From an uncultured Gemmatimonas sp. (GTDB lineage: Bacteria > Gemmatimonadota > Gemmatimonadetes > Gemmatimonadales > GWC2-71-9), in contig CAYTMW010000005.1 in the NCBI GenBank assembly GCA_964439025.1, forward strand, positions 90,671 to 154,670: DNA of 64,000 bases. The letters are read 5' to 3'. Made by a program: the position numbers and the translations under genes. Shown here in pieces: positions 1 through 64,000 of this stretch (its first letter is position 1; each line of letters opens with the position of its first letter). The notes beneath the pieces are model-generated. The model was given only the letters and a program-made list of their open reading frames with translations. It did not search any database and was not told the origin of the DNA.

Positions 1-1049
1 TGAAGAATCCGTCCTCCTTCGGCCATCCCCGATGCCGCGATGATGACCGCGGGACCGTTGAGCGTGTTCAGGTGCTTGGAATCCTCCACCTTCTTGACGT
101 ATTGCAGCATCGGGAAATCGAAGATCGCGTCGGAATTGGCGAGCATCTGCTCCCGGCGATCGAAGATTTCGGGGTGCATCCGGTATACCGCCGTCGCGTC
201 CACCGCGAGCGGGCTGTCGACGTAGATCCGGATGTCGGGAATGCGGCCCGCCTTCCGGATCTGATGCAGCGAATAGACGACTTCCTGAACCCGTCCCAGG
301 GCAAAAGCCGGAATGAGGACCTTGCCGCCGCGCGCCGCGGTGTGACGAACGACTTCGCCGAGCCGGTCCTCGGCCGCCGCGACCGGCTCATGGTCCTTGT
401 CTCCGTACGTGGATTCGATGATCAGGGTGTCGATCGGCCCGGTCGGGGGATCGGGATCACGAATGATGGGCAGGCCATACCGGCCGATATCCCCGGAGAA
501 GACGATGCGCGTGTTGCCACCTTCGGTGAGGCGCAAATCAACCGTGGCGCTGCCGAGAATGTGGCCCGCTTCGGTATACTCGAACGCCAGATTCTTGCGC
601 AGGTAGTGAATTCGCCGGTACGGAATCCCCGTGATCAGATCCTGAACCGCGATCGCGTCGGCCAGGCTGTAGAGGGGCTGGCTTTCCGGGCTGCTCTTTC
701 CCCGGCGGGCCAGCAACGCGGCGTCACTCTCCTGGATGTGCGCGGCATCGGGCAGCATGACGGCGCAGAGGTCGCGGGTGGCCGGCGTCGCAAAGATCGG
801 TCCGTGGAAGCCATGCCGTACCAGCAGCGGGAGCCTGCCGATGTGATCGATGTGGGCATGACTGACGACGATGGCATCGATCCGGCGGGGATCGAAAGGG
901 AGGTTCGCATTGAGCGCGGCCGCTTCGGCCCGGTGGCCCTGGAACAGTCCGGCGTCGAGGAGTATCCGCGCCCCGGCGGCCTCGAGCAGGTGCATCGAGC
1001 CCGTGACCTGGCCCGCGGCGCCCCAAAAGGTCAACTTCGCTCCGCTCAT
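1..1049 (-). CDS. MBL-fold metallo-hydrolase, beta-CASP RNase family (3' end runs off the window)
   Basis: Manual translation from the ATG at 1049 gives MSGAKLTFWGAAGQVTGSMHLL...ILLDAGLFQG...IDAIVVSHAHIDHIGRLP...IFATPATRDL, with the HxHxDH motif and a typical beta-CASP N-terminus. It is absent from the ORF track because there is no stop in the window. Confidence 0.9.
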   Translation of the reverse strand, partial: MSGAKLTFWGAAGQVTGSMHLLEAAGARILLDAGLFQGHRAEAAALNANLPFDPRRIDAIVVSHAHIDHIGRLPLLVRHGFHGPIFATPATRDLCAVMLPDAAHIQESDAALLARRGKSSPESQPLYSLADAIAVQDLITGIPYRRIHYLRKNLAFEYTEAGHILGSATVDLRLTEGGNTRIVFSGDIGRYGLPIIRDPDPPTGPIDTLIIESTYGDKDHEPVAAAEDRLGEVVRHTAARGGKVLIPAFALGRVQEVVYSLHQIRKAGRIPDIRIYVDSPLAVDATAVYRMHPEIFDRREQMLANSDAIFDFPMLQYVKKVEDSKHLNTLNGPAVIIAASGMAEGGRIL

Positions 1050-1067
1050 CAGCACTGCTCCGAGTTA

Positions 1068-1139
1068 TGTGACCTGTCACCGGTGACCTGTGACCCGTGC
1101 GGATCGGTACAGGTCACCCGTCACAGGTCACAGGTTACC
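1068..1139. repeat. Inverted repeat built from 7-bp tandem units (TGTGACC x4 / GGTCACA x4)
   Basis: Left arm tgtgacc-tgtcacc-ggtgacc-tgtgacc (1068-1095); right arm ggtcacc-cgtcaca-ggtcaca-ggttacc (1112-1139). Lies between upp and the RNase gene. Confidence 0.85.
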
Positions 1140-1142
1140 ACA

Positions 1143-1787
1143 TTATCTGGTCCCGAAGATCCGGTCTCCCGCGTCACCCAGGCCGGGAAGGATATACCCC
1201 TGCTTGTTGAGCTCGCGATCGAGGGCGGTGCTGAACACCGGCACGGTCGGATGGGCGTTGAGCATCGCCTCGACTCCCTCCGGCGCGGCGACCAGGCACA
1301 GGAAGCGGACCCGCGTGGCGCCGGATTCGCGCAGCTTGGAGACGGCGGCGACCGCCGATCCCCCCGTCGCCAGCATCGGATCGAGCACGAAAAAGTCGCG
1401 ATCGGTTTCGGCGGCCGGCACCTTGAAGTAGTAGCTGACGGGAAGCAGGGTCTCGTGGTCCCGGAAGAGCCCGATATGGCCCACCCGGGCCGACGGAATC
1501 AACTGGGTGATGCCCTCCACCATGCCGAGTCCCGCGCGGAGGATCGGCACGAGGGTAAGCTTCTTTCCGGACACCTTTCGCGCCGTGGTCCGCTCCAGCG
1601 GGGTCTCAATCTCCACCATTTCGGTGGCGAGGTTGCGGGTAACCTCATAGGTCATCAGCATTGCGATCTCGTTCACCAGCTGCTTAAAGTCCTTGACCGG
1701 CGTGGACTTGTCCCTGAGAATCGCCAGCTTGTGTTGGATCAGCGGGTGCTCGAGTACGGTCAGATTGGGGAAGTCGGGGGAATGCAT
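1143..1787 (-). CDS. upp: Uracil phosphoribosyltransferase
   Basis: Motifs HPLIQHKL, VPILRAGLGM, VLDPMLATGGS (PRPP-binding) and YILPGLGDAGDRIFGT. Start placed at the ATG at 1787. Confidence 0.97.
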   Translation of the reverse strand: MHSPDFPNLTVLEHPLIQHKLAILRDKSTPVKDFKQLVNEIAMLMTYEVTRNLATEMVEIETPLERTTARKVSGKKLTLVPILRAGLGMVEGITQLIPSARVGHIGLFRDHETLLPVSYYFKVPAAETDRDFFVLDPMLATGGSAVAAVSKLRESGATRVRFLCLVAAPEGVEAMLNAHPTVPVFSTALDRELNKQGYILPGLGDAGDRIFGTR

Positions 1788-1960
1788 CCGGAAAAGATGC
1801 TGGCAGCGGAGCAACTCGGCTAGTACGGCCGCGGGCCGGGATCGGAGATCCTGGCACCGGGAACCCGGCTGTCACGGGAGCGGATGGAGGATTTTCGCGG
1901 TCTGCCGGGCGGGTACCAAGTTGGTATATTCCCCGGATTCATACTGCCCCGGAGTCATGT

Positions 1961-2962
1961 ATGCACCGTCTCGTCCTGGCGATCGGCCTCGTCGCCATCG
2001 CCATGCCCGCTGCCGCGCAACCCAATCCGTTCAAGACTCCCAAGTCCAACATCCAAGGCGGCGCCGAGGTCACTTATACGCTGACCGGGGACATAAGTGG
2101 AACGGCGGTGATGGCGTTCGACAGCGACCGCTGGGTGCGGAAGCAGACCAGCACCATGAAGATGATGGGAAAGACCACCACGACGGACACCTGGACGCTG
2201 ACCACGCCGGATTCGATGTACAACGCCGATGTCACGAAGAAGCAGGGAACGGTGATGCCCAACCTGGTTCCTCTCATGGCCAAGGCGTATGATAAGCTGG
2301 ACGGCACCGGCAAAAAGAACCTGCACCAGAACATGGGCGACTTGGCCTCGATGTTCACGAAGCTTGCTCCGGCCAGTTTGGGCGTCGTGGGTGAAGAGCT
2401 GGGGAAGAAGACCTACGCCGGTCAGGAATGCGAGGAACGAAAAATCGGTCCGGTCGTCATGTGCAGCATGAGTAAGGCGCCGATCGTGCTGCACTCCCAG
2501 ACCAAGCTCGCCTGTTTCAACATGGAGGAGACCGCGACCGAGGTGAAGCTGGGGTCGGCATCCCCCGCCGCGTTCGCCCCGCCGGCCGGCGTGGTCTTCA
2601 GCCCCGACAAAAACGTGCCGAATGCCGACTCGGCGGCGTACGGGATCGTGAACTACCTGGCGAGCCAGGCTCTGGCCGACTCGCTGGCCAAGGCGAGAGC
2701 GGAGCTTGAGGCCGCCCAGGCCAAGGCGGGGCAGAGCGGGGGAGAAACGCCGAAGCTGACCCCCGAGCAGGAAGCGTCGATGCAGAAGGCCTGCGAAATG
2801 ATGAAGAACTTCGACGTCGGGAACGTAGTCGGCAATGTCGCCAACTACGCCCTGAAGTCGGTCGCGGAACAGGCGAAGCAGGCGGCCATCAACGCGGCCA
2901 AGAACGCGGCGAAAAAGAAGATCGAGGGCATCTTCAAGAAGCCGAAGATTCCCCTGATGTAA
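1961..2962 (+). CDS. Secreted hypothetical protein (DUF4412-like)
   Basis: Signal peptide MHRLVLAIGLVAIAMPAAA; LGKKTYAGQECE and FAPPAG motifs resemble DUF4412/GLPGLI-like proteins; natural amino-acid composition. Confidence 0.65.
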   Translation: MHRLVLAIGLVAIAMPAAAQPNPFKTPKSNIQGGAEVTYTLTGDISGTAVMAFDSDRWVRKQTSTMKMMGKTTTTDTWTLTTPDSMYNADVTKKQGTVMPNLVPLMAKAYDKLDGTGKKNLHQNMGDLASMFTKLAPASLGVVGEELGKKTYAGQECEERKIGPVVMCSMSKAPIVLHSQTKLACFNMEETATEVKLGSASPAAFAPPAGVVFSPDKNVPNADSAAYGIVNYLASQALADSLAKARAELEAAQAKAGQSGGETPKLTPEQEASMQKACEMMKNFDVGNVVGNVANYALKSVAEQAKQAAINAAKNAAKKKIEGIFKKPKIPLM

Positions 2963-2968
2963 GCGGCG

Positions 2969-4081
2969 CTAATCGGGGAATCCCTCGCGGGGGATTCCCC
3001 GAATCACCCGCAACGCGTTCCGGTAATAGATTTTCCTCAAGACGGGGTCGGGCAGCTCGAGGCCGTACATCTTCCAGAAAGCGTGGCGCTTCCGGTAGTA
3101 ATCGAAGTACTCGTCCCCGGTCTCGAAGACGCGGAAGTAGACCGGGTACTCCTCCGCGGCATAGGTGTCCTTTCCCATCATCACCCGGTCCTGGTACTTG
3201 ATCAGGAATTCCCGTGCGGCGCGCGGTTGACGGCCCAACTCGTAGAGGACCGCCCCCACCTCGGTGGTCACGTTGGGCAGCGAATCGAGCAGGCGCCCGA
3301 GCCGGCCCAGGTCCGCGCCCATCCAGTCGAGGTGGGCCGCGATGAACTGGGTCCTGGGGTGCCGCTTGAATACGCGGTGCTGCTCGGTCATCAACGAGTC
3401 GAAGGGAGGATAGCGCTCCGGGGGACGGGCCCGGCCGGGAAACTGGGTCAGCTCGAGCCAGCGCTCGTTGTATTTGTCGAGGGGCTCGAAGAACGCCGCG
3501 GGCTCGGCGGTGTGGATGAGCACGGGGATGCCCAGCTCGCCCGCCTTGCGCCACACCGGATCGAACCGGGGATCGTCGGTGCGGATCCTCCGCCCCCGAG
3601 CGTCCTTCAGGTCCATCCCCAGGTTCTTGAAGATCTTGAGGCCGACCGCGCCCGACTGCTTGACGTCCTGCTCCAGCTGGGCCGCCGCGCCGGCGCCCCA
3701 GTCCGGATCATCGATGCCGGAAAAGTTGAGGTTGGCAAAGAAGACCACCCGTCCCTTGTACCGGGAGTAGGTACGGATCCCGGCGGCCAGCGCCTGTCCC
3801 TGGCGGCCGCTCAGGTTGACCATCACCCGCATGTTGAGCGCGTCCATTTCGGCGATGAGCTTATCGAGCACCGCCGCCTGTGGGTTGAGCGACTGATGTC
3901 CATGAACATCGATGAAGGGGTACTTGGCGCGCGGCCTGGGATGGGCGGGTACGATCAGGGTGGAACGCGGGTCGTACTCCTCGATGCTCATCGTGGGGCG
4001 AGGCGACTGGGCCCGAACCCGGGGGGCAAGTACCCCGGCCGTGGCGAAGACCAACGCTGCAGATACCGGCAGGAAGCGCAT
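2969..4081 (-). CDS. Amidohydrolase family protein (Amidohydro_2), exported
   Basis: IDVHGH metal motif, GLKI, PVLIH, FIAAH and MGKD motifs; N-terminal signal peptide. Confidence 0.88.
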   Translation of the reverse strand: MRFLPVSAALVFATAGVLAPRVRAQSPRPTMSIEEYDPRSTLIVPAHPRPRAKYPFIDVHGHQSLNPQAAVLDKLIAEMDALNMRVMVNLSGRQGQALAAGIRTYSRYKGRVVFFANLNFSGIDDPDWGAGAAAQLEQDVKQSGAVGLKIFKNLGMDLKDARGRRIRTDDPRFDPVWRKAGELGIPVLIHTAEPAAFFEPLDKYNERWLELTQFPGRARPPERYPPFDSLMTEQHRVFKRHPRTQFIAAHLDWMGADLGRLGRLLDSLPNVTTEVGAVLYELGRQPRAAREFLIKYQDRVMMGKDTYAAEEYPVYFRVFETGDEYFDYYRKRHAFWKMYGLELPDPVLRKIYYRNALRVIRGIPREGFPD

Positions 4082-4129
4082 GATTTTCTTGAGGTTAGAG
4101 GGTCCGCTGGTTATATTTTCGCGCCTTCG

Positions 4130-4202
<73 letters not shown>

Positions 4203-4240
4203 TACGCGACCATTCTAACCATACGGTGGTTCGAGTCCAG

Positions 4241-4303
4241 GGAGTAGCGAAGCGCGAAGAGCGAGGAGGATGTTTCCCTTCGCTCCTCGCGTTTCGCGAC
4301 TCC
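4241..4303. repeat. Inverted repeat built from 7-bp units (GCGAAGA-like x3 / TCCTCGC-like x3); possible terminator for the tRNA
   Basis: ggagt-a-gcgaagc-gcgaaga-gcgagga ... ccttcgc-tcctcgc-gtttcgc-g-actcc. Confidence 0.7.
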
Positions 4304-4341
4304 TGAGTCTCGCCGCTTGACGCGCCAGAGGCTGGGACGTA

Positions 4342-4364
4342 CATATATGGTAGTACCATATATG
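4342..4364. promoter_or_regulatory. AT-rich palindrome, putative PadR autoregulatory operator
   Basis: Perfect 11-bp arms CATATATGGTA-g-TACCATATATG just upstream of padR; a TTGACG -35-like hexamer sits at 4317-4322. Confidence 0.65.
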
Positions 4365-4373
4365 GAGAGACCA

Positions 4374-4706
4374 ATGCCGGAGCGGGAATGGAAGAAGGGC
4401 AGTGCCGAGCTGCTGGTCCTGTCGCTGATCGAGCACGAGCCGCATCACGGCTACGAGCTGGGCAAGCTGATCGAGTCCCGCTCGAAGGGCGTGCTCCGCT
4501 TCCATGTCGCTTCGCTCTACCCGCTGCTCTATCGGCTGGAGAACCGCGGCTGGATCGACGGCCGCTGGGTTGAGAAGGCGGGACAGCGACGGCGCCGCTA
4601 TTACCGGCTCACGGTCGACGGAAAGAAGATCCTGGCCGCCCAACGGAAGACATGGACCGCGTTCGCCCAGGCCATCAATCGCATCGCGGGGGTGCAGCAT
4701 GCATGA
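4374..4706 (+). CDS. PadR family transcriptional regulator (ADOP-associated type)
   Basis: KKGSAELLVLSL, HGYELGKLI, SLYPLLYRLE and RRYYRLT winged-HTH motifs; GGAGA Shine-Dalgarno before the ATG at 4374. Confidence 0.93.
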   Translation: MPEREWKKGSAELLVLSLIEHEPHHGYELGKLIESRSKGVLRFHVASLYPLLYRLENRGWIDGRWVEKAGQRRRRYYRLTVDGKKILAAQRKTWTAFAQAINRIAGVQHA

Positions 4707-7389
4707 CTGGCGCGAGGAGCTCCGGCGGCGGCTGGCGCCGCTCCGGTTGTCTCCGGTGCGGGAAGCCGAAGTCGTGGAGGAGCTCTCCCAGCACCTCGAG
4801 GACCGGTTCGACGACCTGGTTGCCCGCGGCATCGGCATGAGCGAAGCTCGGTGCATCGCCCTCGACGAGCTCTCCGAAAAGGAGCTCGCCGAGGGATTGA
4901 CCGACGTTCTGCCCCCGGCACAGGCGGCGATACCGCCGCCCGGTGTCGGAGGTGGTGAGGGGCGGCTCGGGCAGTTCTTCCAGGATCTGCGGTTCGGCAT
5001 TCGGATGCTCCGCACCCGGCCCGGCTTTACGACGGTCGCGGTCCTCACGCTGGCGCTGGGCATCGGCGCCAACACCGCCATCTTCAGCACCGTCAACGGT
5101 GTGCTGCTCAGGCCGCTGCCCTATCCCGAAGCGGACCAGCTGATCACCTTCTGGGGCACCGCGCCGGAAAAGCGCCTGCCCGAAGTCAACTACCCCGACG
5201 CGATGTTCGTCTTCTTCCATCAACGGACCCGGGTCTTCGAATCGCTGGCGGCGTATGCCGGCCGTGGCTTCAGCCTTTCCGGCGATGGGGAGCCGGAGCT
5301 CGTCCCGGGCACGACGGTGTCCCCCGATTTCTTCACCGTGATGAAGCAGGTTCCGGTGGCGGGGCGCGGCTTCCTGCCGGAGGACGGAACCGAGGGCAAG
5401 AACAACGTGGCGGTGGTGAGCCATGCGCTCTGGCAGCGCCGTTTCGGGGGAGATCGCAATTTCCTCGGCAAGTCCATCTTGGTAGGCGGCCAGCCGACCG
5501 TGGTCGTCGGCATCATGCCAAAGGGGTTCGATTTTCCGGACCGGGCCGAGCTGTGGCTGCCGCTGGTGCTCGATCCGGAGGGATTGAACAGCTGGTACCT
5601 CGACACGGTGGGCCGGCTCAAGCCCGGCCAGACGGTGGACGACGCGCACCGTGAAGTGGTCGCCATGAGCGACGAGTTCATGCTGAGCCGGCCGGCGCAC
5701 TTCCCCGGCGCCAAGCCTGGGGCGAGGGCGGTGGTGCAACCCCTGCTACACAGCCTGGTGGGAGACGCGCGCACGCCGCTCCTGGTGCTCCTGGGTGCGG
5801 TGGGATTCGTGCTGCTCATCGCGTCCGCCAACATCGGCAACCTGCTCCTGGCTCGGGCGCTCGTGCGGAGCAGGGAAATGGCGCTTCGCTGCTGTCTTGG
5901 CGCCAGTACCGGCCGGCTCGCCGCACAGTTCCTGACCGAAAGCCTGGTGCTCGCGGTCTTGGGCGGCGGGGCGGGGCTCTTGCTCGCTGGGCTCGGCATC
6001 CGCGTCATCCGCGTCATCCGGGGCCTCGAAGTCGGGCCGATTCCCCGGCTCGAGGAGGTTCGGCTCGATCCGCTCGCCCTGCTGTTTACCCTTGGCGTCA
6101 CCCTCACCGCCGCTGTGCTGTTCGGGGTGGCGCCGGCCATCCGTGCCTCACGGGCGGACCTGCTCGACGGACTCAGAGAAGGGGCCCGCGGCGGCACCTC
6201 CGGAGGCGCGCGCCGACTGAGCCACGGATTCGTGGTGGCGCAGTTCGCGTTGTCGCTGGTCCTGCTGATTGGCGCGGGTCTCTTGCTCCGGAGCTTCCGG
6301 CGCACGCTGGAAGTAGACCCCGGGTTCCGGCCCGACAACGTGCTGACGGCGCGTGTCCAGCTGCCGTGGCCCAAGTACGGGAACGACACGGTGGTGCGGG
6401 TGTTCCAGAGCCGCCTGCTGGAGTCGGTGCGGTCCATCCCCGGGGTGCACCAGGTGGGGCTGGCCAACCGGGTGCCGTTCAGCCGGGGCAATCCGCAGCA
6501 GAACCTGTACGTCGAGGGGCAGCCAAGTCAGCCCGGGGAGGCGGTCCCCGTCATCAACGTCCGCGGCGTCTCGACCGGCTACTTCGACGCCATCGGCACG
6601 CCGATCCTGAAAGGGCGCGGCTTCCTCACCAGCGACGACCCGAGCGCACCCCCCGTCGTCGTCGTGGACGAGACGGTGGCTCGGCAGTACTGGCCCGGCG
6701 GCGATCCCATCGGCAAGCGCATCCGCACCAGTACCGACAGCGGCGCGCCGTGGCTCACCATCGTGGGCGTGGCGCCCAACATCAAGCATGCCAGTCTGCG
6801 GGAGCGGCCCAACTTCGAGATGTACCAGCCCATCGCGCAGCGGCCCAGCTGGTCCAGCTACATCGTAATCCGCGCCGGCGGCGCTTCCGAGGGCATGGTG
6901 GCGGGACTCCGCCGCCGGGTGACCGAGCTGGACCCGACGCTGCCCGTCTCCGAAGTGCATACCATGGAAGGGGCAATGGCCGAGTCGCTCAGTGTCGCCC
7001 GGCTCACCAACCTGTTGCTCACCGGGTTCGCGGGTTTGGCACTGCTGCTGGCGGTGATCGGGATTTACGGCGTGATGTCGCTGAGCGTGAATGGACGGCT
7101 GAACGAGTTCGGCGTGCGGCTCGCGTTGGGCGCGGCGCCCCGCGACGTGATTCGTCTGGTGATGCGCCAGGGACTGATGCTGGCTCTCCTCGGGCTCGTG
7201 ATCGGGCTGGCCGGCGCGCTGTGGCTCACGCGGTTCCTTGGCACCATGCTGTTCCAGGTGAGCCCGATGGATCCCGTCACCTTCGTGACCGTGGGAGGCG
7301 TGCTGACGCTGGCGGCGGCTCTGGCGTGCTACATTCCGGCGCGGCGGGCCACGCGGGCGGACCCGATTGCGGTGCTGCGGCGGGAATAG
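4699..7389 (+). CDS. ABC permease, ADOP-type duplicated MacB/FtsX permease
   Basis: QDLRFGIRML...LTLALGIGANTAIFS, two MacB-PCD/FtsX repeats and C-terminal PARRATRADP. Start overlaps the end of padR. Confidence 0.93.
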   Translation: MHDWREELRRRLAPLRLSPVREAEVVEELSQHLEDRFDDLVARGIGMSEARCIALDELSEKELAEGLTDVLPPAQAAIPPPGVGGGEGRLGQFFQDLRFGIRMLRTRPGFTTVAVLTLALGIGANTAIFSTVNGVLLRPLPYPEADQLITFWGTAPEKRLPEVNYPDAMFVFFHQRTRVFESLAAYAGRGFSLSGDGEPELVPGTTVSPDFFTVMKQVPVAGRGFLPEDGTEGKNNVAVVSHALWQRRFGGDRNFLGKSILVGGQPTVVVGIMPKGFDFPDRAELWLPLVLDPEGLNSWYLDTVGRLKPGQTVDDAHREVVAMSDEFMLSRPAHFPGAKPGARAVVQPLLHSLVGDARTPLLVLLGAVGFVLLIASANIGNLLLARALVRSREMALRCCLGASTGRLAAQFLTESLVLAVLGGGAGLLLAGLGIRVIRVIRGLEVGPIPRLEEVRLDPLALLFTLGVTLTAAVLFGVAPAIRASRADLLDGLREGARGGTSGGARRLSHGFVVAQFALSLVLLIGAGLLLRSFRRTLEVDPGFRPDNVLTARVQLPWPKYGNDTVVRVFQSRLLESVRSIPGVHQVGLANRVPFSRGNPQQNLYVEGQPSQPGEAVPVINVRGVSTGYFDAIGTPILKGRGFLTSDDPSAPPVVVVDETVARQYWPGGDPIGKRIRTSTDSGAPWLTIVGVAPNIKHASLRERPNFEMYQPIAQRPSWSSYIVIRAGGASEGMVAGLRRRVTELDPTLPVSEVHTMEGAMAESLSVARLTNLLLTGFAGLALLLAVIGIYGVMSLSVNGRLNEFGVRLALGAAPRDVIRLVMRQGLMLALLGLVIGLAGALWLTRFLGTMLFQVSPMDPVTFVTVGGVLTLAAALACYIPARRATRADPIAVLRRE

Positions 7390-7401
7390 CTGGTTCGCCG
7401 C

Positions 7402-9897
7402 TCACTCCGCGCGCAGGGTGATGAGCGGGTCAACCCGAGTGGCGCGCCGCGCCGGCACGATCAGAGCCAGCAGTGCCACCATGCCCAGCACAAGCAACAG
7501 GGCTCCGTAGACCCTCGGCTCCGTCGGCTTGACCCCATACAGCAAGGATTCCAGCAGCCGGTTCAGGGCCAGCGCCCCGAGCAGGCCGGCGGCGAGCCCG
7601 GCAGCCGCGACGGCCAGCCCCTCGCGCACCACCATCCAGGCAATCGTGCCCGGACCGCCGCCGATTGCGATGCGAATGCCGATCTCCCGGCTCCGCTCAC
7701 TTACCGAGTGTGCGATCACCCCGTAGATGCCCAGCGCGGCGAGCCCGAGCGCCAGGATCGCAAAGGCCGAGAGCAGGCCGGCGTTGAACCGGGCACGGGC
7801 CCACGATCCGGTGAGCGCTTCCGCCATCGTCCACACGTCGAAGATCGGCAGTCCGGGCTCCGCGGCGCTCATCGCCGCGCGAACCCCCGCCACGACGGCG
7901 AGCGGATCGCCTTCGGTCCGAGCCACCAGGGTGCGCCATGCGTAGGTGAACTGCAGGTACGGGGTGTAGAAGCTTGCCTGGCCTTCCGCGCGTTCGATCG
8001 ATCCGTAGGGCACATCTCCCACCACTCCGATGATCTCGGCGCTCGAATCGGGACTCGAAAAGGTGCTCCCTCCGCCAAACCAGACCCGCCGGCCGATAGG
8101 GTCCTCACCGGGCCAGAACATTTGCGCCGCGGTGCGGTTGATGATGGTGACGTGCGGCGCACCGGCGCGATCGGCCGCCGTGAAGGCTCGCCCGCGGAGC
8201 ACCGGAATTCCGAGGGTCCGGAAGTGGTCGGGGCCCACATAGTGACGGGTGACCGGAGGAGCCCGGCCGGGATCCGGCAGCGGACGGCCGGCAATGTAGA
8301 GGGTGCTGTTCGCGTACCGGTCGTCAAACGGGGTGCCGGCGTCGACCGACACGGAGATAATGCCGGGCACGGCGGAGACGTGTTGCAGCACGCGCTCGAT
8401 CAGGGCGGGGGCGCGGTCCGCCGAATAGCGGGCGTCGGACGGCTCGATCCGGAATGTGAGGAGCCCGGCCGGCTCGAATCCGCGGTCGACCGCGACCATG
8501 CGGCGGAAACTCTCCACAATCAGGCCGGCGCCGATGCACAGCATGAGCGCCAGCGCCATTTCGCCCACGATGATGAGCCCGCGGAGCTGGGGACGCCGGA
8601 GCGAGAGTGCCCTGACCGCGCCGGGGCCGCGACCGCCCCTCAGCTCCGCGGTCAGGTCCGTCCGTGTGGCACGGAGCGCGGGCAGCAGACCGAACAGGAC
8701 GGTGGTCCCGAGGGCCAGGAGCAGCGCCATTCCTAATACGGCAGGATCCAGCCGCGCGGCGGCGAACTCACCCAGCGAGCCATAGCCGCCGCGGGGACCG
8801 ATGGCGCGCTCCGGTACCGCCAGCCATTTGAGGATCAGGGCCGCGAGCAGCACCCCTCCGACGCCGCCCGCGCCGGCCAGCACCACGCTCTCCGTGAGAA
8901 GCTGCCGGACCAGCCTTGGCCGGCCGACGCCGAGCGCGAGCCGGACGGCGATCTCGCGGCGCCGGGCCACCGCCCGCCCGAGCTGGAGACTGGCCAGGTT
9001 TGCCGCGGCGACCAGCAGGAGGAAGATCGCGCCGCCGAAGAGGACCAGCACCGCGCGGCGATTGACGGGGTCGATGCGCGCCTCGTCGAGCGGGACAGCG
9101 GTGGCGGCAAAAGTCGCCGGAACATCGGTGGCGCTGGGCAGTTCGGCCTGGATCCTTGCGCCGAGGACGGCCAGCTCGACCTGCGCCCCCTTCGGCGTCA
9201 CCCCCTCTCGCAGCCGCGCGATCACGCTCATGAAATTCTGGTTGGTGGTGAGGTACTCCCGATAGCTGAGCGTGGGCGCCATCGCAACGGGAGTCCAGAT
9301 CTCGGCCTTGCCGGTCAGTCCCTTGAATCCCTCCGGCATGACGCCCACGATGGTGAGCGGCACTCCTTCCAGGGTGATGGTCCGCCCTACGGCGGCCCGG
9401 TCGCCCGCAAACCGCCGCTGCCACAGCTCGTATCCGAGCACGACGGCGGGATGCGCGCCGGGGATCGAGTCCTCTTCGGGAAGAAAGGTTCGGCCGATCA
9501 GCGCCCGTGCGCGCAGCGTGGGGAAGTAGCCGGCCGAGACCTTCTCGCCGGCCAGCCGCTCCGGTTCGGGCCCATCGGTCAGATTGGTGCTGGCCGGGCC
9601 GAAGCTTCCAATGTCGCTGAAGACCCGCTGCTCCCGGCGCAACATCTGATAGCGTGGGAAGGACCAGCGCTGCCGCTGGGCGCGGCCGCCGTCCACCGTT
9701 CGGGTGATATAGGGCAGCATCAGGCGATCGGCCTGGGCGAACGGAGGCGGCCGGAACAGAGCGCCGTAGACCACGCTGTACACCGCGGTAGTGGCGCCGA
9801 TGGCGAGCGTGAGAGTCCCCACCGCGATGGCGGCGAACAGGCGACTCCGCGCCAAGGCGCGGAGCGCAAAGCGAAGGTCCTGCAGCAGGCCGTCCAT
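7402..9897 (-). CDS. ABC permease, ADOP-type duplicated MacB/FtsX permease
   Basis: MDGLLQDLRFALR, REIAVRLALG, EIGIRIAIG, PARRATRVDP. Confidence 0.93.
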   Translation of the reverse strand: MDGLLQDLRFALRALARSRLFAAIAVGTLTLAIGATTAVYSVVYGALFRPPPFAQADRLMLPYITRTVDGGRAQRQRWSFPRYQMLRREQRVFSDIGSFGPASTNLTDGPEPERLAGEKVSAGYFPTLRARALIGRTFLPEEDSIPGAHPAVVLGYELWQRRFAGDRAAVGRTITLEGVPLTIVGVMPEGFKGLTGKAEIWTPVAMAPTLSYREYLTTNQNFMSVIARLREGVTPKGAQVELAVLGARIQAELPSATDVPATFAATAVPLDEARIDPVNRRAVLVLFGGAIFLLLVAAANLASLQLGRAVARRREIAVRLALGVGRPRLVRQLLTESVVLAGAGGVGGVLLAALILKWLAVPERAIGPRGGYGSLGEFAAARLDPAVLGMALLLALGTTVLFGLLPALRATRTDLTAELRGGRGPGAVRALSLRRPQLRGLIIVGEMALALMLCIGAGLIVESFRRMVAVDRGFEPAGLLTFRIEPSDARYSADRAPALIERVLQHVSAVPGIISVSVDAGTPFDDRYANSTLYIAGRPLPDPGRAPPVTRHYVGPDHFRTLGIPVLRGRAFTAADRAGAPHVTIINRTAAQMFWPGEDPIGRRVWFGGGSTFSSPDSSAEIIGVVGDVPYGSIERAEGQASFYTPYLQFTYAWRTLVARTEGDPLAVVAGVRAAMSAAEPGLPIFDVWTMAEALTGSWARARFNAGLLSAFAILALGLAALGIYGVIAHSVSERSREIGIRIAIGGGPGTIAWMVVREGLAVAAAGLAAGLLGALALNRLLESLLYGVKPTEPRVYGALLLVLGMVALLALIVPARRATRVDPLITLRAE

Positions 9898-9958
9898 TGT
9901 GGTACTTCCTGGGATGCCGGTGGGCCCCCGAGGGTTGAGCACCGGCGGGTCCTCCGGG

Positions 9959-10731
9959 CTAGCGGATCAGCTCCCGGACCCGGCGCTCCAGAAAATGCCG
10001 ATCGGGCTCCAGGTTCGTCAGGGCGGGCGCGCGTTGGTAGGAGGCGATAGCCTCCTGGGCCCTTTCCAGACGCCGGCAGAGATCGGCCCGGGCCGGGTGC
10101 GCCAGGCGATAGTCGCCGAGCTCGCCGCGGGCGAGGATCGTGTCAATGAGCGCCAGGCCCGCTGCCGGCCCGTCACGCATCGCAATGGCGGTGGTGCGAT
10201 TGAGCTCGATCACCGGCGGGGGCTCGGCGCGCAGCAGCACGTCGTAAAGTCCGGCGATCTGGCGCCAGTCGGTATCGGTCGAGCTTCTCGCCTCGGCGTG
10301 CACGGCGGCAATGGCGGCCTGCAGCGTGTACGGCCCGAAGCGGCGCGACGAGAGGGCGCGCTCGACCAGCGCGTGGCCCTCCACGATCTGCTCGAGATTC
10401 CAGAGCGACCGGTCCTGGTCGTCCAGCAGAACGATCGCATCGTCCGATGACGTGCGCGCCGCGCATCATGCAGCAGCATGAGTGCCAGGAGACCCACGGC
10501 CTCGGGCTCGACGGCGGGAGCAACACCGTCTCCCAATCGCTCGGCGATGGTCGTGAGCGAGGCGCGCGGATTATTCGGGACGCCTGTCTCCGGCCAGCGC
10601 TCCACTGCCGCCGCAGAGGCCTCATGCCGCGCCTCCTCGGCGAGATCGAAATCGCCGAGGAGACGAATGAGGGTCGCGAGAATCCGGCGCGACTCGGTGC
10701 GATAGATCTCTTCGAGGACCCTACTGGGCAT
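9959..10731 (-). pseudogene. Degraded ECF42-like RNA polymerase sigma factor with C-terminal extension
   Basis: Region 2 start (RILATLIRLLGDFDLAEEA..WP..GVP) jumps to EPEAVGLLALMLLH. After a frameshift it continues DQDRSLW...GPYTLQAAIAAVH...TDWRQI..LY. Region 4 is missing. Confidence 0.8.
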
Positions 10732-10960
10732 CGAACTCCATGATGGGACGCACCTCGACCGCACCCATCCGGGCCCCGGGATTCTTCGCGGCCACCTGGA
10801 TGGCGTCGTTCAAATCCTTGGCCTCGATGAGGTAATATCCCCACCCGAACCGTCATCGCCGTCTGGGTGGGCTGCAGCGCCTCCCCGCCCAGGAGGTGGC
10901 CGCTCGACTTGATCCCGTCGGTAAAGGCGAAGTACTCCCCCCAGGATCGCATCGGCTTGC
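10721..10960 (-). pseudogene. Degraded YCII/DGPF-family protein
   Basis: SGHLLGGEALQPTQTAMTVRV is joined out of frame to GYYLIEAKDLNDAIQVAAK..ARMGAVEVRPIMEF. The DGPF motif is deleted and no start was found. This family is the usual upstream partner of ECF42. Confidence 0.75.
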
Positions 10961-11002
10961 TCCTTCGGCGTCGTCCGGAGGGGTCCGGATTCGACAACGC
11001 GA

Positions 11003-14000
11003 TCAGGGAGCCTCGTTCCGGCCGGCGGCAACCGTCACCTTGAACGGGAGGTCGTCGGCGCCGACGACCCGATCTTCGGCCGGGTCGATGAATAATTTCA
11101 CCTCGCGGGTGTCCCTGGCGTCAATAACCCGCTCAAACCGGACCCGGCCTTCCGGACCTCCGGTGCGCACCCGGACCCGGGCCTGCGCTTTGTTGAGACG
11201 CTCGAACTCGACCACATCCTTCGTACCGTCGTCGGCACCATAGACCTCGAGCGTTCGCGCCAACAGCTGGTAGTAGTCCTCGGCATACGCGGCCAACCGG
11301 TCGCGGCGAGCCTTAAGCGCGCGAACCAGGGGCTCGCGTTCCAGCGCCAGGTATGGCGGAGGCAACGCCCCAACCGCGCGCTCGATGACCGAGTCGGACA
11401 ATGCCGACTGGACCTCCCGCGCCACCCGGACGAAATCGTCCCGGCCGAGGCGATTGAGCACCCGATGGTCGATCCGGGTTGCCGACTCCGCCAATCGCTC
11501 GACAGGCGGAAGCTCGTCGGAAAACCCCACGTAGCGGGGCAGCAGCCATCGAGAGATTCGCGCGACGGCCCCATCCGTCCGCGCAAAGGACCAATCGCGG
11601 TCCTGGGGAATCGGGCGCCAGTGGGTCTGACCACTGACGCGGCGCCGGCCCCAGCGCCACTGCCGCTCGTGCCGGTCCCAGTCGCCCACCAGCATGTCGA
11701 GAAACCGGATCCGGAGGTAGTACTCGTCGTCGAAGGAGCTAGCCGGATCAACCCTGACGGAGTCGAACACCTCCTCGCCACCGATGATCCTGCTGTACCC
11801 TGCGAAGCCGGGCCGGTCGCTCTTGCGCTCGTTGGCGTTGACGCTCATCAGCCCCACCCGCCCCGCGAAGACCGTCCGATATCGCCCGAGGCTGGCTTCG
11901 TTGGGCATCACCACGGCGACAGGACGGGGAGCGGCGATTCCCAGAGCCTCCTGCAGCGCGGACACCACGACGGCCCCGAGTGGAAATTGCGCGGCCATCT
12001 GATCGTCCAGGGCGGAGAGAATCCACTTGGCGCGAATCCACCTGGGGAGCACGGGAGCCGCATTCTTAACGACAGGGCGGAAGTCGTACTCGAGACCATT
12101 TCCGCCGAGGAAGCGAAGCCCCACCGTCTGCTTGCCGCCGATGAGCTCACGGGGCGCAAGACCGCCGCCGACCTTCTCCAGATCCACTACCGGGAGGCTT
12201 ACCGGGACGTTCCAGAGATGCCGGTTGAGATCGCCGGCAAAGACCCGTCGCAGCTTCCCCGCCGGATAGGTCCGGCCCGGCGTTGCCGTGACAGAATCAG
12301 CGCCTTCGAGGAGCATGCGGGGCGGAACCGCCGCGGGGGCGAACTCGATATCCTCGGGTTCCTTTTCTGCGACGATGGCCGCGGGGACGTCCTTGGTCTC
12401 CGGCTCGGTCCACCATGGCGTTCCGGGAGCCATGGTATCGGGAGAGACGGGGATGAGCTCGCGCGGCGCCTTGGACGGCCCGAGGAGCGATGCCGAGTAG
12501 ACGATCTTGAACGCACTCTGGCCGCTGGCCATGCACGTGGCGATCTCCGCGTCGGTGCCGGCGCACGCCAGGAATTCTTTCTTCCCTGCCACCACGAAGA
12601 GATCGACGCCGTCGTCCTTTCGGAACACCAGCATCATGTAGCCCGGCTCGGCCTCGCCAAAGACCAGACCGGGCCCCATCTGCAGCGAGGAGACCTTGCT
12701 CCCGGCGCCGCTCACCAGGACGAAGCGGGGATCGGCGTCGTCGGCTCCGGTCAGCACCTGCAGCGAATGGTCGTGTCCGCCGGCGTAGATCAGCGGCGGC
12801 TTGTGGCTCGCCTCGAACGTTTGCCGGAGTCCCGCGAGGAGGGCATCGTAGGGAGGCGAATTGAGATCCTGCACCAGCGCCCCGGCCTGCTTCAGCACAT
12901 ACGCAATGCCCAGGGTGTGGTAGCCCGGCATGACCGCCCCATGGGGGCCGGCGGAGTAATAGGGATGATGGGCCACCAGGATGACTTCCCGGTCGCGCGC
13001 CCCGTTCAGCGCTTTCATGAGCCGCTCGAAGTACTGGACCCGCTGCGCCGGCGAACGCACCTGGAGAAACCAGTGGGTATCGAAGAAGGCAATGCGCACG
13101 TTGCGGCGGAGATCGCGCACGACCGGCCCCGGATCACCGGGACTGGGCAGCAGCGAGACGTAGCGGCCGGCCTTTCTGCCCGCGACGAGCTGCTCTCCCA
13201 GATTCTGGATGCGGTGGAATCCCGCTTCGCCCACCGTGTTTGCCCAATCATGGTTGCCGGTGACGAAGAGACCAACGGTGCCGTGCTTCCGGGCGGCCGG
13301 GCCTGCCACGAGATCAATCTGGCTCCACAACTGCAGGGAGTCCGCTTCGAAACTGGGGTCGTCGCGGTCATGCACGCCCTGCGGGTAGACGTTGTCGCCG
13401 AGAAAGAGGATCGACACCGCCGAATCACGTCGGAGGGCGGCCGACCACTGCTCCACCTCGGCCTGGATCGCCGGAAGTATCGGGGTCCGGTTCTTGAGTG
13501 CTGCGCCGGCGTCGCCCAGAAGGAACACCACCGCATCCACATTCTTCGGGTCGGGCACGGGAACCGGCGTCGCCTTGGGAAACTCCAGGGGACTGATGTC
13601 CAGCAGATTGGTGGCGCCGAACACACCGAACCCGAAGAGTCCCAGAATGGCCACCACACCGGCCGATGCGGTGATCAGTGGATTCCGCGGTGTACGGCGG
13701 ATCCGGAGCGAAGCGAGGCAGCCCGCAACCAGGCCGATGGCGCCGCCGATGACGGCGCCCGCCCACGGCCCGGCGCTGTCGCGCCACGCGATCGATCCGA
13801 GGATGCTCCCCGCGATCACGCCGACGACGAGTCCCCCGATTCCGCAGATGGTGGCCCAGCCCACCCCATGGGATCTGCGATGATGAAGCCGGTATCCCGC
13901 CCACGCGCCCAGAGGAATCGGAATCAGATCCCAGCGAAACGCCAGCAGATCTTCCATCGCGAAGATGTACGAATTGAAGCGGGCTTCCAGGACGACCAGC

Positions 14001-14158
14001 GCGAGAGTGACCATGAAGCCGACCACGGCTCCGCCGAGGGTGGCAAAGCCGGTGATGACGGCGTGCACGATGCGGTAGCGGAGGCTCCGCCGGACCGATG
14101 GTGGAGGAGCGTCTGGATCGGCTACTACGCTGGCCCCCGGCTCACGTTCCGGACTCAT
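11003..14158 (-). CDS. Membrane protein with calcineurin-like metallophosphoesterase domain plus atypical kinase-like domain
   Basis: About five N-terminal TM segments; GDAG, LGDNVY, GNHDW, HHP and GHDH motifs; then GGKQT...DMLVGDWDRHERQW...PIPQDRD. Start ATG at 14158 follows AAGGA. Confidence 0.8.
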   Translation of the reverse strand: MSPEREPGASVVADPDAPPPSVRRSLRYRIVHAVITGFATLGGAVVGFMVTLALVVLEARFNSYIFAMEDLLAFRWDLIPIPLGAWAGYRLHHRRSHGVGWATICGIGGLVVGVIAGSILGSIAWRDSAGPWAGAVIGGAIGLVAGCLASLRIRRTPRNPLITASAGVVAILGLFGFGVFGATNLLDISPLEFPKATPVPVPDPKNVDAVVFLLGDAGAALKNRTPILPAIQAEVEQWSAALRRDSAVSILFLGDNVYPQGVHDRDDPSFEADSLQLWSQIDLVAGPAARKHGTVGLFVTGNHDWANTVGEAGFHRIQNLGEQLVAGRKAGRYVSLLPSPGDPGPVVRDLRRNVRIAFFDTHWFLQVRSPAQRVQYFERLMKALNGARDREVILVAHHPYYSAGPHGAVMPGYHTLGIAYVLKQAGALVQDLNSPPYDALLAGLRQTFEASHKPPLIYAGGHDHSLQVLTGADDADPRFVLVSGAGSKVSSLQMGPGLVFGEAEPGYMMLVFRKDDGVDLFVVAGKKEFLACAGTDAEIATCMASGQSAFKIVYSASLLGPSKAPRELIPVSPDTMAPGTPWWTEPETKDVPAAIVAEKEPEDIEFAPAAVPPRMLLEGADSVTATPGRTYPAGKLRRVFAGDLNRHLWNVPVSLPVVDLEKVGGGLAPRELIGGKQTVGLRFLGGNGLEYDFRPVVKNAAPVLPRWIRAKWILSALDDQMAAQFPLGAVVVSALQEALGIAAPRPVAVVMPNEASLGRYRTVFAGRVGLMSVNANERKSDRPGFAGYSRIIGGEEVFDSVRVDPASSFDDEYYLRIRFLDMLVGDWDRHERQWRWGRRRVSGQTHWRPIPQDRDWSFARTDGAVARISRWLLPRYVGFSDELPPVERLAESATRIDHRVLNRLGRDDFVRVAREVQSALSDSVIERAVGALPPPYLALEREPLVRALKARRDRLAAYAEDYYQLLARTLEVYGADDGTKDVVEFERLNKAQARVRVRTGGPEGRVRFERVIDARDTREVKLFIDPAEDRVVGADDLPFKVTVAAGRNEAP

Positions 14159-14241
14159 GTCATTCCTTTCGCGCGAATACCCTTGCGCGCCCTCACCCCG
14201 GGCGTATCGTTCAACCCTCCCACCCCGGAGCGAGCTCGCGC

Positions 14242-14742
14242 GTGAACGCCCAGCACCCCATCGAGGTGACGGTGAACGGGACCCGCCACGCACGCGAGGT
14301 CGAGCCACGCCTGCTGCTCAGCGACTTCCTCCGGCATGATCTGGGTCTCACCGGGACCCACGTCGGGTGCGAGCACGGAGTCTGCGGTGCCTGCACCGTC
14401 CTGCTCGACGGCGAGGCGGTCCGCTCCTGCCTCATGTTCGCCGTGCAGGCCGATGGCCACGCGCTCGAGACGGTCGAAGGACTCGCCACCGGCGAGACCC
14501 TGCATCCGGTGCAGCAGGCATTTCATGAAACCCACGCCCTGCAGTGCGGGTTCTGCACGCCGGGCATCCTGATGACGCTGATTCCCTTCCTGCGTGACCA
14601 CCCCGCCCCCGCCGAATCCGACATCCGCGAGATCCTGTCGGGGCACCTCTGCCGCTGCACCGGGTACGCCAATATCGTCGCCGCCGTTCAGCGCGTCGTT
14701 CGATACGTGCCGAAGACGGGTACCGCGGGGGACGCCCGGTGA
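14242..14742 (+). CDS. (2Fe-2S)-binding subunit, CoxS/CutS family
   Basis: GCEHGVCGACT, LQCGFCTPG and LCRCTGY motifs; GTG start. Confidence 0.93.
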   Translation: MNAQHPIEVTVNGTRHAREVEPRLLLSDFLRHDLGLTGTHVGCEHGVCGACTVLLDGEAVRSCLMFAVQADGHALETVEGLATGETLHPVQQAFHETHALQCGFCTPGILMTLIPFLRDHPAPAESDIREILSGHLCRCTGYANIVAAVQRVVRYVPKTGTAGDAR

Positions 14743-17090
14743 CACTCGGGAGCTACATGGGCCAGCGCGTGCTCCGACTGGAAGACGCCAGGCTCCTCAC
14801 CGGCCGGGCACTTTTCGTGGACGATGTGGAGCTTCCGGGGATGCTCCACGTCGCCTTCCTGCGCAGCGACGATGCGCATGGCCTCATCCGGAGCATCGAT
14901 GCTTCCGCCGCCCGGGAGCGCGCCGGCGTGCTCGCGGTCTATACCGCCGCCGATCTGGGCGACTACTGGCGGCCCGGTCCCCTGCTGGTGCCGCCCCCGC
15001 CGGTGCCCGGGCTCATCTTCAATGCCGCGACGCAGGTTCCGCTGGCACGCGACAAGATCCGGCACTGCGGAGAGCCGCTGGCGATGGTGGTGGCCGAGAG
15101 CCGCTACCTCGCGGAAGATGCACTGGAAGACATCCTCGTGGACGTGGAGCCGCTCCCGGCGGTGGCGGATCTCGAGGCGGCGCTGTTGCCGGACGCTCCG
15201 CTGGTTCACGAGCAGTTCGGCAGCAACCTCGCCGCGCAGGTGCACCAGCGCAAAGGCGATTACGCCTCGGCGAAGGCCGCCGCCGCCCTCGTGGTCTCCC
15301 GCCGGTTCCACTACGACCGTGGCGCCTCGGCGGCGATCGAGAACCGGGGGGTCGTCGCGTCCTGGGATGCCCGGGCAGGCGAGCTCACCGTGTGGGACAC
15401 GACCCAGGCGCCGATCCCGATCCGGAATGGGCTCGCGGCGATGCTCGGTCTGGGCGAATCGCAGGTGCGAGTGATCGCCCCTTTCATCGGTGGCGGCTTC
15501 GGGCCCAAGATCATGATGTTCTACCCGGAGGAAGTGCTGATCCCCTGGGCCGCGATGCGGCTGGGCCGCCCGCTCAAGTGGATCGAGGACCGCCGGGAGA
15601 ACTTCTACGCGACCACCCAGGAGCGGGGACAGATCCACGATGCCGAGCTCGCCGTCTCCAGCGATGGCACAATCATCGGCGTGTGCGACAGGTTTCTGCA
15701 CGACACGGGAGCCTACGATCCCTACGGGCTCACCGTTCCGATCAACAGCCAGTGCACCCTGCTCGGGCCGTACGTCGTGCCGCACTACGACAGCGAGTTC
15801 AAAGCGGTCTTCACCAACCGGCCGATCGTCACGCCGGTGCGCGGCGCCGGCCGCCAGCACGGCGTGTTCGTGATGGAGCGGCTGCTCGACCTCGCGGCCC
15901 GCGAGCTCGGGATCGACCGGGTGGAGATCCGTCGCCGCAATTACATCCAGCCGGACGCCTTTCCCTACGACCACGAGATCCTCTTCCAGGATTTTCGCCC
16001 GCTGGTGTACGACAGCGGCAATTATCCCGCGGCGCTCGAGAAGGCGGTGGCGATGATCGGGTATGAGGAGTTCGTGCGGGAGGAACAGCCACGCCTCCGG
16101 CGCGAAGGGCGACATGTCGGCATCGGGGTGGTGTCGTACATCGAAGGCACCGGCATCGGACCATACGAAGGGGCGCGGGTGACGGTCGAGCCGAGCGGCA
16201 TGGTCCGGGTTGCGACGGGTGTCGGCACCCAGGGACAGGGACACTTCACCACCTTCGCGCAGCTCGTCGCCGAACAGCTTGGCGTGGACGTCGCGAACGT
16301 CCAGGTCACCACCGGCGACACGCGGGACTTCAACTGGGGAACCGGAACCTTTGCCAGCCGGGGCGCCGTCGTGGCGGGCAGCGCCTGTCACACCGCGGCG
16401 CTCAAAGTGCGCGCGAAAGTGCTCGCGCTCGCCGCGCCGCTGCTGGGAGTGCAGGAAGACGACCTCGAGCTCAGCAGCGGACGGGTGGCAGTGCGCGGGG
16501 CGCCCGAGCGCGGCATTGGTCTCGGGGAGCTGGCGCGCAAGGCCAATCCGCTCCGCGGCGCGGTCACGCCGGGCACCGAGCCGGGTCTCGAAGCCACCGC
16601 CTATTTCGGTCCCGATCGCGGCAACGCGGCGAGCGGTGTGCACGCCATACGGGTCGAGGTCGATCCCGAAACCGCTACAGTGGAAATCACGCGATACGTC
16701 GTGGTGCACGATTGCGGCAGGGTCATCAATCCGATGGTGGTCGAAGCCCAGGTGCAGGGCGGGGTGGCCCACGGCATCGGCAACGCGTTCTACGAGCAGC
16801 TGATCTTCGACGAGAACGGCCAGCTCATGAACGCCTCCTTCATGGATTATCTCCTGCCGACCGCGCTCGACGTGCCCACGGTTGAGCTGGCCCACATCGA
16901 GACGCCCTCCCCGCTCAATCCTCTCGGCGTCAAGGGAGTGGGCGAGGCCGGAGCCATCCCCACCGGGGCGGCGTTCGCCCAGGCGGTGGAGGATGCATTG
17001 TGGGGCACCGGAGTCGAAATCACCGAGATCCCGCTGAGCCCGAGCCGGCTCCATGAGCTCATCGCGCAGGCACGTAGAGCCGCCCGATGA
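14739..17090 (+). CDS. Molybdopterin-binding large subunit, xanthine dehydrogenase/CoxL-like family
   Basis: RLEDARLLTG, GGGFGPK, PVRGAGR active-site loop, QGQGH, QGGVAHGIG, GVKGVGEAG. Confidence 0.93.
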   Translation: MTLGSYMGQRVLRLEDARLLTGRALFVDDVELPGMLHVAFLRSDDAHGLIRSIDASAARERAGVLAVYTAADLGDYWRPGPLLVPPPPVPGLIFNAATQVPLARDKIRHCGEPLAMVVAESRYLAEDALEDILVDVEPLPAVADLEAALLPDAPLVHEQFGSNLAAQVHQRKGDYASAKAAAALVVSRRFHYDRGASAAIENRGVVASWDARAGELTVWDTTQAPIPIRNGLAAMLGLGESQVRVIAPFIGGGFGPKIMMFYPEEVLIPWAAMRLGRPLKWIEDRRENFYATTQERGQIHDAELAVSSDGTIIGVCDRFLHDTGAYDPYGLTVPINSQCTLLGPYVVPHYDSEFKAVFTNRPIVTPVRGAGRQHGVFVMERLLDLAARELGIDRVEIRRRNYIQPDAFPYDHEILFQDFRPLVYDSGNYPAALEKAVAMIGYEEFVREEQPRLRREGRHVGIGVVSYIEGTGIGPYEGARVTVEPSGMVRVATGVGTQGQGHFTTFAQLVAEQLGVDVANVQVTTGDTRDFNWGTGTFASRGAVVAGSACHTAALKVRAKVLALAAPLLGVQEDDLELSSGRVAVRGAPERGIGLGELARKANPLRGAVTPGTEPGLEATAYFGPDRGNAASGVHAIRVEVDPETATVEITRYVVVHDCGRVINPMVVEAQVQGGVAHGIGNAFYEQLIFDENGQLMNASFMDYLLPTALDVPTVELAHIETPSPLNPLGVKGVGEAGAIPTGAAFAQAVEDALWGTGVEITEIPLSPSRLHELIAQARRAAR

Positions 17091-17548
17091 TCGTCGAAGG
17101 CAGCCATCTTTTTCCCGGCCCCCGCGAAGTGGTCTGGGCGCTGCTGCTCGATCCCGAGGTTCTGGCCAAGACGATGCCGGGCAGCGCATCGATCATCCGG
17201 GTCAGCGACGATCGCTACGAGGGGACGATGGCGATAGGCATCGGTCCGATTTCCGCTGCCACCTTCGACGTCACCATCACGATGACGGACCGGGCCGAGC
17301 CGGAGCACTACACCATGCAGATCGAAGGGCGGGGTAAGTTCGGCTTCACCCGGGGAAAGGCGGCGGTGACGCTGGTTCCTGAGGGTACCGGCACGCTGAT
17401 GCGCTACCAGGCAGATCTCGTGGTCGGCGGCAAGATCGCCGCGGTCGGCCAGCGGCTCCTCGATTCGGTGAGCAAGCTGATGTTGCGGCAGGGGCTCGAG
17501 GCCATGACGCGGGAGCTCACGCGCCGGCTCGCCGGTGGTGCGGCGTGA
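17087..17548 (+). CDS. CoxG/SRPBCC family protein
   Basis: VWALLLDPEVLAKTMPG and VGGKIAAVGQRL motifs; operon context. Confidence 0.88.
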   Translation: MIVEGSHLFPGPREVVWALLLDPEVLAKTMPGSASIIRVSDDRYEGTMAIGIGPISAATFDVTITMTDRAEPEHYTMQIEGRGKFGFTRGKAAVTLVPEGTGTLMRYQADLVVGGKIAAVGQRLLDSVSKLMLRQGLEAMTRELTRRLAGGAA

Positions 17549-18423
17549 AGCCACCGGCCTTCGAGTACCATCGTCCCGACTCGCTCCACGATGCCCTGGC
17601 ACTGTTGGGCGAGCACCCCGGGGCCAAGCCGCTCGCGGGGGGCCAGAGCCTCATCCCGGCGATGAATTTCCGGCTCGCCGAGCCGGATGTGCTCATCGAT
17701 CTCAACGCCCTGGAGGAGCTCACCGGCATCGACGAAACAGCAGATGGCGGGCTCCGCATCGGCGCGATGACGCGGCACAGCGCGGTGGAGCTGAGCGCGG
17801 TGGTGGCGGTGCGCGCACCGCTGCTCGCCGCCGCGATGCCCTTCATCGCGCACTGCCAGATCCGGAATCGCGGCACCATCGGGGGAAGCCTGGCCCATGC
17901 CGACCCCGCCGCCGAGCTGCCTGCGGTCATGGTGGCGCTCGAGGCGCGGCTGGTGCTGCAAAGCACGCGCGGGGAGAGGGTCGTTCCCGCCGCGGAGTTC
18001 TTCACCGGACTCTTCGCGACCGCGCTCACGGAGGGTGAGCTGATCACGGCAATCGAGATTCCGGCGCCGCCGCCGCGCACCGGCACCGCCTTCCTCGAGC
18101 TGGCACGCCGGCACGGCGACTATGCGCTGGTCGGCGTCACCGCGGTCGTGACGCTCGACTTGGCAAGTCGCGTCGCCGGCGCGCGAATCGTCCTCTTCAG
18201 TGTCGGCGAAGGGCCGGTGCGCGCGACCCATGTGGAGCAGGCGCTCGCCGGCACGGCGGGCGACGCGGGAACCGTTCAGGCCGCGGCGGAGGCCGTGCAA
18301 CGGGACATCGACCCGCCCTCCGACATCCACGCGTCGTCGGCGTATCGGCGCCAGCTCGCATCGGTGCTCACCCGGCGGGCGCTCGCTGCGGCGATCGGAC
18401 GCGCGGCGGACGCCGCGCGATGA
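17545..18423 (+). CDS. FAD-binding subunit, CoxM/CutM family
   Basis: MKPPAFEYHRP, AGGQSLIP, RNRGTIGGSLAHADPAAE, DIHASSAYR. Confidence 0.93.
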   Translation: MKPPAFEYHRPDSLHDALALLGEHPGAKPLAGGQSLIPAMNFRLAEPDVLIDLNALEELTGIDETADGGLRIGAMTRHSAVELSAVVAVRAPLLAAAMPFIAHCQIRNRGTIGGSLAHADPAAELPAVMVALEARLVLQSTRGERVVPAAEFFTGLFATALTEGELITAIEIPAPPPRTGTAFLELARRHGDYALVGVTAVVTLDLASRVAGARIVLFSVGEGPVRATHVEQALAGTAGDAGTVQAAAEAVQRDIDPPSDIHASSAYRRQLASVLTRRALAAAIGRAADAAR

Positions 18424-18450
18424 AACCCTGACCTCGTTACGGAGGCGTGA

Positions 18451-19254
18451 ATGCGGACCTACGATCTCTCCCAGCCGCTCAATCAGGAAGTCTCCTTCTG
18501 GCCGTACTATCCGCCATTCGAGGTGAAGTACATCAAGCGCAAGGCCGAGCATGGCGTGAATGCGCAGTACATCCAGACCTCGAACCACATGGGGACCCAC
18601 CTGGACGCGCCCCGGCACTTCGTGACGAACGGCCGGACGATCGACGAGATCCCGATCGAATGGCTCTGCGGCCCGGGCGTCATCGTCGATCTCCGGGACG
18701 AGATGGGCGATCTCGCGGTCTACACCCCGCAGATGATCGAGAAGCGGGTCAAGGTCAAGACCGGAGACCTCCTGATTCTCCATACCGGGTTCCACCGCTA
18801 CTCCCAGTTCGGCGCCGCGCCCGACGAGGAGCGCTACATCCACATGCACCCGGGCGCGCACCCGAGCATGGTGCCGTGGCTGCTCCGCAAGGGAATCCAC
18901 ATCTGGGGGGTGGACTGCGTCAGCACCGACCACCCGATGAATCTTCCGATCGGGCGATTCCTCGGGAAAGGCATGCACGAACACTGGGCGCGGGTGCGGG
19001 CGGCGGCGGAAGCGAAGTTCGGTGGAAAGAAAGCGGTGGACAAGATGTTTCCCGACTCGGCCTATCAGCTGACTCACAACGCGCTGTTCCCGAAGGACTG
19101 CATGCACATCGAGAACGTCGGCGGAGAAATCGACGTGCCGGAGCTGCAGAACAAGCGGTGCATCGTCGGGTGCTTCCCGTGGAAATTCCGTGGCGGCGAA
19201 GCGGCCTTCTGCCGGGCGGTGGCGTGGCTCGGCGAGTGGCCGCGGAATCCGTAG
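18451..19254 (+). CDS. Cyclase family metal-dependent hydrolase (kynurenine formamidase-like)
   Basis: [11 protein letters not shown] (HxGTHxDxPxH) signature, GVDCVS, HIEN. Confidence 0.9.
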
Positions 19255-19304
19255 TTCCGCGGCCAAAGACCCCGTGCCCACGCGCATTCGCTCCGGTGCG
19301 GGGA

Positions 19305-19768
19305 CTGTGGGATCCACAGATTTCACAGACCACACAGATTGGACAGACACAGGAGAAGAGAAGGGATCCTGAGACCTACGCCATCATCGGGGCGGCAATG
19401 GATGTCCACCGGACCCTCGGGCCCGGTTTTCTCGAATTGGTTTATCGGGAAGCATTGGGATTCGAGCTGGCGTTGCGAGGCATTCCGTATGTCCGGGAGA
19501 TCGAAATACCAATCCACTACAAAGGCATACCGTTGGCGGTTCGTGTATCGCGCCGATTGTGTTTATTTCAGGGATGTACTCGTGGAGTTGAAGGCTTTGA
19601 ATCGCCTCACAACCATCGATGACGCGCAGGTCATCAACTACCTAGTCGCGACCAGGCTCGGCCGGGGAATCCCTTTGAACTTCGGACGCACATCCCGTCA
19701 ATACAGACGATTCGCGGGCCCCACCCTCTCTGCCGCTTCTTCATCTGTGCAATCTGTGGATCCCACAG
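19305..19768. mobile_element. Putative GxxExxY cassette bounded by hairpin-ended inverted repeats of 9-bp tandem units
   Basis: CTGTGGGATCCACAGATT (19305-19322) is the exact reverse complement of 19751-19768. The match extends to 24/25 nt, followed by CACAGAnnn units. It encloses only the GxxExxY gene. Mobility is inferred. Confidence 0.6.
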
Positions 19769-19782
19769 ATCGGCGGCTATGA
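19311..19782 (+). pseudogene. GxxExxY protein (PD-(D/E)XK nuclease-like), frameshifted
   Basis: One frame reads [32 protein letters not shown]...IPIHYKG. A +1 shift near 19533-19546 leads to YRADCV...VLVELKA...AQVINYL...LNFG. No clear start codon; the stop overlaps the amidase ATG (ATGA). Confidence 0.85.
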
Positions 19783-21173
19783 CCCGACTGCCAAGCGCAA
19801 TGGAAACGGCGCGACGGGTGCTCGCCGGTGAGGTCTCTCCTGTGGAGGTGGTGGAAGCCGCGCTTGCGAGAGTGGAGCGACACAACCCCGCCCTCAACGC
19901 CATCGTCACACTCAACGAGCGGGCGCTCGACGACGCCCGCGCCCTCGAGCGGCGCATCGCGAAGGGAGAAGACGTCGGCCCGCTCGCCGGCGTGCCGGTC
20001 GGCATCAAGGACGTCACCCAGGTGGCCGGACTTCGCACGACCTTCGGCTCCCAGATTTACAAGGACCACGTCCCCACCGAGGATGCGCTGGTGGTGCAGC
20101 GACTGCGCTCCGCCGGCGCCATCATCCTTGGCAAGACGAACACCCCCGAGTTTGCGGCGGGCGGCAACACCTGGAACGATGTGTTCGGGCGCACCCGGAA
20201 TCCCTGGAATCCCGCGAAGAGCGCGGGCGGCTCGACCGGCGGCGGCGCGGTCGGCCTGGCGACCGGGATGATCGCGCTCGCCGAAGGTACCGATCTCGGT
20301 GGATCGCTCCGGATCCCCGCGTCGTTCTGCGGCGTCGTCGGACTCCGGCCTTGCCCCGGCCTGGTCCCGACGTATCCCTCCGATCTGGTCTGGGACACGC
20401 TGCAAGTCACCGGTCCGATGGCGCGGAACGCGGAAGATGTCGCCCTCATGTTGCAGGCGATCGCAGGACCGAGTCCGCTGGCCCCGCTTCGCCAGCCGGT
20501 GGCCGGCCGCGATTTCGTCGCGGCGGTGCGACGCGGCCCGCGACCGGGGCTCCGCGTCGCCTATTGCCCCGACATCGCGGGCATCGGCATCGAGGCGGAT
20601 GTCGAATCGGTGTGCCGGAACGCCGCGGCGGGGCTCAGCTCCGCAGGGATCGCGGTCGATCTCATCGAGCTCGACCTGTCGGCGGGACGCGATGCGTTCC
20701 TGGCGCTGCGCGGCCACTGGTTCTCGGCCTGGATGTCCGAGCGTCTCGATCAGCTCGACGGCTTCGGCGTCAACGTGACAAACAATACCCGTGCCGGGAT
20801 TGCTGCCTCGGGTCGCGATCTCGGCGCCGCCGAAACGGTGCGCGGAAAGATCTGGCACCGGTTCCGGGCCCTCTTCGAGCGCTACGACCACCTGCTCACC
20901 CCGACGATGGCGGTGCCGCCGTTCCCCGTCGAACAGAATTACCCGGAGACCGTCGCAGGCAAGGCGATGAAGACCTACGTTGACTGGCTCGCGCCGACGT
21001 TTGTGCTGAGCCTCACCGGACTTCCGGTGGCCTCGGTGCCCTGCGGACTCGACTCAGACGAGATGCCGGTGGGACTGCAGATTGTCGGCCGGCCCGAAGG
21101 AGAGGAGGAAGTGCTCGCGCTGGCGGGCCGTATTCAGGAGATCTATCCGATCAGTCTCACGCCCGGGACATAA
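19779..21173 (+). CDS. Amidase signature family protein
   Basis: GPLAGVPVGIKD, GKTNTPEF, GGSTGG and GTDLGGSLRIPA (Ser-cisSer-Lys triad). Confidence 0.95.
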   Translation: MTRLPSAMETARRVLAGEVSPVEVVEAALARVERHNPALNAIVTLNERALDDARALERRIAKGEDVGPLAGVPVGIKDVTQVAGLRTTFGSQIYKDHVPTEDALVVQRLRSAGAIILGKTNTPEFAAGGNTWNDVFGRTRNPWNPAKSAGGSTGGGAVGLATGMIALAEGTDLGGSLRIPASFCGVVGLRPCPGLVPTYPSDLVWDTLQVTGPMARNAEDVALMLQAIAGPSPLAPLRQPVAGRDFVAAVRRGPRPGLRVAYCPDIAGIGIEADVESVCRNAAAGLSSAGIAVDLIELDLSAGRDAFLALRGHWFSAWMSERLDQLDGFGVNVTNNTRAGIAASGRDLGAAETVRGKIWHRFRALFERYDHLLTPTMAVPPFPVEQNYPETVAGKAMKTYVDWLAPTFVLSLTGLPVASVPCGLDSDEMPVGLQIVGRPEGEEEVLALAGRIQEIYPISLTPGT

Positions 21174-21190
21174 CCCGCCGCCGAGGCCCG

Positions 21191-22675
21191 CTAGAAGAGT
21201 TTGGTCACCTCCGGTTTCATCACCTTGCCCATCGCGTTTCGCGGGAGCGCAGTCACACAGCGCAGCGCACGTGGCACCTTGTAGGGGGCGAGCCGCTCGC
21301 GAGCCCAGGCCTGCATCTCCTCCAGGCTCAGCGACGCACCGGGACGGAGCTCGACCGCCACGGAGACCTTGTCACCCCACTCCACATCGGGAACGCCAAC
21401 CACCGCGCATTCCCCGACCGCCGGATGCGTCCGCAACTCCTCCTCGATCTCGAGCGCGGAGACCTTGAAGCCGCCGGTCTTGAGGATGTCCACGCTGCTC
21501 CTGCCGAGGATGCGATAGGCCCCGTCTTCGATGAGCGCGGTGTCGCCAGTGCGGAACCAGCCGTCGCGGAACGCCTCGCGCGTCGCGTCGGGGCGGCGCC
21601 AGTACTCCCGGAAGACGTTGCGTCCCCGCACCTCGATCTCTCCCGGTGCGCCGGGGGCGGAAGGCATGCCCTGGTCGTCCACCAGCCGTACGGCAACACC
21701 GGGGAGCGGAATGCCCACCGACCCCGGCCGCCGTTCTCCGTGGAGGGGATTCGAGAGCGCCATGCCGATCTCGGTCATGCCGTACCGCTCGAGGAGGGTG
21801 TGGCCGCTTATTTCCCGCCACCGCTCGAGCGTCTGCACCGGGAGCGCCGCCGATCCCGACACCATGAGGCGCATCGCGCTGCACCCGGCCGACATTGCCT
21901 GGCGCGCTGGGGAATCGGCGGCCTCCCATGCGACAATCAGGCGGGAGTAGATCGTCGGCACGGCCATGAAGAGCGTGAGACGTCCGGTGGCGATTCGCGC
22001 CCAGGTTTCGCCGGCGTCGAATTTCGGCAGGATGGCGCAATTGGCTCCGGCCCAGAACGCGCAGCACACCACGTTGACGATGCCATGCACATGGTGCAGC
22101 GGCAGGACCAGGAGAATTCGGTCGTCGGCGGTCCATTCCCAGGCCTGGATCAGGGCGGTGATCTGGGCCTCGAGATTCTCGTGGGTGGTGACGACACCCT
22201 TGGGCTTTCCGGTCGTCCCGCTGGTGTACACCATCATCGCGCGGGATCGGGGCGCGACGGTGGGGAGCGGTCGGGGTGTGGCGCCGAGCGCCTCCGATGT
22301 CAGGAGAAAACGAGCGCCCGCGGACGACGCGAGAGGCGCGATGATCGGCGCCGAGCCGGGATCGGAGACGACGATCGACGCCCCGGCGTCGCGGATGACG
22401 TAATCGAGCTCGGCGGGCGGATGCGAGAGCGCCAGCGGCACCGCAATCCCGCCGGCCCGCCAGATACCCCACTGGACCGCGATGTGATCGAAGCCCGGAG
22501 GAATGAAGTAGGCGACGCGGGCTTCTTCGAGATCCTTCCGGTCCGCCAGAAGCGCGGCGGCTACCCGCGCCGATGCGTCCAGCAGGTCGTCATAGGTGTG
22601 TGAGCCGGCGACATCGACGATGGCCGGGCGCGCTCCATGCCCGCGCGCGCGCGCCACCAGGGGGAGGCTCTCCAT
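21191..22675 (-). CDS. Acyl-CoA synthetase (malonyl-CoA synthetase/ACSF3-like)
   Basis: YTSGTTGKPKG, LPLHHVHG, ERYGMTE, FRTGD, LPRNAMGK. Confidence 0.92.
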   Translation of the reverse strand: MESLPLVARARGHGARPAIVDVAGSHTYDDLLDASARVAAALLADRKDLEEARVAYFIPPGFDHIAVQWGIWRAGGIAVPLALSHPPAELDYVIRDAGASIVVSDPGSAPIIAPLASSAGARFLLTSEALGATPRPLPTVAPRSRAMMVYTSGTTGKPKGVVTTHENLEAQITALIQAWEWTADDRILLVLPLHHVHGIVNVVCCAFWAGANCAILPKFDAGETWARIATGRLTLFMAVPTIYSRLIVAWEAADSPARQAMSAGCSAMRLMVSGSAALPVQTLERWREISGHTLLERYGMTEIGMALSNPLHGERRPGSVGIPLPGVAVRLVDDQGMPSAPGAPGEIEVRGRNVFREYWRRPDATREAFRDGWFRTGDTALIEDGAYRILGRSSVDILKTGGFKVSALEIEEELRTHPAVGECAVVGVPDVEWGDKVSVAVELRPGASLSLEEMQAWARERLAPYKVPRALRCVTALPRNAMGKVMKPEVTKLF

Positions 22676-22724
22676 GCCCCAAGAAACGATTCGCGCCGTC
22701 CGTGGGCAAGAGCGGGCTGGAAAC

Positions 22725-23010
22725 CTATTCCCCTCGCAGCACAAGCGCGGGGTCGGCGCGTGTGGCCCGGCGCGCGGGGACCCAGCACGTGAGGAGCGCC
22801 ACGCCGAGGAAGAGCACCGGTGAGATCGCCAGCACCACAGGGTCACCTGGGGTCACCTGGTAAAGCAACGCGGAGAGCTGGCGGGTGATGAGCCAGCCGA
22901 TCTCGAGTCCTGCCGCGGCGCCGAGGCCGGAAAGCGCCGCAGCGAGCGAAGCGAAAAATTCCATGAGCCAGGCGCGAAACCGCTGCGAGCCCGTGGCGTC
23001 TCGCACCACG
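22725..23010 (-). pseudogene. C-terminal remnant of an ADOP/FtsX permease
   Basis: QRFRAWLMEFFASLA is joined to LLYQVTPGDP...CWVPARRATRADPALVLRGE. The GIYGV/EIGIRMALGA segment and the whole N-terminus are missing. Confidence 0.75.
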
Positions 23011-23080
23011 TCCGTCGCCGGCGCACAGCCGGCACCTCGGCCCTCGATTCCCGCGCTGCCCTGGCGTCAAGCGCGCGCAG

Positions 23081-23563
23081 TCAGCGGGGGCGCGACGCGA
23101 GCCAGGCGCTGAGCGGGACCAGGACGTGAAGCCCTGCGCCGAGCAGGATGCCGGCGCGGACCCCAGCGGGAGGCCACCGCAGCCGGGAGTCCCGAATGAT
23201 CCGGAGCCCGAGCGGGATCCAGAGCAGGGTTCCGGTGACCAGCCCCGGGGAGTAGCTCCAGGTGAGCAGGCTCGCGACCAGATGGCCGGTGCCGTTGATC
23301 AGGACCACGGTGCCCAGCGGGAGGACGAGCCACTGCGCCGGAGCGAACAGCATCCCCACCAGGACGCACGCCGTCATTATCACGAAAAACGTTGCATTCA
23401 GACTGAGAAACACATCTTCGGTGAGGGTCAATCCGGTCCGGGCCGATGCCCAGGCGGGAAATCCGAACGAGTACTCCTCGAGGATGTGCAGGGCGAACGT
23501 GACCAGAAGGAGGATGCCCAGCTGGACCGTTCCGATGGTGCGGGGCGCGGGGAAGACGAGCAT
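23081..23563 (-). CDS. HXXEE domain membrane protein
   Basis: LHILEEY motif, NGTGH, YSPGLVTG; hydrophobic. Confidence 0.85.
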   Translation of the reverse strand: MLVFPAPRTIGTVQLGILLLVTFALHILEEYSFGFPAWASARTGLTLTEDVFLSLNATFFVIMTACVLVGMLFAPAQWLVLPLGTVVLINGTGHLVASLLTWSYSPGLVTGTLLWIPLGLRIIRDSRLRWPPAGVRAGILLGAGLHVLVPLSAWLASRPR

Positions 23564-23592
23564 TCCCAAAGCTACTCTCTAGATTCCGCCCG

Positions 23593-24741
23593 ATGCCGGT
23601 TCCCACGTTCCACTCCTGTTTCGCGATCACTCCGCCCGGGGTCGAGGGTCTCACCGCCGGAGAGCTCACGCTGCTCGGGATCACCCCCGGTGCCGTCGAG
23701 CCGGGCGGAGTCGGGTTCGATGCGACCGCTCGGCAGCTCTATGCGGCCAATCTCGAGCTCCGGACCGCCAGCCGCATCGTGGTCCGAATCGCCGAATTCC
23801 CGGCTCGCGCGTTTTATGAGCTGGAGCGTAAGGCAAAACGGGTACCCTGGAGTGAGTTCGTTACGCCAGGGACCCCGGTCCGGTTCCGGGTGACGAGCAG
23901 GAAATCACGACTCTACCATCTCGACGCCATCGCGGAACGACTGCAAAACTGCGTCAACGGTCAACGGTCAACGGTCAAAGGGAAAAACCTTGTTGGCGAC
24001 GATCTCGAAGAGGCGGAGGGCGAGAATCCGGACCAGTTATTCAACGTCCGGGTGATCCGCGACGTCATCACCATCAGCGCCGACAGCTCCGGGGCGCTGC
24101 TGCACCGGCGGGGCTACCGGCTCGCCGGCGCCAAGGCGCCGCTGCGTGAAACGCTGGCGGCCGCGATGCTGTTGGGGGCGGGCTATCGCGAGGGCATGCC
24201 GATGGTCGACCCCTTCTGCGGATCGGGGACGCTCCCGATCGAGGCCGCGCTCATCAGCCGGAGGATCGCGCCGGGACTCCGGCGCCGGTTCGCGTTCGAG
24301 AGGTGGCCGAAGTTCGACCCCGCAGTGTGGAACGAGCTCAGGTCAGAGGCTGTCGCGCGGATCCAGGCCGAGGCCCCCGCGCCGATCATCGGCAGCGACC
24401 GGGATGCCGGTGCAATCGCCGCTGCGCGAGGGAATGCGGAGCGGGCCGGGGTCGGGATGGATGTCATATTCAAGGAGGAGGCGATTTCGGGCGTCACGCC
24501 GCCGCCCGGTCCGGGACTCCTCGCCACCAATCCACCCTACGGGATACGGATCGGCGGCGAGCAGGACCTGCGTGACCTCTTTGCCCGATTCGGTGCGCTG
24601 GTCCGGGAGCGCTGGCAGGGGTGGACGGTCGCGATGATTTCGGCCAGCGAGATGCCGGAGCGCGAGATGCGCCTGTCGTTTGCGGTACGCTGGGAATCCA
24701 ACAATGGCGGCATTCCGATCCGCCTCCTCGTCAGCACCTAA
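23593..24741 (+). CDS. THUMP-domain class I SAM-dependent RNA methyltransferase (RlmL N-terminal-like)
   Basis: ANLELRTASRI, DSSG.LLHRRGYR, APLRETLAAA, DPFCGSGT, NPPYG. Confidence 0.92.
   Translation: MPVPTFHSCFAITPPGVEGLTAGELTLLGITPGAVEPGGVGFDATARQLYAANLELRTASRIVVRIAEFPARAFYELERKAKRVPWSEFVTPGTPVRFRVTSRKSRLYHLDAIAERLQNCVNGQRSTVKGKNLVGDDLEEAEGENPDQLFNVRVIRDVITISADSSGALLHRRGYRLAGAKAPLRETLAAAMLLGAGYREGMPMVDPFCGSGTLPIEAALISRRIAPGLRRRFAFERWPKFDPAVWNELRSEAVARIQAEAPAPIIGSDRDAGAIAAARGNAERAGVGMDVIFKEEAISGVTPPPGPGLLATNPPYGIRIGGEQDLRDLFARFGALVRERWQGWTVAMISASEMPEREMRLSFAVRWESNNGGIPIRLLVST
23953..23980 (+). repeat. Heptamer tandem tract GTCAACG x3 + GTCAAAG inside the methyltransferase CDS
   Basis: Read directly; encodes VNGQRSTVK in a linker-like region. 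Confidence 0.8.
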
Positions 24742-24763
24742 CACCGCACGAAAGGAATTCTCG

Positions 24764-25204
24764 ATGCGACTCGCGTTCGCGATCCTCGCAACCGTCGCTC
24801 TGGTGCTCGCACCGTCCGGCCGCGCCGTCGCCCAGGGCGGTCCCGGCGAGGCGATCCGCCAGGTCGAAACCCGGCGATTTGCCGCCATGATGAAGGGGGA
24901 TACGACCGCGTTAGGGCGGCATCTTGCCGAGGAGCTGGTCTACACCCACTCGAACGCGCTGGTCGAGACCCGGGCGGCGCACCTCGAGGCCATCGCGACG
25001 AGGCGCACGATCTACGAATCGATCGCCCCGGTGCAAATGTCCTATCGATGGTATGGAGAGACGGCGTTGGGGACGGGGATCGTCAAATCGAAGGGCTCGA
25101 TCGGCGGCACCGTGTTCGACGTGACACTCCGGGTCACGACGGTGCACGTGCAGCGCGGCGGGCAGTGGCTGCTGCTCGCGTGGCAATCCACGCGCGTCCC
25201 TTAG
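24764..25204 (+). CDS. NTF2-like (DUF4440) exported protein
   Basis: Signal peptide, RRFAAM, LVYTHSN, W.LLAWQST; AAGGA Shine-Dalgarno. Confidence 0.85.
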
Positions 25205-26115
25205 CCCCCCTGGAGCTCGCTCCGGATACGCGTCAGGATTGCCTTCGTTTTCGCGATGCCTTCCCGCTCGCCGAGACGCTCGCCTTCATACTCGATGCCG
25301 ATCCAGCCATGAAATCCGGCTCCGGTCACGATTCCGAGCATGCGGCGGAAATCGATGGTGGTTTCCTCACCGTGCGCATCGAAATCGAATGATTTGGCGC
25401 TGACCGCCTTGGCGTACGGCATCAACTCCGTGACACCCTGGTACCGGTCATAGTTCGTGAAATTGCCGAAGTCGGGAAGCGTGCCGCACCGGGGATGATT
25501 GACCAGCTTCATCACCCCCGCGAGCCATGCGCCATTCGATGATAGTCCGCCGTGGTTCTCTACAATGACGTTGATGTTGCGGGAGTCGCCGTACTCCGTG
25601 AGGGTGCGGAGGCCGTCGGCGGCGAGCTTCTGCTGCTCCTCGAAGCTCCCCTTGCTGTCCGCGTTGACCCGGATCGTGCTGCAGCCGAGGGTTGCGGCAG
25701 CATCCACCCATTTGTGGTGGTTTTCGACCGCCTTCTGCCGGAGGGCGGGGTCGGGGTCGCCGAGATCTCCCTCCGCATCGATCATGATGAGATGCTGATA
25801 GACGCCGAGGTCTTTTGAGCGGCGGTTCATCTCCGCGAGATAACCCGCGTCGGCGGCTTCGTCCTTGAAAAAGAGGTTGACGTATTCGATGGCGTCGAGA
25901 TCGAATTCCTGGCGCGCCGCTTTGGCGAAGTCGAGGTGATCGAGCTGCCCGCTCCGCAACGCCTTGTGCAGCGACCACTGGGCGAGGGATATCTTGAACG
26001 GCGGTTCCACCGGCTGGGCCGCGACCGGATGGGGAAGGGATCCCGCCAGTAGCACGCCCGCGGCTGCACCAGACGCGCGACTGAAGAATTCCCGGCGGCT
26101 CACCTGGTCCGGCAT
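25201..26115 (-). CDS. Tat-exported sugar phosphate isomerase/epimerase (TIM barrel)
   Basis: SRREFF twin-arginine signal, [27 protein letters not shown]. Confidence 0.9.
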
Positions 26116-26120
26116 GGCTC

Positions 26121-27008
26121 GTGTCTCCTGAGCGGGTCTCCTATTCTAGTCCGGCGGCTCACACGGCAACAGCGGAGGGCGGAGTGGCGGGGTGGCGCAT
26201 CGGAGTCTGCTCCTGGTCGTTCGAGCCGCGGGATGCCGACGGGCTCGCGGAGCGCGCCTCTGCCACAGGGGTCTCCGCGGTTCAGCTGGCGCTCGATCCG
26301 ATCCGGCTCGGCGTCATGGGCATCGAGGAGACGAAACGCCGTTTTCGGGAGGCGGGGCTCTCCCTCGCCTCGGGGATGATGGCGATGGAGGGCGAGGACT
26401 ATTCGACCCTCGAATCGATTCGCGAAACCGGTGGGGTGGCGCCCGACGCCACCTGGCCGGCCAATCGCAAGGCGGGGAAAGCGCTCGCGAGCATCGCGGG
26501 GGAGCTGGGCATTGGACTCGTCACCTTCCATGCCGGATTCATTCCCGACAATCCACGCCACCCATGGTGGGAAGTGATGGTGGGCCGGATCCGCGAGCTC
26601 GCGGGGCTGTTCGGAGAGCGCGGGGTACAGGTGGCGCTGGAAACCGGACAGGAGAGCGCCGTCGCGCTTTCCCGGGTGCTCGATGCCCTCACGCGGGAAC
26701 GCGTCGGCGTGAACTTCGATCCGGGAAACCTGATTCTCTACGGAAGTGGAGATCCCGTCCCGGCGCTTCACGTCCTGGCGCCGCGCGTCGCGCAGATCCA
26801 TATCAAGGACGCCCTCCCCGCGCTCGACGAAGGAAGCTGGGGAACCGAAGTCTCGGTTGGTCGTGGAGCGGTGGACTGGGTCGCACTCCTCAGCGCGCTC
26901 CGGCAGTGTCCCGAAGTGACGACGCTCGTCATCGAGCGCGAAGCCGGGACCGACCCGGTGGGCGACATCACGGAAACCCGCCGGTTTCTGGAGTCGGTCA
27001 TCGGATGA
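26121..27008 (+). CDS. Sugar phosphate isomerase/epimerase (TIM barrel)
   Basis: IGVCSWS, ALETGQE, NFDPGN, HIKDA, IERE. The true start may be further downstream. Confidence 0.85.
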
Positions 27009-27991
27009 GCCCGGCCACGGGCACTCTCGGCGTAGGCATCATCGGGGCGGGGGTGATGGGCAGGACGCATGCGGCTGCCTATCTCGCCGCGGGTGCCGCG
27101 GGGCTTCCCGTGACGCTTCTCGCGGTGACGGGGGATCATGAGACCGCCGTTCCGGGAAATCCTCCGCGGGCCCCCGATGCAAGATCGCTTCTGGCGCGGA
27201 GCGACATCCACGCGGTGAGCATCTGTACCTACACGGACAGTCACGTCGAGCTGGCGCTGGCCGCGCTCACCGCCGGCAAGCACGTCCTCGTGGAAAAACC
27301 GGTGGCGCTTCGGAGCCGAGAGGTCGAGCGCCTCGCTGCCGCCGCGCGCGACGCAGGTTTGGTCTGCATGCCCGCGATGTGCATGCGCTTCTGGCCTGGG
27401 TGGCCGTGGCTTCGCGACCGGGTGCTCGCGGGATCGTTCGGCGCAGTCCTCGCCGCAGAGTTCACCCGGCTCTCGCCCCGCCCCGCGTGGGGCGTCGAGT
27501 TCTATGGCGATTCCGGGCGGTCGGGAGGTGCGCTGTTCGATCTCCACATCCACGATGTGGATTTCATCCGGTGGTGCTTCGGCGATCCGACGCTGGTCAC
27601 CAGCGCCGGAAGCGGCCAGGATGTTCGCACATCATATCAGATCCCGGGCGGTCCGGCAGGGGTGTCCGCGCAGGGGGCGTGGCTGGACGATCCGGCGGCG
27701 CCTTTCACGATGCGCTACACCGTTCGCTTCGAGGAAGCGGAGGTCCGATTCGATCTTGGGGCCTCGTCGCCGCTTTCCGTGCGTTGCGGTGGGGTGAGCG
27801 ACGCCGTTGCTCTCACTCCGGAGCGCGCGTACGACGCCGAAGTTCGCCACTTCGTCGAGCGCGTCCTGGGCCGGGTTGCCCGCCCGGTCGCCACCATCGA
27901 GGAAGCGGTTACGGTCACCCGCATTCTCGAGGCCGAAGAACGGAGTCTCGCGACCGCCGGCTCCGTGGCGCCGTTCTCCCCCGCACGGTAG
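27005..27991 (+). CDS. Gfo/Idh/MocA family oxidoreductase
   Basis: GIIGAGVMG, HVLVEKP, SGGALFDLHIHD. Confidence 0.9.
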   Translation: MSPATGTLGVGIIGAGVMGRTHAAAYLAAGAAGLPVTLLAVTGDHETAVPGNPPRAPDARSLLARSDIHAVSICTYTDSHVELALAALTAGKHVLVEKPVALRSREVERLAAAARDAGLVCMPAMCMRFWPGWPWLRDRVLAGSFGAVLAAEFTRLSPRPAWGVEFYGDSGRSGGALFDLHIHDVDFIRWCFGDPTLVTSAGSGQDVRTSYQIPGGPAGVSAQGAWLDDPAAPFTMRYTVRFEEAEVRFDLGASSPLSVRCGGVSDAVALTPERAYDAEVRHFVERVLGRVARPVATIEEAVTVTRILEAEERSLATAGSVAPFSPAR

Positions 27992-28009
27992 GTTGGAGGT
28001 CTCATCTCC

Positions 28010-29155
28010 ATGCCACGCTCGCTCGGAATCGCCCTCATCGGCCAGCAGTTCATGGGCCGGGCCCACAGTAATGCGTGGGGCCAAGTCGCCAAGTTCTTCG
28101 AGCTGCCCATCGAGCCGCGGCAGATGACCATCTGCGCCCGCGACAAGGCCACACTCGGGCCATTCGCGCTTCGCTGGGGATGGGAGCGATACGCCACCGA
28201 CTGGCGGATTCTCGCCGACGATCCGGAGATCCAGCTGGTGGACGTCGCCACGCCCAATCATGTTCATGCCGAGCCGGCGATCGCCATGCTCGAGGCGGGA
28301 AAGCACGTCGCCTGCGAGAAGCCGCTGGCCGGCACCCTCCGGGATGCGCGCGCCATGAAGGAGGCCGCGCGCCGCGCGCCGGGGAAGACCTTCGTCTGGT
28401 TCAACTACCGAAGATGCCCCGCGGTTGGCCTCGCGTGGGCGCTGGTCAGGGAAGGCGCGCTGGGCAGGCTCTTTCACGTGCGCGCCCGCTATCTACAGAG
28501 CTGGGGCGGGAAAGACACACCGCTCCTCTGGCGATTCCGGAAATCCGAGGCCGGCTCCGGCGCGCACGGCGATCTCAACGCCCACATGGTCGACCTGGCT
28601 CGATTCATCAGCGGCGAGGAGATCAGCTCGATCGATGGCGCCGTGGCCCGGACGTTCATTACCGAGCGAAAGCTTCCCGGCTCCCGCCGTACGGGACGGA
28701 GCACCGTGGATGACGCGGCGCTCTTCCTCGCGACGATGCGCGGCGGCGCGCTGGCGAGCTTCGAGTGCTCCCGCGTCGCGACCGGTCATCTCAACGACAA
28801 CACGATCGAGCTCAACGGTGAGCGGGGCAGCCTCCGCTTTTCCTTTGAAGACATGAATGTGCTCTGGTACTTCGACGCGACGCTTCCCAAAGGCACGCAG
28901 GGGTGGCGCCGGATCATGTGCACCACGGCGGGAGAGCATCCCTACGTCGCGAGCTGGTGGCCCGAGGCACATCTGCTCGGCTACGAGCACGGATTCGTCA
29001 ACATGGCGGCGGATATCCTGCGGGTGCTGGGGCGCCGCCGCCCGGAACTTCCGCTCCCCGACTTTGCCGATGCCTATGAGACCCAGCGGGTGCTCGAAGC
29101 GGCGATGATCTCGGCCAGGGAGCACACGGCGGTCCCACTGCGAGAGGTCCGATGA
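28010..29155 (+). CDS. Gfo/Idh/MocA family oxidoreductase
   Basis: [33 protein letters not shown]. Confidence 0.92.
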
Positions 29156-30216
29156 CGCGCCCGGTCACGCTGTTCACCGGCCAATGGGCCGACCTCCCGC
29201 TCGAGACCCTCGCCGCCAAAGCCAGGGCGTGGGGCTATGACGGTCTCGAGCTTGCTTGCTGGGGCGATCACTTCGACGTTCGCCGCGCGCTCGAGGAGCG
29301 GGGGTATGTCCGGGCGAAATGGCAGCTGCTCCGCGACCACGGGCTTTCCTGCTTCGCGATCAGCAATCACCTGGTCGGCCAGGCGGTGTGCGACCGGATC
29401 GACGCGCGGCACCGGGCCATCGTACCGGCGCACGTGTGGGGAGACGGGGATCCTGAAGGCGTGCGGCGGCGTGCGGCAGGGGAGATGATCGGCACCGCAG
29501 GTGCCGCGCGGCGGTTCTTCGACGCGGCGCCGTCGCCCGTCAAGCGACACCTCGCCCGAACGGGACGCACGGTGGTGAACGGGTTCAGTGGCTCCAGCAT
29601 CTGGAGCCGGCTCTACTCCTTCCCGCCGAATCTGCCGGGCGACATCGACGCCGGATTCGCCGATTTTGCCGCGCGGTGGCGGCCGATTCTCAATGCGTTC
29701 GCGAAACTGGACGTCTTTTTCGCACTCGAGGTGCATCCCGCCGAAATCGCGTTCGACATCGCCTCCACCCGGCGCGCGCTCGCCGCGGTGAAGCACCACA
29801 AGCACTTCGGCTTCAACTTCGATCCGTCGCATTTCGGGTATCAGGGTGTGGATTATCTTGGATTTCTCCGTGAATTCGGCGCGCGGATCTTTCACGTCCA
29901 CGTAAAGGATGTGTGGTGGAGCCCCGTCCCCACCGAGGCCGGGACGTTCGGTGGCCACACCGAGTTCGGCGCGGCGGGACGCAACTGGGATTTCCGGACG
30001 CCGGGCCGGGGACGCATCCGCTTCGAGGAGATCGTGCGCGGCCTGAACCAGATCGGGTATGCCGGTCCTCTCTCGGTCGAATGGGAGGATTCCCACATGG
30101 ACCGCGAGCACGGCGCGGCCGAGGCTCTGGGATTCGTGCGGAAGCTCGATTTTCCGGCGGCGGGGCGGGCGTTCGATGCGGCGTTCATGCGCCGAGGCTC
30201 GAAGCGGATGGGTTAG
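29152..30216 (+). CDS. Sugar phosphate isomerase/epimerase (IolE/xylose isomerase-like TIM barrel)
   Basis: [43 protein letters not shown]. Confidence 0.9.
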
Positions 30217-30295
30217 GTTGTGCTGATCACGGACGCGAAAGTGTGGCGGAAACCAACGGGTTGACGAGATGGCCTTCCATACCGACCATAGGAAT

Positions 30296-32164
30296 ATGAA
30301 AAGACCGGCCTTGGCTTTTCTGGGATTGGTTTTGTCCGCCGCCGGCTGGAGTCCCGTGGCGCGCGAGGAGGCAGCGCGGGTCTCACCCAACGACAATCGC
30401 CGCCAGGCGGGGACGATGCGGGGCGACACCCTGGTGCTGCAGCTCATGGTCCGGACGGCGGAGTGGTATCCCGAAGCCGACAATGGGCCTCACATCATGG
30501 TCGAGGCCTTCGGGGAAGAGGGAAAAGCGCCGAGCATCCCGGCGCCGCTGATCCGGGTGCGCACCGGCACGCCGATTCGCGCCATGGTGCGGAACGCGCT
30601 CCCCGATTCCGCAATTCATGTCATCGGGCTGGGAACCCATCCGGTTCCACTCGCCGACACGGTCCACGTATCGCCGGGCGCCTCCACCGAAGTGATCTTC
30701 CGGGCCGGCGCGCCGGGGACCTACCTCTATCGCGCGGTGATCGGCAACAACCCTGACGGCCGTCCCTCGGAGCGCGAGACGGCGGCCGGCGCGTTCGTTA
30801 TCGACCCCGAAACCGGTTCGCCGCCGGACCGGATCTTCGTCGTGAACGTCATCGCCGAGGAGTCCGGCTCCAAATTCCGCCAGGCAATCACCTTCAACGG
30901 CAGGTCGTGGCCATTTACCGAGCGCGTTGCGCTGACGGTGGGCGACACGGCGCGGTGGCGAATCGTGAACGGCACCGCGCGGGGCCATCCGATGCATCTG
31001 CACGGCTTCTACTTCCGTCTGGACGCCGATGGCGACGGCAGATCGAGTCGGACCATACCGCCCGAAGGGCGGCGGCTCGGTGTGACGGAGCAGCTGCAGC
31101 CCTGGGGAACCCGACTACTTACCTGGTCGCCCGATCGGCCGGGGAATTGGCTCTTCCACTGCCACCTGATGTTTCACGTGACCGCCGAAGCGCGTCTCGA
31201 TCACGACGACACGCACGGCGCCGACGACCATTCCGCCGACCCCGCGAAACACATGGCGGGACTCGTGCTGGGCATTCCGGTGTCGCCACGCCCCGGCGAG
31301 TCGTACACCCGGAGCGGTCAGCCCCGCCGCCTCAACCTGTACTTTCACCAAGGGGGACGACGGGGCTCGATCCCGGTGACCTACAGCTACGTGCTGCAGC
31401 GCGGGGCGACACCGCCGGCGCCCGACTCAGTCGAGGTTCCCGGCTCGCCCATCGTAGTCACGCAAGGCACGGCGACCGACATCGTGGTACACAACCGCGC
31501 GCGCGAGGCGACGGGAGTGCACTGGCACGGTCTCGAGCTCGAGAGCTGGTCGGATGGCGTGGTCGGATGGAGCAGCCGAGGCACCGCGATGGCGCCGCCG
31601 ATCGTCCCGGGGGATTCCTTCATTGCCCGCCTCACGCTCCCTCGCGCGGGAACCTTTATTTACCACACCCATCTGAACGATGTGGCACAGGTCACCGGCG
31701 GCGCCGCGGGGGCGCTGATCGTGCTCCCGCCCGGGGAGTCCTTCAATCCGGCGCGCGATCACGTCTACCTCAGTCTCTGGCATGGCCCCCCGGCGAGGAG
31801 ACTCGAGCTGCCCGGGCTCCTCATCAACGGCGATTCGATGAGCTCGCCCGTGAAGGAGATCGCGGCCGGTGTGGTCCACCGGTTCCGGATCATCAACATT
31901 GGGGCGGCCGGGGTGGTGCGATACTCGCTCCGCGCCGACACCGCGCTCGTCCAGTGGCGCGCCCGGGCCAAGGACGGCGCCGATCTTCCCGAAGCGCTCC
32001 GGGTGATGCGCCCGGCGACGCAGCTCGTTTCGGTGGGTGAGACCTACGATTTCGAGTTTGTTCCTCCCCATCCAGGGGTGTACGAGTTTTTCGTGGTCTC
32101 CGTGCTGCCTCCCGGTGTGGTCAGGCCAGTCAAGCCCTGGCGCCAAACCCTCATCGTGCGGTGA
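30296..32164 (+). CDS. Multicopper oxidase domain protein (four cupredoxin domains)
   Basis: HPMHLHG, WLFHCHLMFH, VHWHG and FIYHTH motifs; signal peptide. Confidence 0.87.
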   Translation: MKRPALAFLGLVLSAAGWSPVAREEAARVSPNDNRRQAGTMRGDTLVLQLMVRTAEWYPEADNGPHIMVEAFGEEGKAPSIPAPLIRVRTGTPIRAMVRNALPDSAIHVIGLGTHPVPLADTVHVSPGASTEVIFRAGAPGTYLYRAVIGNNPDGRPSERETAAGAFVIDPETGSPPDRIFVVNVIAEESGSKFRQAITFNGRSWPFTERVALTVGDTARWRIVNGTARGHPMHLHGFYFRLDADGDGRSSRTIPPEGRRLGVTEQLQPWGTRLLTWSPDRPGNWLFHCHLMFHVTAEARLDHDDTHGADDHSADPAKHMAGLVLGIPVSPRPGESYTRSGQPRRLNLYFHQGGRRGSIPVTYSYVLQRGATPPAPDSVEVPGSPIVVTQGTATDIVVHNRAREATGVHWHGLELESWSDGVVGWSSRGTAMAPPIVPGDSFIARLTLPRAGTFIYHTHLNDVAQVTGGAAGALIVLPPGESFNPARDHVYLSLWHGPPARRLELPGLLINGDSMSSPVKEIAAGVVHRFRIINIGAAGVVRYSLRADTALVQWRARAKDGADLPEALRVMRPATQLVSVGETYDFEFVPPHPGVYEFFVVSVLPPGVVRPVKPWRQTLIVR

Positions 32165-32170
32165 TCGCCG

Positions 32171-32746
32171 GTGCCCTTATGCCTTCGATATCTGCCGTTC
32201 CTCGGCGCGGTGGCCTGCGCAACGCCGACACCTGTCCCGCCGGTACCGGCCGACGAATTCTGGATCCGGCTCACCGGGCTCTGCGGCAAGGCATTCGAGG
32301 GGAGAGTCGTCGAAGCGCCGGCCGGTGATACCGCATTCGCCAACCGCACGCTCGTGATGCACGTCCGCGACTGCGGCGCCGACTCGATCCGGATTCCCTT
32401 TCACGTCGGGACCGACCGCTCGAGGACCTGGGTGATCACCCGATCGGAGGGCGGGCTTCGCCTGAAGCACGATCATCGGCACGCGAACGGCTCTCCCGAC
32501 TCCGTCACCCAGTACGGCGGTGATGCTCGGCTGACGGGATCTCCGGGCGCCATGGAGTTTCCCGCCGATTCGTTCACCGCCGCCTTGATCCCACCGGCCC
32601 GATCCAACGTCTGGACCATCGAGGTGGATCCGGACCGACGCCGATTCAGCTACGCCCTCCGGCGGGAGGGAACCGATCGTCGATTCCGGGTGGAGTTCGA
32701 TTTGAGCCGGGCAGTGCCCGCACCGCCGCCGCCGTGGGGTTCATGA
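32171..32746 (+). CDS. Conserved hypothetical lipoprotein
   Basis: Lipobox AVAC; LCGKAFEG, MHVRDC, RSRTW, LRLKHDHRH..G, QYGG and PPPWG motifs. Confidence 0.75.
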   Translation: MPLCLRYLPFLGAVACATPTPVPPVPADEFWIRLTGLCGKAFEGRVVEAPAGDTAFANRTLVMHVRDCGADSIRIPFHVGTDRSRTWVITRSEGGLRLKHDHRHANGSPDSVTQYGGDARLTGSPGAMEFPADSFTAALIPPARSNVWTIEVDPDRRRFSYALRREGTDRRFRVEFDLSRAVPAPPPPWGS

Positions 32747-33738
32747 GCAGAAGAGGGAGGCGCGAGGTGCGGGCCTTGGCCGCCCTCCTCCTCAGCGGCA
32801 CTCTCGTGCAGTGCGCCTCCGTGGGACGGAGGGCGTCGATGATCTATATGGACGTCGCTGCCGAGCTCTCCCCCGAAAGGGTCAAGATCGAGTTCCGGCG
32901 CTCCTTTCTCGAGACCTACAAGAACCGGGTCACCATCGAGACCAACTTCACCGTCGATGCAGCAGCATCGTCGCCCAATCCGAGCGCGTTCGACGGGGAT
33001 CTTCACTTCGCGGGCCGCGCGCCGGAGATCGGCTTGCGCCTGGTCGCCGAGATCAAGAATGCCGCGCTGGCCGACAGCGCAGTGGCGCTGGCGCGGCGTG
33101 CGGCCGCGACCCGCAGGCCGGTTGCACTCACCGGCGTCTGGAGGATCTGGCCGGAGCATTCCCTCGGCGCGAGCGAGCAGCAGGGCCGCCCGATTCATCC
33201 GCTGAACAGCCCCTATCCCGATCACGTGTTCGAGATCCACCCGGTCACACGGATAGGCGGCATCAATCTGATTCAGACTCTCCAGGTCCTCGACGGATAT
33301 AAACCGGGGAGCGCCAAGCGGACCCTGGAGTCATATCAGGACGCCACGTGCAAGCTGACCGTCACGCCCACGACGGTCACCTTCGAAACGCCGACGTGGC
33401 TCTACAACGATGTCCATTTCGTCATGGAGATCACCGGCGCGACGCAGCTGGTCGTCGCTGACGGAAGATTCGTGACGGCCTCCGCGCGGGATACCGACGG
33501 CAATCTGCTCGTCGAAAGTCTTCGAATGGTGTTCGTCGGGGGAAGCTCGGCCGAACGCGCCGTCCGGACCCTGGCCCGAGGCGCGCGCCTGCACGTATGG
33601 GGGCTCCCCCGCCTCAATTTCGCGGAGCTGTCACGTCGAGCGGCGGAATCGGGGAAGAACCCCGCGCTGCTCGAGGGAGCGATGCCCTATGAGATCATCG
33701 TCCTCGGGATTTATTCCGACGACAAGGTGCGGCTGTGA
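32743..33738 (+). CDS. Hypothetical (lipo)protein with DGDLH and FEIHPV motifs
   Basis: Signal with LVQC; start overlaps the upstream stop (ATGA); natural composition. Confidence 0.65.
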   Translation: MSRRGRREVRALAALLLSGTLVQCASVGRRASMIYMDVAAELSPERVKIEFRRSFLETYKNRVTIETNFTVDAAASSPNPSAFDGDLHFAGRAPEIGLRLVAEIKNAALADSAVALARRAAATRRPVALTGVWRIWPEHSLGASEQQGRPIHPLNSPYPDHVFEIHPVTRIGGINLIQTLQVLDGYKPGSAKRTLESYQDATCKLTVTPTTVTFETPTWLYNDVHFVMEITGATQLVVADGRFVTASARDTDGNLLVESLRMVFVGGSSAERAVRTLARGARLHVWGLPRLNFAELSRRAAESGKNPALLEGAMPYEIIVLGIYSDDKVRL

Positions 33739-34304
33739 AGATCGCGTTCATCGGCTCGCACGGCGTCGGAAAGACGACGCTCTGCTACGATCTCGCCTCC
33801 CGCCTCAAGCGGCAGGACCGCGCCGTGGACTTGGTCAAGGAGGTCGCCAGGCGATGCCCGCTGCCGATCAACCGTGATACCACGCTCTCCGCGCAGGCGT
33901 GGATTCTTCACACCCAGATTGCGGACGAGGTCGCCGCCGTCGCCCAGAACGACATCGTGATCTGCGACCGGTCCGTTCTCGACAACTACGCCTATCTTGT
34001 CAATCAGGCAGGACGTCTGCCCGCCTACGACGCGCTCGTGACCGAATGGGTCAAAACCTACGACGGCCTGTTCAAGGTGCCGATCATCGACCCGCCAACC
34101 TTCGACGGCCAGCGCGACGTCAGCCAGACCTTTCAGCGGGACATCGACGCGATCATCGATCAGCTTGTCCACGACCTGGGCGTGACCTGCCACCGGCTCG
34201 AACCCGGCGGTCGGGAGGGGTGGGTCGATTCCGTGCTCAGGGAGAGCGGGCTTCCACTGCATCCGCCCCAGATAGACCTGTTTGCCGCCCCTAGGGTGAA
34301 CTGA
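33735..34304 (+). CDS. P-loop NTPase, NadR/AAA_28-like nucleotide kinase family
   Basis: GSHGVGKTT Walker A, EVAR, ICDRSVLD.YAY. Confidence 0.82.
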   Translation: MKIAFIGSHGVGKTTLCYDLASRLKRQDRAVDLVKEVARRCPLPINRDTTLSAQAWILHTQIADEVAAVAQNDIVICDRSVLDNYAYLVNQAGRLPAYDALVTEWVKTYDGLFKVPIIDPPTFDGQRDVSQTFQRDIDAIIDQLVHDLGVTCHRLEPGGREGWVDSVLRESGLPLHPPQIDLFAAPRVN

Positions 34305-34426
34305 GAACTGGCGTCGCCCTGCTCGGCATTGCTGCGAACCGCGGGACTGCCGATCTGCGCGGCAGCCTGGGGGATGGATCCGGCGATGAAGCCCAGCGCG
34401 AAGAGGAAGGCCAGGCGGCGAGTCAT
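34289..34426 (-). pseudogene. 5' remnant of a secreted Sel1-repeat protein
   Basis: GGAG Shine-Dalgarno and ATG at 34426; signal peptide MTRRLAFLFALGFIAG...AAA; then AEQGDASSQFTLG (start of a Sel1 repeat). Similarity stops where it meets the antisense P-loop gene. Confidence 0.55.
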
Positions 34427-34540
34427 AGGAGGCTCCACTGGGTTGGCAATACCACCTCGCCTACCATGCGCAGGAGGGATCGCAAGACCGTCAGAAGCTC
34501 GCGGCGTGCCGGTCGCCCCCCTCGGTGTCATATTCCCTCT

Positions 34541-36061
34541 GTGCCCACCGACATTCCCGCTGACCTCGCCGCCGCGCTCGCCGAGCGCTACGAGCTTCGT
34601 GGATTGCTCGGCCGCGGCGGGATGGCCACCGTTTACCTGGCCAATGACCGGAAGCACCATCGCATCGTCGCGCTGAAGGTGCTCAGGTCGGAGCTCGCGG
34701 CCACGATCGGTGCCGACCGGTTCCTCAAGGAAATCCAGATCGTCGCGCAGCTCACCCATCCGCACATCCTCCCGCTGCACGACTCCGGCGAAGCCGGCGA
34801 GTTTCTCTACTACGTGATGCCCCACATCAGCGGCGGCTCGCTGCGCCAGCGGCTGCTGGAGCACGGCCCCATGGACGCGGCGCGGGCGCTCGCAATCGCG
34901 GGACCGGTTGCCGATGCGCTCACCTATGCACACGGCATGGGAATACTGCACCGGGACATCAAGCCTGAGAACATCCTGTTTTCCCAGGGTCACGCGATCG
35001 TCGGTGATTTCGGCATCGCCAAAGCGGTGAGCTCGGCCTCCGAGACGCACCTGACCCGCACCGGGCTCGCCCTGGGCACGCCGGGATACATGAGTCCTGA
35101 GCAGGCTGCGGGAATGACCGACCTCGATGTCTGCACCGATGTCTACAGCCTCGCTGTGCTGATTTACGAGATGCTGGTCGGCGAAGTCCCTGGCCGCTGG
35201 CCCACCGAGGACGCCGTGCGCGCCGGAAGATTCCTCGAGGCGCCGCCGTTGCATCGGTCCCGGCTGGCCGCCACCGGTCTGGGCATCGAAGGCGCGCTGC
35301 TGCGCGGTCTCGCTATACGCCACGATCAGCGCACCGCATCACCCGCGGTGCTTCTCGCCGCGCAGCTCGAGGCGACGAATCCCACCAGCGCGGGCGCCAT
35401 GACGATCGGTGGCGTGGAGGCCCTCGGCGCCGAGGTGGGAATCGCTCCCGAGCTGGTGCGCTCCGCCGCCCGAAGGGCGTCGCGGCGGGACACCGGGTCC
35501 GTCCCCACGCCGATCCCGATCCCCGGCGACAATCGCTTCCTCGGCGGGCCGACCCGGGTGCTGATCGAGCGCATCGTCGACGGCGAGCTTCCGGACGGCG
35601 AGTTTCTCTACGTGGTGGAGGAGATCCGCCGCGCCATGGGCAACGCGGGCCATGTGACCCAGCTCGGCCGCTCCTTCACCTGGTCCATCGGGAAAACGGC
35701 GACGGGCTACGGCCGCACACTGGAAGTCAGCGTCAGCGTGCGGGCCGGCCGTACCAGGATTACGGTCGACGAGAACCTCGGCCACCTCGCGGGAGCGGTG
35801 TACGGCCCCATCGGCGGCGGCATGGGCGGCGGCGGCACGGGACTGATGGTGGGCATCATCGAAGGCGCGCTTCACATGCCCGCACTTCTGATTGCGGTGA
35901 TTCCTCTCTGGCTCCTGGCCACTTACGGAACCGCACGCGCCGCCTACTCCGGCACTTCCAAGCGCCGCCGCCGGGAGCTGGCTGAGCTGGTCGACCGACT
36001 GGCAGCGGTGATCGAGGGCGAGATCGCCCACGCCTCCCCCAAACTGCCGGAGCCCCGATGA
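34541..36061 (+). CDS. Serine/threonine protein kinase with C-terminal membrane domain
   Basis: GRGGMATV, ALKV, HRDIKPEN, DFGIA, GTPGYMSPEQ; C-terminal hydrophobic segments. Confidence 0.92.
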   Translation: MPTDIPADLAAALAERYELRGLLGRGGMATVYLANDRKHHRIVALKVLRSELAATIGADRFLKEIQIVAQLTHPHILPLHDSGEAGEFLYYVMPHISGGSLRQRLLEHGPMDAARALAIAGPVADALTYAHGMGILHRDIKPENILFSQGHAIVGDFGIAKAVSSASETHLTRTGLALGTPGYMSPEQAAGMTDLDVCTDVYSLAVLIYEMLVGEVPGRWPTEDAVRAGRFLEAPPLHRSRLAATGLGIEGALLRGLAIRHDQRTASPAVLLAAQLEATNPTSAGAMTIGGVEALGAEVGIAPELVRSAARRASRRDTGSVPTPIPIPGDNRFLGGPTRVLIERIVDGELPDGEFLYVVEEIRRAMGNAGHVTQLGRSFTWSIGKTATGYGRTLEVSVSVRAGRTRITVDENLGHLAGAVYGPIGGGMGGGGTGLMVGIIEGALHMPALLIAVIPLWLLATYGTARAAYSGTSKRRRRELAELVDRLAAVIEGEIAHASPKLPEPR

Positions 36062-37332
36062 GATCGAACGTTGGCCGTCTCTCGGTCATGATGTTCCTGC
36101 AGTACGCGGTCTGGGGTGCGTGGCTCCCGCTCGCCGCGCGCTACCTCACCGCAAGCACGGCGGAAGGCGGGCTCGGCTTCACCGGGACCCAGATGGGACT
36201 GATCCTTGGCCTCGCCGGCTCGATCGGTGCCATCGCCTCGCCCTTCATCGCGGGACAGCTCGCCGACCGCCACTTCAGCACGGAAAGGTTTCTCGCGGCG
36301 CTGCTCGCCATCGGCGGGGTGATCAAGTGGATGACGGCGTCGCAGACCGGTTACGGGGCCTGGCTGCTGCTCTCCATCGCCTACAGCGTCGTGTACATGC
36401 CCACGCTGGCCCTCTCCAATTCGATGGCCTTCGCCAATCTCGACGACCGGGAACGGCAGTTTCCCAAGGTGCGGGTCTGGGGCACGATCGGATGGATTGC
36501 GGCGAGCTGGATCTTCCCCATGATTTATCTGCAGAGCGGGCTGCATTTCCAGGCGATGCCGCCGTTCCTCGTTGGACCGGAGCTTCCCAACGTCACCGCG
36601 CGTCTGGCCGATTCTCTCCGCTTCTCGGCGCTGATCTCGTGGGGATACGCGCTCTTCTGTCTCACGTTGCCGCATACGCCACCACGCAAGGACGCGGTTG
36701 AGAAGCTGGCGTTCAAGAAGGCGTTCCGGCTGCTGCGCGAGCCGTCGTTCGCCGTCCTGATCGCCATCGCGCTGCCGATCAGCGTCATTCACCAGGTGTA
36801 TTTCCTTCAGACGCCGCCATTCCTTTCGCATCTCGGATTGCTGGACAGCCAGATCGGTCCGGCGATGACCATCGGGCAGTTCAGCGAGATCGTGATCATG
36901 GCGCTCCTCGGGGCCATGCTTGCGAGACTGGGATTTCGAACCGTAATCACCCTCGGCGCGGCGGCGTATTTCGTCCGCTACATGATCTGGAGCTTCACCT
37001 CGCTTCCGGTGCCGGTGCTGGTCGCCAGCCAGGTGCTGCACGGCATCTGCTACGCCTGCTTTTTCGCCTCGGCCTTCATCTACACCGACCGGGTCGCGCC
37101 GGTGGATGTTCGCCATTCGGCCCAGACGGTGTTCGGCATCATCATCCTGGGAGGAGGGCCGGTGCTGGGCGGTCTCCTCTCGGGATGGCTGGCGGACACC
37201 TACGCGCAATCCGGCGGGGTAGTCGATTATGGAGCACTGTGGCGGGTCGTGTCCTTCATCGGGCTCGCCGCGGCCATCCTGTTCTGGGTCGCCTTCCGGG
37301 AGCGGAAAGCGGCCGATACGGTGACACCCTGA
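36058..37332 (+). CDS. MFS transporter, nucleoside:H+ symporter (NupG/XapB)-like
   Basis: LSVMMFLQYAVWGAW, ADRHFS.ER, FPKVRVWGTIGWI, GQFSEI; multiple TM helices. Confidence 0.9.
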   Translation: MRSNVGRLSVMMFLQYAVWGAWLPLAARYLTASTAEGGLGFTGTQMGLILGLAGSIGAIASPFIAGQLADRHFSTERFLAALLAIGGVIKWMTASQTGYGAWLLLSIAYSVVYMPTLALSNSMAFANLDDRERQFPKVRVWGTIGWIAASWIFPMIYLQSGLHFQAMPPFLVGPELPNVTARLADSLRFSALISWGYALFCLTLPHTPPRKDAVEKLAFKKAFRLLREPSFAVLIAIALPISVIHQVYFLQTPPFLSHLGLLDSQIGPAMTIGQFSEIVIMALLGAMLARLGFRTVITLGAAAYFVRYMIWSFTSLPVPVLVASQVLHGICYACFFASAFIYTDRVAPVDVRHSAQTVFGIIILGGGPVLGGLLSGWLADTYAQSGGVVDYGALWRVVSFIGLAAAILFWVAFRERKAADTVTP

Positions 37333-37372
37333 GCTGTGCAAACCCTGCGAACCCGGCCGGCATCACAGTAAC

Positions 37373-37957
37373 GTGTCCGCACTTGCCGCTGTCGCCGCCC
37401 GCCCGCATCAGTATGCCTGGGCAGCGGACCGTCCGGCGGCAATGACCGAGCTGGTCCGGCGCGCTCAGGCGGGAGATTCCGACGCGTTTGCGGCGCTCTA
37501 CCGCACCCACGTGGGCAACGTCCACGCGCTGTGCCTCCGGCTCGCCGGCGACGCACTCGACGCCGCCGATCTGACCCAGGACGTATTCATCCGCGCCTGG
37601 GAATCGCTGGGATCGTTTCGGGGTGAGAGCGCGCTCGGCAGCTGGCTCTTCCGGCTTGCCGTCAACGCATTCCTGGGCAACCGGCGCGCCTCGGGACGTC
37701 GCGAGCTCCGGGTGTTCTCGGTCGCCGAGCCCGGGATGCTGGAACGGGGAGGGGAAGGGGCGTCGCCGGGGACGAAGCTGGATCTCGAACAGGCAATCGC
37801 GCGCCTTCCCAAAGGGGCCAGGATGGTTTTCGTGCTCCATGACATTGAGGGGTATCAGCATGGGGAAATCGCGGAGATGACCGGGATTGCAGCGGGGACG
37901 TCAAAGGCCCAGCTCTTCCGGGCGCGCCGCCTGCTGCGGGAGGCCTTGGAGCGATGA
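37373..37957 (+). CDS. ECF RNA polymerase sigma factor
   Basis: DLTQDVF..AW, FRGESALGSWLFR and region 4 HGEIAEMTG...GTSKAQLFRAR. Start uncertain. Confidence 0.92.
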   Translation: MSALAAVAARPHQYAWAADRPAAMTELVRRAQAGDSDAFAALYRTHVGNVHALCLRLAGDALDAADLTQDVFIRAWESLGSFRGESALGSWLFRLAVNAFLGNRRASGRRELRVFSVAEPGMLERGGEGASPGTKLDLEQAIARLPKGARMVFVLHDIEGYQHGEIAEMTGIAAGTSKAQLFRARRLLREALER

Positions 37958-38571
37958 CCTGCCAGGAGCTTCGCGCCCGGGCCGACGCATACGCACACGG
38001 CGAGCTCGATGCCCGTGACGCCGCGGCGTTCGAAGCGCATCTCGCGACCTGCTCCGCCTGTGAATCGGCGCTCCTCGCCCTGGCCGCCGCCCCCCCGGGA
38101 ATCGCCGGGCTGTCGCGGTCGATCGAGCCCCCGGCCGATCTCTGGCCGGCGATTCGCGTGCGCATGGCCTCGCCGCGCGGGATACGCTCGCGGATCGTGG
38201 TGCCTCGCTGGGCCCTGGCCGCGGCCGCGGCGCTCCTCGTTGCGCTGTCGTCCGGTGTGACCGCGGCGCTCCTCACCTCCGGCGCGCCACCCGCCGTCGC
38301 CTCCCGCGACATCAGCGCGCTCGAGGCGCAGTACTCCGCGGTGAGTGAGGACCTGACCGGCGCGCTGGAGCAGGCGCGGTCCCGGCTCTCACCCGAGACG
38401 ATGGCGACCATCGAGCGGAATCTCCGGATCGTCGATGCCGCCCTCGATGAGACGCGGCAGGCGCTCGCCAGGGATCCGGGCAACGCCGCCCTCGGCCAGA
38501 TGGTCGTGACCGCCTGGCGGCAGAAGGTGGATCTGCTCCGGCGCGCCACCGCGCTCGGGACCGAGAGCTGA
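37954..38571 (+). CDS. zf-HC2 anti-sigma factor
   Basis: MTC...HLATCSAC zinc motif, one TM helix, coupled to the sigma gene. Confidence 0.87.
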   Translation: MTCQELRARADAYAHGELDARDAAAFEAHLATCSACESALLALAAAPPGIAGLSRSIEPPADLWPAIRVRMASPRGIRSRIVVPRWALAAAAALLVALSSGVTAALLTSGAPPAVASRDISALEAQYSAVSEDLTGALEQARSRLSPETMATIERNLRIVDAALDETRQALARDPGNAALGQMVVTAWRQKVDLLRRATALGTES

Positions 38572-39455
38572 TGCGATTTCTTCGCTTGTTGCCCGCGCTG
38601 CTGCTCGTGGCGCCACTCGCGGCGCAGCAGAAGATCGAACGCCGCATCGCTATCGCGTCCGATGCCTCGATCCGGATCCACAACCTGGTGGGCAGCATCC
38701 GGATCATCGGATGGGATCGCGACTCGATTGCGGTGACCGGCTCGGTTCCCCCGGGAGCGGGGTCCTTCTACATGGGGGGATCGGGACGCGGCGCCAAGCT
38801 GGGCATCGAGCGGCAGGATGAGCTCAAGGAGGGGCAGCCCGCCACACTCGAGATCCGGGTTCCGCGCAACGCGCGCCTCTGGGTGAAATCGGCGAGCGCC
38901 TCGGTGGAAGCCTCCGGTCTCACCGGCGAGCTGGAGTGCTCGTCGGTCGACGGATCCATCCGGATCGAAGGCTCGCTCCGGCTGGTGGTTGCCGAATCGA
39001 TGGAAGGGAATCTCAACGTCGCCGGCGCCATGGGCGTCGTCCGCCTCAAGGGCGGCGGGGGGACGATCACGCTGCGCGGCGCGCGGGGCGACGTGCTCGC
39101 CACCACGATCGGCGGCGCCATCGTGGCCACCGATGGCGCGATCACGCGGGCGCATCTCGAGACGGTATCGGGCACCATCGCCTATGACGGGACCGTGAGT
39201 CCCCGGGGCACCCTCGACGTGGCGACCCACAGCGGCGACGTGACGCTCCGGCTCCCCGCCGATATCTCCGCGGAGTTCGATCTCGGCTCCTTCGACGGCG
39301 CGATTCTATACGGGCTGAGCGGCAAGGGCGAGGGCAAGGGCGAGGGGCCTCCGAAGCCGTTCAAAGGGAAGCCGATTTCCTTCACGACCGGCGGCGGTGA
39401 GGCCCGAGTAATCGTCCGATCTTTCAAGGGAGAGATCCGCATCCTCAAGCCGTAG
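38571..39455 (+). CDS. DUF4097 family beta-strand repeat protein
   Basis: Signal peptide, GWDR, repeated xxSG/xxDGxI units; usual third gene of this type of ECF cassette. Confidence 0.85.
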   Translation: MRFLRLLPALLLVAPLAAQQKIERRIAIASDASIRIHNLVGSIRIIGWDRDSIAVTGSVPPGAGSFYMGGSGRGAKLGIERQDELKEGQPATLEIRVPRNARLWVKSASASVEASGLTGELECSSVDGSIRIEGSLRLVVAESMEGNLNVAGAMGVVRLKGGGGTITLRGARGDVLATTIGGAIVATDGAITRAHLETVSGTIAYDGTVSPRGTLDVATHSGDVTLRLPADISAEFDLGSFDGAILYGLSGKGEGKGEGPPKPFKGKPISFTTGGGEARVIVRSFKGEIRILKP

Positions 39456-39500
39456 TTCCCGCCATCTGCTTCGGGTATGTTTCACCCCATTCAGAACTGC

Positions 39501-39599
39501 ATCCACAGATTACCCAGATTGCACCGATTAATTGCGCCGAACATCACATCGAGGTCGGGAACGGGCTGATCTGTGAAATCTGTGAAATCTGTGGATCCC
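39501..39599. repeat. Gene-less inverted repeat of 9-bp units matching the ends of the GxxExxY cassette
   Basis: atc-cacagatta-cccagattg-caccgatta ... gatctgtg-aaatctgtg-aaatctgtg-gatccc. 39579-39599 is the exact reverse complement of 19309-19329. Confidence 0.88.
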
Positions 39600-39652
39600 T
39601 CTGATCGCTCCGAGAAACCGGTGGTCGAGAGTCCCGTGAACGAAGCCAGATC

Positions 39653-40687
39653 GTGAGTCGAACTACTCGCCTCGTCCTGCTCCTCGTGGGCGCCTCGCTC
39701 GTGGCGCTGATGATCTGGAAGACCGGCCTGGGAGTGCTCCTGGCCGGTCTCCGTTCATCGGCCTGGGTCGTCGCCGCGTTGATTCCTCTGTGGATCGTCG
39801 TCTACATGCTGAATGCGATTGCCTGGCGAATGCTCACCTCCGACGGGGGCAAGTCGCTGCCGCTCCTGGAGGCGTTCCGGATCACGCTGATCGCCTTCTC
39901 GGTCAACTACGCGACCCCGCTCATGAGCTTCGGCGGCGAGCCGCTCAAGGTCGTGGCGGCGACCCCCTGGCTCGGCCATCGTCGCGCAGTTGGCTCGGTC
40001 GTGGCCTTCCGGCTGCTTCACGCGCTCGCGCATGTCATCGGGTTTCTGGTCGCGCTGGTCCCCGCCTGGATTCTGCTGCCGCACACCCCGCTCGTCATCG
40101 GCCTCATCGCCGCCGTCGGCCTGCTGCAGGTGTTCTTCGCCGTGTTCCTGCTCTCCCGGCACCGGGAGGGAATGGCGATCCAGCTGCTGCATCTCATTCG
40201 CCGCATTCCCTTTTTGCGCCGTCTCGCGCGGGTGCTGGAGGCGCGCACCCCGGCGCTGCACGAGATCGACGAACATCTAACGGCGGTCTACACTCGCGCT
40301 CCCCGCCGCTTCTACGCCGCGTTATCGGTGGAGACCTTCGCGCGCTTTCTCACGCTGTCGGAGCACTGGGTCATCCTGTACGGCCTGGGCTTGGGGAGTG
40401 ATCCGGCGCGGGCGCTGGTCATCGGGAGCTTCTCGTCGCTGGTGATCAACGCGCTCTCCTTCCTGCCGCTCGAGCTCGGCTCGAAGGAGGGAGGACTTTA
40501 CCTGATCTTCAAGTGGATGGGGTTTGCGCCGGGGCTCGGACTGCAGGCGTCACTGCTGGGCCGGATTCGTGAGCTGATCACCATCGGAGTCGGGATGGGT
40601 CTGATCTGGACCGTGCGGGATGTTACCACCCCCGCTTCGCCCGCTCCTTCTTCGCCTCCGCATGACCATGATTGGCCGCCCGCCTGA
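39653..40687 (+). CDS. Lysylphosphatidylglycerol synthase TM-domain (UPF0104 flippase-like) protein
   Basis: NYATP..FGGEPLK and P.ELGSKEG motifs; multiple TM helices. The 3' end overlaps the convergent kinase gene by 65 bp. Confidence 0.82.
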   Translation: MSRTTRLVLLLVGASLVALMIWKTGLGVLLAGLRSSAWVVAALIPLWIVVYMLNAIAWRMLTSDGGKSLPLLEAFRITLIAFSVNYATPLMSFGGEPLKVVAATPWLGHRRAVGSVVAFRLLHALAHVIGFLVALVPAWILLPHTPLVIGLIAAVGLLQVFFAVFLLSRHREGMAIQLLHLIRRIPFLRRLARVLEARTPALHEIDEHLTAVYTRAPRRFYAALSVETFARFLTLSEHWVILYGLGLGSDPARALVIGSFSSLVINALSFLPLELGSKEGGLYLIFKWMGFAPGLGLQASLLGRIRELITIGVGMGLIWTVRDVTTPASPAPSSPPHDHDWPPA

Positions 40688-42578
40688 GCCAATCCCTCCC
40701 GGCGAGGGGGTCCTCCCGCATGACTTTCCCCTTGAGCAGCATCATCGCGATCTGGTATTCCGCCTCAGGGTCTTCCTTTGAGGCAGCCAGATTGAACCAC
40801 TTGACCGCGGCGCCTTCGTCCTTCTTGATGCCGCGGCCGGTGAGGTAGGCCACCCCCAGCTTGGACATCGAGGGCGCGTCGCCCAGCTCTTCCGCGGCCT
40901 TCGCGTACCACCGCACGGCGTCCGTGGCATTCCTCTCGAACCCTTTCCCGTCCTCGTAGCGCCGCGCCACGATGACGTAGGCCTCCTTCACGCCGAGATA
41001 GGCGGCGGTGAGGTACTTCCGCGCCGCCTTCTCTTCGCTCGCCGCTACGCCGCGCCCGCTCTCGTACCGTCGCGCCATCTCCAGCACCGCAATGACGTCG
41101 GTGCTGTCCGCCGCGAAAGTGAGATGCAGCGCCGCAGCCCGGTCATTCCGCTCGACTCCGTGTCCTTCGGAATACAGGAGACCGAGATTCCGGTGGGCGA
41201 CGGCGCTGGTGTCGGCTTCGGCGGTGCAGCGCGCAAAGGCTCTCGGCCAATCGCCCGCCTGAAACGCGCTTTGACAGGTGGCGACGGCGGCAAGCGGGGG
41301 CGGGGCGACGGGTGTGCTGTCCACGGTGGCCACCGGCGCCGCCGACGGTCGCGGGCGCGGCGGCGCAGGCCGGACTGGTGCCGGCGTGCGTGTCTTGACG
41401 CCGATGTCAACCGGGGCCGTAAGGGGAGCCACCGGCACCGCCGGGGAAAGCCCGGCCCGATACGCCGCGAAGGCGCCGCCGCCGAGAATCACCAGCCATC
41501 CCGCCGCGGCGAGCCAGGGGCGCCTTCGTGTCGGGATGTTGAAAGTGGATTCCCGGCGCACGCCGCCGCCTTCCGCCGCCGTCACCATCTCCCCGCGAAG
41601 AGAGCGGGCAAAGGCGTTCATCGAGGAGAAGCGGAGCTTCGATTCCTTCCGGAGCGCCTGGTGGATCGTGGCCGACATTGCACTCGGGATGTCGGCGACC
41701 AGCCGGGAGAGTGGCGTGGGCTCCTCGAGGAGCTGCTTGACCATGACCTCGCGGACATTCTCTCCCTCGAACGGAACCCGTCCGGTGAGCATCTGGTAGC
41801 CCACCACCGCGAGCGAGTACTGGTCGCTGCGCGGATCGGGTGCGTGCTTTCCCATCGCCTGCTCGGGGCTCATGTACTGCGGCGTTCCGATCACGACGCC
41901 GGTGCCGGTGAGGGAATTCTCGAGCGACGAATCCATCGCCTTGGCGATTCCGAAATCCATCAGCAGGATGTGCTGCGTCTTGCCGTCGATCATCAGGTTT
42001 TCGGGCTTGATGTCGCGATGCACCACGCCGGCCTCGTGGGCCGTCTGCAAGGCTTCGGAGGCTTCGAGCAGAATCCGCCGCACTTCGGCCACAGGCAGGC
42101 GGCGCTCCCGGGCAAGCAGACTCTTGACCGTTTCGCCGTGGACGAGCGGCATCAGCAACCAGAGGATGCCATCCGCCTCACCGACGTCGTACACCGGGAC
42201 GATGTTGGGATGATGGAGCACTGCCACCGCTTCGGCTTCGCGCCTGAAGCGCGCCACGAGCGTCTCGGTGAGGATGAGGTCGGGGCGGAGCACCTTGAGC
42301 GCGAGCTCGCGCTTGAGCCGGAGATCACGCACGGCAAAGACTTCGGCATAACCTCCGCGACCGATCAGGCGGCCCAGCTCGTAATTGGAGCCAAGCGCGG
42401 CGCGAAGTCGCTCGGGAGCGAGCTCGTAACTGATGGCGGTGATGGAAGAGGCCCGGCTGACGCCGATCAACGTATCGCTGAGGACTGGAGAGGCGGAGGG
42501 GACCCCGCAGGCGGGGCAAAATGCCGCGTCAGCCGGGATCGGATGATCGCAACTGGAGCAGGGACGGGTGGGGCTCAA
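40623..42578 (-). CDS. Ser/Thr kinase with N-terminal zinc ribbon, TM helix and C-terminal Sel1 repeats
   Basis: CSSC...FCPACG; GRGGYAEV, HRDIKPEN, DFGIA; repeats of the type A..WY.KAA..G. Confidence 0.92.
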   Translation of the reverse strand: MSPTRPCSSCDHPIPADAAFCPACGVPSASPVLSDTLIGVSRASSITAISYELAPERLRAALGSNYELGRLIGRGGYAEVFAVRDLRLKRELALKVLRPDLILTETLVARFRREAEAVAVLHHPNIVPVYDVGEADGILWLLMPLVHGETVKSLLARERRLPVAEVRRILLEASEALQTAHEAGVVHRDIKPENLMIDGKTQHILLMDFGIAKAMDSSLENSLTGTGVVIGTPQYMSPEQAMGKHAPDPRSDQYSLAVVGYQMLTGRVPFEGENVREVMVKQLLEEPTPLSRLVADIPSAMSATIHQALRKESKLRFSSMNAFARSLRGEMVTAAEGGGVRRESTFNIPTRRRPWLAAAGWLVILGGGAFAAYRAGLSPAVPVAPLTAPVDIGVKTRTPAPVRPAPPRPRPSAAPVATVDSTPVAPPPLAAVATCQSAFQAGDWPRAFARCTAEADTSAVAHRNLGLLYSEGHGVERNDRAAALHLTFAADSTDVIAVLEMARRYESGRGVAASEEKAARKYLTAAYLGVKEAYVIVARRYEDGKGFERNATDAVRWYAKAAEELGDAPSMSKLGVAYLTGRGIKKDEGAAVKWFNLAASKEDPEAEYQIAMMLLKGKVMREDPLAGRDWLRRAANHGHAEAKKERAKRGW

Positions 42579-44665
42579 GACTTACGCTTCGCCACCTCCT
42601 TTTGCGCCTCCGCATGGCCCTGCTCGGCGGCCTTCTTCACCCAGGTGAAGCCCAGGGAGTCGGATTTCGGAGTGCCTCGTCCGCGGATCATGGCCAGGCC
42701 GAGGCCGTACTGCGCGTCACGATTGCCGCGATCGGCAGCGCGCTGCAGCCAGGTGATCCCGGCCGCTTCGTCCTTGTCGATGCCTTTGCCGCGGGTGAGC
42801 CAGTCGCCGACTTTCGCCTGCGCCGCGACGGCGCCCTTTTCGGCGGCCTTGAGATACCAGATGTAGGCGTTGTTGTCGCTGCGACGCGCGACGCCCAGCC
42901 CCTGCTCGTAGCGCTCACCGAGCGCCATGAACGCCGGCTGATAGTCGGCTTCGGCCGCGGCCTTGATCTTGGCGGTGGCGTCGAGGGCGTTCTGCGGAAG
43001 GCCCTTTCCGAGGTGCAGCAGCTGGCCGAGCCGGAAGAGCGAAGGGAGATCGCCGGCGTCGGCCGCCTTGCGATACCACGTCACCGCTTCCGCGTCGTAT
43101 CCGGGGATCTGGCTCCTGTCGAACAGCCCCGCGAGCAGACGCTGTGAGACGACGTTCCCCTTTTGCGCCTCATCGGAGCAGACCCTGAAGGCGGTGTCGC
43201 GGTCGTCTCCGCTGGCGGTGGCCTGACAGCTGGCGGTAGCTCTGGTTGCAGGAGCGGGCGCCGGGGGCGTTGCGGCCGTGCGCCCGCCGGGCGTGTTGGT
43301 TCCCGTCGTCTGGGTCAGGTTCCGCCGCCGGTCGGCCGCGGTCGCCGCGGCAGGGGACGGCGTCGCGGGGGCGGGTGCCGGCGCGGGCGGAGGCGTGACC
43401 GCGGTGGAGTCCGCGGTGCCGGTGGTGCCGGTGGTGCCGACGAGGGGGACCGCGGGATTGGCTGATGCGGTCGCAACGCTCGACACGGCGGTCGTGTCCG
43501 CGCCGGTCTTCGGGGTTTCCGCCGCGGGCCCATTCCGGAGGAGCGCCACCGCAATCGCTACCGCGGCAAGCCCGCCGGCGCCGGCCAGCATCAGCGGCAG
43601 GGTGCGCTGCTTCCTGGGAGGCGCGGGGGCCGTAACGGCCGCAGCGGGGGGATTCACCACGATCTCCGCCGCGGCATCGAGCGCCGCGGAAAACGCTTCG
43701 ATGTCGGGGTAGCGGTCGGCGGGCTCCTTCGCCATGCCTTTCGAGACCGCCGCCATCAGCCCTTCCGGCACCTCGGGCACCAGCTCGCGCATCGAGCGCG
43801 GGGACTCCATCATCTGCTTGAAGAGGATCGCGCGGGTGTTTTCTCCCTCGAACGGCACCGACCCGGTGAGCATGTGATAGCCCACCACCGCGAGCGAATA
43901 CATGTCGGTACGGTGATCGAGATGCGGATCGCCGCTGGCCTGCTCGGGGCTCATGTAGTGGGGCGTGCCGACGATCGTGCCGGTCGATGTCAGGGTGCTG
44001 TCCCCGGCGGTGTCCATCACCTTCGCGATGCCGAAGTCCATGACCAGCACCCGGCGCGACTTGCCCTCGAGCATGATGTTTTCGGGCTTGATGTCGCGAT
44101 GTACGATACCGGCCTCATGCGCCGAGGCGAGCGCCCCCGCGGCCTCGAGGAGTATCCGCCGCGCTTCCTGAATCGGCCGCCGGCCGTCCCGTACCAGGAG
44201 CGCCTTGAGACTTTCTCCCTTGATGAGCGGCATCAGGATGTACATGATGCCGTCGGCTTCCCCGATGTCGTAGATGGGGACGATGTGCGGATGCCGGAGA
44301 TTGGCGACGGCTTCCGCCTCGCGGCGGAACCGGGCCATCAGTGTGTCGGAGACAACGAGATCGGGACGGATGGCTTTGAGCGCGAGATCGCGCTTGAGCC
44401 ACTGGTCGCGCACCTTGAAGACCTCGGCGAACCCGCCGCGCCCGACCAGCTCCTGCAGCTCGTAGTGTTTGCCCAGCGCCTCCTTGAGCTTCTTGAGCAT
44501 GTCCGCCGAGGCGGTCGCCGTGGGGGCGATGCCATCGGGGATCGAGATTTCACCGGTGAGCCGGTCCATGGCCGGAGGCGTGGCCGACCCGCAGACGTAG
44601 CAAAACGCCGCGAGCTCTGGGAGCTTGGTGTTACACGACGGACACGTTCGAGTGGCGGACGACAG
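42575..44665 (-). CDS. Ser/Thr kinase with N-terminal zinc ribbon, TM helix and C-terminal Sel1 repeats (probable CTG start)
   Basis: Kinase motifs and Sel1 repeats. The frame is open upstream of the ATG at 44569 and encodes CPSC...FCYVCG; a CTG at 44665 has GGAG 7 nt upstream. Confidence 0.88.
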   Translation of the reverse strand: MSSATRTCPSCNTKLPELAAFCYVCGSATPPAMDRLTGEISIPDGIAPTATASADMLKKLKEALGKHYELQELVGRGGFAEVFKVRDQWLKRDLALKAIRPDLVVSDTLMARFRREAEAVANLRHPHIVPIYDIGEADGIMYILMPLIKGESLKALLVRDGRRPIQEARRILLEAAGALASAHEAGIVHRDIKPENIMLEGKSRRVLVMDFGIAKVMDTAGDSTLTSTGTIVGTPHYMSPEQASGDPHLDHRTDMYSLAVVGYHMLTGSVPFEGENTRAILFKQMMESPRSMRELVPEVPEGLMAAVSKGMAKEPADRYPDIEAFSAALDAAAEIVVNPPAAAVTAPAPPRKQRTLPLMLAGAGGLAAVAIAVALLRNGPAAETPKTGADTTAVSSVATASANPAVPLVGTTGTTGTADSTAVTPPPAPAPAPATPSPAAATAADRRRNLTQTTGTNTPGGRTAATPPAPAPATRATASCQATASGDDRDTAFRVCSDEAQKGNVVSQRLLAGLFDRSQIPGYDAEAVTWYRKAADAGDLPSLFRLGQLLHLGKGLPQNALDATAKIKAAAEADYQPAFMALGERYEQGLGVARRSDNNAYIWYLKAAEKGAVAAQAKVGDWLTRGKGIDKDEAAGITWLQRAADRGNRDAQYGLGLAMIRGRGTPKSDSLGFTWVKKAAEQGHAEAQKEVAKRKS

Positions 44666-44798
44666 GGGAAAGCTCCGGGACCGGATTGTTTGAAGTTTAA
44701 CAGATACCGGGTTTTGCGGTGAGGGTCAATGGCGCTTGTCCCGCCTTGGTGTCAGTGACGTAGATTGATACACCACAACAAGTTGGGTGGTTGTGACA

Positions 44799-46745
44799 AT
44801 GATCCCAAGACGACTCTTTTGCTTCCTGCCCCTCCTCTGCTACCCACCGTTCGGGCTCGCGGCCCAGTCCCCCGATTGGCCGGCCTATGGGCGCGATCGT
44901 GGCGGGGAGCGATTCTCCCCACTCAAGGTCATCGACCGGGGCAATGTGGTCCGCCTTGCCGTGGCCTGGGAGTACACTACGGGGGAGGCAAGAATTCCGA
45001 TGGAGCAGTCGGTTTCGCTCGAGACAACCCCGCTCGTCCTCGGTGGCGTGATGTATCTCAGTACACCGCTGGGACGCGTGGTGGCGCTCGATCCCGAAAC
45101 GGGGAAGGAGCGCTGGGTGACCGACCTCGAGGTGAAGCCGGTCGACTTCGGCGATTTCACTACCCGCGGCGTCAGCCTTTGGACCGATTCCCGGGTGCGC
45201 CGGGGAACGCGTTGCGCGACTCGCGTGATCGTCGCCACGGTCGATGCGCGCCTGCACGCGCTGGATGCCGCGGACGGCCGCCGCTGTCCCGACTTTGCGA
45301 AGGGCGGTAGCGTCGACCTCCGTCAGGGGCTGCGCAACGCGCCCTTCGAAACCGAGGAATACGAGGTCACCTCGCCACCCGCCATCGTGAACGGGTTGAT
45401 CGTCGTGGGGTCCGGTGTCGCCGACAACAACCGGACCGACGCGGCGAGCGGCGAAGTGCGCGCCTTTGACGCCCGCACCGGTCAGCTGCGCTGGAGTTGG
45501 GACCCGGTACCGCAGGATACGACCGAGCTGGCGTGGCGCACCTGGACCGGTCCCGCCGCGCACCGCACCGGCGCCGGCAACGCCTGGTCCATCATCGGCG
45601 TCGACTCGGCGCGGAACCTCGTGTTCGTGCCGACCAGCAGTCCGAGTCCCGACTACTTCGGCGGGGAGCGCCTGGGCGAGAATCGCTATGCGAACTCGAT
45701 CGTGGCGCTCAACGCACGGACCGGCAAGGTCGTGTGGCACTTCCAAACAGTGCACCACGATCTCTGGGACTACGACAACGCCTCGCCGCCGGCGCTCACC
45801 ACGCTGGTTCGGAGGGGGAGCCGGGTCCCGGTGATTCTCCAGGCAACCAAAACGGGCCAGCTCTTCGTGCTCGACCGGAGAAGCGGCGCGCCGGTTTTTC
45901 CGGTCGAGGAACGGGCGGTTCCCGCGAGTACGATTCCCGGCGAGCAGGCGTCGCCCACCCAGCCCTTCACGACGGTCATCGCTCCGCTCAGTCCCCACCG
46001 GTTCTCCGCCGCGGACGCGTGGGGACCCACGCCAGCCGACCAGGCGGCCTGCCGCGCCAAAATGGAAACGCTGCGCAACGAGGGGATCTTCACCCCGCCG
46101 AGTCTCGAGGGGACGCTGGTGATGCCGTCCAACATCGGTGGCGCCCACTGGGGTGGCGTCGCGGTGGATCCGGTGCGGCAGATCGCCGTCGTGCCGGTGA
46201 ACAGAATTGCGGCGGCGGTGCAGCTCATTCCCCGCGAGGAATACCGCCGTCGCCGGAACGAGCCGGGGTACCGGCGCTCGGGGTCGCAGTACACCGACAT
46301 GCGCGGCACGCCGTACGTCATGCGCCGGGAGCTGCTTCTCGGACCGGCGGGAGCGCCGTGCACTCCGCCCCCGTTCGGCGCGCTGGTGGCGATCGATCTC
46401 TCGACCGGAGTCCGGAAGTGGGAGGTCCCCCTCGGCACGTTCGCGCCCGACGCTCCGGCCGCTGCGCGGAGCTGGGGAAGCCCCAACCTCGGCGGCCCGA
46501 TCGTCACCGCCGGCGGGCTGGTGTTCATCGCGGCCACACTCGACCAGCGCCTGCGCGCGTATGACATCGAAACGGGCGAAGAGCTCTGGAGTGCCACGCT
46601 CCCGGCCGGCGGGAAGGCGACGCCGATGACCTATCGGGGGAGAAGCGGAAAGCAGTATGTGGTGATTGCGGCGGGTGGGGACGGGGGACGGTTTGGGAAG
46701 AGCGACCGGGTGGTGGCGTTTGCGCTGGAGGCAAAGCGGCAATGA
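44799..46745 (+). CDS. PQQ-dependent dehydrogenase (glucose/quinate/shikimate family, soluble form)
   Basis: DWPAYGRD, RFSPL, TSPP, HHDLWDYD, GPIVTAGGLVF, ATPMTY, GKQYVVIAAGG. Confidence 0.92.
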   Translation: MIPRRLFCFLPLLCYPPFGLAAQSPDWPAYGRDRGGERFSPLKVIDRGNVVRLAVAWEYTTGEARIPMEQSVSLETTPLVLGGVMYLSTPLGRVVALDPETGKERWVTDLEVKPVDFGDFTTRGVSLWTDSRVRRGTRCATRVIVATVDARLHALDAADGRRCPDFAKGGSVDLRQGLRNAPFETEEYEVTSPPAIVNGLIVVGSGVADNNRTDAASGEVRAFDARTGQLRWSWDPVPQDTTELAWRTWTGPAAHRTGAGNAWSIIGVDSARNLVFVPTSSPSPDYFGGERLGENRYANSIVALNARTGKVVWHFQTVHHDLWDYDNASPPALTTLVRRGSRVPVILQATKTGQLFVLDRRSGAPVFPVEERAVPASTIPGEQASPTQPFTTVIAPLSPHRFSAADAWGPTPADQAACRAKMETLRNEGIFTPPSLEGTLVMPSNIGGAHWGGVAVDPVRQIAVVPVNRIAAAVQLIPREEYRRRRNEPGYRRSGSQYTDMRGTPYVMRRELLLGPAGAPCTPPPFGALVAIDLSTGVRKWEVPLGTFAPDAPAAARSWGSPNLGGPIVTAGGLVFIAATLDQRLRAYDIETGEELWSATLPAGGKATPMTYRGRSGKQYVVIAAGGDGGRFGKSDRVVAFALEAKRQ

Positions 46746-46800
46746 GGCAAAGAGGCAAAGAGGCAAGGTTCTTTCCTTTGCCTCCTTGCCACGTTGCCTC
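46728..46800. repeat. Inverted repeat built from 8-bp units (GAGGCAAA x5 / TTTGCCTC x3)
   Basis: gaggcaaa-gcggcaat-gaggcaaa-gaggcaaa-gaggcaag ... tttgcctc-cttgccac-gttgcctc, between convergent genes. Confidence 0.88.
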
Positions 46801-46805
46801 CGACC

Positions 46806-49553
46806 TCAGCGATTAAACCAGAAATTGACCTTCACCAGAAAAATGTTGTCTGAATTCGCATCGAACAACGCGTCGGCGTCGCGCCCGAGCTCAAAATTGC
46901 CGATCAGCTGACCGAAGTGGCTGCTGGTCCGGGTCCACACCAGGAAGAGCGTCGAACCAGGGCGGTACTCCCACCGCAGCACCGCATTGCCGCGCAGCGA
47001 CCGGAGATTGAAATCGGGGTTGGGCTGGTTGAGGACCGCCGCCGGGCCCGCCCCATCGGGGTCGATCGCGTAGCTCTCCAGCTCGCCCTCTGCATTCCGG
47101 ATCTCGGTCACCGTGCCGACCTCCTCCCCGAACACCCGGATCGCCTGGCCGCGCGGCACCACGAACTCCTTGAACCGAGTAAAGTGCACGCTGGAGATGA
47201 ACGGCTGGGCGAACAGCTCGAAGGTGAGCGTGGGTGTGAAGGTCATGTTCATCCGGGTATCGAAGCCGACGGTCTTCTGCTTGAGGTCGGCGAAGAGGTA
47301 GCGCTTCCCGTAGAAGGCCGCCGCTTCCGGATCGGAGAAGGTGTTGACGTACTGCCGGGCGCCCCTGCTGTAGTTGTAGCTCGGCTCGAAGGAGACCGAG
47401 ATGTTCGAGGCGGCGCGCAGATTCACCCCCCCAAAGATCCCGTAGCTCTTGTATCCCTCGTCGGTGCGGCTCAACGTGGAATTCATGTTGAAGTTGATAC
47501 GCTTGCGCGAATCGGTCGCCACGAAAACCGAATAGAACATGTTGCCCGGACGCCCGACGACCGGCCCGCCGCGGGTGGCCCGGTCGTCATAGGTGTCGGT
47601 GCGGCGGATGACGAACGCATCTAACCGCCAGTAGTTGAGCAGCTGGCCGAACGCTCCGGTGTGGACCTGGGTGTCGGTGCGGTCGCCGTCGAAGTTGTAC
47701 TCCCACTGGCTCCCGACGATCACGAAAAAATTCCGGTACCACTTGGTCGGCCGGGCGAGCGAGAGCGCGAGGTTCCCGTTCATCCAGGCGTAGTCGGCCC
47801 GGGTGTTGAAGGCGAGGTCGTTGGCCTCGAAGCCCGGCGTCCGCCAGTTGACCGCCGTCTCGAACAGCCACTTGCCGGCGTCTTTGGCGAGCCGGGAATA
47901 GCCGCCCATTCCGCGGAGGCGGGTGGCATCCGGATCGTACCGGTCTGAAAGGAACCCGTTGCCTCCGCCCTGCCGGTCGGGACGCTGGAAGTACCGCGCG
48001 CTCGAGAGCTGCAGCCGGTTGATCGCGGCGGCGTCGCCGGAGTTGTTGGTGAACGCCATGTTGCCGACGAAGGAGTAGGTCTGGTTCCTCCACCGGGCGC
48101 TCCAGTCGAACCCGGCCGCTTCCGAATGGGAGTTGAGCCGGGACTTGAGCAGGGGCTCATCGGTGGATCTGACGACCGAGGTCATCATCCCTCCGAATAC
48201 GAGGTTGCCGCGGTTGAAGTCCTTCTTCAGCCGGCCCACAAAGTAGTTGGTGAGGGGCTCCACCTCGTGGCTGACATCCTGGCCACCGACGCGCGCCGTG
48301 GCGTGTTCGCGCGCGGTGACGGCATCAAGCACGCCGATAGTAAAGCCGTTCCTGGTGCGGCCGGTGACCTTTGCCGCGCCCAGGATGGTGGAGGCGTCCG
48401 GGCTGTCGGCATAGCTCGTCCCCTGGGGTGTGGGGCCCTGGGGTGCCCGGCCGATCCGGCGGGTGTAGAACAGCGAGAGCGATGACACGTTGCTGCAGAA
48501 ATAGCAGCTGAACCCCCCGAACCCAAACGTGCCGCTGCCTTCCACGAAAAACGGACGCCGCTCAGGGAAAAAGGTCTCGAAGGCGGAGAGATTCACCACT
48601 GCGGGGTCCACTTCGACCTGCCCGAAGTCCGGGTTGATCGTCGCGTCGAGCGTGACGTTCGAGGTGAGCAGGTATTTCATATCCGCCCCGAAGCGGGTAT
48701 CGGCGTCGCGCTCCTTGTAGAACGGATTGCCCGGGTCAGCCGCCGGCTGCAGCCGCTGATAGCGCCCGACGACATAGGGGAGAACCTCGAGGCGGCGGGT
48801 GGCGCTTCGGCCCGGCGCGATTCCGTCGATATGGCCGAACCGGGACGGCCCTCCCGACTCATCGGGTCCCCAGTAGGACCACATCGAGATTTCGTTCAGC
48901 CGGCTCTGGGTGCGCCAGACCTGCATACCCCAGGCCTGCACCGAATCTCGCGGGAACCGCAGCTGGGAGAACGGAATCCGGAACTCGGCGCTCCAGCCGA
49001 GGGAGTCGATCTGGGTCTTCACTTCCCAGACCGGATCCCAGGAGGGATCGGCGAATTCGGTTGCCTGTCCGGCATCCTGGCGCGAGCCCGAGGGCGCCAC
49101 GCTGAATATCGTGCGCCCGATGTGATTGTGGTACGTATCGAAGATCAGCTCGATCAGATCGCTGTTGCTGGCGAACTGGTCGCGCCGCACCAGCTGGCTT
49201 CGGACTCCCGCGGCGCCCTGATCGTCGAACATTCGTGCTCCTACGTAGATCGCGTCATCATCGAAGAGCAGCTTGATCTCGGTTCGCTGCGTCGCCGCGT
49301 CTCCGGGCTTCGGCTGAGCCTGCCGAAAACCGGAGGCCGGCTCGACGGTGCTCCACGCCGGATCGTCGAGCCGACCATCGAGCGTGACGTCGGAGGTCCG
49401 GCGTCCGGCCACGACGGTCGGTGACGGGATCGCATGGGCGGCCGCTCCATGCAACGCGGTGGGCGCGCTGCTGGTCGCGCCGGTTTGGGCCAGAAGGTTC
49501 CCGGAGACGGCGAAGAGCAGCAAAGCCAGCGCAGGGGCGCGGAACGGCAACAT
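46806..49553 (-). CDS. CBM9-like/DUF5916 outer-membrane protein
   Basis: LDGRLDD..W, W.AEFRIPFSQLRF, TINPDFGQVEVD, FFPERRPFF, LRWEYRPGSTLFLVW; signal peptide. Confidence 0.88.
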   Translation of the reverse strand: MLPFRAPALALLLFAVSGNLLAQTGATSSAPTALHGAAAHAIPSPTVVAGRRTSDVTLDGRLDDPAWSTVEPASGFRQAQPKPGDAATQRTEIKLLFDDDAIYVGARMFDDQGAAGVRSQLVRRDQFASNSDLIELIFDTYHNHIGRTIFSVAPSGSRQDAGQATEFADPSWDPVWEVKTQIDSLGWSAEFRIPFSQLRFPRDSVQAWGMQVWRTQSRLNEISMWSYWGPDESGGPSRFGHIDGIAPGRSATRRLEVLPYVVGRYQRLQPAADPGNPFYKERDADTRFGADMKYLLTSNVTLDATINPDFGQVEVDPAVVNLSAFETFFPERRPFFVEGSGTFGFGGFSCYFCSNVSSLSLFYTRRIGRAPQGPTPQGTSYADSPDASTILGAAKVTGRTRNGFTIGVLDAVTAREHATARVGGQDVSHEVEPLTNYFVGRLKKDFNRGNLVFGGMMTSVVRSTDEPLLKSRLNSHSEAAGFDWSARWRNQTYSFVGNMAFTNNSGDAAAINRLQLSSARYFQRPDRQGGGNGFLSDRYDPDATRLRGMGGYSRLAKDAGKWLFETAVNWRTPGFEANDLAFNTRADYAWMNGNLALSLARPTKWYRNFFVIVGSQWEYNFDGDRTDTQVHTGAFGQLLNYWRLDAFVIRRTDTYDDRATRGGPVVGRPGNMFYSVFVATDSRKRINFNMNSTLSRTDEGYKSYGIFGGVNLRAASNISVSFEPSYNYSRGARQYVNTFSDPEAAAFYGKRYLFADLKQKTVGFDTRMNMTFTPTLTFELFAQPFISSVHFTRFKEFVVPRGQAIRVFGEEVGTVTEIRNAEGELESYAIDPDGAGPAAVLNQPNPDFNLRSLRGNAVLRWEYRPGSTLFLVWTRTSSHFGQLIGNFELGRDADALFDANSDNIFLVKVNFWFNR

Positions 49554-49642
49554 TGTCGACCTCATCGGGGACCTGGCTTGTGTCTCGGGTCAATTGGACC
49601 TACGAGCGTTCGATGCCAAAAGTCTCGAAACCGTTGCCTGTT

Positions 49643-49706
49643 GCTGGGTGTTGGGGACTGGGTGCTGGGGGCTGGGGACCGGCAGGACTGAAGACTGAAG
49701 ACTGCT
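49643..49706. repeat. Single-armed heptamer tracts (RCTGGGK x5-6, then GACTGAA x2-3)
   Basis: gctgggt-gttgggg-actgggt-gctgggg-gctgggg-accggca, then gactgaa-gactgaa-gactgct. Confidence 0.78.
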
Positions 49707-49792
49707 CGACTGGAATCACACCTTCGGCGAGGTTATCTTTCACGGCTGAATAGAGTTACGGGTTCCGCCGTTCCGGGATGGTCGGCAGGTCC

Positions 49793-49820
49793 CATTCACT
49801 GTTGACCGTTCACCCTCCAC
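49793..49820. repeat. Degenerate heptamer tract (CGTTSAC-like x4) upstream of efp
   Basis: cattcac-tgttgac-cgttcac-cctccac; its reverse complement resembles the GTCAACG unit at 23953. Confidence 0.5.
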
Positions 49821-49827
49821 GGTGTCT

Positions 49828-50394
49828 ATGGGCATCATCGCCAGCGATATCCGCCGCGGCATGGCCATCATGTTCAATGGCGAGCCCTGTCGTGTGCTCG
49901 AGTTCCATCACCACACCCCGGGCAACCTCCGGGCGATGGTGCAGGCCAAGCTTCGGCGTCTCAAGACGGGAACTCAGGTCGAGCACCGCTTCCGTTCCAC
50001 CGACACGGTGGAGATCGCCGCGCTGGAGACCCACGAGCTCGATTTCATGTACAAGAGCGGCGACACCTACCACTTCATGAATGCCGAGAACTACGACCAG
50101 CTCGAAGTCGACGGCGAAACCCTCGGCGAGACCGCCAAGTGGATGTCCGAGGGCATGCGGATCATCGCCGAGTTCTACCAGGGCCGGCCGATCGGCATCC
50201 AGATGCCCAGCAGCCTCACCTTCGAAGTCGCCGACACCACCCCGGTCATGAAGACCGCGACCAAGACCTCGTCCCCCAAGCCGGCCCGGCTGAGCAACGG
50301 GGTGACGGTGAACGTGCCCGAGTTCATTCAGACCGGCGAGCGGATCCGGGTGAATCCGGAGACGGGGGAGTATCTGGATAGGGCGAAGGACTAG
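49828..50394 (+). CDS. efp: Translation elongation factor P
   Basis: H.TPGNLRAMVQ.KL, FMNAENYDQ, KPA.LSNG..V.VPEFI..GE.IRV, Y..R. Confidence 0.93.
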   Translation: MGIIASDIRRGMAIMFNGEPCRVLEFHHHTPGNLRAMVQAKLRRLKTGTQVEHRFRSTDTVEIAALETHELDFMYKSGDTYHFMNAENYDQLEVDGETLGETAKWMSEGMRIIAEFYQGRPIGIQMPSSLTFEVADTTPVMKTATKTSSPKPARLSNGVTVNVPEFIQTGERIRVNPETGEYLDRAKD

Positions 50395-50395
50395 C

Positions 50396-50492
50396 GATCA
50401 GAGGTCAGTGATCAGGGGTCAGGGTGGTCGTTGGGCCGGCAGAGATGCCGGCCCTGATTCTTTCCCTGACCACTGATCACTGACCCCTTGCC
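50396..50492. repeat. Inverted repeat of 7-bp units (GRTCAGN x4 / NCTGAYC x3-4) enclosing a hairpin
   Basis: gatcaga-ggtcagt-gatcagg-ggtcagg ... cctgacc-actgatc-actgacc-ccttgcc. Confidence 0.87.
50433..50464 (+). terminator. Probable intrinsic terminator of efp
   Basis: Perfect 9-bp stem GGGCCGGCA-GAGA-TGCCGGCCC followed by tgattctttc. Confidence 0.55.
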
Positions 50493-50546
50493 CTTTGAAA
50501 CCTGCCGAGCGACAATCCCGTATCACCAATACCTAGACCGTCGAGG
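50488..50546 (+). promoter_or_regulatory. Candidate sigma70 promoter and PadR operator
   Basis: TTGCCC-17 bp-GACAAT (50488-50516) and the imperfect palindrome CCTAGA-ccg-TCGAGG (50532-50546), 7 bp before the padR ATG. Confidence 0.5.
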
Positions 50547-50553
50547 CAACACC

Positions 50554-50889
50554 ATGCCCGGCCCCGATACCGACCTCCTCCAGGGCACCCTGGACGTGCT
50601 CATCCTCAAGACGCTCTCCTGGGGGTCGCGGCACGGATATGCCATCGCCCGTTGGCTCGAGGATTCGAGTGCCGAAGCGATCCGCATCGAAGAAGGCTCC
50701 CTCTATCCCGCGCTCTATCGCATGGAACGGAAGGGGTGGATCGAGGCCTCGTGGGGCATGTCCGAGCTCGGGCGGCGGGCCAAGTTCTACGAGCTCACCA
50801 CCGCGGGACGCGCGCGACTTCGGGCGGAGATCTCCGCCTGGCGCCGGCTCAGCGGCGCGGTCGGCCGCATCCTCGAAGCGCGGGGCTAG
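50554..50889 (+). CDS. PadR family transcriptional regulator (ADOP-associated type)
   Basis: DLLQGTLDVLILKTL, HGYAIA, EEGSLYPALYR, RRAKFYELT. Confidence 0.94.
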   Translation: MPGPDTDLLQGTLDVLILKTLSWGSRHGYAIARWLEDSSAEAIRIEEGSLYPALYRMERKGWIEASWGMSELGRRAKFYELTTAGRARLRAEISAWRRLSGAVGRILEARG

Positions 50890-50895
50890 CGGCAA

Positions 50896-53550
50896 ATGTC
50901 CTGGCCCTTCTGGAAACCGACGCTGACCCGCGAAGTGGACGAAGAGCTGGAATTCCATGTGGAGATGCGCGCGCGCGAACTGATGTCCCGGGGCATACCG
51001 GCGTCCCAGGCGCTGGCTCTGGCGCGTCAGCGTCTCGGAGACTCCGATCAACTCCGGCGCACGCTGCGCCGGGTCGGCAAGGAAAGGGATCGCACCATGC
51101 GACGCACCGAGCGGCTCGCCGAGCTGCGGCAGGATCTCGCCTATGGATTCCGCACCCTGGCGCGAAATCCCGGCTTCACCGCTATCGCCCTTCTCACGCT
51201 CGGTGTGGGGATCGGCGCGACCACCGCGATCTTCAGCGCCGTCAATACCGTGATCCTCCGGCCGCTGGCGGTGCCGGACGTCGAGCGGGTGATGCTGATC
51301 GCCGAGTTGTATGAGGGCCGTCCGGCGGACGTCTCGGTCGGCAACTTCGTGGACTGGCAAGCCGCCAATGAGGCGCGGCCGATGTTTGCCGCCATGGGCG
51401 CGATCAACTGGCGCAACTTCACCCTCGCCGGTGAGCAACCGGAACGGGTCCTGGGCGCAGCGGTCACCGCCGACTACTTCGGCGTGATGGGTGTGTCTCC
51501 CCTTCGCGGACGGGTCTTCACCGCGGAGGAGGATCGCCCCGGCGGGGCCCGGGTCGTCGTGCTGGGAAACCGTCTCTGGCAGCGGCGCTTCGGCACCGAC
51601 CCGTCTGCCGTCGGACGGGTGATCACCCTCAATGGGCTTCCGCACACGGTGCTCGGCGTGATGCCCGCCTCCTTCGATTTCACCAACGGCACCGAGGATC
51701 TCTGGGTGCCGGCGGCCTTCACCCCCGAGCAGCGGGCCCAGCACGACGAACACTATCTCACCGTCTATGGGCGGCTGCGCCCCGGATCGACGCCCGAGGC
51801 GGCGCGATCGATGCTGGCGGAGGTGCAGCGGGTCCTGAACGAGCGTTACCGGAATGCCAACGGAAACCGATCGGTACACATCGAGCCAATGATGCGGCAA
51901 TTCATCGGCGACGCGCGGGGCCAGCTTCTGGTGATCCTGGGGGCCGTCGTGCTGGTGCTGCTGATCGCCTGCGCCAACGTGGCCAACCTTCTCCTCGCGC
52001 GGGGGGCGGCGCGGGGGCGCGAGCTGGCCATCCGCGCGGCGATCGGCGCGGGCAGCGCGCGTCTGGTGCGCCAGCTCCTCGCCGAGAGCGGCGCACTCGC
52101 CCTTGCGGCGGCGGTCGTGGGGATGGCGGTGGCCTGGGGGGTGATTCGCACGCTGGTCGCGGCGGCTCCGCCGGGCGTGCCGCGCATCGAGCAGGCCCGC
52201 CTCGACTTCGCCGCGCTGGGGTTCGCGGTGCTCCTGGCCCTGGGCTCGACACTGCTATTCGGCCTGGCACCGGCGCTCCGCACGGCGCGCACCGACCTGG
52301 TAGGCGCGCTTCGGACCGGCCAGGCGCGAGCGATGGGTTCGCGGCGCGACTGGTTCCGCCAGGGACTGGTGACGGCGGAGGTGGCGCTCGCGCTGGTGCT
52401 CCTGGTAGGCGCCGCCCTCCTGGTCCGAACGGCGATCCATCTGCAGCGTCTCGATCCCGGCTTCGATCCCCGCGGCGTGGTCACCGCGCGCATTGCTCTG
52501 CCGGCGGAGAGCTATGCCAGCCCCGAATCAGCGCGGCGGGCCTTCGAGACCGTTCTGGAAAACCTCGCCGCATCGCCAGGCGTTCGGAGCGCCGCGCTGT
52601 CCACCCAGGTGCCGATGGGCCCCGGCGGCGGCAGCAACGGGCTGGTCCCCGAGGGAAAGCCGCCCGGCCCCGAGAGCGCGGTGGACGCACGGATGCGCCT
52701 GGTGTCGCCGGGCTATATCGGCACCATCGGCCTCCCGCTTCGCCGCGGGCGCGACTTCTCGGGCGATGATCGGGCCGGGGCGCCCCGCGCCATGTTGGTG
52801 AACGAAGCCCTGGCGCGGGCCCTGTTTCCCGGTCAGGATCCGATCGGCAAGCGGGTGCTCTGCTGCGAGGGAGCAGCCGACGACCCGCGCTGGAAGACCA
52901 TCGTGGGCGTGGTCGGAGATGCCCGCTCGCGGGGTCCCGATCAGGAGGTGGTGCCGGAGTTCTTCATGCCGATCGCCCAGGCGCCCGACGTCGCGTGGAA
53001 CTGGATCGGCCGGACGATGAGTGTGGTTGCCCGCGCCGATGGAGATCCGCTGTCCCTTGCACCGGCGATGCGTGAGGCACTCCGCCGGGTGGATCCCTCG
53101 CTGCCGCTCTACCGGATCGAGACCCTGGAGTCCTCCCTGTCCAACGCCCTGGCCCCGGCGCGATTCCGCAGCGTGCTGCTGGGCTCGCTCGCCGCGATCG
53201 GGCTCCTGCTCGCCCTGGTCGGGATCTACGGCGTCATCGCGTACCTGGTCACCCGCCGGCGCGGGGAGATCGGAGTGCGAATGGCGCTCGGAGCCTCCTC
53301 CGGCGACGTGCTGCGAATGGTGGTAGGACAAGGACTCAGGCCGGTCCTTGCCGGAACCGCGCTCGGCGCACTCGGCGCTTTGGCGGCGACGCGGCTGCTC
53401 GCGACGTGGCTCCGAGGTGTGTCGCCCGGAGATCCGGTAACCTTCGCAGCGGTCGCGCTGTCGCTGATCGGTGTCGCGGCACTGGCGAGTCTGATTCCGG
53501 CCCGACGAGCGACCAAGGTGAGTGCGCTGGAGGCGATGCGGGCGGAGTAG
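50896..53550 (+). CDS. ABC permease, ADOP-type duplicated MacB/FtsX permease
   Basis: EVDEELEFH prefix, QDLAYGFRTL, LIACANVANLLLAR, EIGVRMALGA, PARRATKV. Confidence 0.94.
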   Translation: MSWPFWKPTLTREVDEELEFHVEMRARELMSRGIPASQALALARQRLGDSDQLRRTLRRVGKERDRTMRRTERLAELRQDLAYGFRTLARNPGFTAIALLTLGVGIGATTAIFSAVNTVILRPLAVPDVERVMLIAELYEGRPADVSVGNFVDWQAANEARPMFAAMGAINWRNFTLAGEQPERVLGAAVTADYFGVMGVSPLRGRVFTAEEDRPGGARVVVLGNRLWQRRFGTDPSAVGRVITLNGLPHTVLGVMPASFDFTNGTEDLWVPAAFTPEQRAQHDEHYLTVYGRLRPGSTPEAARSMLAEVQRVLNERYRNANGNRSVHIEPMMRQFIGDARGQLLVILGAVVLVLLIACANVANLLLARGAARGRELAIRAAIGAGSARLVRQLLAESGALALAAAVVGMAVAWGVIRTLVAAAPPGVPRIEQARLDFAALGFAVLLALGSTLLFGLAPALRTARTDLVGALRTGQARAMGSRRDWFRQGLVTAEVALALVLLVGAALLVRTAIHLQRLDPGFDPRGVVTARIALPAESYASPESARRAFETVLENLAASPGVRSAALSTQVPMGPGGGSNGLVPEGKPPGPESAVDARMRLVSPGYIGTIGLPLRRGRDFSGDDRAGAPRAMLVNEALARALFPGQDPIGKRVLCCEGAADDPRWKTIVGVVGDARSRGPDQEVVPEFFMPIAQAPDVAWNWIGRTMSVVARADGDPLSLAPAMREALRRVDPSLPLYRIETLESSLSNALAPARFRSVLLGSLAAIGLLLALVGIYGVIAYLVTRRRGEIGVRMALGASSGDVLRMVVGQGLRPVLAGTALGALGALAATRLLATWLRGVSPGDPVTFAAVALSLIGVAALASLIPARRATKVSALEAMRAE

Positions 53551-53618
53551 GAGTTGGGAGGTGGGAGTTGGGGGTTGGGGTTTTGTCCCCTAATCCCCAG
53601 CTCCCACCTCCCAACCCC
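53550..53618. repeat. Inverted repeat built from 7-bp units (GGAGTTG x4 / CAACTCC-like x4)
   Basis: ggagttg-ggaggtg-ggagttg-ggggttg ... taatccc-cagctcc-cacctcc-caacccc, filling the whole gap between convergent genes. Confidence 0.88.
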
Positions 53619-53619
53619 C

Positions 53620-54759
53620 TCAGACTTTCAGTACCACCCCCCGCCTCTCCAGCACCCGCAGAATTCCATACCACAGGGCCACGAACGCGACCGCGTACGC
53701 GAGTGACGCATTGCGTGGCGCGAGCCAGGAGGCAAACGCACTGCGGTAGATCGCCTGTTGCAGCGAGACCGACTCGCCACCCATCGAGACGTGGATCAGC
53801 CCCATCGTCCGCGCCATCATCCCGGATCCCACGAACGCCGTCATCGGGTTGAGTCCGTAGGTCACGAACGGCGCCACCCACTTTCTCCGGCCGCGGATAT
53901 CGACCAGCCAGACCAGCGTCGCCAGCGCGACGCACGCCATCCCCGCCGTGAACAGCACGTACGAGCTGGTCCAGAGATTCTTGTTGATCGGGAAGACCCA
54001 ATGCCATATCAGTCCCACGACCATTCCGACCGACCCGGCCGCGAAGATTGCATTGAGCCGGTCGGGGAGTGGCTCCGGGCCGCAAAGACGGCGTCCGGCC
54101 AGCACACCCAGCAGGCAGGTTCCGATGGCGGGCAGCGTCGAGAGGAGTCCCTCCGGATCCCAGGTCTTCGACTGCTGCCAGAGGTGTTTCCCGAAGATGC
54201 TGCGGTCGAGCCATGCCGAGAGGGTGTTTTCCGGCACATCAATCGTGGGCGACGCGACCCCGGGCGGAGCCACCAGCGTCTGCAATCCCCAGTAGACGAG
54301 GAGCAGCAGGGCGATGATCCCGGCGACATCGCGACTTGAGCGCCGCCGAGCGATGAGCGCTGCCGCGATGTAGCAGACCCCGATGCGCTGCAGCACTCCA
54401 GGGAAGCGGAGTTCGGTGATCCGGGTCGTGGGGAAGAAGGGAAACGCTTGCAGCAGAAGCCCGAAGAGAATGATGAGCGCGCCGCGCCGGAGAATCTGTG
54501 CGGTGATCGCGGCGGAGGCGGTTCCCTGCCGCTCCCGCGCGCTCAGCGAGATGTGGGTCGTGATGCCGACGATGAACACGAAAAACGGGAAGATCAGGTC
54601 GGTCGGTGTCCATCCGTGCCAGGGCGCGTGCGTGAGCGGCGGATAGATCGCCGACCAGGTGCCCGGATTGTTGACCAGCAGCATCCCGGCGATGGTCATT
54701 CCGCGGAAGGCATCGAGCGCGAGCAGCCGCTTGCTCAGGATGGTGGCCGGCGTCCCCAT
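53620..54759 (-). CDS. Heparan-alpha-glucosaminide N-acetyltransferase-like membrane protein (DUF5009/NagX type)
   Basis: [52 protein letters not shown]. Confidence 0.9.
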
Positions 54760-54789
54760 CGTTCCTCCTCCGGGGTATCTTCAACTTGC

Positions 54790-55080
54790 TGGCTCCTTGT
54801 TCAGCGGCGCATCTACGGTGAGCGAGCGCCGTCGAACCAGAACCCCCTGCTGGTCGGGCCGATTTCCGATGCCGCGAATCTCCTGTACGCGCAGGTCCCC
54901 CTGCTGCTTCGGTTTCAGCACGGCTACAGCACTGATCGTCCGGTCCGCCCTTTCCTGGTTCTGGGCCCCTATGTCTCCATCCGCATGGCCTGCACAGGTG
55001 ATGTTGTCGAGGCGAAGCTGGACAATGCCAGATCGTGGACCGCCTTCGTGAGCATCGAGTACCTGCTCCGGGTCCTGTAG
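54790..55080 (+). pseudogene. Possible remnant of an outer-membrane beta-barrel protein
   Basis: The frame ending at 55080 reads LLYAQVPLLLRF...VRPFLVLGPYVS...RSWTAFVSIEYLL, which looks like amphipathic strands. No start or signal peptide. Confidence 0.4.
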
Positions 55081-55235
55081 CGGATCCGGGCGGGTGGGGG
55101 GCCTCCACGCAGAATGTCGCCCCGCGCGCGGCCGCCCGCCAGCAGGTCTCCCGCGCCATCCGTAGATGAACAGGAGCGGCCCCGGGGACGAACCCCCACC
55201 GGGTCGCCTCGCGTCGGTCCTAAGGGGTACCATCT

Positions 55236-57530
55236 TTGGAACATGTTGCTGAGGCGGTCGCCACCTTTCTCTTCAAGTACTCGCCCCACCTCTTCCGGCG
55301 GGGGGATTTGTCGCTGGCGCCGGTTTTTCCGCCCGCGCTGATCGCCGCGGCTCTTACGGCCGCTATCATCCTGCTGGTAGCTTCGTTGCGCGGGGTACGG
55401 ACCGCAGCTCCGGGACGGGACCGGGTGATCCTGGGTCTGCTCCGCGGCACCGCCTGCCTGGTTCTCGCCGCCTGCCTCCTTCGTCCCGTGTTGCTCCTCT
55501 CGAGCGCGGTTCCGCAGCGGAACGTCCTGGGAGTGCTCCTCGACGACTCCCGAAGCATGCGGCTGGCCGATCTCGACGGAGTATCCCGCCTGGAGGCGGT
55601 GCGCAGGGTGTTTGGAGACTCGGCGGGGTCGCTGACCCGCCGGCTCGGCGACCGATTCGTGCTCCGGTTCTTCCGTTTCGCCGCCGATGCCGGGCCGCTC
55701 GGGAACGCTTCAGGTCTGGTGGGAGCGGGCACTCGCACCAATCTCGCGGCGGCCCTCGATGCGGCGCGGCAGGAGCTTTCCGGGGTGCCGCTCGCGGGGA
55801 TAGTGTTGGTGACCGATGGCGCCGACAACTCGGCGGCCGACCTGACGGCATCGCTCCTGGCGCTCAAGGGGCGGAAGGTACCGGTCTATACTGTCGGGAT
55901 CGGGCGCGAGCGTTTCGCCAGGGACCTCGCCATCGAGCGGGTCTCCCTCCCGGCCAGCGCGCTGGCGGGAGCCGGCATTCTCGCCGAAGTCGTGATCCGG
56001 GTCCGGGGCCTGGGTGGCAGCTCGGTGACGGTCACCGCGGAAGACGAGGGCCGGATCGTCGTCGAGCGCGAAATCGCAGCACCGGAAACCGGCGACGTGG
56101 CGCGGACCAGGCTCCGTCTCCCTCCGATGACCGAGGGCCCCCACCGCCTCACCTTCCGGGTGCGCCCCGCCGCGGGAGAGATCGTCACCGAGAACAACGA
56201 GTCCCGCTCGGTGCTCCGCGTCCGTCCCGGGCCCGAGCGCATCCTCTATCTCGAAGGGGAGCCCCGCCCGGAGTTCGCGTTTCTCCGCCGAGCGGTCGCG
56301 GGAGACAGCGGGCTCTCGCTGGTCTCCATGCTCCGGAGCGCCAAGGGAAAATTTCTCCGGCTTGGCGTGCAGGACAGCATGGAGCTGGTGGGCGGGTTCC
56401 CCACGCGGCGAGAGGATCTATTTCGCTACCGCGCGCTGGTCCTCGGGAGTATCGAGGCGTCCTTCTTCACCGGAGATCAGCTTCGAATGCTAGCGGATTT
56501 CGTGAGTCGTCGGGGAGGCGGGCTGATTGCGCTCGGAGGACGGGCCGCGCTCGCCGAAGGCGGATTTGCCGGGACCCCGCTGGCGGATGTGCTGCCGGTC
56601 AACCTCGACGCGCCCACTCCCGCGGCCACCGGGCTCGCGCCTGCGGAGCTCACGATTCACGCCACGGCAGCGGGCCGGCTGCACCCCGCGCTCCAGCTCG
56701 GCGCCACCGAGGTCGCCGCGGCGCGCTGGGATTCACTTCCGCCGCTTACCTCGGTCAACCGGCTCGGATCGCTCAAGCCCGGCGCGACGGCGCTCCTCAC
56801 CGGCCGGGCGCCCGGGGGCAGCGACGTGCCGGTGCTCGCGGTGCAGCGCTTCGGCCGCGGCACCGCCGCCGTCTTCGGCGTGCAGGACACCTGGCTCTGG
56901 CAGATGCATGCGAACATCTCGCTCGAGGATCAGACCCACGAGGCATTGTGGCGCCAGGTGTTGCGATGGTCGCTCGATGAAGTGCCCGACCGGGTGGAGC
57001 TGAGCGCGAGTCCGAGCCGCGTCGCCCCCGGCGAACCAGTGGTGCTGCGCGCCCGTGTCGCGGATGAAGCCTATCTCGAGACCAACGACGCCCAAGTCAC
57101 CGCGCGGGTCACCACGCCGGCGGGGCGTCTGGTGGAAGTGCCTCTGGCGTGGACGCTCAAGGAAGACGGCGCGTACGAGGGGCGCTTCGTCGCGGAAGAG
57201 ATGGGCATGTACCGGATCGATGGAGAAGCGCGCCGCGGAACCGATACCACCCGCGCCTCCTCGGCCGCGCTGCTGGTGGACGACTACGGCGCCGATGTCG
57301 AGCAGGCCGAGCTGCGCTCCCCGCTGCTCCGGCGCATCGCGACCGAAACGGGCGGACGGTATTACCCGCTTGCCGACGCCGATCGTCTCGTCGAGGACGT
57401 GGTCTTCACCGACAGCGGGGTGACGGTGCGCGAATCGCGGGACCTGTGGGATATGCCGATCGTCTTCCTCGTCCTGGTGGGACTCCTGGGCGGCGAATGG
57501 GGATACCGCCGGTGGCGGGGACTCGCATGA
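55236..57530 (+). CDS. Membrane protein with vWA-like and GATase1-like domains
   Basis: N-terminal TMs, LLDDSRSM, TDG, ENN, ILYLEGEPR, FVSRRGGGL, C-terminal EWGYRR. Confidence 0.82.
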   Translation: MEHVAEAVATFLFKYSPHLFRRGDLSLAPVFPPALIAAALTAAIILLVASLRGVRTAAPGRDRVILGLLRGTACLVLAACLLRPVLLLSSAVPQRNVLGVLLDDSRSMRLADLDGVSRLEAVRRVFGDSAGSLTRRLGDRFVLRFFRFAADAGPLGNASGLVGAGTRTNLAAALDAARQELSGVPLAGIVLVTDGADNSAADLTASLLALKGRKVPVYTVGIGRERFARDLAIERVSLPASALAGAGILAEVVIRVRGLGGSSVTVTAEDEGRIVVEREIAAPETGDVARTRLRLPPMTEGPHRLTFRVRPAAGEIVTENNESRSVLRVRPGPERILYLEGEPRPEFAFLRRAVAGDSGLSLVSMLRSAKGKFLRLGVQDSMELVGGFPTRREDLFRYRALVLGSIEASFFTGDQLRMLADFVSRRGGGLIALGGRAALAEGGFAGTPLADVLPVNLDAPTPAATGLAPAELTIHATAAGRLHPALQLGATEVAAARWDSLPPLTSVNRLGSLKPGATALLTGRAPGGSDVPVLAVQRFGRGTAAVFGVQDTWLWQMHANISLEDQTHEALWRQVLRWSLDEVPDRVELSASPSRVAPGEPVVLRARVADEAYLETNDAQVTARVTTPAGRLVEVPLAWTLKEDGAYEGRFVAEEMGMYRIDGEARRGTDTTRASSAALLVDDYGADVEQAELRSPLLRRIATETGGRYYPLADADRLVEDVVFTDSGVTVRESRDLWDMPIVFLVLVGLLGGEWGYRRWRGLA

Positions 57531-58471
57531 GCCGCCTCCTCGCCACGTTCCTCGCCGGGCTCGCGCTCTCGGCCGTTCCTGCGCCCGCACCACAGGGCGG
57601 CAACACCCACGTCCTGCTGGTGACGGGACTCTCCGGCGAGCCGCGATTTGCCCGGGCCTTCGATTCCGCGGCGGCGCTGGTGTACGATGCCGCGAAGGGA
57701 CGCTGGGGCGCCACCGATTCCAGCCTGGTATACCTGGGCGAGGATCCGGCCCGCGATCCCGCCCGTATCCAGGCCCGCGCCTCCCGCGAGAACGTCTCGG
57801 CCCGCTTCGCAACGCTCACGCGTCGCTCGGCGGCCGGCGATCTGGTTTTCGTTCTGCTGGTCGGCCATGGGAGCGGGGAAGGACCGCAGTCGCGATTCAA
57901 TTTGCCCGGTCCCGATGTCACCGCCGCCGACCTTGCCGGATGGCTTCGCGCGCTGGACGGGCGCACGGTGGTCCTGGTGAATGCCTCCAGCGCGAGCGGG
58001 GACTTCCTCTCCGCGCTTTCCGGCCCGGGCAGAGTCATCATCACGGCGACTAAGAGCGCAATGCAGCGGAACGAAACCACATTCGCGGGACATTTTTCCC
58101 GGGCCCTGACCTCGGATGCCGCCGATGGCGACAAGGACGGCCGGATTTCGCTGCTCGAGGCGTTCACCTGGACCAAGGGCGAAGTGGCCCGCGGATACGA
58201 GCGACGGAATCTCCTCGCGACCGAGCAGCCGCAGCTCACCGATTCGGTGCTGGCCCGCACGATTGCGTTCGGCACCGCCGCGGCCCCTTCCGATCCCCGC
58301 ATCGCCACGCTCTGGGCCGAGCGCCGGGCGCTGGAGGGACAAGTGGATGCGCTCCGGCGCCGGAAGGGAATCATGGATTCGACCGCGTATGAGCGGGAGC
58401 TCGAGCGGCTGCTGCTCGAGATCGCGACCAGGACCGTTGCGATCCGCGCAGTGGGAGCGCCGAAGCCATGA
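57527..58471 (+). CDS. Exported caspase/hemoglobinase-fold (peptidase C13-like) protein
   Basis: Signal peptide, LLVGHGS, VNASSASG, R..ITAT, D.DKDGRISLLEAF, C-terminal coiled coil. Confidence 0.65.
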   Translation: MSRLLATFLAGLALSAVPAPAPQGGNTHVLLVTGLSGEPRFARAFDSAAALVYDAAKGRWGATDSSLVYLGEDPARDPARIQARASRENVSARFATLTRRSAAGDLVFVLLVGHGSGEGPQSRFNLPGPDVTAADLAGWLRALDGRTVVLVNASSASGDFLSALSGPGRVIITATKSAMQRNETTFAGHFSRALTSDAADGDKDGRISLLEAFTWTKGEVARGYERRNLLATEQPQLTDSVLARTIAFGTAAAPSDPRIATLWAERRALEGQVDALRRRKGIMDSTAYERELERLLLEIATRTVAIRAVGAPKP

Positions 58472-60966
58472 GAGCGGCAACTCGCACCGCCGTCCTGGGT
58501 CTCCTCGTGGGACTCGCGTGCGCCGGCCTCTCCTCGCAGGATGGCGGCTCGCCGGCAGCGCGCGTGCGCGCGCTGGCCGAGGGGGGGCGGCTTGCGGAGG
58601 CGGAGACGGCGGCGCGCGCCGGAGGGGTCGCGCTCGCGGTGCCGCTCGGCGAGGTCCTGGTGCTGCGGGGGCGGCTCGCTGCCGCCGATTCGGCGTTCAC
58701 CGCCGCGGTGCGCGCGGGCTCAGGGGACCGACGGACGGCGGAAGCCGCGCTCGCCGAGCTGTCCGCGCGACGCGGCGATGCGGCCTCCGCCGAGCGGCGG
58801 GCCGATGCGTTGATCGCCGCGTATGAGCGGGACGGCTCCACCTGGAGCGCCGAGGATCACGCGGCGGCGGGCCGCGCGTACGTCGTGCTCGGCGCCGGCG
58901 ATCCGCAGGCGTTCAAGGCGGCGCTCCGCGCCTTCGATGTCGCCGTCGCCCTCGATTCAACCGCGGTCGAGCCGCGGATTCGGCTCGGGGATCTCTTCCT
59001 CGGCAAGTACAACGCGCCAGACGCGCGGGCGAGTTATCGCGACGCGCTCAAGGTCGCTCCCAACCACCCGCGCGCCCTGCTCGGGCTGGCGCGGGTGCTT
59101 TCGTTTGAGGGAAATCCGGAAACGACCGCCGCGGTGCGCGCGAGCCTCGTCGCCAACGCGGCGCTGGTGCCCGCGCACGTCCTGCTCGGCCGGCTCTACC
59201 TCGACGCCGAGGAATACGACTCCTCATCGGCCGCGGCGGCGCGCGCCCTCGCGGTGGATTCTACGTCGATCGAAGCCTGGGCGCTGCTGGGCGCGACCGC
59301 CTTCCTCAGCGGGGATTCGGCGGGATTCTCCCGCGCGCGCGCGCAGGCTTCCGCCGTGCATCCGAGGCCCGCGCTCTTCTACAGCGAGATCGCCGAAGCG
59401 GCCGCCCGCCACCGGCGCTATGCCGACGCCGCGCGGCTGGGCCGGGAGGGGGTCGCGCTCGATTCGACGGTGCCGCCCGCGCTCGGCGTGTTAGGGATCA
59501 ACCAGCTCCGGCTCGGGGACATCGAGGGGGGCCGCGCGCTTCTGGAGCGGGCGTTCGCCAGGGACCCCTATCACGTCTGGTACAAGAACACCCTCGACCT
59601 GCTCGACGAGCTCCGGACCTTCAAGACCATCGAGACCCGGCGGTTCCGGATTGTGGCGCCCGCCGCGGAGGCCGACCTGCTGGCGATGTATCTCGGCCCG
59701 CTGCTCGAGGAAGCCTACGACTCCCTCGCGGCGCGGTACGAGTACCGGCCGCCGACGCCGGTACGGATCGAGCTCTACCGCCGCCATGCGGACTTCTCGG
59801 TGCGGACCGTCGGGCTCACCGGACTCGGCGCCCTGGGCGTGAGCTTCGGCACCGTCCTGGTGATGGACGCTCCCTCCGCCCGCGACCCGGGCACGTTCAA
59901 TTTCGGCACCACCGCGTGGCACGAGCTGGCGCACACGTTCACCCTCGGCCTGTCGGCGCACAGAGTCCCCCGATGGTTTTCCGAGGGGCTCTCGGTGCTG
60001 GAGGAGCGGCGGGCTCGTCCCGGTTGGGGCGCCGACCCCTCGGTCGAGTTCCTGGGCGCGTTCAAATCGGGCAAGCTATTGCCGGTGACCCGTCTCAACG
60101 AGGGATTCGTCCGCCCGTCGCACCGCGACGAGCTCGGGTTCAGCTACTATCAGGCCTCGCTGCTCTGCGAGATGATCGAGCAGCAATGGGGCCGCACGGC
60201 GCTGGTGGCGATGCTCCACGGCTACCGCGACGGCCTCGCGACGCCCGCGGTGTTCGACAAGGTCCTCGGCCTCACCCCCGACGCGCTCAACGCCCGGTTC
60301 GCGGCGTTCGTGCGGCAGAAATTCGCGACGCCACTCGCCGCGATCGCCCCATGGAACGGCACCGGTCCTGGGGCAGGGGAGTTCGTGAACGCGATCCGCG
60401 CCGCGGAGGCGCTCGAAGAGGCGGGCAAGCCCGACGAAGCCCGGGTCGCGCTGGAGCGCGCCGAGAAAATGTTTCCCGAGTACGCCGGCGAGAGCGCTCC
60501 GGCGCTCGCGCTGGCGCGGCTGCACCTCACCCGCGGCGAGCGCGCCGCAGCCATCGCCGCGCTCGCGCGGCACAACGCGCTCGACGAATCGGCGCTGGCC
60601 TCGAATATCGAGGAAGCGCGCCTTCGCCAGGAGATGGGAGATGTGGCGGGGGCCGGCGCCGTGCTCAGCCGGATCAACTGGATCGCACCCTACGATGCCG
60701 GCGTGCACACCCGGCTGGCGGAGCTGCTCGATCAGACCGGCAATGTGGCGCGGGCGCTCCAGGAGCGCCGGGCGGCCGTCGCCGCCGGCCCCGCCGACCC
60801 GCTCGAAGCTCGTTACCAGCTCGCGCGCGCGATGGCGCGCGCCGGCGACGCCACCGGGGCCCGGCGCGAGATCCTCGCCGTGCTCGAAGCGGCGCCCGCG
60901 TTCGAGAAGGCCCAGGCGCTGCTACTCGAATTGCGGGCGAAGAGCCCCGAGGAGAGGGACCGATGA
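58468..60966 (+). CDS. TPR-repeat protein with central zinc metallopeptidase (peptidase MA-like) domain
   Basis: HELAH...PRWFSEG gluzincin motif flanked by Ala-rich TPR-like repeats; possible lipobox LAC. Confidence 0.85.
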   Translation: MRAATRTAVLGLLVGLACAGLSSQDGGSPAARVRALAEGGRLAEAETAARAGGVALAVPLGEVLVLRGRLAAADSAFTAAVRAGSGDRRTAEAALAELSARRGDAASAERRADALIAAYERDGSTWSAEDHAAAGRAYVVLGAGDPQAFKAALRAFDVAVALDSTAVEPRIRLGDLFLGKYNAPDARASYRDALKVAPNHPRALLGLARVLSFEGNPETTAAVRASLVANAALVPAHVLLGRLYLDAEEYDSSSAAAARALAVDSTSIEAWALLGATAFLSGDSAGFSRARAQASAVHPRPALFYSEIAEAAARHRRYADAARLGREGVALDSTVPPALGVLGINQLRLGDIEGGRALLERAFARDPYHVWYKNTLDLLDELRTFKTIETRRFRIVAPAAEADLLAMYLGPLLEEAYDSLAARYEYRPPTPVRIELYRRHADFSVRTVGLTGLGALGVSFGTVLVMDAPSARDPGTFNFGTTAWHELAHTFTLGLSAHRVPRWFSEGLSVLEERRARPGWGADPSVEFLGAFKSGKLLPVTRLNEGFVRPSHRDELGFSYYQASLLCEMIEQQWGRTALVAMLHGYRDGLATPAVFDKVLGLTPDALNARFAAFVRQKFATPLAAIAPWNGTGPGAGEFVNAIRAAEALEEAGKPDEARVALERAEKMFPEYAGESAPALALARLHLTRGERAAAIAALARHNALDESALASNIEEARLRQEMGDVAGAGAVLSRINWIAPYDAGVHTRLAELLDQTGNVARALQERRAAVAAGPADPLEARYQLARAMARAGDATGARREILAVLEAAPAFEKAQALLLELRAKSPEERDR

Positions 60967-61751
60967 GCCGATGGACCCGTGGCGCTTGCGCGCTCCTCTG
61001 CCTCGCGGCACTGCTGGCGGCGTCAATGCTGGCCGCCCAGCGATTCGGGAGGTGCAATGGGTGTGAGGCACTCGAGGCGCCGCCCAATCCGCCGTACGAC
61101 GGGCGGTTCACCTACGCCCGCATCAAGTTCAACATGTTCGGCCAGGAATACCGCGGGCGGTCCAACGACATCAAGTGGGGGCACGACTATCCCGATGCCG
61201 ACCGGCATTTCCCGCTGATCGTGCAGGAGGTGACCACCACGCAGGTGCGGACCGACGGGAGCGTGATTGTCGCGCTGGACGATCCCGATCTCTTCAAATA
61301 TCCCTTCGCGTACCTCTGTGAAGTGGGCTTCTGGATTCCGAGCGACGCGGAAGCGGCGGGGCTCCGGAACTACCTGCTCAAGGGCGGATTTCTGCTGGTC
61401 GACGATTTTGCAGGACAGTACATGTTCAATTTCGAGGCCCAGCTGCGCAAGGTACTGCCCGAGGCGCGGCTGCTCCCGATGACCGCCGACCATCCGATCT
61501 GGGATTCCTTCTACCGCATCAACGCGATGGAGTACTTCGGGGTGGCGGGCACCTTCAACGGGCTCGAGGCGCAGTTCTTCGGAATCTTCGAGGAGAACAA
61601 CCCGAAGAAACGGCTGATGGCGATCGTGAACTACAACTTCGATGTCAGCGAATTCTGGGAGTATTCCAACGAGGGGATATTTCCTATCGATCTGACCAAC
61701 GAAGCCTACAAGCTCGGCGTGAACTACCTCATGTACGCTCTTTCCCACTGA
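60963..61751 (+). CDS. DUF4159 domain protein
   Basis: W.HDYP.AD, YPFAY..E.G, LRNYLLKGGFLLVDDF, KLGVNYLMYALSH. Confidence 0.85.
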   Translation: MSRWTRGACALLCLAALLAASMLAAQRFGRCNGCEALEAPPNPPYDGRFTYARIKFNMFGQEYRGRSNDIKWGHDYPDADRHFPLIVQEVTTTQVRTDGSVIVALDDPDLFKYPFAYLCEVGFWIPSDAEAAGLRNYLLKGGFLLVDDFAGQYMFNFEAQLRKVLPEARLLPMTADHPIWDSFYRINAMEYFGVAGTFNGLEAQFFGIFEENNPKKRLMAIVNYNFDVSEFWEYSNEGIFPIDLTNEAYKLGVNYLMYALSH

Positions 61752-61767
61752 TCCGAAAGGACGCTGC

Positions 61768-62802
61768 GTGACGCTCGCTCCTCCGTCCCCGGGCCTCGAT
61801 CACCTCGACGATGCGGTGCTCGCCGAGCGGCTCTCTGCCGCGCGCGCGCGCGTGCAGGCCGAGCTCTCCAAGACCATCATCGGCCAGGAAGCCGTCATCG
61901 AGCAGACGCTGGTCGCGCTGCTCGCCGGAGGCAACTGCCTCCTGGTCGGCGTCCCCGGTCTGGCCAAGACCCTTCTCGTCCACTCCCTGGCCCAGGCGCT
62001 GGATTTGCGCTTCTCACGCATCCAGTTCACCCCGGACCTGATGCCGTCGGACGTCACCGGCACCGACGTGATCCAGGACGACCCGGTGAGCGGACAGCGC
62101 AAGCTCGTGTTCATGAAGGGGCCGGTGTTCGCGAACGTCGTCCTCGCCGACGAGATCAACCGGACGCCCCCCAAGACCCAGGCGGCGCTGCTGGAGGCGA
62201 TGCAGGAGCACCGGGTGACGGTGCAGGGGAAGACCTGGGAGCTCGAGCCCCCATTTTTCGTCTTCGCCACGCAGAATCCGATCGAGCTGGAAGGCACCTA
62301 TCCGCTGCCTGAAGCGCAGCTCGACCGGTTCATGCTCATGACGATCATGGACCATCTGCCCGAGGCGCAAGAGATGGATGTGGTGCGGGCGACCACCACC
62401 GCGCCCGCCGAGGTGATCCGGCCGGTGATGTCGCGCGAGGAAATTCTCGCGTTCCAACGGCTGGTGCGGAGGGTGCCGGTGGCCGATCCGGTCACCGCCT
62501 ATGCGGTGCGCATGGTGCGGCTCTCCCGGCCCGGGGAACCCGGTGCGCCCGATTTCATCCGGCAGTACGTGTCGTATGGGGCGAGCGTGCGCGCGGCGCA
62601 GGCGCTGGTGCTCGGCGGCAAGGCGCGCGCACTGTTGCAGGGGCGGGCTCATGTGAGCTTCGATGACATCAAGGCGCTGGCCCCCGCCGTCTTCCGGCAC
62701 CGCATCCTGCTCAACTTCCAGGCGCAGTCTGAGCGGGTGACCACCAACCAGCTCGCCGAGCGGCTCATCGCGGTCGTCCCGGTGCCGCGCTCCGGGTTGT
62801 AG
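61768..62802 (+). CDS. MoxR family AAA+ ATPase
   Basis: GVPGLAKT, RIQFTPDLMPSD, LADEINR.PPKTQAALLEAMQE, ATQNPIE.EGTYPLPEAQLDRF. Confidence 0.96.
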   Translation: MTLAPPSPGLDHLDDAVLAERLSAARARVQAELSKTIIGQEAVIEQTLVALLAGGNCLLVGVPGLAKTLLVHSLAQALDLRFSRIQFTPDLMPSDVTGTDVIQDDPVSGQRKLVFMKGPVFANVVLADEINRTPPKTQAALLEAMQEHRVTVQGKTWELEPPFFVFATQNPIELEGTYPLPEAQLDRFMLMTIMDHLPEAQEMDVVRATTTAPAEVIRPVMSREEILAFQRLVRRVPVADPVTAYAVRMVRLSRPGEPGAPDFIRQYVSYGASVRAAQALVLGGKARALLQGRAHVSFDDIKALAPAVFRHRILLNFQAQSERVTTNQLAERLIAVVPVPRSGL

Positions 62803-62805
62803 CGG

Positions 62806-63702
62806 ATGACCGCCCCCGCCACCTATCTCGACCCCGTGCTGCTGGCGCGGATCGGCGACCTCGCGCTCCTCGCGCGCATGGTGGTGGACGGCTTCATGCA
62901 TGGCATGCACCGCTCCCGCCGGATCGGCCTCTCGCTCGATTTTGCCGAGCACCGCGCCTATCAGCCGGGCGACGACATCCGGCGCATCGACTGGCGCGTG
63001 TACGGCCGCACCGACCGGTTCTACGTCAAGGAATACGACGCCGACACCAACGCCGCGGTCACCTTTGCGCTCGATGCATCGGCGTCGATGGATTTCGGCA
63101 GCGGGCCGGTCACGAAGTTCCAGTATGGGCGGATGCTCGTGGCCGCGCTGGCGTGGCTCTCCCAGCGCCAGGGCGACCGGGTGGGGCTGGTGACCTTTGC
63201 CGGCGATCTGGTGGAGGTCGTTCCGCCGTCAACGCGGCACCTTCGTCTCATCCTTCACACCCTCGGCCGCGCCAAGCCGGGGGGCGCCGGGCAGCTTCGC
63301 CCGATGCTCGACCGCGCGGCCAGTCTCACCACGCGCGCCGGAGTCACGGTGGTGGTCTCCGACTGCTATGAAGATCCCGTCGCGGTGCAGAAGGGGGTGG
63401 GCTCGCTCCGCGGACGGGGCCACGACGTGATCCTGTTCCACCTGCTGGATCCGGCGGAGCGGGATCTTCCGGGAGACGGTGCGGCGACCTTCGAGGACGC
63501 CGAGAGCGGCGAGCGACTGCCGCTCCGCCCCGAAGCGCTCCGCGAGAAATACCAGGCGCAGGTGGCGGGGCACCGCGCCGAGCTGGCCCGGTTGCTGGCG
63601 CAGAACGGCTCCGATTATGTGGGACTGACGACCGACCAACCGCTCGACGCGGCCCTGCATGCGTACCTCGAGCAGCGGCTCGCGTCGAGCCGGGTGCGCT
63701 GA
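62806..63702 (+). CDS. DUF58 domain protein
   Basis: G.HRS...G.S.DFAEHRAYQPGDDIRRIDW, DASASM, VVSD. Confidence 0.93.
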   Translation: MTAPATYLDPVLLARIGDLALLARMVVDGFMHGMHRSRRIGLSLDFAEHRAYQPGDDIRRIDWRVYGRTDRFYVKEYDADTNAAVTFALDASASMDFGSGPVTKFQYGRMLVAALAWLSQRQGDRVGLVTFAGDLVEVVPPSTRHLRLILHTLGRAKPGGAGQLRPMLDRAASLTTRAGVTVVVSDCYEDPVAVQKGVGSLRGRGHDVILFHLLDPAERDLPGDGAATFEDAESGERLPLRPEALREKYQAQVAGHRAELARLLAQNGSDYVGLTTDQPLDAALHAYLEQRLASSRVR

Positions 63703-64000
63703 TGGGACTCGGGTTCCTGGTTCCCGCCTTTCTCGCCGGCCTGGCGGCGTTGCTGGTGCCGATCGTGCTACACCTCCGGCACCGGGAGCGGGACCAACCG
63801 CGGCGATTCCCGTCCCTGATGTTCCTGCGACGGATTCCGATTCGGACCGCGAGCCGCCGCCGTATCACCGACTGGCTCCTGCTCCTGCTCCGGGCCGCCG
63901 CGGTGGCGCTCCTGGTCGCCGCCTTCGCCCGCCCGTTTCTCGGCAGCACCGTGACCGAGACGCGCTCGACGCCCGCCCGCGCGGTCGTCTTGCTGCTCGA
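63702..64000 (+). CDS. BatA N-terminal domain / vWA protein (partial, runs off the window)
   Basis: Manual translation: MGLGFLVPAFLAGLAALLVPIVLHL...RFPSLMFL...LLLLLR...AFARP. The ATG overlaps the DUF58 stop. Confidence 0.88.
   Translation, partial: MGLGFLVPAFLAGLAALLVPIVLHLRHRERDQPRRFPSLMFLRRIPIRTASRRRITDWLLLLLRAAAVALLVAAFARPFLGSTVTETRSTPARAVVLLL

What the first reader, a model, noticed from the sequence alone, without database searches (positions are those of the whole stretch)
1068..53618. Window-wide family of palindromes sharing one architecture but different 7-9 bp units
Seen: seven elements with 2-5 degenerate tandem units, a spacer, then the reverse-complement units. They are at 1068 (TGTGACC), 4241 (GCGAAGA), 19305 and 39501 (CACAGATTN), 46728 (GAGGCAAA), 50396 (GRTCAGN) and 53550 (GGAGTTG). 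Single arms occur at 23953, 49643 and 49793. All two-armed copies lie just after a gene 3' end, roughly one per 9 kb. Architecture is conserved while sequence is not, so similarity-based repeat finders would miss the family. Established: cyanobacterial STRR heptamers look similar and have no agreed origin. Inference: each unit type is the signature of a different small-gene cassette (GxxExxY for 9-mers; possibly four-helix-bundle/IVS-type genes for 7-mers), and the empty forms have been co-opted as RNA hairpins.
Basis: partly seen in the sequence, partly recalled or inferred. Interest (0 to 1): 0.75.

Follow-up and report, generated by a model that had tools for sequence, protein, structure and literature searches.

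The report
Tandem-armed hairpins and a nuclease cassette
Seven hairpin-forming palindromes built from short tandem units sit directly behind genes in this window, and two of them are the conserved ends of a small nuclease-gene cassette that turns up, built the same way, in bacteria of many phyla.

Summary
All seven two-armed palindromes are real and far beyond chance. All seven lie at a gene or tRNA 3' end.

They are probably not one family. The two 9-mer elements (19305, 39501) belong to a sequence-conserved element. It has three 9-10 bp units with core C(A/G)CAGAT, preceded by TCC, inverted around a GxxExxY / PDDEXK_3 nuclease gene. In 80 loci whose record titles name at least ten phyla, 72 of 79 testable genes carry such arms. 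212 of 247 arrays have exactly three units. 51 of 65 cassettes start within 60 nt of the stop of a co-oriented ORF. The window's copy is dead (one extra base, no start codon). 39501 is a gene-less pair of arms.

The five 7-8-mer hairpins have units not shared with other genomes sampled. They look like fast-turnover 3'-end hairpins made in place.

The four-helix-bundle link is not. A link between unit type and gene type holds in modified form: distant GxxExxY subfamilies carry other units.

The closest working analogue is REPIN-RAYT. I found no description of the cassette in print.

The parts
1068..1138 (-). E1: hairpin with arms of about four TGTGACC units (1068-1099 and 1109-1138). It lies directly after the upp stop (1143-1145, minus strand) and before the start of the beta-CASP gene (1055).
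   Evidence: 0 of 300; I5, I6, I15. Fold -48.0 kcal/mol, z -6.0 on the upp strand; -42.1 on the other strand. Gene context.
4240..4304 (+). E2: hairpin with three (A/C)GCGA(A/G)G units per arm, 38 nt after tRNA-Phe (4130-4202) and before padR.
   Evidence: 4 of 300. Fold -52.3, z -7.9 on the plus strand; -43.9 on the minus strand. The unit core resembles the CGCGAAGN arms of the Sphingomonas cassette L085. That likeness could be chance.
19305..19771 (+). E3: decayed GxxExxY cassette. The left arm 19310-19341 has three units (CACAGAT, CACAGAC, CACAGAT). The right arm 19737-19771 has two ATCTGTG units, then GGATCC and one outward unit.
   Evidence: The arms pair in the MFE and centroid fold of 19296-19780. 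The arms match the cross-phylum consensus aTCC-CRCAGATTn x3.
19371..19710 (+). GxxExxY / PDDEXK_3 pseudogene. Frame A (19371-19535) matches Pfam profile positions 3-57 and frame B (19543-19710) matches positions 60-116. There is one extra base at 19545. There is no ATG/GTG/TTG where homologues start (ACC in place of ATG before ACA CAG ATT).
   Evidence: BLASTP to P0004: residues 9-72 at 81% in frame A, residues 73-133 at 72% in frame B. Homologue N-termini.
39501..39596 (.). E4: gene-less pair of CRCAGAT arms (39501-39528 degenerate, 39569-39596 perfect x3) with a 40-nt spacer. It lies between the stop at 39455 and the start at 39653.
   Evidence: 5 of 300; I2. Fold -41.9 on the plus strand and -41.7 on the minus strand.
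46727..46801 (.). E5: hairpin of GAGGCAAA 8-mers (about five units on the left, three on the right). The left arm includes the last codons and the stop of the PQQ dehydrogenase gene (stop at 46745). The convergent DUF5916 gene stops at 46806.
   Evidence: 0 of 300; I4, I9.
50396..50490 (+). E6: arms of G(A/G)TCAGN heptamers (50400-50424 and 50464-50488), 2 nt after the efp stop.
   Evidence: 0 of 300; I3. Fold -67.0 (z -7.6) on the plus strand and -68.4 on the minus strand.
50433..50454 (+). Inner GC-rich 9-bp hairpin followed by TGATTCTTTC, nested in the spacer of E6. It is the only convincing canonical terminator-like site in 36001-56000.
   Evidence: 2 terminator-like sites found, 9.8 expected from shuffles.
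53550..53618 (.). E7: hairpin of GGAGTTG heptamers that fills the gap between the ADOP stop (53548-53550) and the convergent NagX stop (53620). The conserved ADOP end GCG GAG TAG reads as a unit with one mismatch.
   Evidence: 0 of 300; I1. Fold -65.1 (z -8.5) on the plus strand and -58.9 on the minus strand. C-termini of the three ADOP genes are ..RRE*..RAE*..RAE*.
49644..49704 (+). Single-armed arrays (TGGGGAC-type x4, GACTGAA x2.7) in the divergent region between the DUF5916 gene start (49565) and efp (49822). No inverted partner.
   Evidence: 213 and 70 of 300.
23953..23978 (+). GTCAACG x3.7 array without a partner. It lies in frame inside the RlmL/K-like ORF, so it is not an intergenic element.
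   Evidence: NF008748 aligned over residues 8-379 of the ORF 23593-24741; 32 of 300.

Best explanation
The seven palindromes share a build and a parking place (the first bases after a stop codon), but they are most likely two kinds of thing.

(A) E3 and E4 belong to a sequence-conserved element.
- Each arm is TCC followed by three 9-10 bp units with core C(A/G)CAGAT.
- The arms are inverted around a small PD-(D/E)XK nuclease gene (GxxExxY, PF13366).
- The whole sits directly behind the stop codon of a co-oriented host gene, often inside an operon.
- Shown: the architecture, its conservation across many phyla, its placement, purifying selection on the gene at one long-held locus, gene-less arm pairs, and the fact that these resemble the cassette arms of their own genome.
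- Inferred: the three units per arm are binding sites for the nuclease encoded between them.
- Inferred: gene-less pairs such as E4 are non-autonomous copies made or kept by that nuclease, or remnants left when direct arms recombine ('><G<' to '><'). The system would then work like REPINs with their RAYT.
- E3 is a dead copy (one extra base, start codon lost).

(B) E1, E2, E5, E6 and E7 are lineage-specific hairpins whose units are not shared with the other genomes sampled.
- Inferred: they arise and turn over in place at gene 3' ends. Slippage makes the tandem units, and copying between the two arms of a hairpin (template switching) keeps them mirrored. They grow until they meet coding sequence.
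- Inferred: they serve as 3'-end hairpins (termination or transcript stability) in a genome that has almost no canonical terminators.
For: For (A).
- The window ORF matches TIGR04256 (43 bits, cut-off 35). It matches PF13366 in two frames (60.6 and 45 bits, cut-off 22).
- 8 of 15 fetched homologues carry termini that translate the arms.
- 72 of 79 testable genes in 80 loci score above the 99th percentile of 740 same-geometry controls. Observed median is 21; control median 9, control maximum 15.5. The loci were fetched by a peptide pattern, not by the arms.
- There are 247 arrays in 1.21 Mb against 2-6 in shuffles. 212 have exactly three units. Spacing is 9 nt (343 cases) or 10 nt (122 cases).
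- The commonest layout is '>G<', in 44 of 81.
- Linkers between units hardly co-vary between the arms (0.67 against 0.56 permuted; 0.48 against 0.41), while cores are 0.91-0.97 identical. The repeat ends at TCC. That is the pattern of a recognised motif, not of a selected stem.
- Solo arms resemble their own locus's cassette arms: mean fractional rank 0.235, n=30, p=1e-4, single best in 9 cases. L008 shares a derived GGCAGAT unit.
- 51 of 65 cassettes lie within 60 nt of the stop of a co-oriented ORF of 150 aa or more, against 59 of 769 random positions.
- 6 of 6 annotated plasmid cases are co-oriented with both neighbours, for example fabD-gene-fabG and radA-gene.
- 9 of 80 loci place the cassette between gltB and gltD. 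All 9 ORFs are intact, with median dN/dS 0.095 over the 24 of 36 pairs with finite dS.
- Orthologous cassettes differ by gain or loss of an arm plus spacer.
- No 3-6 bp target duplication in 71 cassettes.

For (B).
- None of the window's 7/8-mer units occurs exactly among 482 arrays of the other loci.
- At one orthologous site, two species have a two-armed AGTCCAA hairpin, a third has a one-armed CTCCGAA array (the same two changes in every unit), and a fourth has no repeat.
- E7's first unit is the conserved ADOP end plus its stop codon, and E5 includes its stop codon.
- 29 of 40 such hairpins in 1.28 Mb have an ORF of 150 aa or more ending at an edge, against 90 of 575 random sites.
- Departures from the unit consensus are mirrored in the other arm at 80 of 137 positions.
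- Canonical terminator-like sites are at or below shuffle expectation: 7 against 9.2, and 2 against 9.8.
Against: - No binding or cleavage has been shown. The protein-site reading rests on conservation patterns alone.
- In the only sample not tied to the index gene, the one long-spacer CRCAGAT pair (L018 4496-4834) encloses a 98-aa ORF of no family, not a GxxExxY gene.
- Only 1 of 6 exact-motif solo pairs has a long ORF ending at its edge.
- The split into two kinds may be false. CACAGAG-type and GCGAAG-type units, seen elsewhere as gene-less hairpins (L012, L026, window E2), flank distant GxxExxY genes.
- 5-mers shared by three or more 7/8-mer hairpins number 25, against 6.9 in shuffles. This is partly inflated by syntenic loci.
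- E6-like RATCAGT units flank a DUF2267 gene in L079.
- An RNA role has no support from strand asymmetry (11 against 11, 2 ties).
- With two outlier loci removed, the mirrored-variant signal is modest (41 against 32 against 12).
- Gene calls in the loci were crude stop-to-stop ORFs.
Confidence: 0.5

Rival explanations
1. One system after all. Every tandem-armed hairpin, 7- and 8-mers included, is a satellite or footprint of a small-gene cassette. Each unit type is cognate to its own gene, mostly GxxExxY subfamilies.
For: - Distant GxxExxY genes carry other units in the same three-unit inverted layout: CRCAGAGGA (L087, score 22.5), CGCGAAGN (L085, 20.5) and CACAGAG (L084, 18).
- Gene-less CACAGAG(G) hairpins exist in L012 and L026.
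- E2 has three GCGA(A/G)G units per arm, like L085.
- Unit 5-mers recur between genomes: 25 against 6.9 expected.
- In L079 two RATCAGT hairpins flank a DUF2267 gene.
Against: - Of 40 non-CRCAGAT hairpins, only 2 long-spacer versions were seen, and neither holds a GxxExxY gene.
- No window 7/8-mer unit recurs exactly in 482 arrays elsewhere.
- 7/8-mer copy numbers vary from 3 to 7.7, unlike the fixed three units.
- The orthologous-site comparison shows change in place.
- E7's first unit is the host gene's own conserved end.
- The E2-L085 likeness rests on a 6-mer and could be chance.
Confidence: 0.25
2. Homing rather than REPIN-like spread. The GxxExxY nuclease cuts gene-less arm pairs. Repair from a filled copy, using the two arms as homology, drops the gene into the spacer. 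Under this reading E4 is a target site, not a product.
For: - '>G<' is the commonest layout, with the gene exactly between the arms (44 of 81).
- No target duplication.
- The family has the PD-(D/E)XK fold, with D...E-x-K kept in the alignment. That some homing endonucleases have this fold is recalled, not tested.
Against: - The cassette has stayed between gltB and gltD across nine genomes, under purifying selection.
- Only 8 of 72,556 plasmids and 0 of 50,697 phage records carry a relative.
- Layouts such as '><G<' and '><G><' do not follow from insertion into a spacer.
Confidence: 0.12
3. RNA-level element like an rRNA intervening sequence. The arms exist to form a long stem in the host transcript around the small ORF. 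That stem is processed (for example by RNase III) or gates translation of the hitch-hiking gene. Gene-less pairs and the 7/8-mer hairpins are plain terminators or stabilisers.
For: - The arms pair in the fold of the whole E3 transcript.
- Cassettes are co-oriented with, and abut, the upstream gene, so they are probably read through.
- In close homologues the start codon lies in the third left unit.
- All short elements fold strongly.
Against: - A stem needs pairing, not sequence. Yet the core is conserved across phyla while the linkers barely co-vary.
- No sense-strand bias in stability.
- No U tracts.
- No rRNA in the window or in the 7 loci tested.
Confidence: 0.1
4. Chance, or an ordinary by-product. 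Unrelated slippage tracts happen to lie next to unrelated terminators, or the elements are assembly artefacts.
For: - Short tandem arrays without partners are common in this GC-rich window (22 of 31).
Against: - Shuffles give 0.03 partnered arrays at score 14 or more, against 7 observed.
- The top six inverted repeats of the window are all tandem-armed.
- The same build recurs in 80 independent assemblies.
Confidence: 0.02

Closest known systems
REP / REPIN elements with their RAYT gene (Bertels and Rainey 2011, PMC3116915: abstract and passages read)
   Same: - A single small nuclease-type gene is flanked by its own short repeats in inverted orientation.
- Gene-less inverted doublets that fold as hairpins are scattered in extragenic space.
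- Clusters of alternating repeats occur (L017, L025).
- Satellites match the resident gene's repeats.
- The gene is kept at one locus under purifying selection.
- There is no target duplication.
   Different: - The gene is a PD-(D/E)XK protein (PF13366), not a Y1 / IS200-type transposase.
- Each arm is three tandem 9-10 bp motifs, not one imperfect palindrome.
- The cassette is parked right behind a co-oriented stop codon.
- Copy number per genome is unknown.
- Mobility has not been shown.
Inverted pairs of GGGAATC heptamer repeats in Xanthomonas (Rehm et al. 2015, PMC4692102: passages read)
   Same: - Tandem heptamers occur as convergent pairs on opposite strands that can form stem-loops (70 and 75 pairs in two genomes).
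- They are mostly intergenic.
- Length varies between related species while the type (single or paired) is kept.
   Different: - Xanthomonas has one G-rich unit genome-wide, read by those authors as quadruplex-forming. Here each hairpin has its own unit.
- That paper reports no link to stop codons or to a flanked gene, in the passages I read.
Cyanobacterial STRR heptamers (recalled; the primary papers were not seen; only use of STRR for fingerprinting appears in the listing)
   Same: - Short tandem heptamers in intergenic DNA, of unknown origin.
   Different: - The organism here carries Acidobacteria-type markers.
- The units differ.
- The defining feature here is the mirrored second arm.
Intervening sequences of 23S rRNA that carry a small ORF between stem-forming inverted repeats (recalled, not read)
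   Same: - A small ORF sits between inverted repeats inside a host transcript.
   Different: - No rRNA is involved.
- The ORF is PDDEXK_3, not the four-helix-bundle family.
- The arms are motif arrays.
Intrinsic (Rho-independent) terminators
   Same: - A GC-rich hairpin lies directly after a gene. The inner hairpin of E6 fits the type.
   Different: - The stems are 25-35 bp, made of tandem units, with no U tract.
MITEs
   Same: - Short, non-coding, with terminal inverted repeats and related to a gene-bearing form.
   Different: - No target-site duplication in 71 cassettes.
- No transposase of a known IS family.

Membership tests
GxxExxY protein / PDDEXK_3 (TIGR04256, PF13366) | Profile score above the curated cut-off | tested here: met
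   TIGR04256 scores 43 bits against a cut-off of 35. PF13366 scores 60.6 bits (N part) and 45 bits (C part) against a cut-off of 22. P0004, 81% identical to the N part, scores 120.9 bits.
GxxExxY protein / PDDEXK_3 (TIGR04256, PF13366) | Intact reading frame with a start codon | tested here: not met
   The two halves are in different frames, with one extra base at 19545. No start codon sits where homologues have ATG. The window copy is a pseudogene, or carries a sequencing error at two places.
GxxExxY protein / PDDEXK_3 (TIGR04256, PF13366) | PD-(D/E)XK catalytic D ... E-x-K | tested here: met
   D76, E86 and K88 of P0004 are at least 90% conserved in alignment A1. The window reads YRAD ... 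VELK. That these are the catalytic residues is taken from knowledge of the superfamily, not from an assay.
CRCAGAT-armed GxxExxY cassette (defined here) | TCC plus three units with core C(A/G)CAGAT at 9-10 nt spacing, inverted on both sides of the gene | tested here: met
   E3 has a left arm of three units and a right arm of two units. E4 has 3 + 3 without a gene. The consensus comes from 212 three-unit arrays.
CRCAGAT-armed GxxExxY cassette (defined here) | Placed within 60 nt after the stop of a co-oriented gene | tested here: met
   The E3 left arm starts about 50 nt after the stop at 19254 of a co-oriented ORF. The family figure is 51 of 65.
REPIN-RAYT system | The flanked gene is a RAYT (Y1 transposase of the IS200/IS605 type) | tested here: not met
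   The gene is PF13366. No transposase family matched.
REPIN-RAYT system | Inverted repeat doublets that form hairpins, dispersed in extragenic space and over-represented | tested here: inconclusive
   40 arrays (about a dozen '><' pairs) lie more than 1 kb from a gene in 1.21 Mb, against 2-6 arrays in shuffles. Genome-wide numbers were not obtainable.
REPIN-RAYT system | Repeat family matched to its own gene within a genome | tested here: met
   The own-locus cassette ranks at 0.235 (0.5 is random), n=30, p=1e-4. The two arms of one pair are not independent.
Intrinsic terminator | Short GC-rich stem followed by a run of U | tested here: not met
   None of the seven is listed by the scan. Only the inner hairpin of E6 is. 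20001-36000 and 56001-64000 were not scanned.
MITE / classical IS end | Target-site duplication flanking the terminal inverted repeats | tested here: not met
   Direct matches of 4-6 nt at offsets 2-6 number 0-1 of 71, as in permutations.
23S rRNA intervening sequence | Located inside an rRNA gene | tested here: not met
   Rfam at gathering score finds only tRNA-Phe in the window and nothing in 7 loci.
   There is no such gene in the window, and I had no query sequence from a tool. The two long-spacer 7-mer pairs seen by chance enclosed a DUF2267 gene or no ORF.

The most novel reading that the evidence does not exclude
GxxExxY (PDDEXK_3) proteins, a family of unknown function with members in many phyla, are the engines of a repeat system of their own.
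- Each subfamily recognises a three-unit arm of its own sequence (CRCAGAT, CRCAGAG, CGCGAAG, ...).
- Each keeps itself parked behind a host stop codon inside operons.
- Each seeds the genome with gene-less tandem-armed hairpins.

On this reading all seven palindromes of the window, 7- and 8-mers included, are satellites of such nucleases. Heptamer repeat pairs in Xanthomonas and STRR-like repeats would have the same kind of origin.
Probability: 0.2. Interest if true: 0.85.

Novelty: new variant of a known kind. Interest (0 to 1): 0.68.

Why it matters
PF13366 / GxxExxY is a large family with no known function. It is listed as 'Unknown' in the 2012 survey of the PD-(D/E)XK superfamily (PMC3424549, passage read).

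A fixed DNA partner and a fixed parking place give that family a testable job. The partner is three C(A/G)CAGAT units on each side. The parking place is directly behind a co-oriented stop codon. This would be a second kind of nuclease-plus-repeat partnership beside REPIN-RAYT.

It also bears on the old question of where short tandem intergenic repeats (STRR, Xanthomonas heptamers) come from. The question becomes approachable by a simple genome-wide count of unit types against cognate genes.

For annotation, it explains the odd N- and C-terminal tails (MTQIG.., ..SVQSVKSVDP) of many predicted GxxExxY proteins. They are translated repeat arms.

Tried and rejected
- rRNA intervening sequence. Strong cross-phylum synteny of the flanks suggested rRNA. 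Rfam found none in 7 loci. The flanks are gltB and gltD.
- Sense-strand G-U bias as a sign of RNA function. E1, E2 and E7 looked biased. Over 24 one-sided hairpins there is none.
- Register-shift test to separate motif arrays from mirrored arms. It was not informative for the 9/10-mers because of mixed spacing.
- Crude greedy gene caller for the context of hairpins. It mislabels known window cases, for example E1 as 'inside'. I replaced it with stop-to-stop ORF ends and random-site controls.
- Solved structures by sequence. There were 0 matches to the A1 profile at E up to 1.
So there is no fold comparison of the nuclease.
- Elhai et al. 2008 on small dispersed repeats in Nostoc is not held. 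What it says about heptamer tracts stays unread.
- Literature searches that found nothing on the cassette:
  - 'GxxExxY': 3 papers held, 2 listed. One passage was read; it is about a gene next to a reverse transcriptase.
  - 'PDDEXK_3' / 'PF13366': 2 papers.
  - IVS-protein terms with repeat terms.
  - Six 17-nt arm strings: 0 papers.
  - GGGAATC follow-ups: only the 2015 paper.
- Not searched: the 1.7 million PMC articles readable only by id, and subscription journals.
- Not checked: metagenome contigs and viral contigs (closed); the rest of the source genome; the curated comment of the NCBIfam model.

Full report
WHAT THE WINDOW IS. The window has 64-71% G+C. It carries two PadR(acidobacterial type)-ADOP permease pairs and a third ADOP gene, so it is most likely from an acidobacterium or a close relative. 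I did not try to name it further. My working gene map came from third-position G+C, NCBIfam and Pfam. It holds one tRNA-Phe and no other Rfam family at gathering score.

The seven elements read as described. Tandem Repeats Finder lists their arrays among 54 rows.
- I took the 31 merged arrays of period 6-10 and aligned each one's reverse complement to its own 700-nt flanks, against 300 random 1400-nt pieces of the window. No random piece reached the observed score for E1, E5, E6 and E7. Four to six of 300 did for E2, E3 and E4. The other 22 arrays, mostly inside ORFs, have no partner.
- Thirty dinucleotide shuffles in 2-kb blocks gave on average 7.8 arrays, 0.47 with a partner score of 12 or more, and 0.03 with 14 or more. 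The real window has 27, 10 and 7.
- The six best-ranked short-range inverted repeats of the window are all these elements.
- Each short element folds into a long stem: -42 to -68 kcal/mol, z from -3.4 to -9.2, with 0 of 200 shuffles as stable.
- All seven lie at a 3' end: upp, tRNA-Phe, the cyclase-like gene, the DUF4097 gene, PQQ dehydrogenase / DUF5916 (convergent), efp, and ADOP / NagX (convergent).
- Canonical terminator-like sites are at or below expectation in the 40 kb scanned: 7 against 9.2 and 2 against 9.8. The only good one is the small hairpin nested inside E6.
- Of the 'single arms', 23953 is in frame inside the RlmL/K-like ORF, 49644-49704 is real and intergenic, and 49793 is too weak for TRF.

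THE 9-MERS ARE THE ENDS OF A GXXEXXY CASSETTE.
- Between the arms of E3 lies a PDDEXK_3 / GxxExxY gene in two frames. Pfam profile positions 3-57 are in one frame and 60-116 in the other.
- Against the closest full-length homologue P0004, residues 9-72 match frame A (81%) and residues 73-133 match frame B (72%). So there is one extra base at 19545.
- The codon where homologues start is ACC.
- The closest homologues from other sources are about 150 aa. They begin M(T/A/P)QIG.. and end ..SVQSVKSVDP. These are the last left unit and the right units read in frame. 8 of the 15 I fetched show this.

I then fetched 80 loci through a peptide pattern inside the protein (IIGAAM[EDM][VA]H), so the arms played no part in the choice.
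- The record titles name Acidobacteriota, Gemmatimonadota, Chloroflexota, Planctomycetota, Verrucomicrobiota, Pseudomonadota, Bacteroidota, Nitrospirota, Nitrospinota, Thermodesulfobacteriota, Armatimonadota and others.
- I aligned the left flank to the reverse complement of the right flank. 72 of 79 testable genes scored above the 99th percentile (13.0) of 740 random same-geometry controls. Two genes had too little flank.
- The arms are almost always ATCC(A/G)CAGATTN x3 ... NAATCTG(C/T)G x3 GGAT.

ANATOMY OF THE FAMILY.
- With one mismatch allowed, the loci hold 247 arrays: 31 with two units, 212 with three, 4 with four. Spacing is 9 nt (343 cases) or 10 nt (122 cases). Block-shuffled loci gave 2, 6 and 4 arrays.
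- The commonest layout is arm-gene-arm (44 of 81, truncated loci included). Variants carry an extra arm or a whole gene-less pair beside the gene ('><G<' 8, '><G><' 4, '>G><' 3). There are clusters of up to eight alternating arms in L017.
- Forty arrays, about a dozen gene-less pairs, lie more than 1 kb from the gene.
- The inverted repeat ends at TCC. Within a cassette the unit cores are 0.91-0.97 identical between arms. The linkers hardly exceed permuted pairings: 0.67 against 0.56, and 0.48 against 0.41, in 57 cassettes.
- No 3-6 bp target duplication flanks 71 cassettes.
- A motif kept across phyla, a fixed number of three, a helical-turn spacing and free linkers together point to recognition by a protein, not to a selected stem. 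This is inference.
- The arms will still pair by their cores. The fold of the whole E3 transcript pairs them.

WHERE IT SITS AND HOW IT IS INHERITED.
- In 51 of 65 cassettes with enough flank, a co-oriented ORF of at least 150 aa ends within 60 nt upstream of the first unit, mostly 1-20 nt. At random positions the figure is 59 of 769.
- Nine loci place it between gltB and gltD: eight that are syntenic with Verrucomicrobiota and one labelled Isosphaeraceae.
- All nine ORFs are intact. Median Nei-Gojobori dN/dS is 0.095 over the 24 of 36 pairs with finite dS. dS is near saturation, so the figure is rough.
- Among these orthologous cassettes, some are '>G<' and some '><G<'. They differ by an arm plus 60-110 nt of unconserved spacer.
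- Only 8 of 72,556 plasmid records and no phage record hold a relative.
- In the six annotated plasmid or chromid cases the gene is co-oriented with both neighbours, for example fabD-gene-fabG, radA-gene and ade-gene.
- So this is a long-held, selected, chromosomal hitch-hiker in operons, not ordinary cargo of mobile replicons.

GENE-LESS PAIRS BELONG TO THE RESIDENT CASSETTE.
- Each of 30 solo arms was scored against the cassette arms of all 75 loci. The own locus ranks at 0.235 on average (0.5 if random, p=1e-4). It is the single best in 9 cases. L008 shares a derived GGCAGAT unit between cassette and solo. The two arms of a pair are not independent, and base composition may help.
- This is what one expects if solos are copied from, or co-evolve with, the resident gene's arms.
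- Direct arms on both sides of the gene ('><G<') also offer a simple route from a filled to an empty form by recombination. This is inference.
- Extrapolating roughly from the flanks and the window (one solo in 64 kb), a genome would hold tens of pairs. This is not measured.

OTHER UNIT TYPES ALSO GO WITH GXXEXXY GENES. The eight plasmid-borne relatives are only 32-50% identical to P0004. Their flanks read as follows:
- Three have inverted tandem arms with other cores. Bacteroides L087 has C(A/G)C(A/G)GAGGA x3 (score 22.5). Sphingomonas L085 has CGCGA(A/G)GN x3 (score 20.5). Bernardetia L084 has CACAGAG (score 18).
- Gemmatirosa L083 has a CGCGGAT pair after the gene.
- Treponema L082 has a one-unit inverted repeat.
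- L086 and L088 have direct repeats.
- L081 has nothing clear.

Gene-less CACAGAG(G) hairpins with three units occur in L012 and L026. The window's E2 has three GCGA(A/G)G units per arm. The likeness to L085 rests on a 6-mer and may be chance.

THE 7- AND 8-MER HAIRPINS. In 1.28 Mb (the window plus 80 loci) the array-plus-partner pipeline found 146 pair records. After removing CRCAGAT types and merging, 40 short-spacer hairpins remain, with very varied units.
- 29 of 40 have an ORF of at least 150 aa ending within -40 to +25 nt of an edge, against 90 of 575 random sites.
- Several arrays run into the ORF end.
- In the window, E7's first unit is the conserved ADOP terminus GCG GAG TAG, one mismatch from GGAGTTG. 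E5 contains its stop codon. E5 and E7 fill the whole gap between convergent stops.
- None of the window's units recurs exactly among 482 arrays elsewhere. One-mismatch hits are few.
- At one orthologous Verrucomicrobiota site, L036 and L041 have a two-armed AGTCCAA hairpin. L024 has a one-armed CTCCGAA array with the same two changes in every unit. L029 has no repeat. That is concerted change in place.
- Where the left arm departs from its own unit consensus, the right arm mirrors the change at 80 of 137 positions, returns to consensus at 36, and has another base at 21. Without L016 and L026 the counts are 41, 32 and 12.
- Only two long-spacer 7-mer pairs were seen. L079 is in fact a DUF2267 gene between two RATCAGT hairpins. 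L021 holds no ORF.
- Against a purely local origin, 5-mers shared by three or more hairpins number 25 against 6.9 in shuffles. Syntenic and clustered cases inflate this.
- Against a proven RNA role, the sense strand is more stable in 11 cases, less stable in 11, and equal in 2.

VERDICT. The finding is real and richer than stated. It mixes two things.
- First, a conserved, apparently undescribed cassette: a GxxExxY nuclease with three-unit arms, which works most like REPIN-RAYT but fails that family's defining test because the gene is not a RAYT.
- Second, fast-evolving tandem-armed 3'-end hairpins. Their nearest published relatives are the inverted GGGAATC pairs of Xanthomonas (PMC4692102, passages read).

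Whether the second kind are satellites of the first cannot be settled from this window. A genome-wide census would settle it.

Searches for the cassette in print found nothing. That covers only the open library named in those calls. What the NCBIfam curators wrote about TIGR04256 I could not see, and my memory of it is too vague to use.

Noticed in passing
window 4342-4364: A perfect palindrome with 11-nt arms (CATATATGGTA g TACCATATATG) lies about 10 nt before the padR start at 4374. It is a likely operator of the PadR-ADOP pair. No like palindrome is obvious before the second padR (about 50554).
   Followed up: no
window 23953-23978: A perfect GTCAACG x3.7 heptamer array lies in frame inside the RlmL/K-like methyltransferase ORF (reads ..VNGQRSTVK..). 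It could change length only in steps of three units without breaking the frame.
   Followed up: partly
window 49644-49704: A G-rich TGGGGAC-type array has four runs of three to five G, in the divergent region between the DUF5916 gene and efp. It has the form that Rehm et al. tested as quadruplex-forming. The adjacent GACTGAA x2.7 array shares CTGA..A with the right arm of E6, on the other side of efp.
   Followed up: no
window 50433-50454: A canonical terminator-like hairpin is nested in the loop of the heptamer-armed E6. Similar nesting of one tandem-armed hairpin inside another occurs in L009 11674-11820 (8-mer arms around a 7-mer palindrome).
   Followed up: partly
L017 9590-9912 and 5657-5805; L025 9583-10980: Clusters of up to eight or ten alternating CRCAGAT arms lie next to the GxxExxY gene. 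They are reminiscent of REPIN clusters / BIMEs.
   Followed up: partly
L018 4496-4834: Three-unit CRCAGAT arms enclose a 98-aa hydrophobic ORF of no Pfam or NCBIfam family instead of a GxxExxY gene. So the arms can hold other cargo.
   Followed up: partly
L079 8209-9057: A DUF2267 gene (minus strand) lies between two heptamer hairpins with RATCAGT units, like the units of window E6.
   Followed up: partly
L018 15896-16048 and L056 3822-3897: The same 9-mer unit, CGCCAAGGA-like, with three to four units per arm, forms strong hairpins in a Phycisphaeraceae contig and an Ardenticatenia contig. It may be a further cassette-type unit family.
   Followed up: no
L033 (title names Bifidobacteriaceae): This contig is syntenic at 76-85% nucleotide identity with the Verrucomicrobiota gltB-cassette-gltD loci. 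Its taxonomic label is probably a binning error.
   Followed up: no
window 3-1055 (minus strand): A beta-CASP metallo-beta-lactamase ribonuclease has its best NCBIfam rows as type VII Cas14 and aCPSF1, both far below their cut-offs. No CRISPR feature is nearby.
   Followed up: no
window 19305-19320 and 19752-19771: Both ends of E3 carry GGATCC with an outward-facing extra unit (CTGTGG-GATCC-ACAGAT). This makes a small terminal palindrome that is not part of the cross-phylum consensus.
   Followed up: no

Follow-up and report, generated by a model that had tools for sequence, protein, structure and literature searches.

Genomic context and anatomy of the element

The window analyzed here is a stretch of 64,000 nucleotides in contig C5 of an uncultured Gemmatimonas genome (G000; 3.99-Mb assembly, 131 contigs, 66.8% G+C, 89% completeness). 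Two genes on the + strand, encoding a DUF4097 protein and a flippase-like protein, are separated by an intergenic region which contains an inward-facing pair of repeat arms at 39501-39596. The features of this locus, preceded by a gene-bearing relative of the element found in the same window, are listed below.

19312..19761, + strand, gene-bearing family member: left arm 19312-19340, pseudogene at approximately 19371-19713, right arm 19743-19761
38571..39455, + strand, DUF4097 (Toastrack) gene, upstream; Pfam PF13349, E 7.3e-6
39486..39500, no strand, left flank: 15 nt, lineage-specific, belonging to a 167-bp block missing from empty sites
39501..39530, + strand, left arm: ATC cap, then CACAGAT-TA, CCCAGAT-TG and CACCGAT-TA
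39531..39566, no strand, spacer: approximately 36 nt of unrelated sequence (38 nt when the arms are taken as 29 nt)
39567..39596 (39599 with the GGGATC cap), - strand, right arm: three perfect ATCTGTG units plus GAT, the family consensus
39600..39652, no strand, right flank: lineage-specific, unique in the genome, reaching the conserved GTG start of the downstream gene
39653..40687, + strand, LPG_synthase_TM ("flippase-like") gene, downstream; Pfam PF03706, E 1.9e-23

The start codon and N-terminus of the LPG_synthase_TM gene were conserved among relatives. A zf-HC2 anti-sigma-like gene (37954-38571) lies directly 5' of the DUF4097 gene, and a convergent Ser/Thr kinase gene with Sel1 repeats is located downstream of the flippase-like gene, within 40623-42578.

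The original prediction, made from the sequence of the window, had described an intergenic palindrome of 99 bp with three 9-bp units per arm and about 38 bp of unrelated spacer. This description was confirmed, the length being 96 bp, or 99 bp if one counts the CCC which completes a shared 21-mer. The palindrome is imperfect because the arms, read from the outer to the inner end, differ at 5 of 29 positions; units 2 and 3 of the left arm are each one base off the core CACAGAT. The best matches to the left arm elsewhere in the genome were other arms of the "ATT-ACnCAGAT-TGCAC" flavour (contigs C56, C30 and C72). The 21-mer GGGATCCACAGATTTCACAGA is matched perfectly at 19309-19329 (+) and 39579-39599 (-) and, with a single mismatch, at 19744-19764 (-), so that the right end of the element is, as had been claimed, the exact reverse complement of the outer end of the cassette, an identity beyond chance (expectation 0.00 in 100 shuffles). 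When a single mismatch was allowed, ATCCACAGATT matched the window four times, at the four arm ends, compared with 0.35 expected, and 0 of 100 shuffles reached four matches.

For the present analysis we defined a CRCAGAT-arm family, comprising arms of the kind that form the ends of GxxExxY cassettes: at least two tandem 9-bp units per arm, an outer RYCC cap with inverted arms and, in the full-length form, a GxxExxY open reading frame (ORF) between the arms. The element carries 3 + 3 units and ATCC caps at 39501 and 39596, and its spacer of 36-38 nt has no ORF, which places it with the gene-less form. Unit, inward orientation and ATC cap are common to element and cassette, as originally proposed. 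The element is very probably a real, lineage-specific, gene-less member of the family.

The spacer (39531..39566) was single-copy in the genome by blastn-short. A gene remnant in the spacer was considered and rejected, since alignment with the interiors of the five cassettes in the genome gave a best score of 11 compared with 8.9 +/- 1.2 for shuffled sequence, 16 of 200 shuffles scoring as high. A bigger repeated unit extending 45 nt to the left and 56 nt to the right of the element was likewise rejected, both stretches being unique in the genome. The outer unit (..ATCCACA) was also compared with the DnaA box consensus; this reading was rejected because other phyla mostly carry the variant ATCCGCAG.

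The arm family in the genome

In the whole genome, 23 exact copies of ATCCACAGATT were present, where base composition predicts 0.3. Searching for CACAGAT-like units chained at intervals of 9 bp returned 64 chains, 48 of which survived a stricter filter. The genome-wide search for arm pairs with tabulation of their spacers, as suggested at the outset, gave 19 clean inward pairs, 5 with a GxxExxY gene and 14 gene-less. The gene-bearing pairs measure 334-458 bp and enclose all 5 TIGR04256 (GxxExxY) loci of the genome; the 14 gene-less pairs, among them the element at 39501-39596, measure 64-126 bp. At least three more pairs are degenerate (C18, C36:4616 and C56), there are a few solitary arms, and two cap flavours occur, ATCC and GCCC. 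The 21-mer GGGATCCACAGATTTCACAGA has 3 copies in the genome, its 18-mer core 13 and its 16-mer core 20. This 21-mer simply represents the consensus of the family, and for that reason the cassette lying 20 kb away is no privileged partner of the element. The proposal that the element copies the ends of that particular cassette therefore holds as membership of one repeat family and fails as a special tie.

No spacer was shared by any two gene-less copies in the genome, and only the arms recur, apart from T-runs. Spacer composition ranged from 33 to 76% A+T (genome value, 33%); runs of 6-8 T or A are present in the spacers of the C3, C40, C43, C55 and C72 copies and absent from that of the element. 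The gene-less copies are intergenic and mostly 0-50 bp from stop codons, with 7 of 17 between convergent ORFs. A common neighbour family at these ORF 3' ends was rejected, as the recurring ORFs of ~490 aa were unrelated proteins cut by the extraction window. The linker after the first core was TT in one arm and TA, TG, TC, GA or GG in the other in 12 of 13 gene-less pairs, and on this post-hoc count the two ends look systematically unlike. At C55:1650-1860 (locus L115) a CACAGAT element is nested in the spacer of another palindrome, built of 7-bp GGTGAGC units, and at the C40 site an arm of CCCTGAC units abuts the element there.

GxxExxY cassettes and the encoded protein

The GxxExxY gene in the window matches TIGR04256 in two frames, with a +1 frameshift near 19540, and has ACC where the C6 and C51 copies have the start ATG; it is a pseudogene. 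The C6 copy carries an 8-bp deletion and the C7 copy a large deletion plus a stop, so that 3 of the 5 copies are broken and 2 (C2 and C51) are intact. The start codon of the intact copies lies inside the left arm, where the unit CACAGATGA is translated as M-T-Q-I, and their stop falls in the right arm (C51) or shortly beyond it (C2). Many GxxExxY proteins in databases begin with MTQI.. and finish with ..SVQSVKSVDP, that is, with translated arms.

The cassettes are long-standing residents: pairwise identity of the five copies within the genome is only 65-78%, and the window cassette has orthologues in 9 further species of the genus and is vertically inherited; for both reasons mobility must be rare. 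The ATCC-type cassettes in C5, C6 and C51 share homology which begins 75-100 bp before the left arm, and those in C5 and C6 also have ~100 bp downstream in common, so the copied unit exceeds the arm-to-arm interval. At 19240-19262 in the window, the upstream homology takes in a small hairpin, CCGCGGAA..TTCCGCGG, that spans the stop codon of the preceding gene.

Residues E46, D76, E86 and K88 of the GxxExxY protein were invariant in 49 sequences. The structural model (pLDDT 87) had as its best-ranked fold matches mostly PD-(D/E)XK nucleases at Z 5-7.7, including Cas4 SSO0001, lambda exonuclease, BpuSI, BglII and Hjc; all Z scores were below 8 and the fold search singled out no PD-(D/E)XK subfamily. 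By invariant residues and modelled fold, GxxExxY (PDDEXK_3) has the characteristics of a putative active PD-(D/E)XK nuclease. A sequence search of the PDB with a 12-sequence GxxExxY profile gave 0 matches at E <= 1, and PADLOC assigned no defence family. The family is large (1408 clusters at E <= 1e-5 from one query), and a survey of the superfamily lists the function of GxxExxY (PF13366/TIGR04256) as unknown (PMC3424549). Relatives were found in 8 of 72,556 plasmid records, all predicted to be non-mobilizable and mostly very large replicons, and a plasmid-borne origin is thus not indicated.

Coupling of arms and gene across phyla

We sampled 80 GxxExxY loci from phyla including Acidobacteriota, Verrucomicrobiota, Planctomycetota, Chloroflexota, Bacteroidota, Nitrospirota, Thermodesulfobacteriota and Gemmatimonadota. 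Within 150 nt of the gene, 75 of the 80 loci carry an arm, with CRCAGAT and most often CGCAGAT as its core, and 5 carry none; arms were found on both sides in 61 and a canonical inward pair in 53. Control windows at the locus ends contained an arm in 5 of 160 cases. A Chloroflexi contig (L025:1090-1412) has four tandem gene-less pairs with an 86-bp period just upstream of its GxxExxY gene, and L053 has two 147-bp modules 415 bp apart.

Constraint on the orthologous window cassette was expressed as mean pairwise identity in a 7-species alignment, the ORF values being those of the five species with a read-through copy.

Left arm, 0.88
Right arm, 0.74
Upstream spacer, 0.46
Left arm to ORF core, 0.45
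ORF core to right arm, 0.37
Downstream spacer, 0.51
ORF codon positions 1+2, 0.79
ORF codon position 3, 0.385

These values indicate that the protein and arm sequences have been kept while neutral sites are saturated.

In 26 genomes of the genus, including the unpublished G010, the arm pattern matched 0-79 times per genome and a reversed control pattern 0 times. The number of matches correlated with that of GxxExxY loci (Spearman rho 0.67, n=26) and of uninterrupted full-length genes (0.72), in correlations which ignore phylogeny and include many incomplete genomes. The anticipated tracking of gene number by motif number was thus observed, and the motif was not equally abundant in genomes lacking the gene, the mean being 31.9 arm matches with a GxxExxY locus (n=18) compared with 7.6 without (n=8). 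In a phylum sample of 121 genomes, including the unpublished G084, a looser pattern with a background of ~0-11 was used, and all 4 genomes with at least 20 arm matches had at least 5 gene matches. G111, a genome of the same order which is 100% complete, has no PF13366/TIGR04256 match, yet contains ~7 real arm pairs, and this speaks against dependence of the arms on the gene. The outer unit of these pairs, CRCGGAT (C[AG]CGGAT), seems to be a variant used consistently and not the outcome of random decay. G013 has 14 arm matches and lacks the gene.

Insertion polymorphism at the element's site

In metagenome contigs of four relatives, whose flanking proteins are 86-93% identical (L102, L103, L105 and L106), the DUF4097 stop and the GTG start are separated by an empty stretch of ~30 bp, in which GGGCTATCTTTCGTC abuts the GTG start directly. 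The more distant L111, G002 and G003 also have a short empty site, and G014 has 108 bp without the element. In a contig from metagenome run X7, which is ~90-95% alike, positions 39456 and 39678 are linked by 52 other letters. The presence or absence of the element in relatives, which the original prediction had proposed as a check, therefore yielded an empty site in each of these cases, and its position is not fixed among the relatives examined. Neither a cassette nor CACAGAT arms were found at this site in G011, G014, G002, G003, G005, G007, G012, L102-L108, L111 or L112.

The filled allele was recovered in runs X2 and X5 (one soil sample, an independent study) with 0-3 differences over 365 nt. 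Runs X6 and X7 gave small shares, X6 covering little beyond an arm, and uncovered parts were not counted as evidence. Metagenome contigs of other loci share only the arms, their loose ends falling at 39494/5, 39528, 39569 and 39596/39601, and contig depth in independent soil runs was 199-245 on the right arm versus ~20 in the flanks.

Relative to the empty sites the gain is 167 bp, made up of 15 nt, the 96-bp element and 56 nt; both extra flanks are, like the spacer, unique in the genome. No target-site duplication was seen at the element, where the flanks ..ACTGC and CCCTC.. show no direct repeat. Comparison with these sites indicates that the element is a recent insertion, which reached this lineage once it had diverged from the nearest relatives sampled.

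For another two gene-less copies, five congeneric species were inspected. The copy in C55 is missing from G007, G004, G002 and G009 and that in C40 from G007, G004 and G009, all of which have a plain site at the position concerned; other tandem-unit palindromes are found instead in G011 (at the C55 and C40 sites) and in G002 (at the C40 site). Given presence or absence at three loci and the other palindromes found there, the positions are polymorphic and these 3'-intergenic spots are hot spots. At the element's own site, the sister group G011 (L002), L104 and L112 has a different palindrome of 8-bp units exactly in place of the element, with seven GACGCAAA units in G011 and four GAGGCAAA units in L104 and L112, facing TTGCCNCC units. 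In L107 and L108 the spot is taken by a degenerate insert of 55 bp.

States of the cassette at the orthologous site of the window copy

The site orthologous to the window cassette was found in the following states.

Full cassette: G036, G009, G037, G005, G018
Cassette broken or cut by a contig end: G006, G001, G010
Internal deletion: G032
3' gene end and right arm only: G016
Decayed gene: G017
Gene-less pair: G011, spacer reading ..GACCACAAAACGTAT.. (D-H-K-T-Y, compare the gene start RDPxTY)
Gene-less arms: G012
Remnants: G007, G031
Empty: G002, G008, G014, G004

As intact, truncated, gene-less and empty states all occur at this one locus, gene loss that leaves a footprint does take place in the family.

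Hairpin folding and arm conservation

The RNA of the element was predicted to fold as one long imperfect hairpin (-36.9 kcal/mol, z = -3.27; 1 of 200 shuffles as good). A scan of 39300-39800 returned no promoter and no terminator-like site, that is, no G+C-rich stem-loop with a T-run, and Rfam at permissive thresholds had nothing on the element, the lone match being a chance-level snoRNA outside it (E 0.72). Within the genome there was no arm-to-arm covariation, agreement at variable positions being 0.53 versus 0.506 in shuffled pairs (214 of 1000 shuffles as high). An apparent cross-phylum covariation (0.54-0.68 versus 0.46-0.50) was rejected as confounded by lineage-specific unit variants. 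The conserved feature of each arm is the heptamer at 9-bp phase. Since this is kept without covariation, arm conservation points to protein recognition, with two unlike ends, rather than to stem pairing.

A proposed mechanism for the element and the alternatives

We favour, with a probability of roughly one half, the reading that the element is a non-autonomous REPIN- or MITE-like unit served in trans by the GxxExxY nuclease. The full-length form of the family is the ~450-bp cassette, with a GxxExxY gene between inward arrays of phased 9-bp sites (CRCAGAT, cap RYCC). The arms would be the cis-sites of the protein, several protomers binding the phased heptamers at each end. A gene-less pair would then be a non-autonomous partner on which the intact C2 and C51 genes could act in trans, a scheme we liken to REPINs with RAYT or Ds with Ac. 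The element itself entered the spacer between the DUF4097 and flippase-like genes after divergence from the closest sampled relatives. Family membership, insertion polymorphism, arm constraint and arm-gene coupling across phyla were all observed; we infer that GxxExxY binds or cuts the arms and thereby moves or maintains the gene-less copies. Several findings weigh against mobilization in trans. No target-site duplication was seen and the inserted block is 167 bp, not the bare 96 bp; the gene-less copies have no common spacer, which MITE or REPIN populations amplified from one master do have; 3 of 5 genes are broken, and G111 and G013 have arms without a gene. We also know of no strand-transfer chemistry in a nuclease of 125-140 aa. 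The suggested MITE- or REPIN-like partner moving in trans thus stands as a gene-less family member at a polymorphic site, and is weakened by the missing duplication, the unshared spacers and the size of the block.

The four readings considered here partly overlap. A full cassette may instead have arrived here and then shed its gene through an internal deletion, the unit never having moved without it, as the original prediction also allowed. Loss of this kind can be observed directly at the site orthologous to the window cassette, including the G011 gene-less pair with its gene-start-like spacer, and three of the five GxxExxY genes of this genome are already broken. We nevertheless consider this explanation rather unlikely for the element because the relatives examined have neither cassette nor CACAGAT arms at its site, and because its 36-38-nt spacer resembles none of the five cassette interiors beyond shuffles. 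With the four closest relatives empty, insertion and complete gene loss would have to share one short branch. What survives of that proposal is the process, real at the sister locus; arrival directly as a gene-less unit would be the simpler reading here. It is less probable still that the palindrome acts at the RNA level, as a long imperfect stem in the DUF4097-flippase transcript that either is cut by RNase III or forms a 3' end or something like a terminator, in the manner of 23S rRNA intervening sequences, its link with GxxExxY being historical only. The stable predicted fold would suit such a role, as would the position of gene-less copies close to stops or between convergent ORFs, the other tandem-unit palindromes held by sister species at the same spots and the persistence of arm pairs in G111 without the gene; the cassette size and 28-30-bp arms also match the Coxiella intervening sequence (IVS; PMC4990558). 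Against it stand the absence of covariation between arms at variable positions, the first linker, which is systematically mismatched in 12 of the 13 gene-less pairs, the zero count of terminator-like sites and Rfam families, and a phased heptamer kept across phyla with one protein family, which is more than mere complementarity would require.

The least probable of the four readings takes the gene-less palindrome as an uninterrupted GxxExxY target, a homing landing site at which cleavage and repair through arm homology would produce a cassette. In a cassette the gene sits exactly between the arms, its start codon falling in the left one and its stop in the right one or just beyond, which is how a homing-endonuclease gene would split its own target; in other phyla L082, L088, L039 and L023 have the gene beside complete gene-less modules. 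This reading leaves the spread of gene-less pairs to new loci unexplained, and there are 14 gene-less pairs to only 5 cassettes. With cassette copies only 65-78% identical, no sign of recent conversion is seen.

Relation to known systems

A close counterpart of the element is the REPIN-RAYT system, in which repeats and gene persist together under long vertical inheritance according to published accounts (PMC3337134, PMC3116915, bioRxiv 10.1101/2022.05.22.493013). The two systems have in common intergenic gene-less inverted-repeat doublets with a spacer, a low-copy enzyme gene flanked by the same repeats, and joint persistence; in the present case the window cassette is kept across the genus and genomes lacking the gene have fewer arms. 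The element is such a doublet, and the same repeats flank its candidate partner gene. The partner here is however PF13366/TIGR04256, with a PD-(D/E)XK fold and ~125-140 aa, whereas RAYT is an IS200/IS605-like HUH/Y1 transposase; the arm is a tandem array of three 9-bp units, whereas a REP is a single hairpin; and here the spacers differ between copies and the motif is common to several phyla.

Class II elements such as Ac/Ds and En/Spm have internally deleted forms and subterminal repeats, and those of Ac/Ds bind the transposase. The element resembles MITEs and deleted class II elements in being small and non-coding (96 bp) with terminal inverted arms of 29-30 nt common to a gene-bearing relative, and deletion derivatives of the gene-bearing form were seen directly at the sister locus. 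Its short sites, reiterated close to either end, are reminiscent of those subterminal binding repeats in Ac/Ds. Unlike MITEs, it has no target-site duplication and no population of many copies with a common interior, only the arms recurring, and the partner protein is no known transposase. BIME/RIP-type REP clusters of enterobacteria are inverted pairs at gene 3' ends with a short A/T-rich or protein-binding centre. The gene-less pairs share this location, with spacers of 33-76% A+T, but their sequence is unrelated, nothing seen here connects their arms with IHF or gyrase, and the arms are tied to a specific nuclease gene family.

A further comparison is with 23S rRNA IVSs that carry an S23p/four-helix-bundle ORF. 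The 23S rRNA IVS of Coxiella is described as 428-444 nt long with a 28-bp terminal stem, a small decaying ORF and excision by RNase III, and ORF-less short forms and a sporadic distribution are also mentioned (PMC4990558). The cassettes are similar, with ~430-450 nt, ~28-bp terminal inverted repeats, a small and often decaying ORF, ORF-less forms and a sporadic distribution. They differ in that the element lies between two protein genes and not in helix 25 or 45 of 23S rRNA, the cargo family is another one, and the IVS stem is near perfect while the arms here are phased heptamers with non-complementary linkers.

G000 also has 8 loci encoding a four-helix-bundle protein (TIGR02436, Avd/S23p-like), with inverted arms of tandem 7-8-bp units around 7 of them and weakly around that in C3, an architecture parallel to that of the GxxExxY cassettes. 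The loci with arms are as follows.

C1:33548-33868
C2:85182-85457
C14:68490-68780
C33:345-662
C24:45366-45500
C9:54482-54779
C51:10454-10600

The arm units differ from locus to locus (GGGAGCC, GGGTGCT, CTGCTAA, ACCTGTA, GGGCGCAA, GCTATC and GAGGTGA). The palindromes that sister species have at the element's site look like gene-less forms of this cassette kind. It is conceivable, though we hold this only tentatively, that GxxExxY cassettes, gene-less pairs and four-helix-bundle cassettes form one widespread class of bacterial element, in which a small cargo protein would recognize phased repeats at both ends and the elements would persist vertically like REPIN-RAYT systems, decay to gene-less palindromes and repeatedly colonize the same 3'-intergenic positions. 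The 23S IVS would then be its noticed corner, GxxExxY a sequence-specific nuclease and the 9-bp-phased CRCAGAT a cross-phylum recognition code.

The open literature searched gave no description of arms of this kind beside GxxExxY, and open full texts on GxxExxY and PDDEXK_3/PF13366 had nothing about repeats or mobility. The arms also have a practical consequence in that they break metagenome assemblies: contigs stop at the arm border and many GxxExxY contigs are ~1 kb. A motif array which travels with GxxExxY across phyla under constraint offers a concrete candidate substrate for a very large family. If the favoured reading is true, it would be a second long-lived pairing of an enzyme gene with non-autonomous repeats, on a different fold, where so far mainly REPIN-RAYT has been described, and the repeats would be linked to the old puzzle of rRNA intervening sequences.
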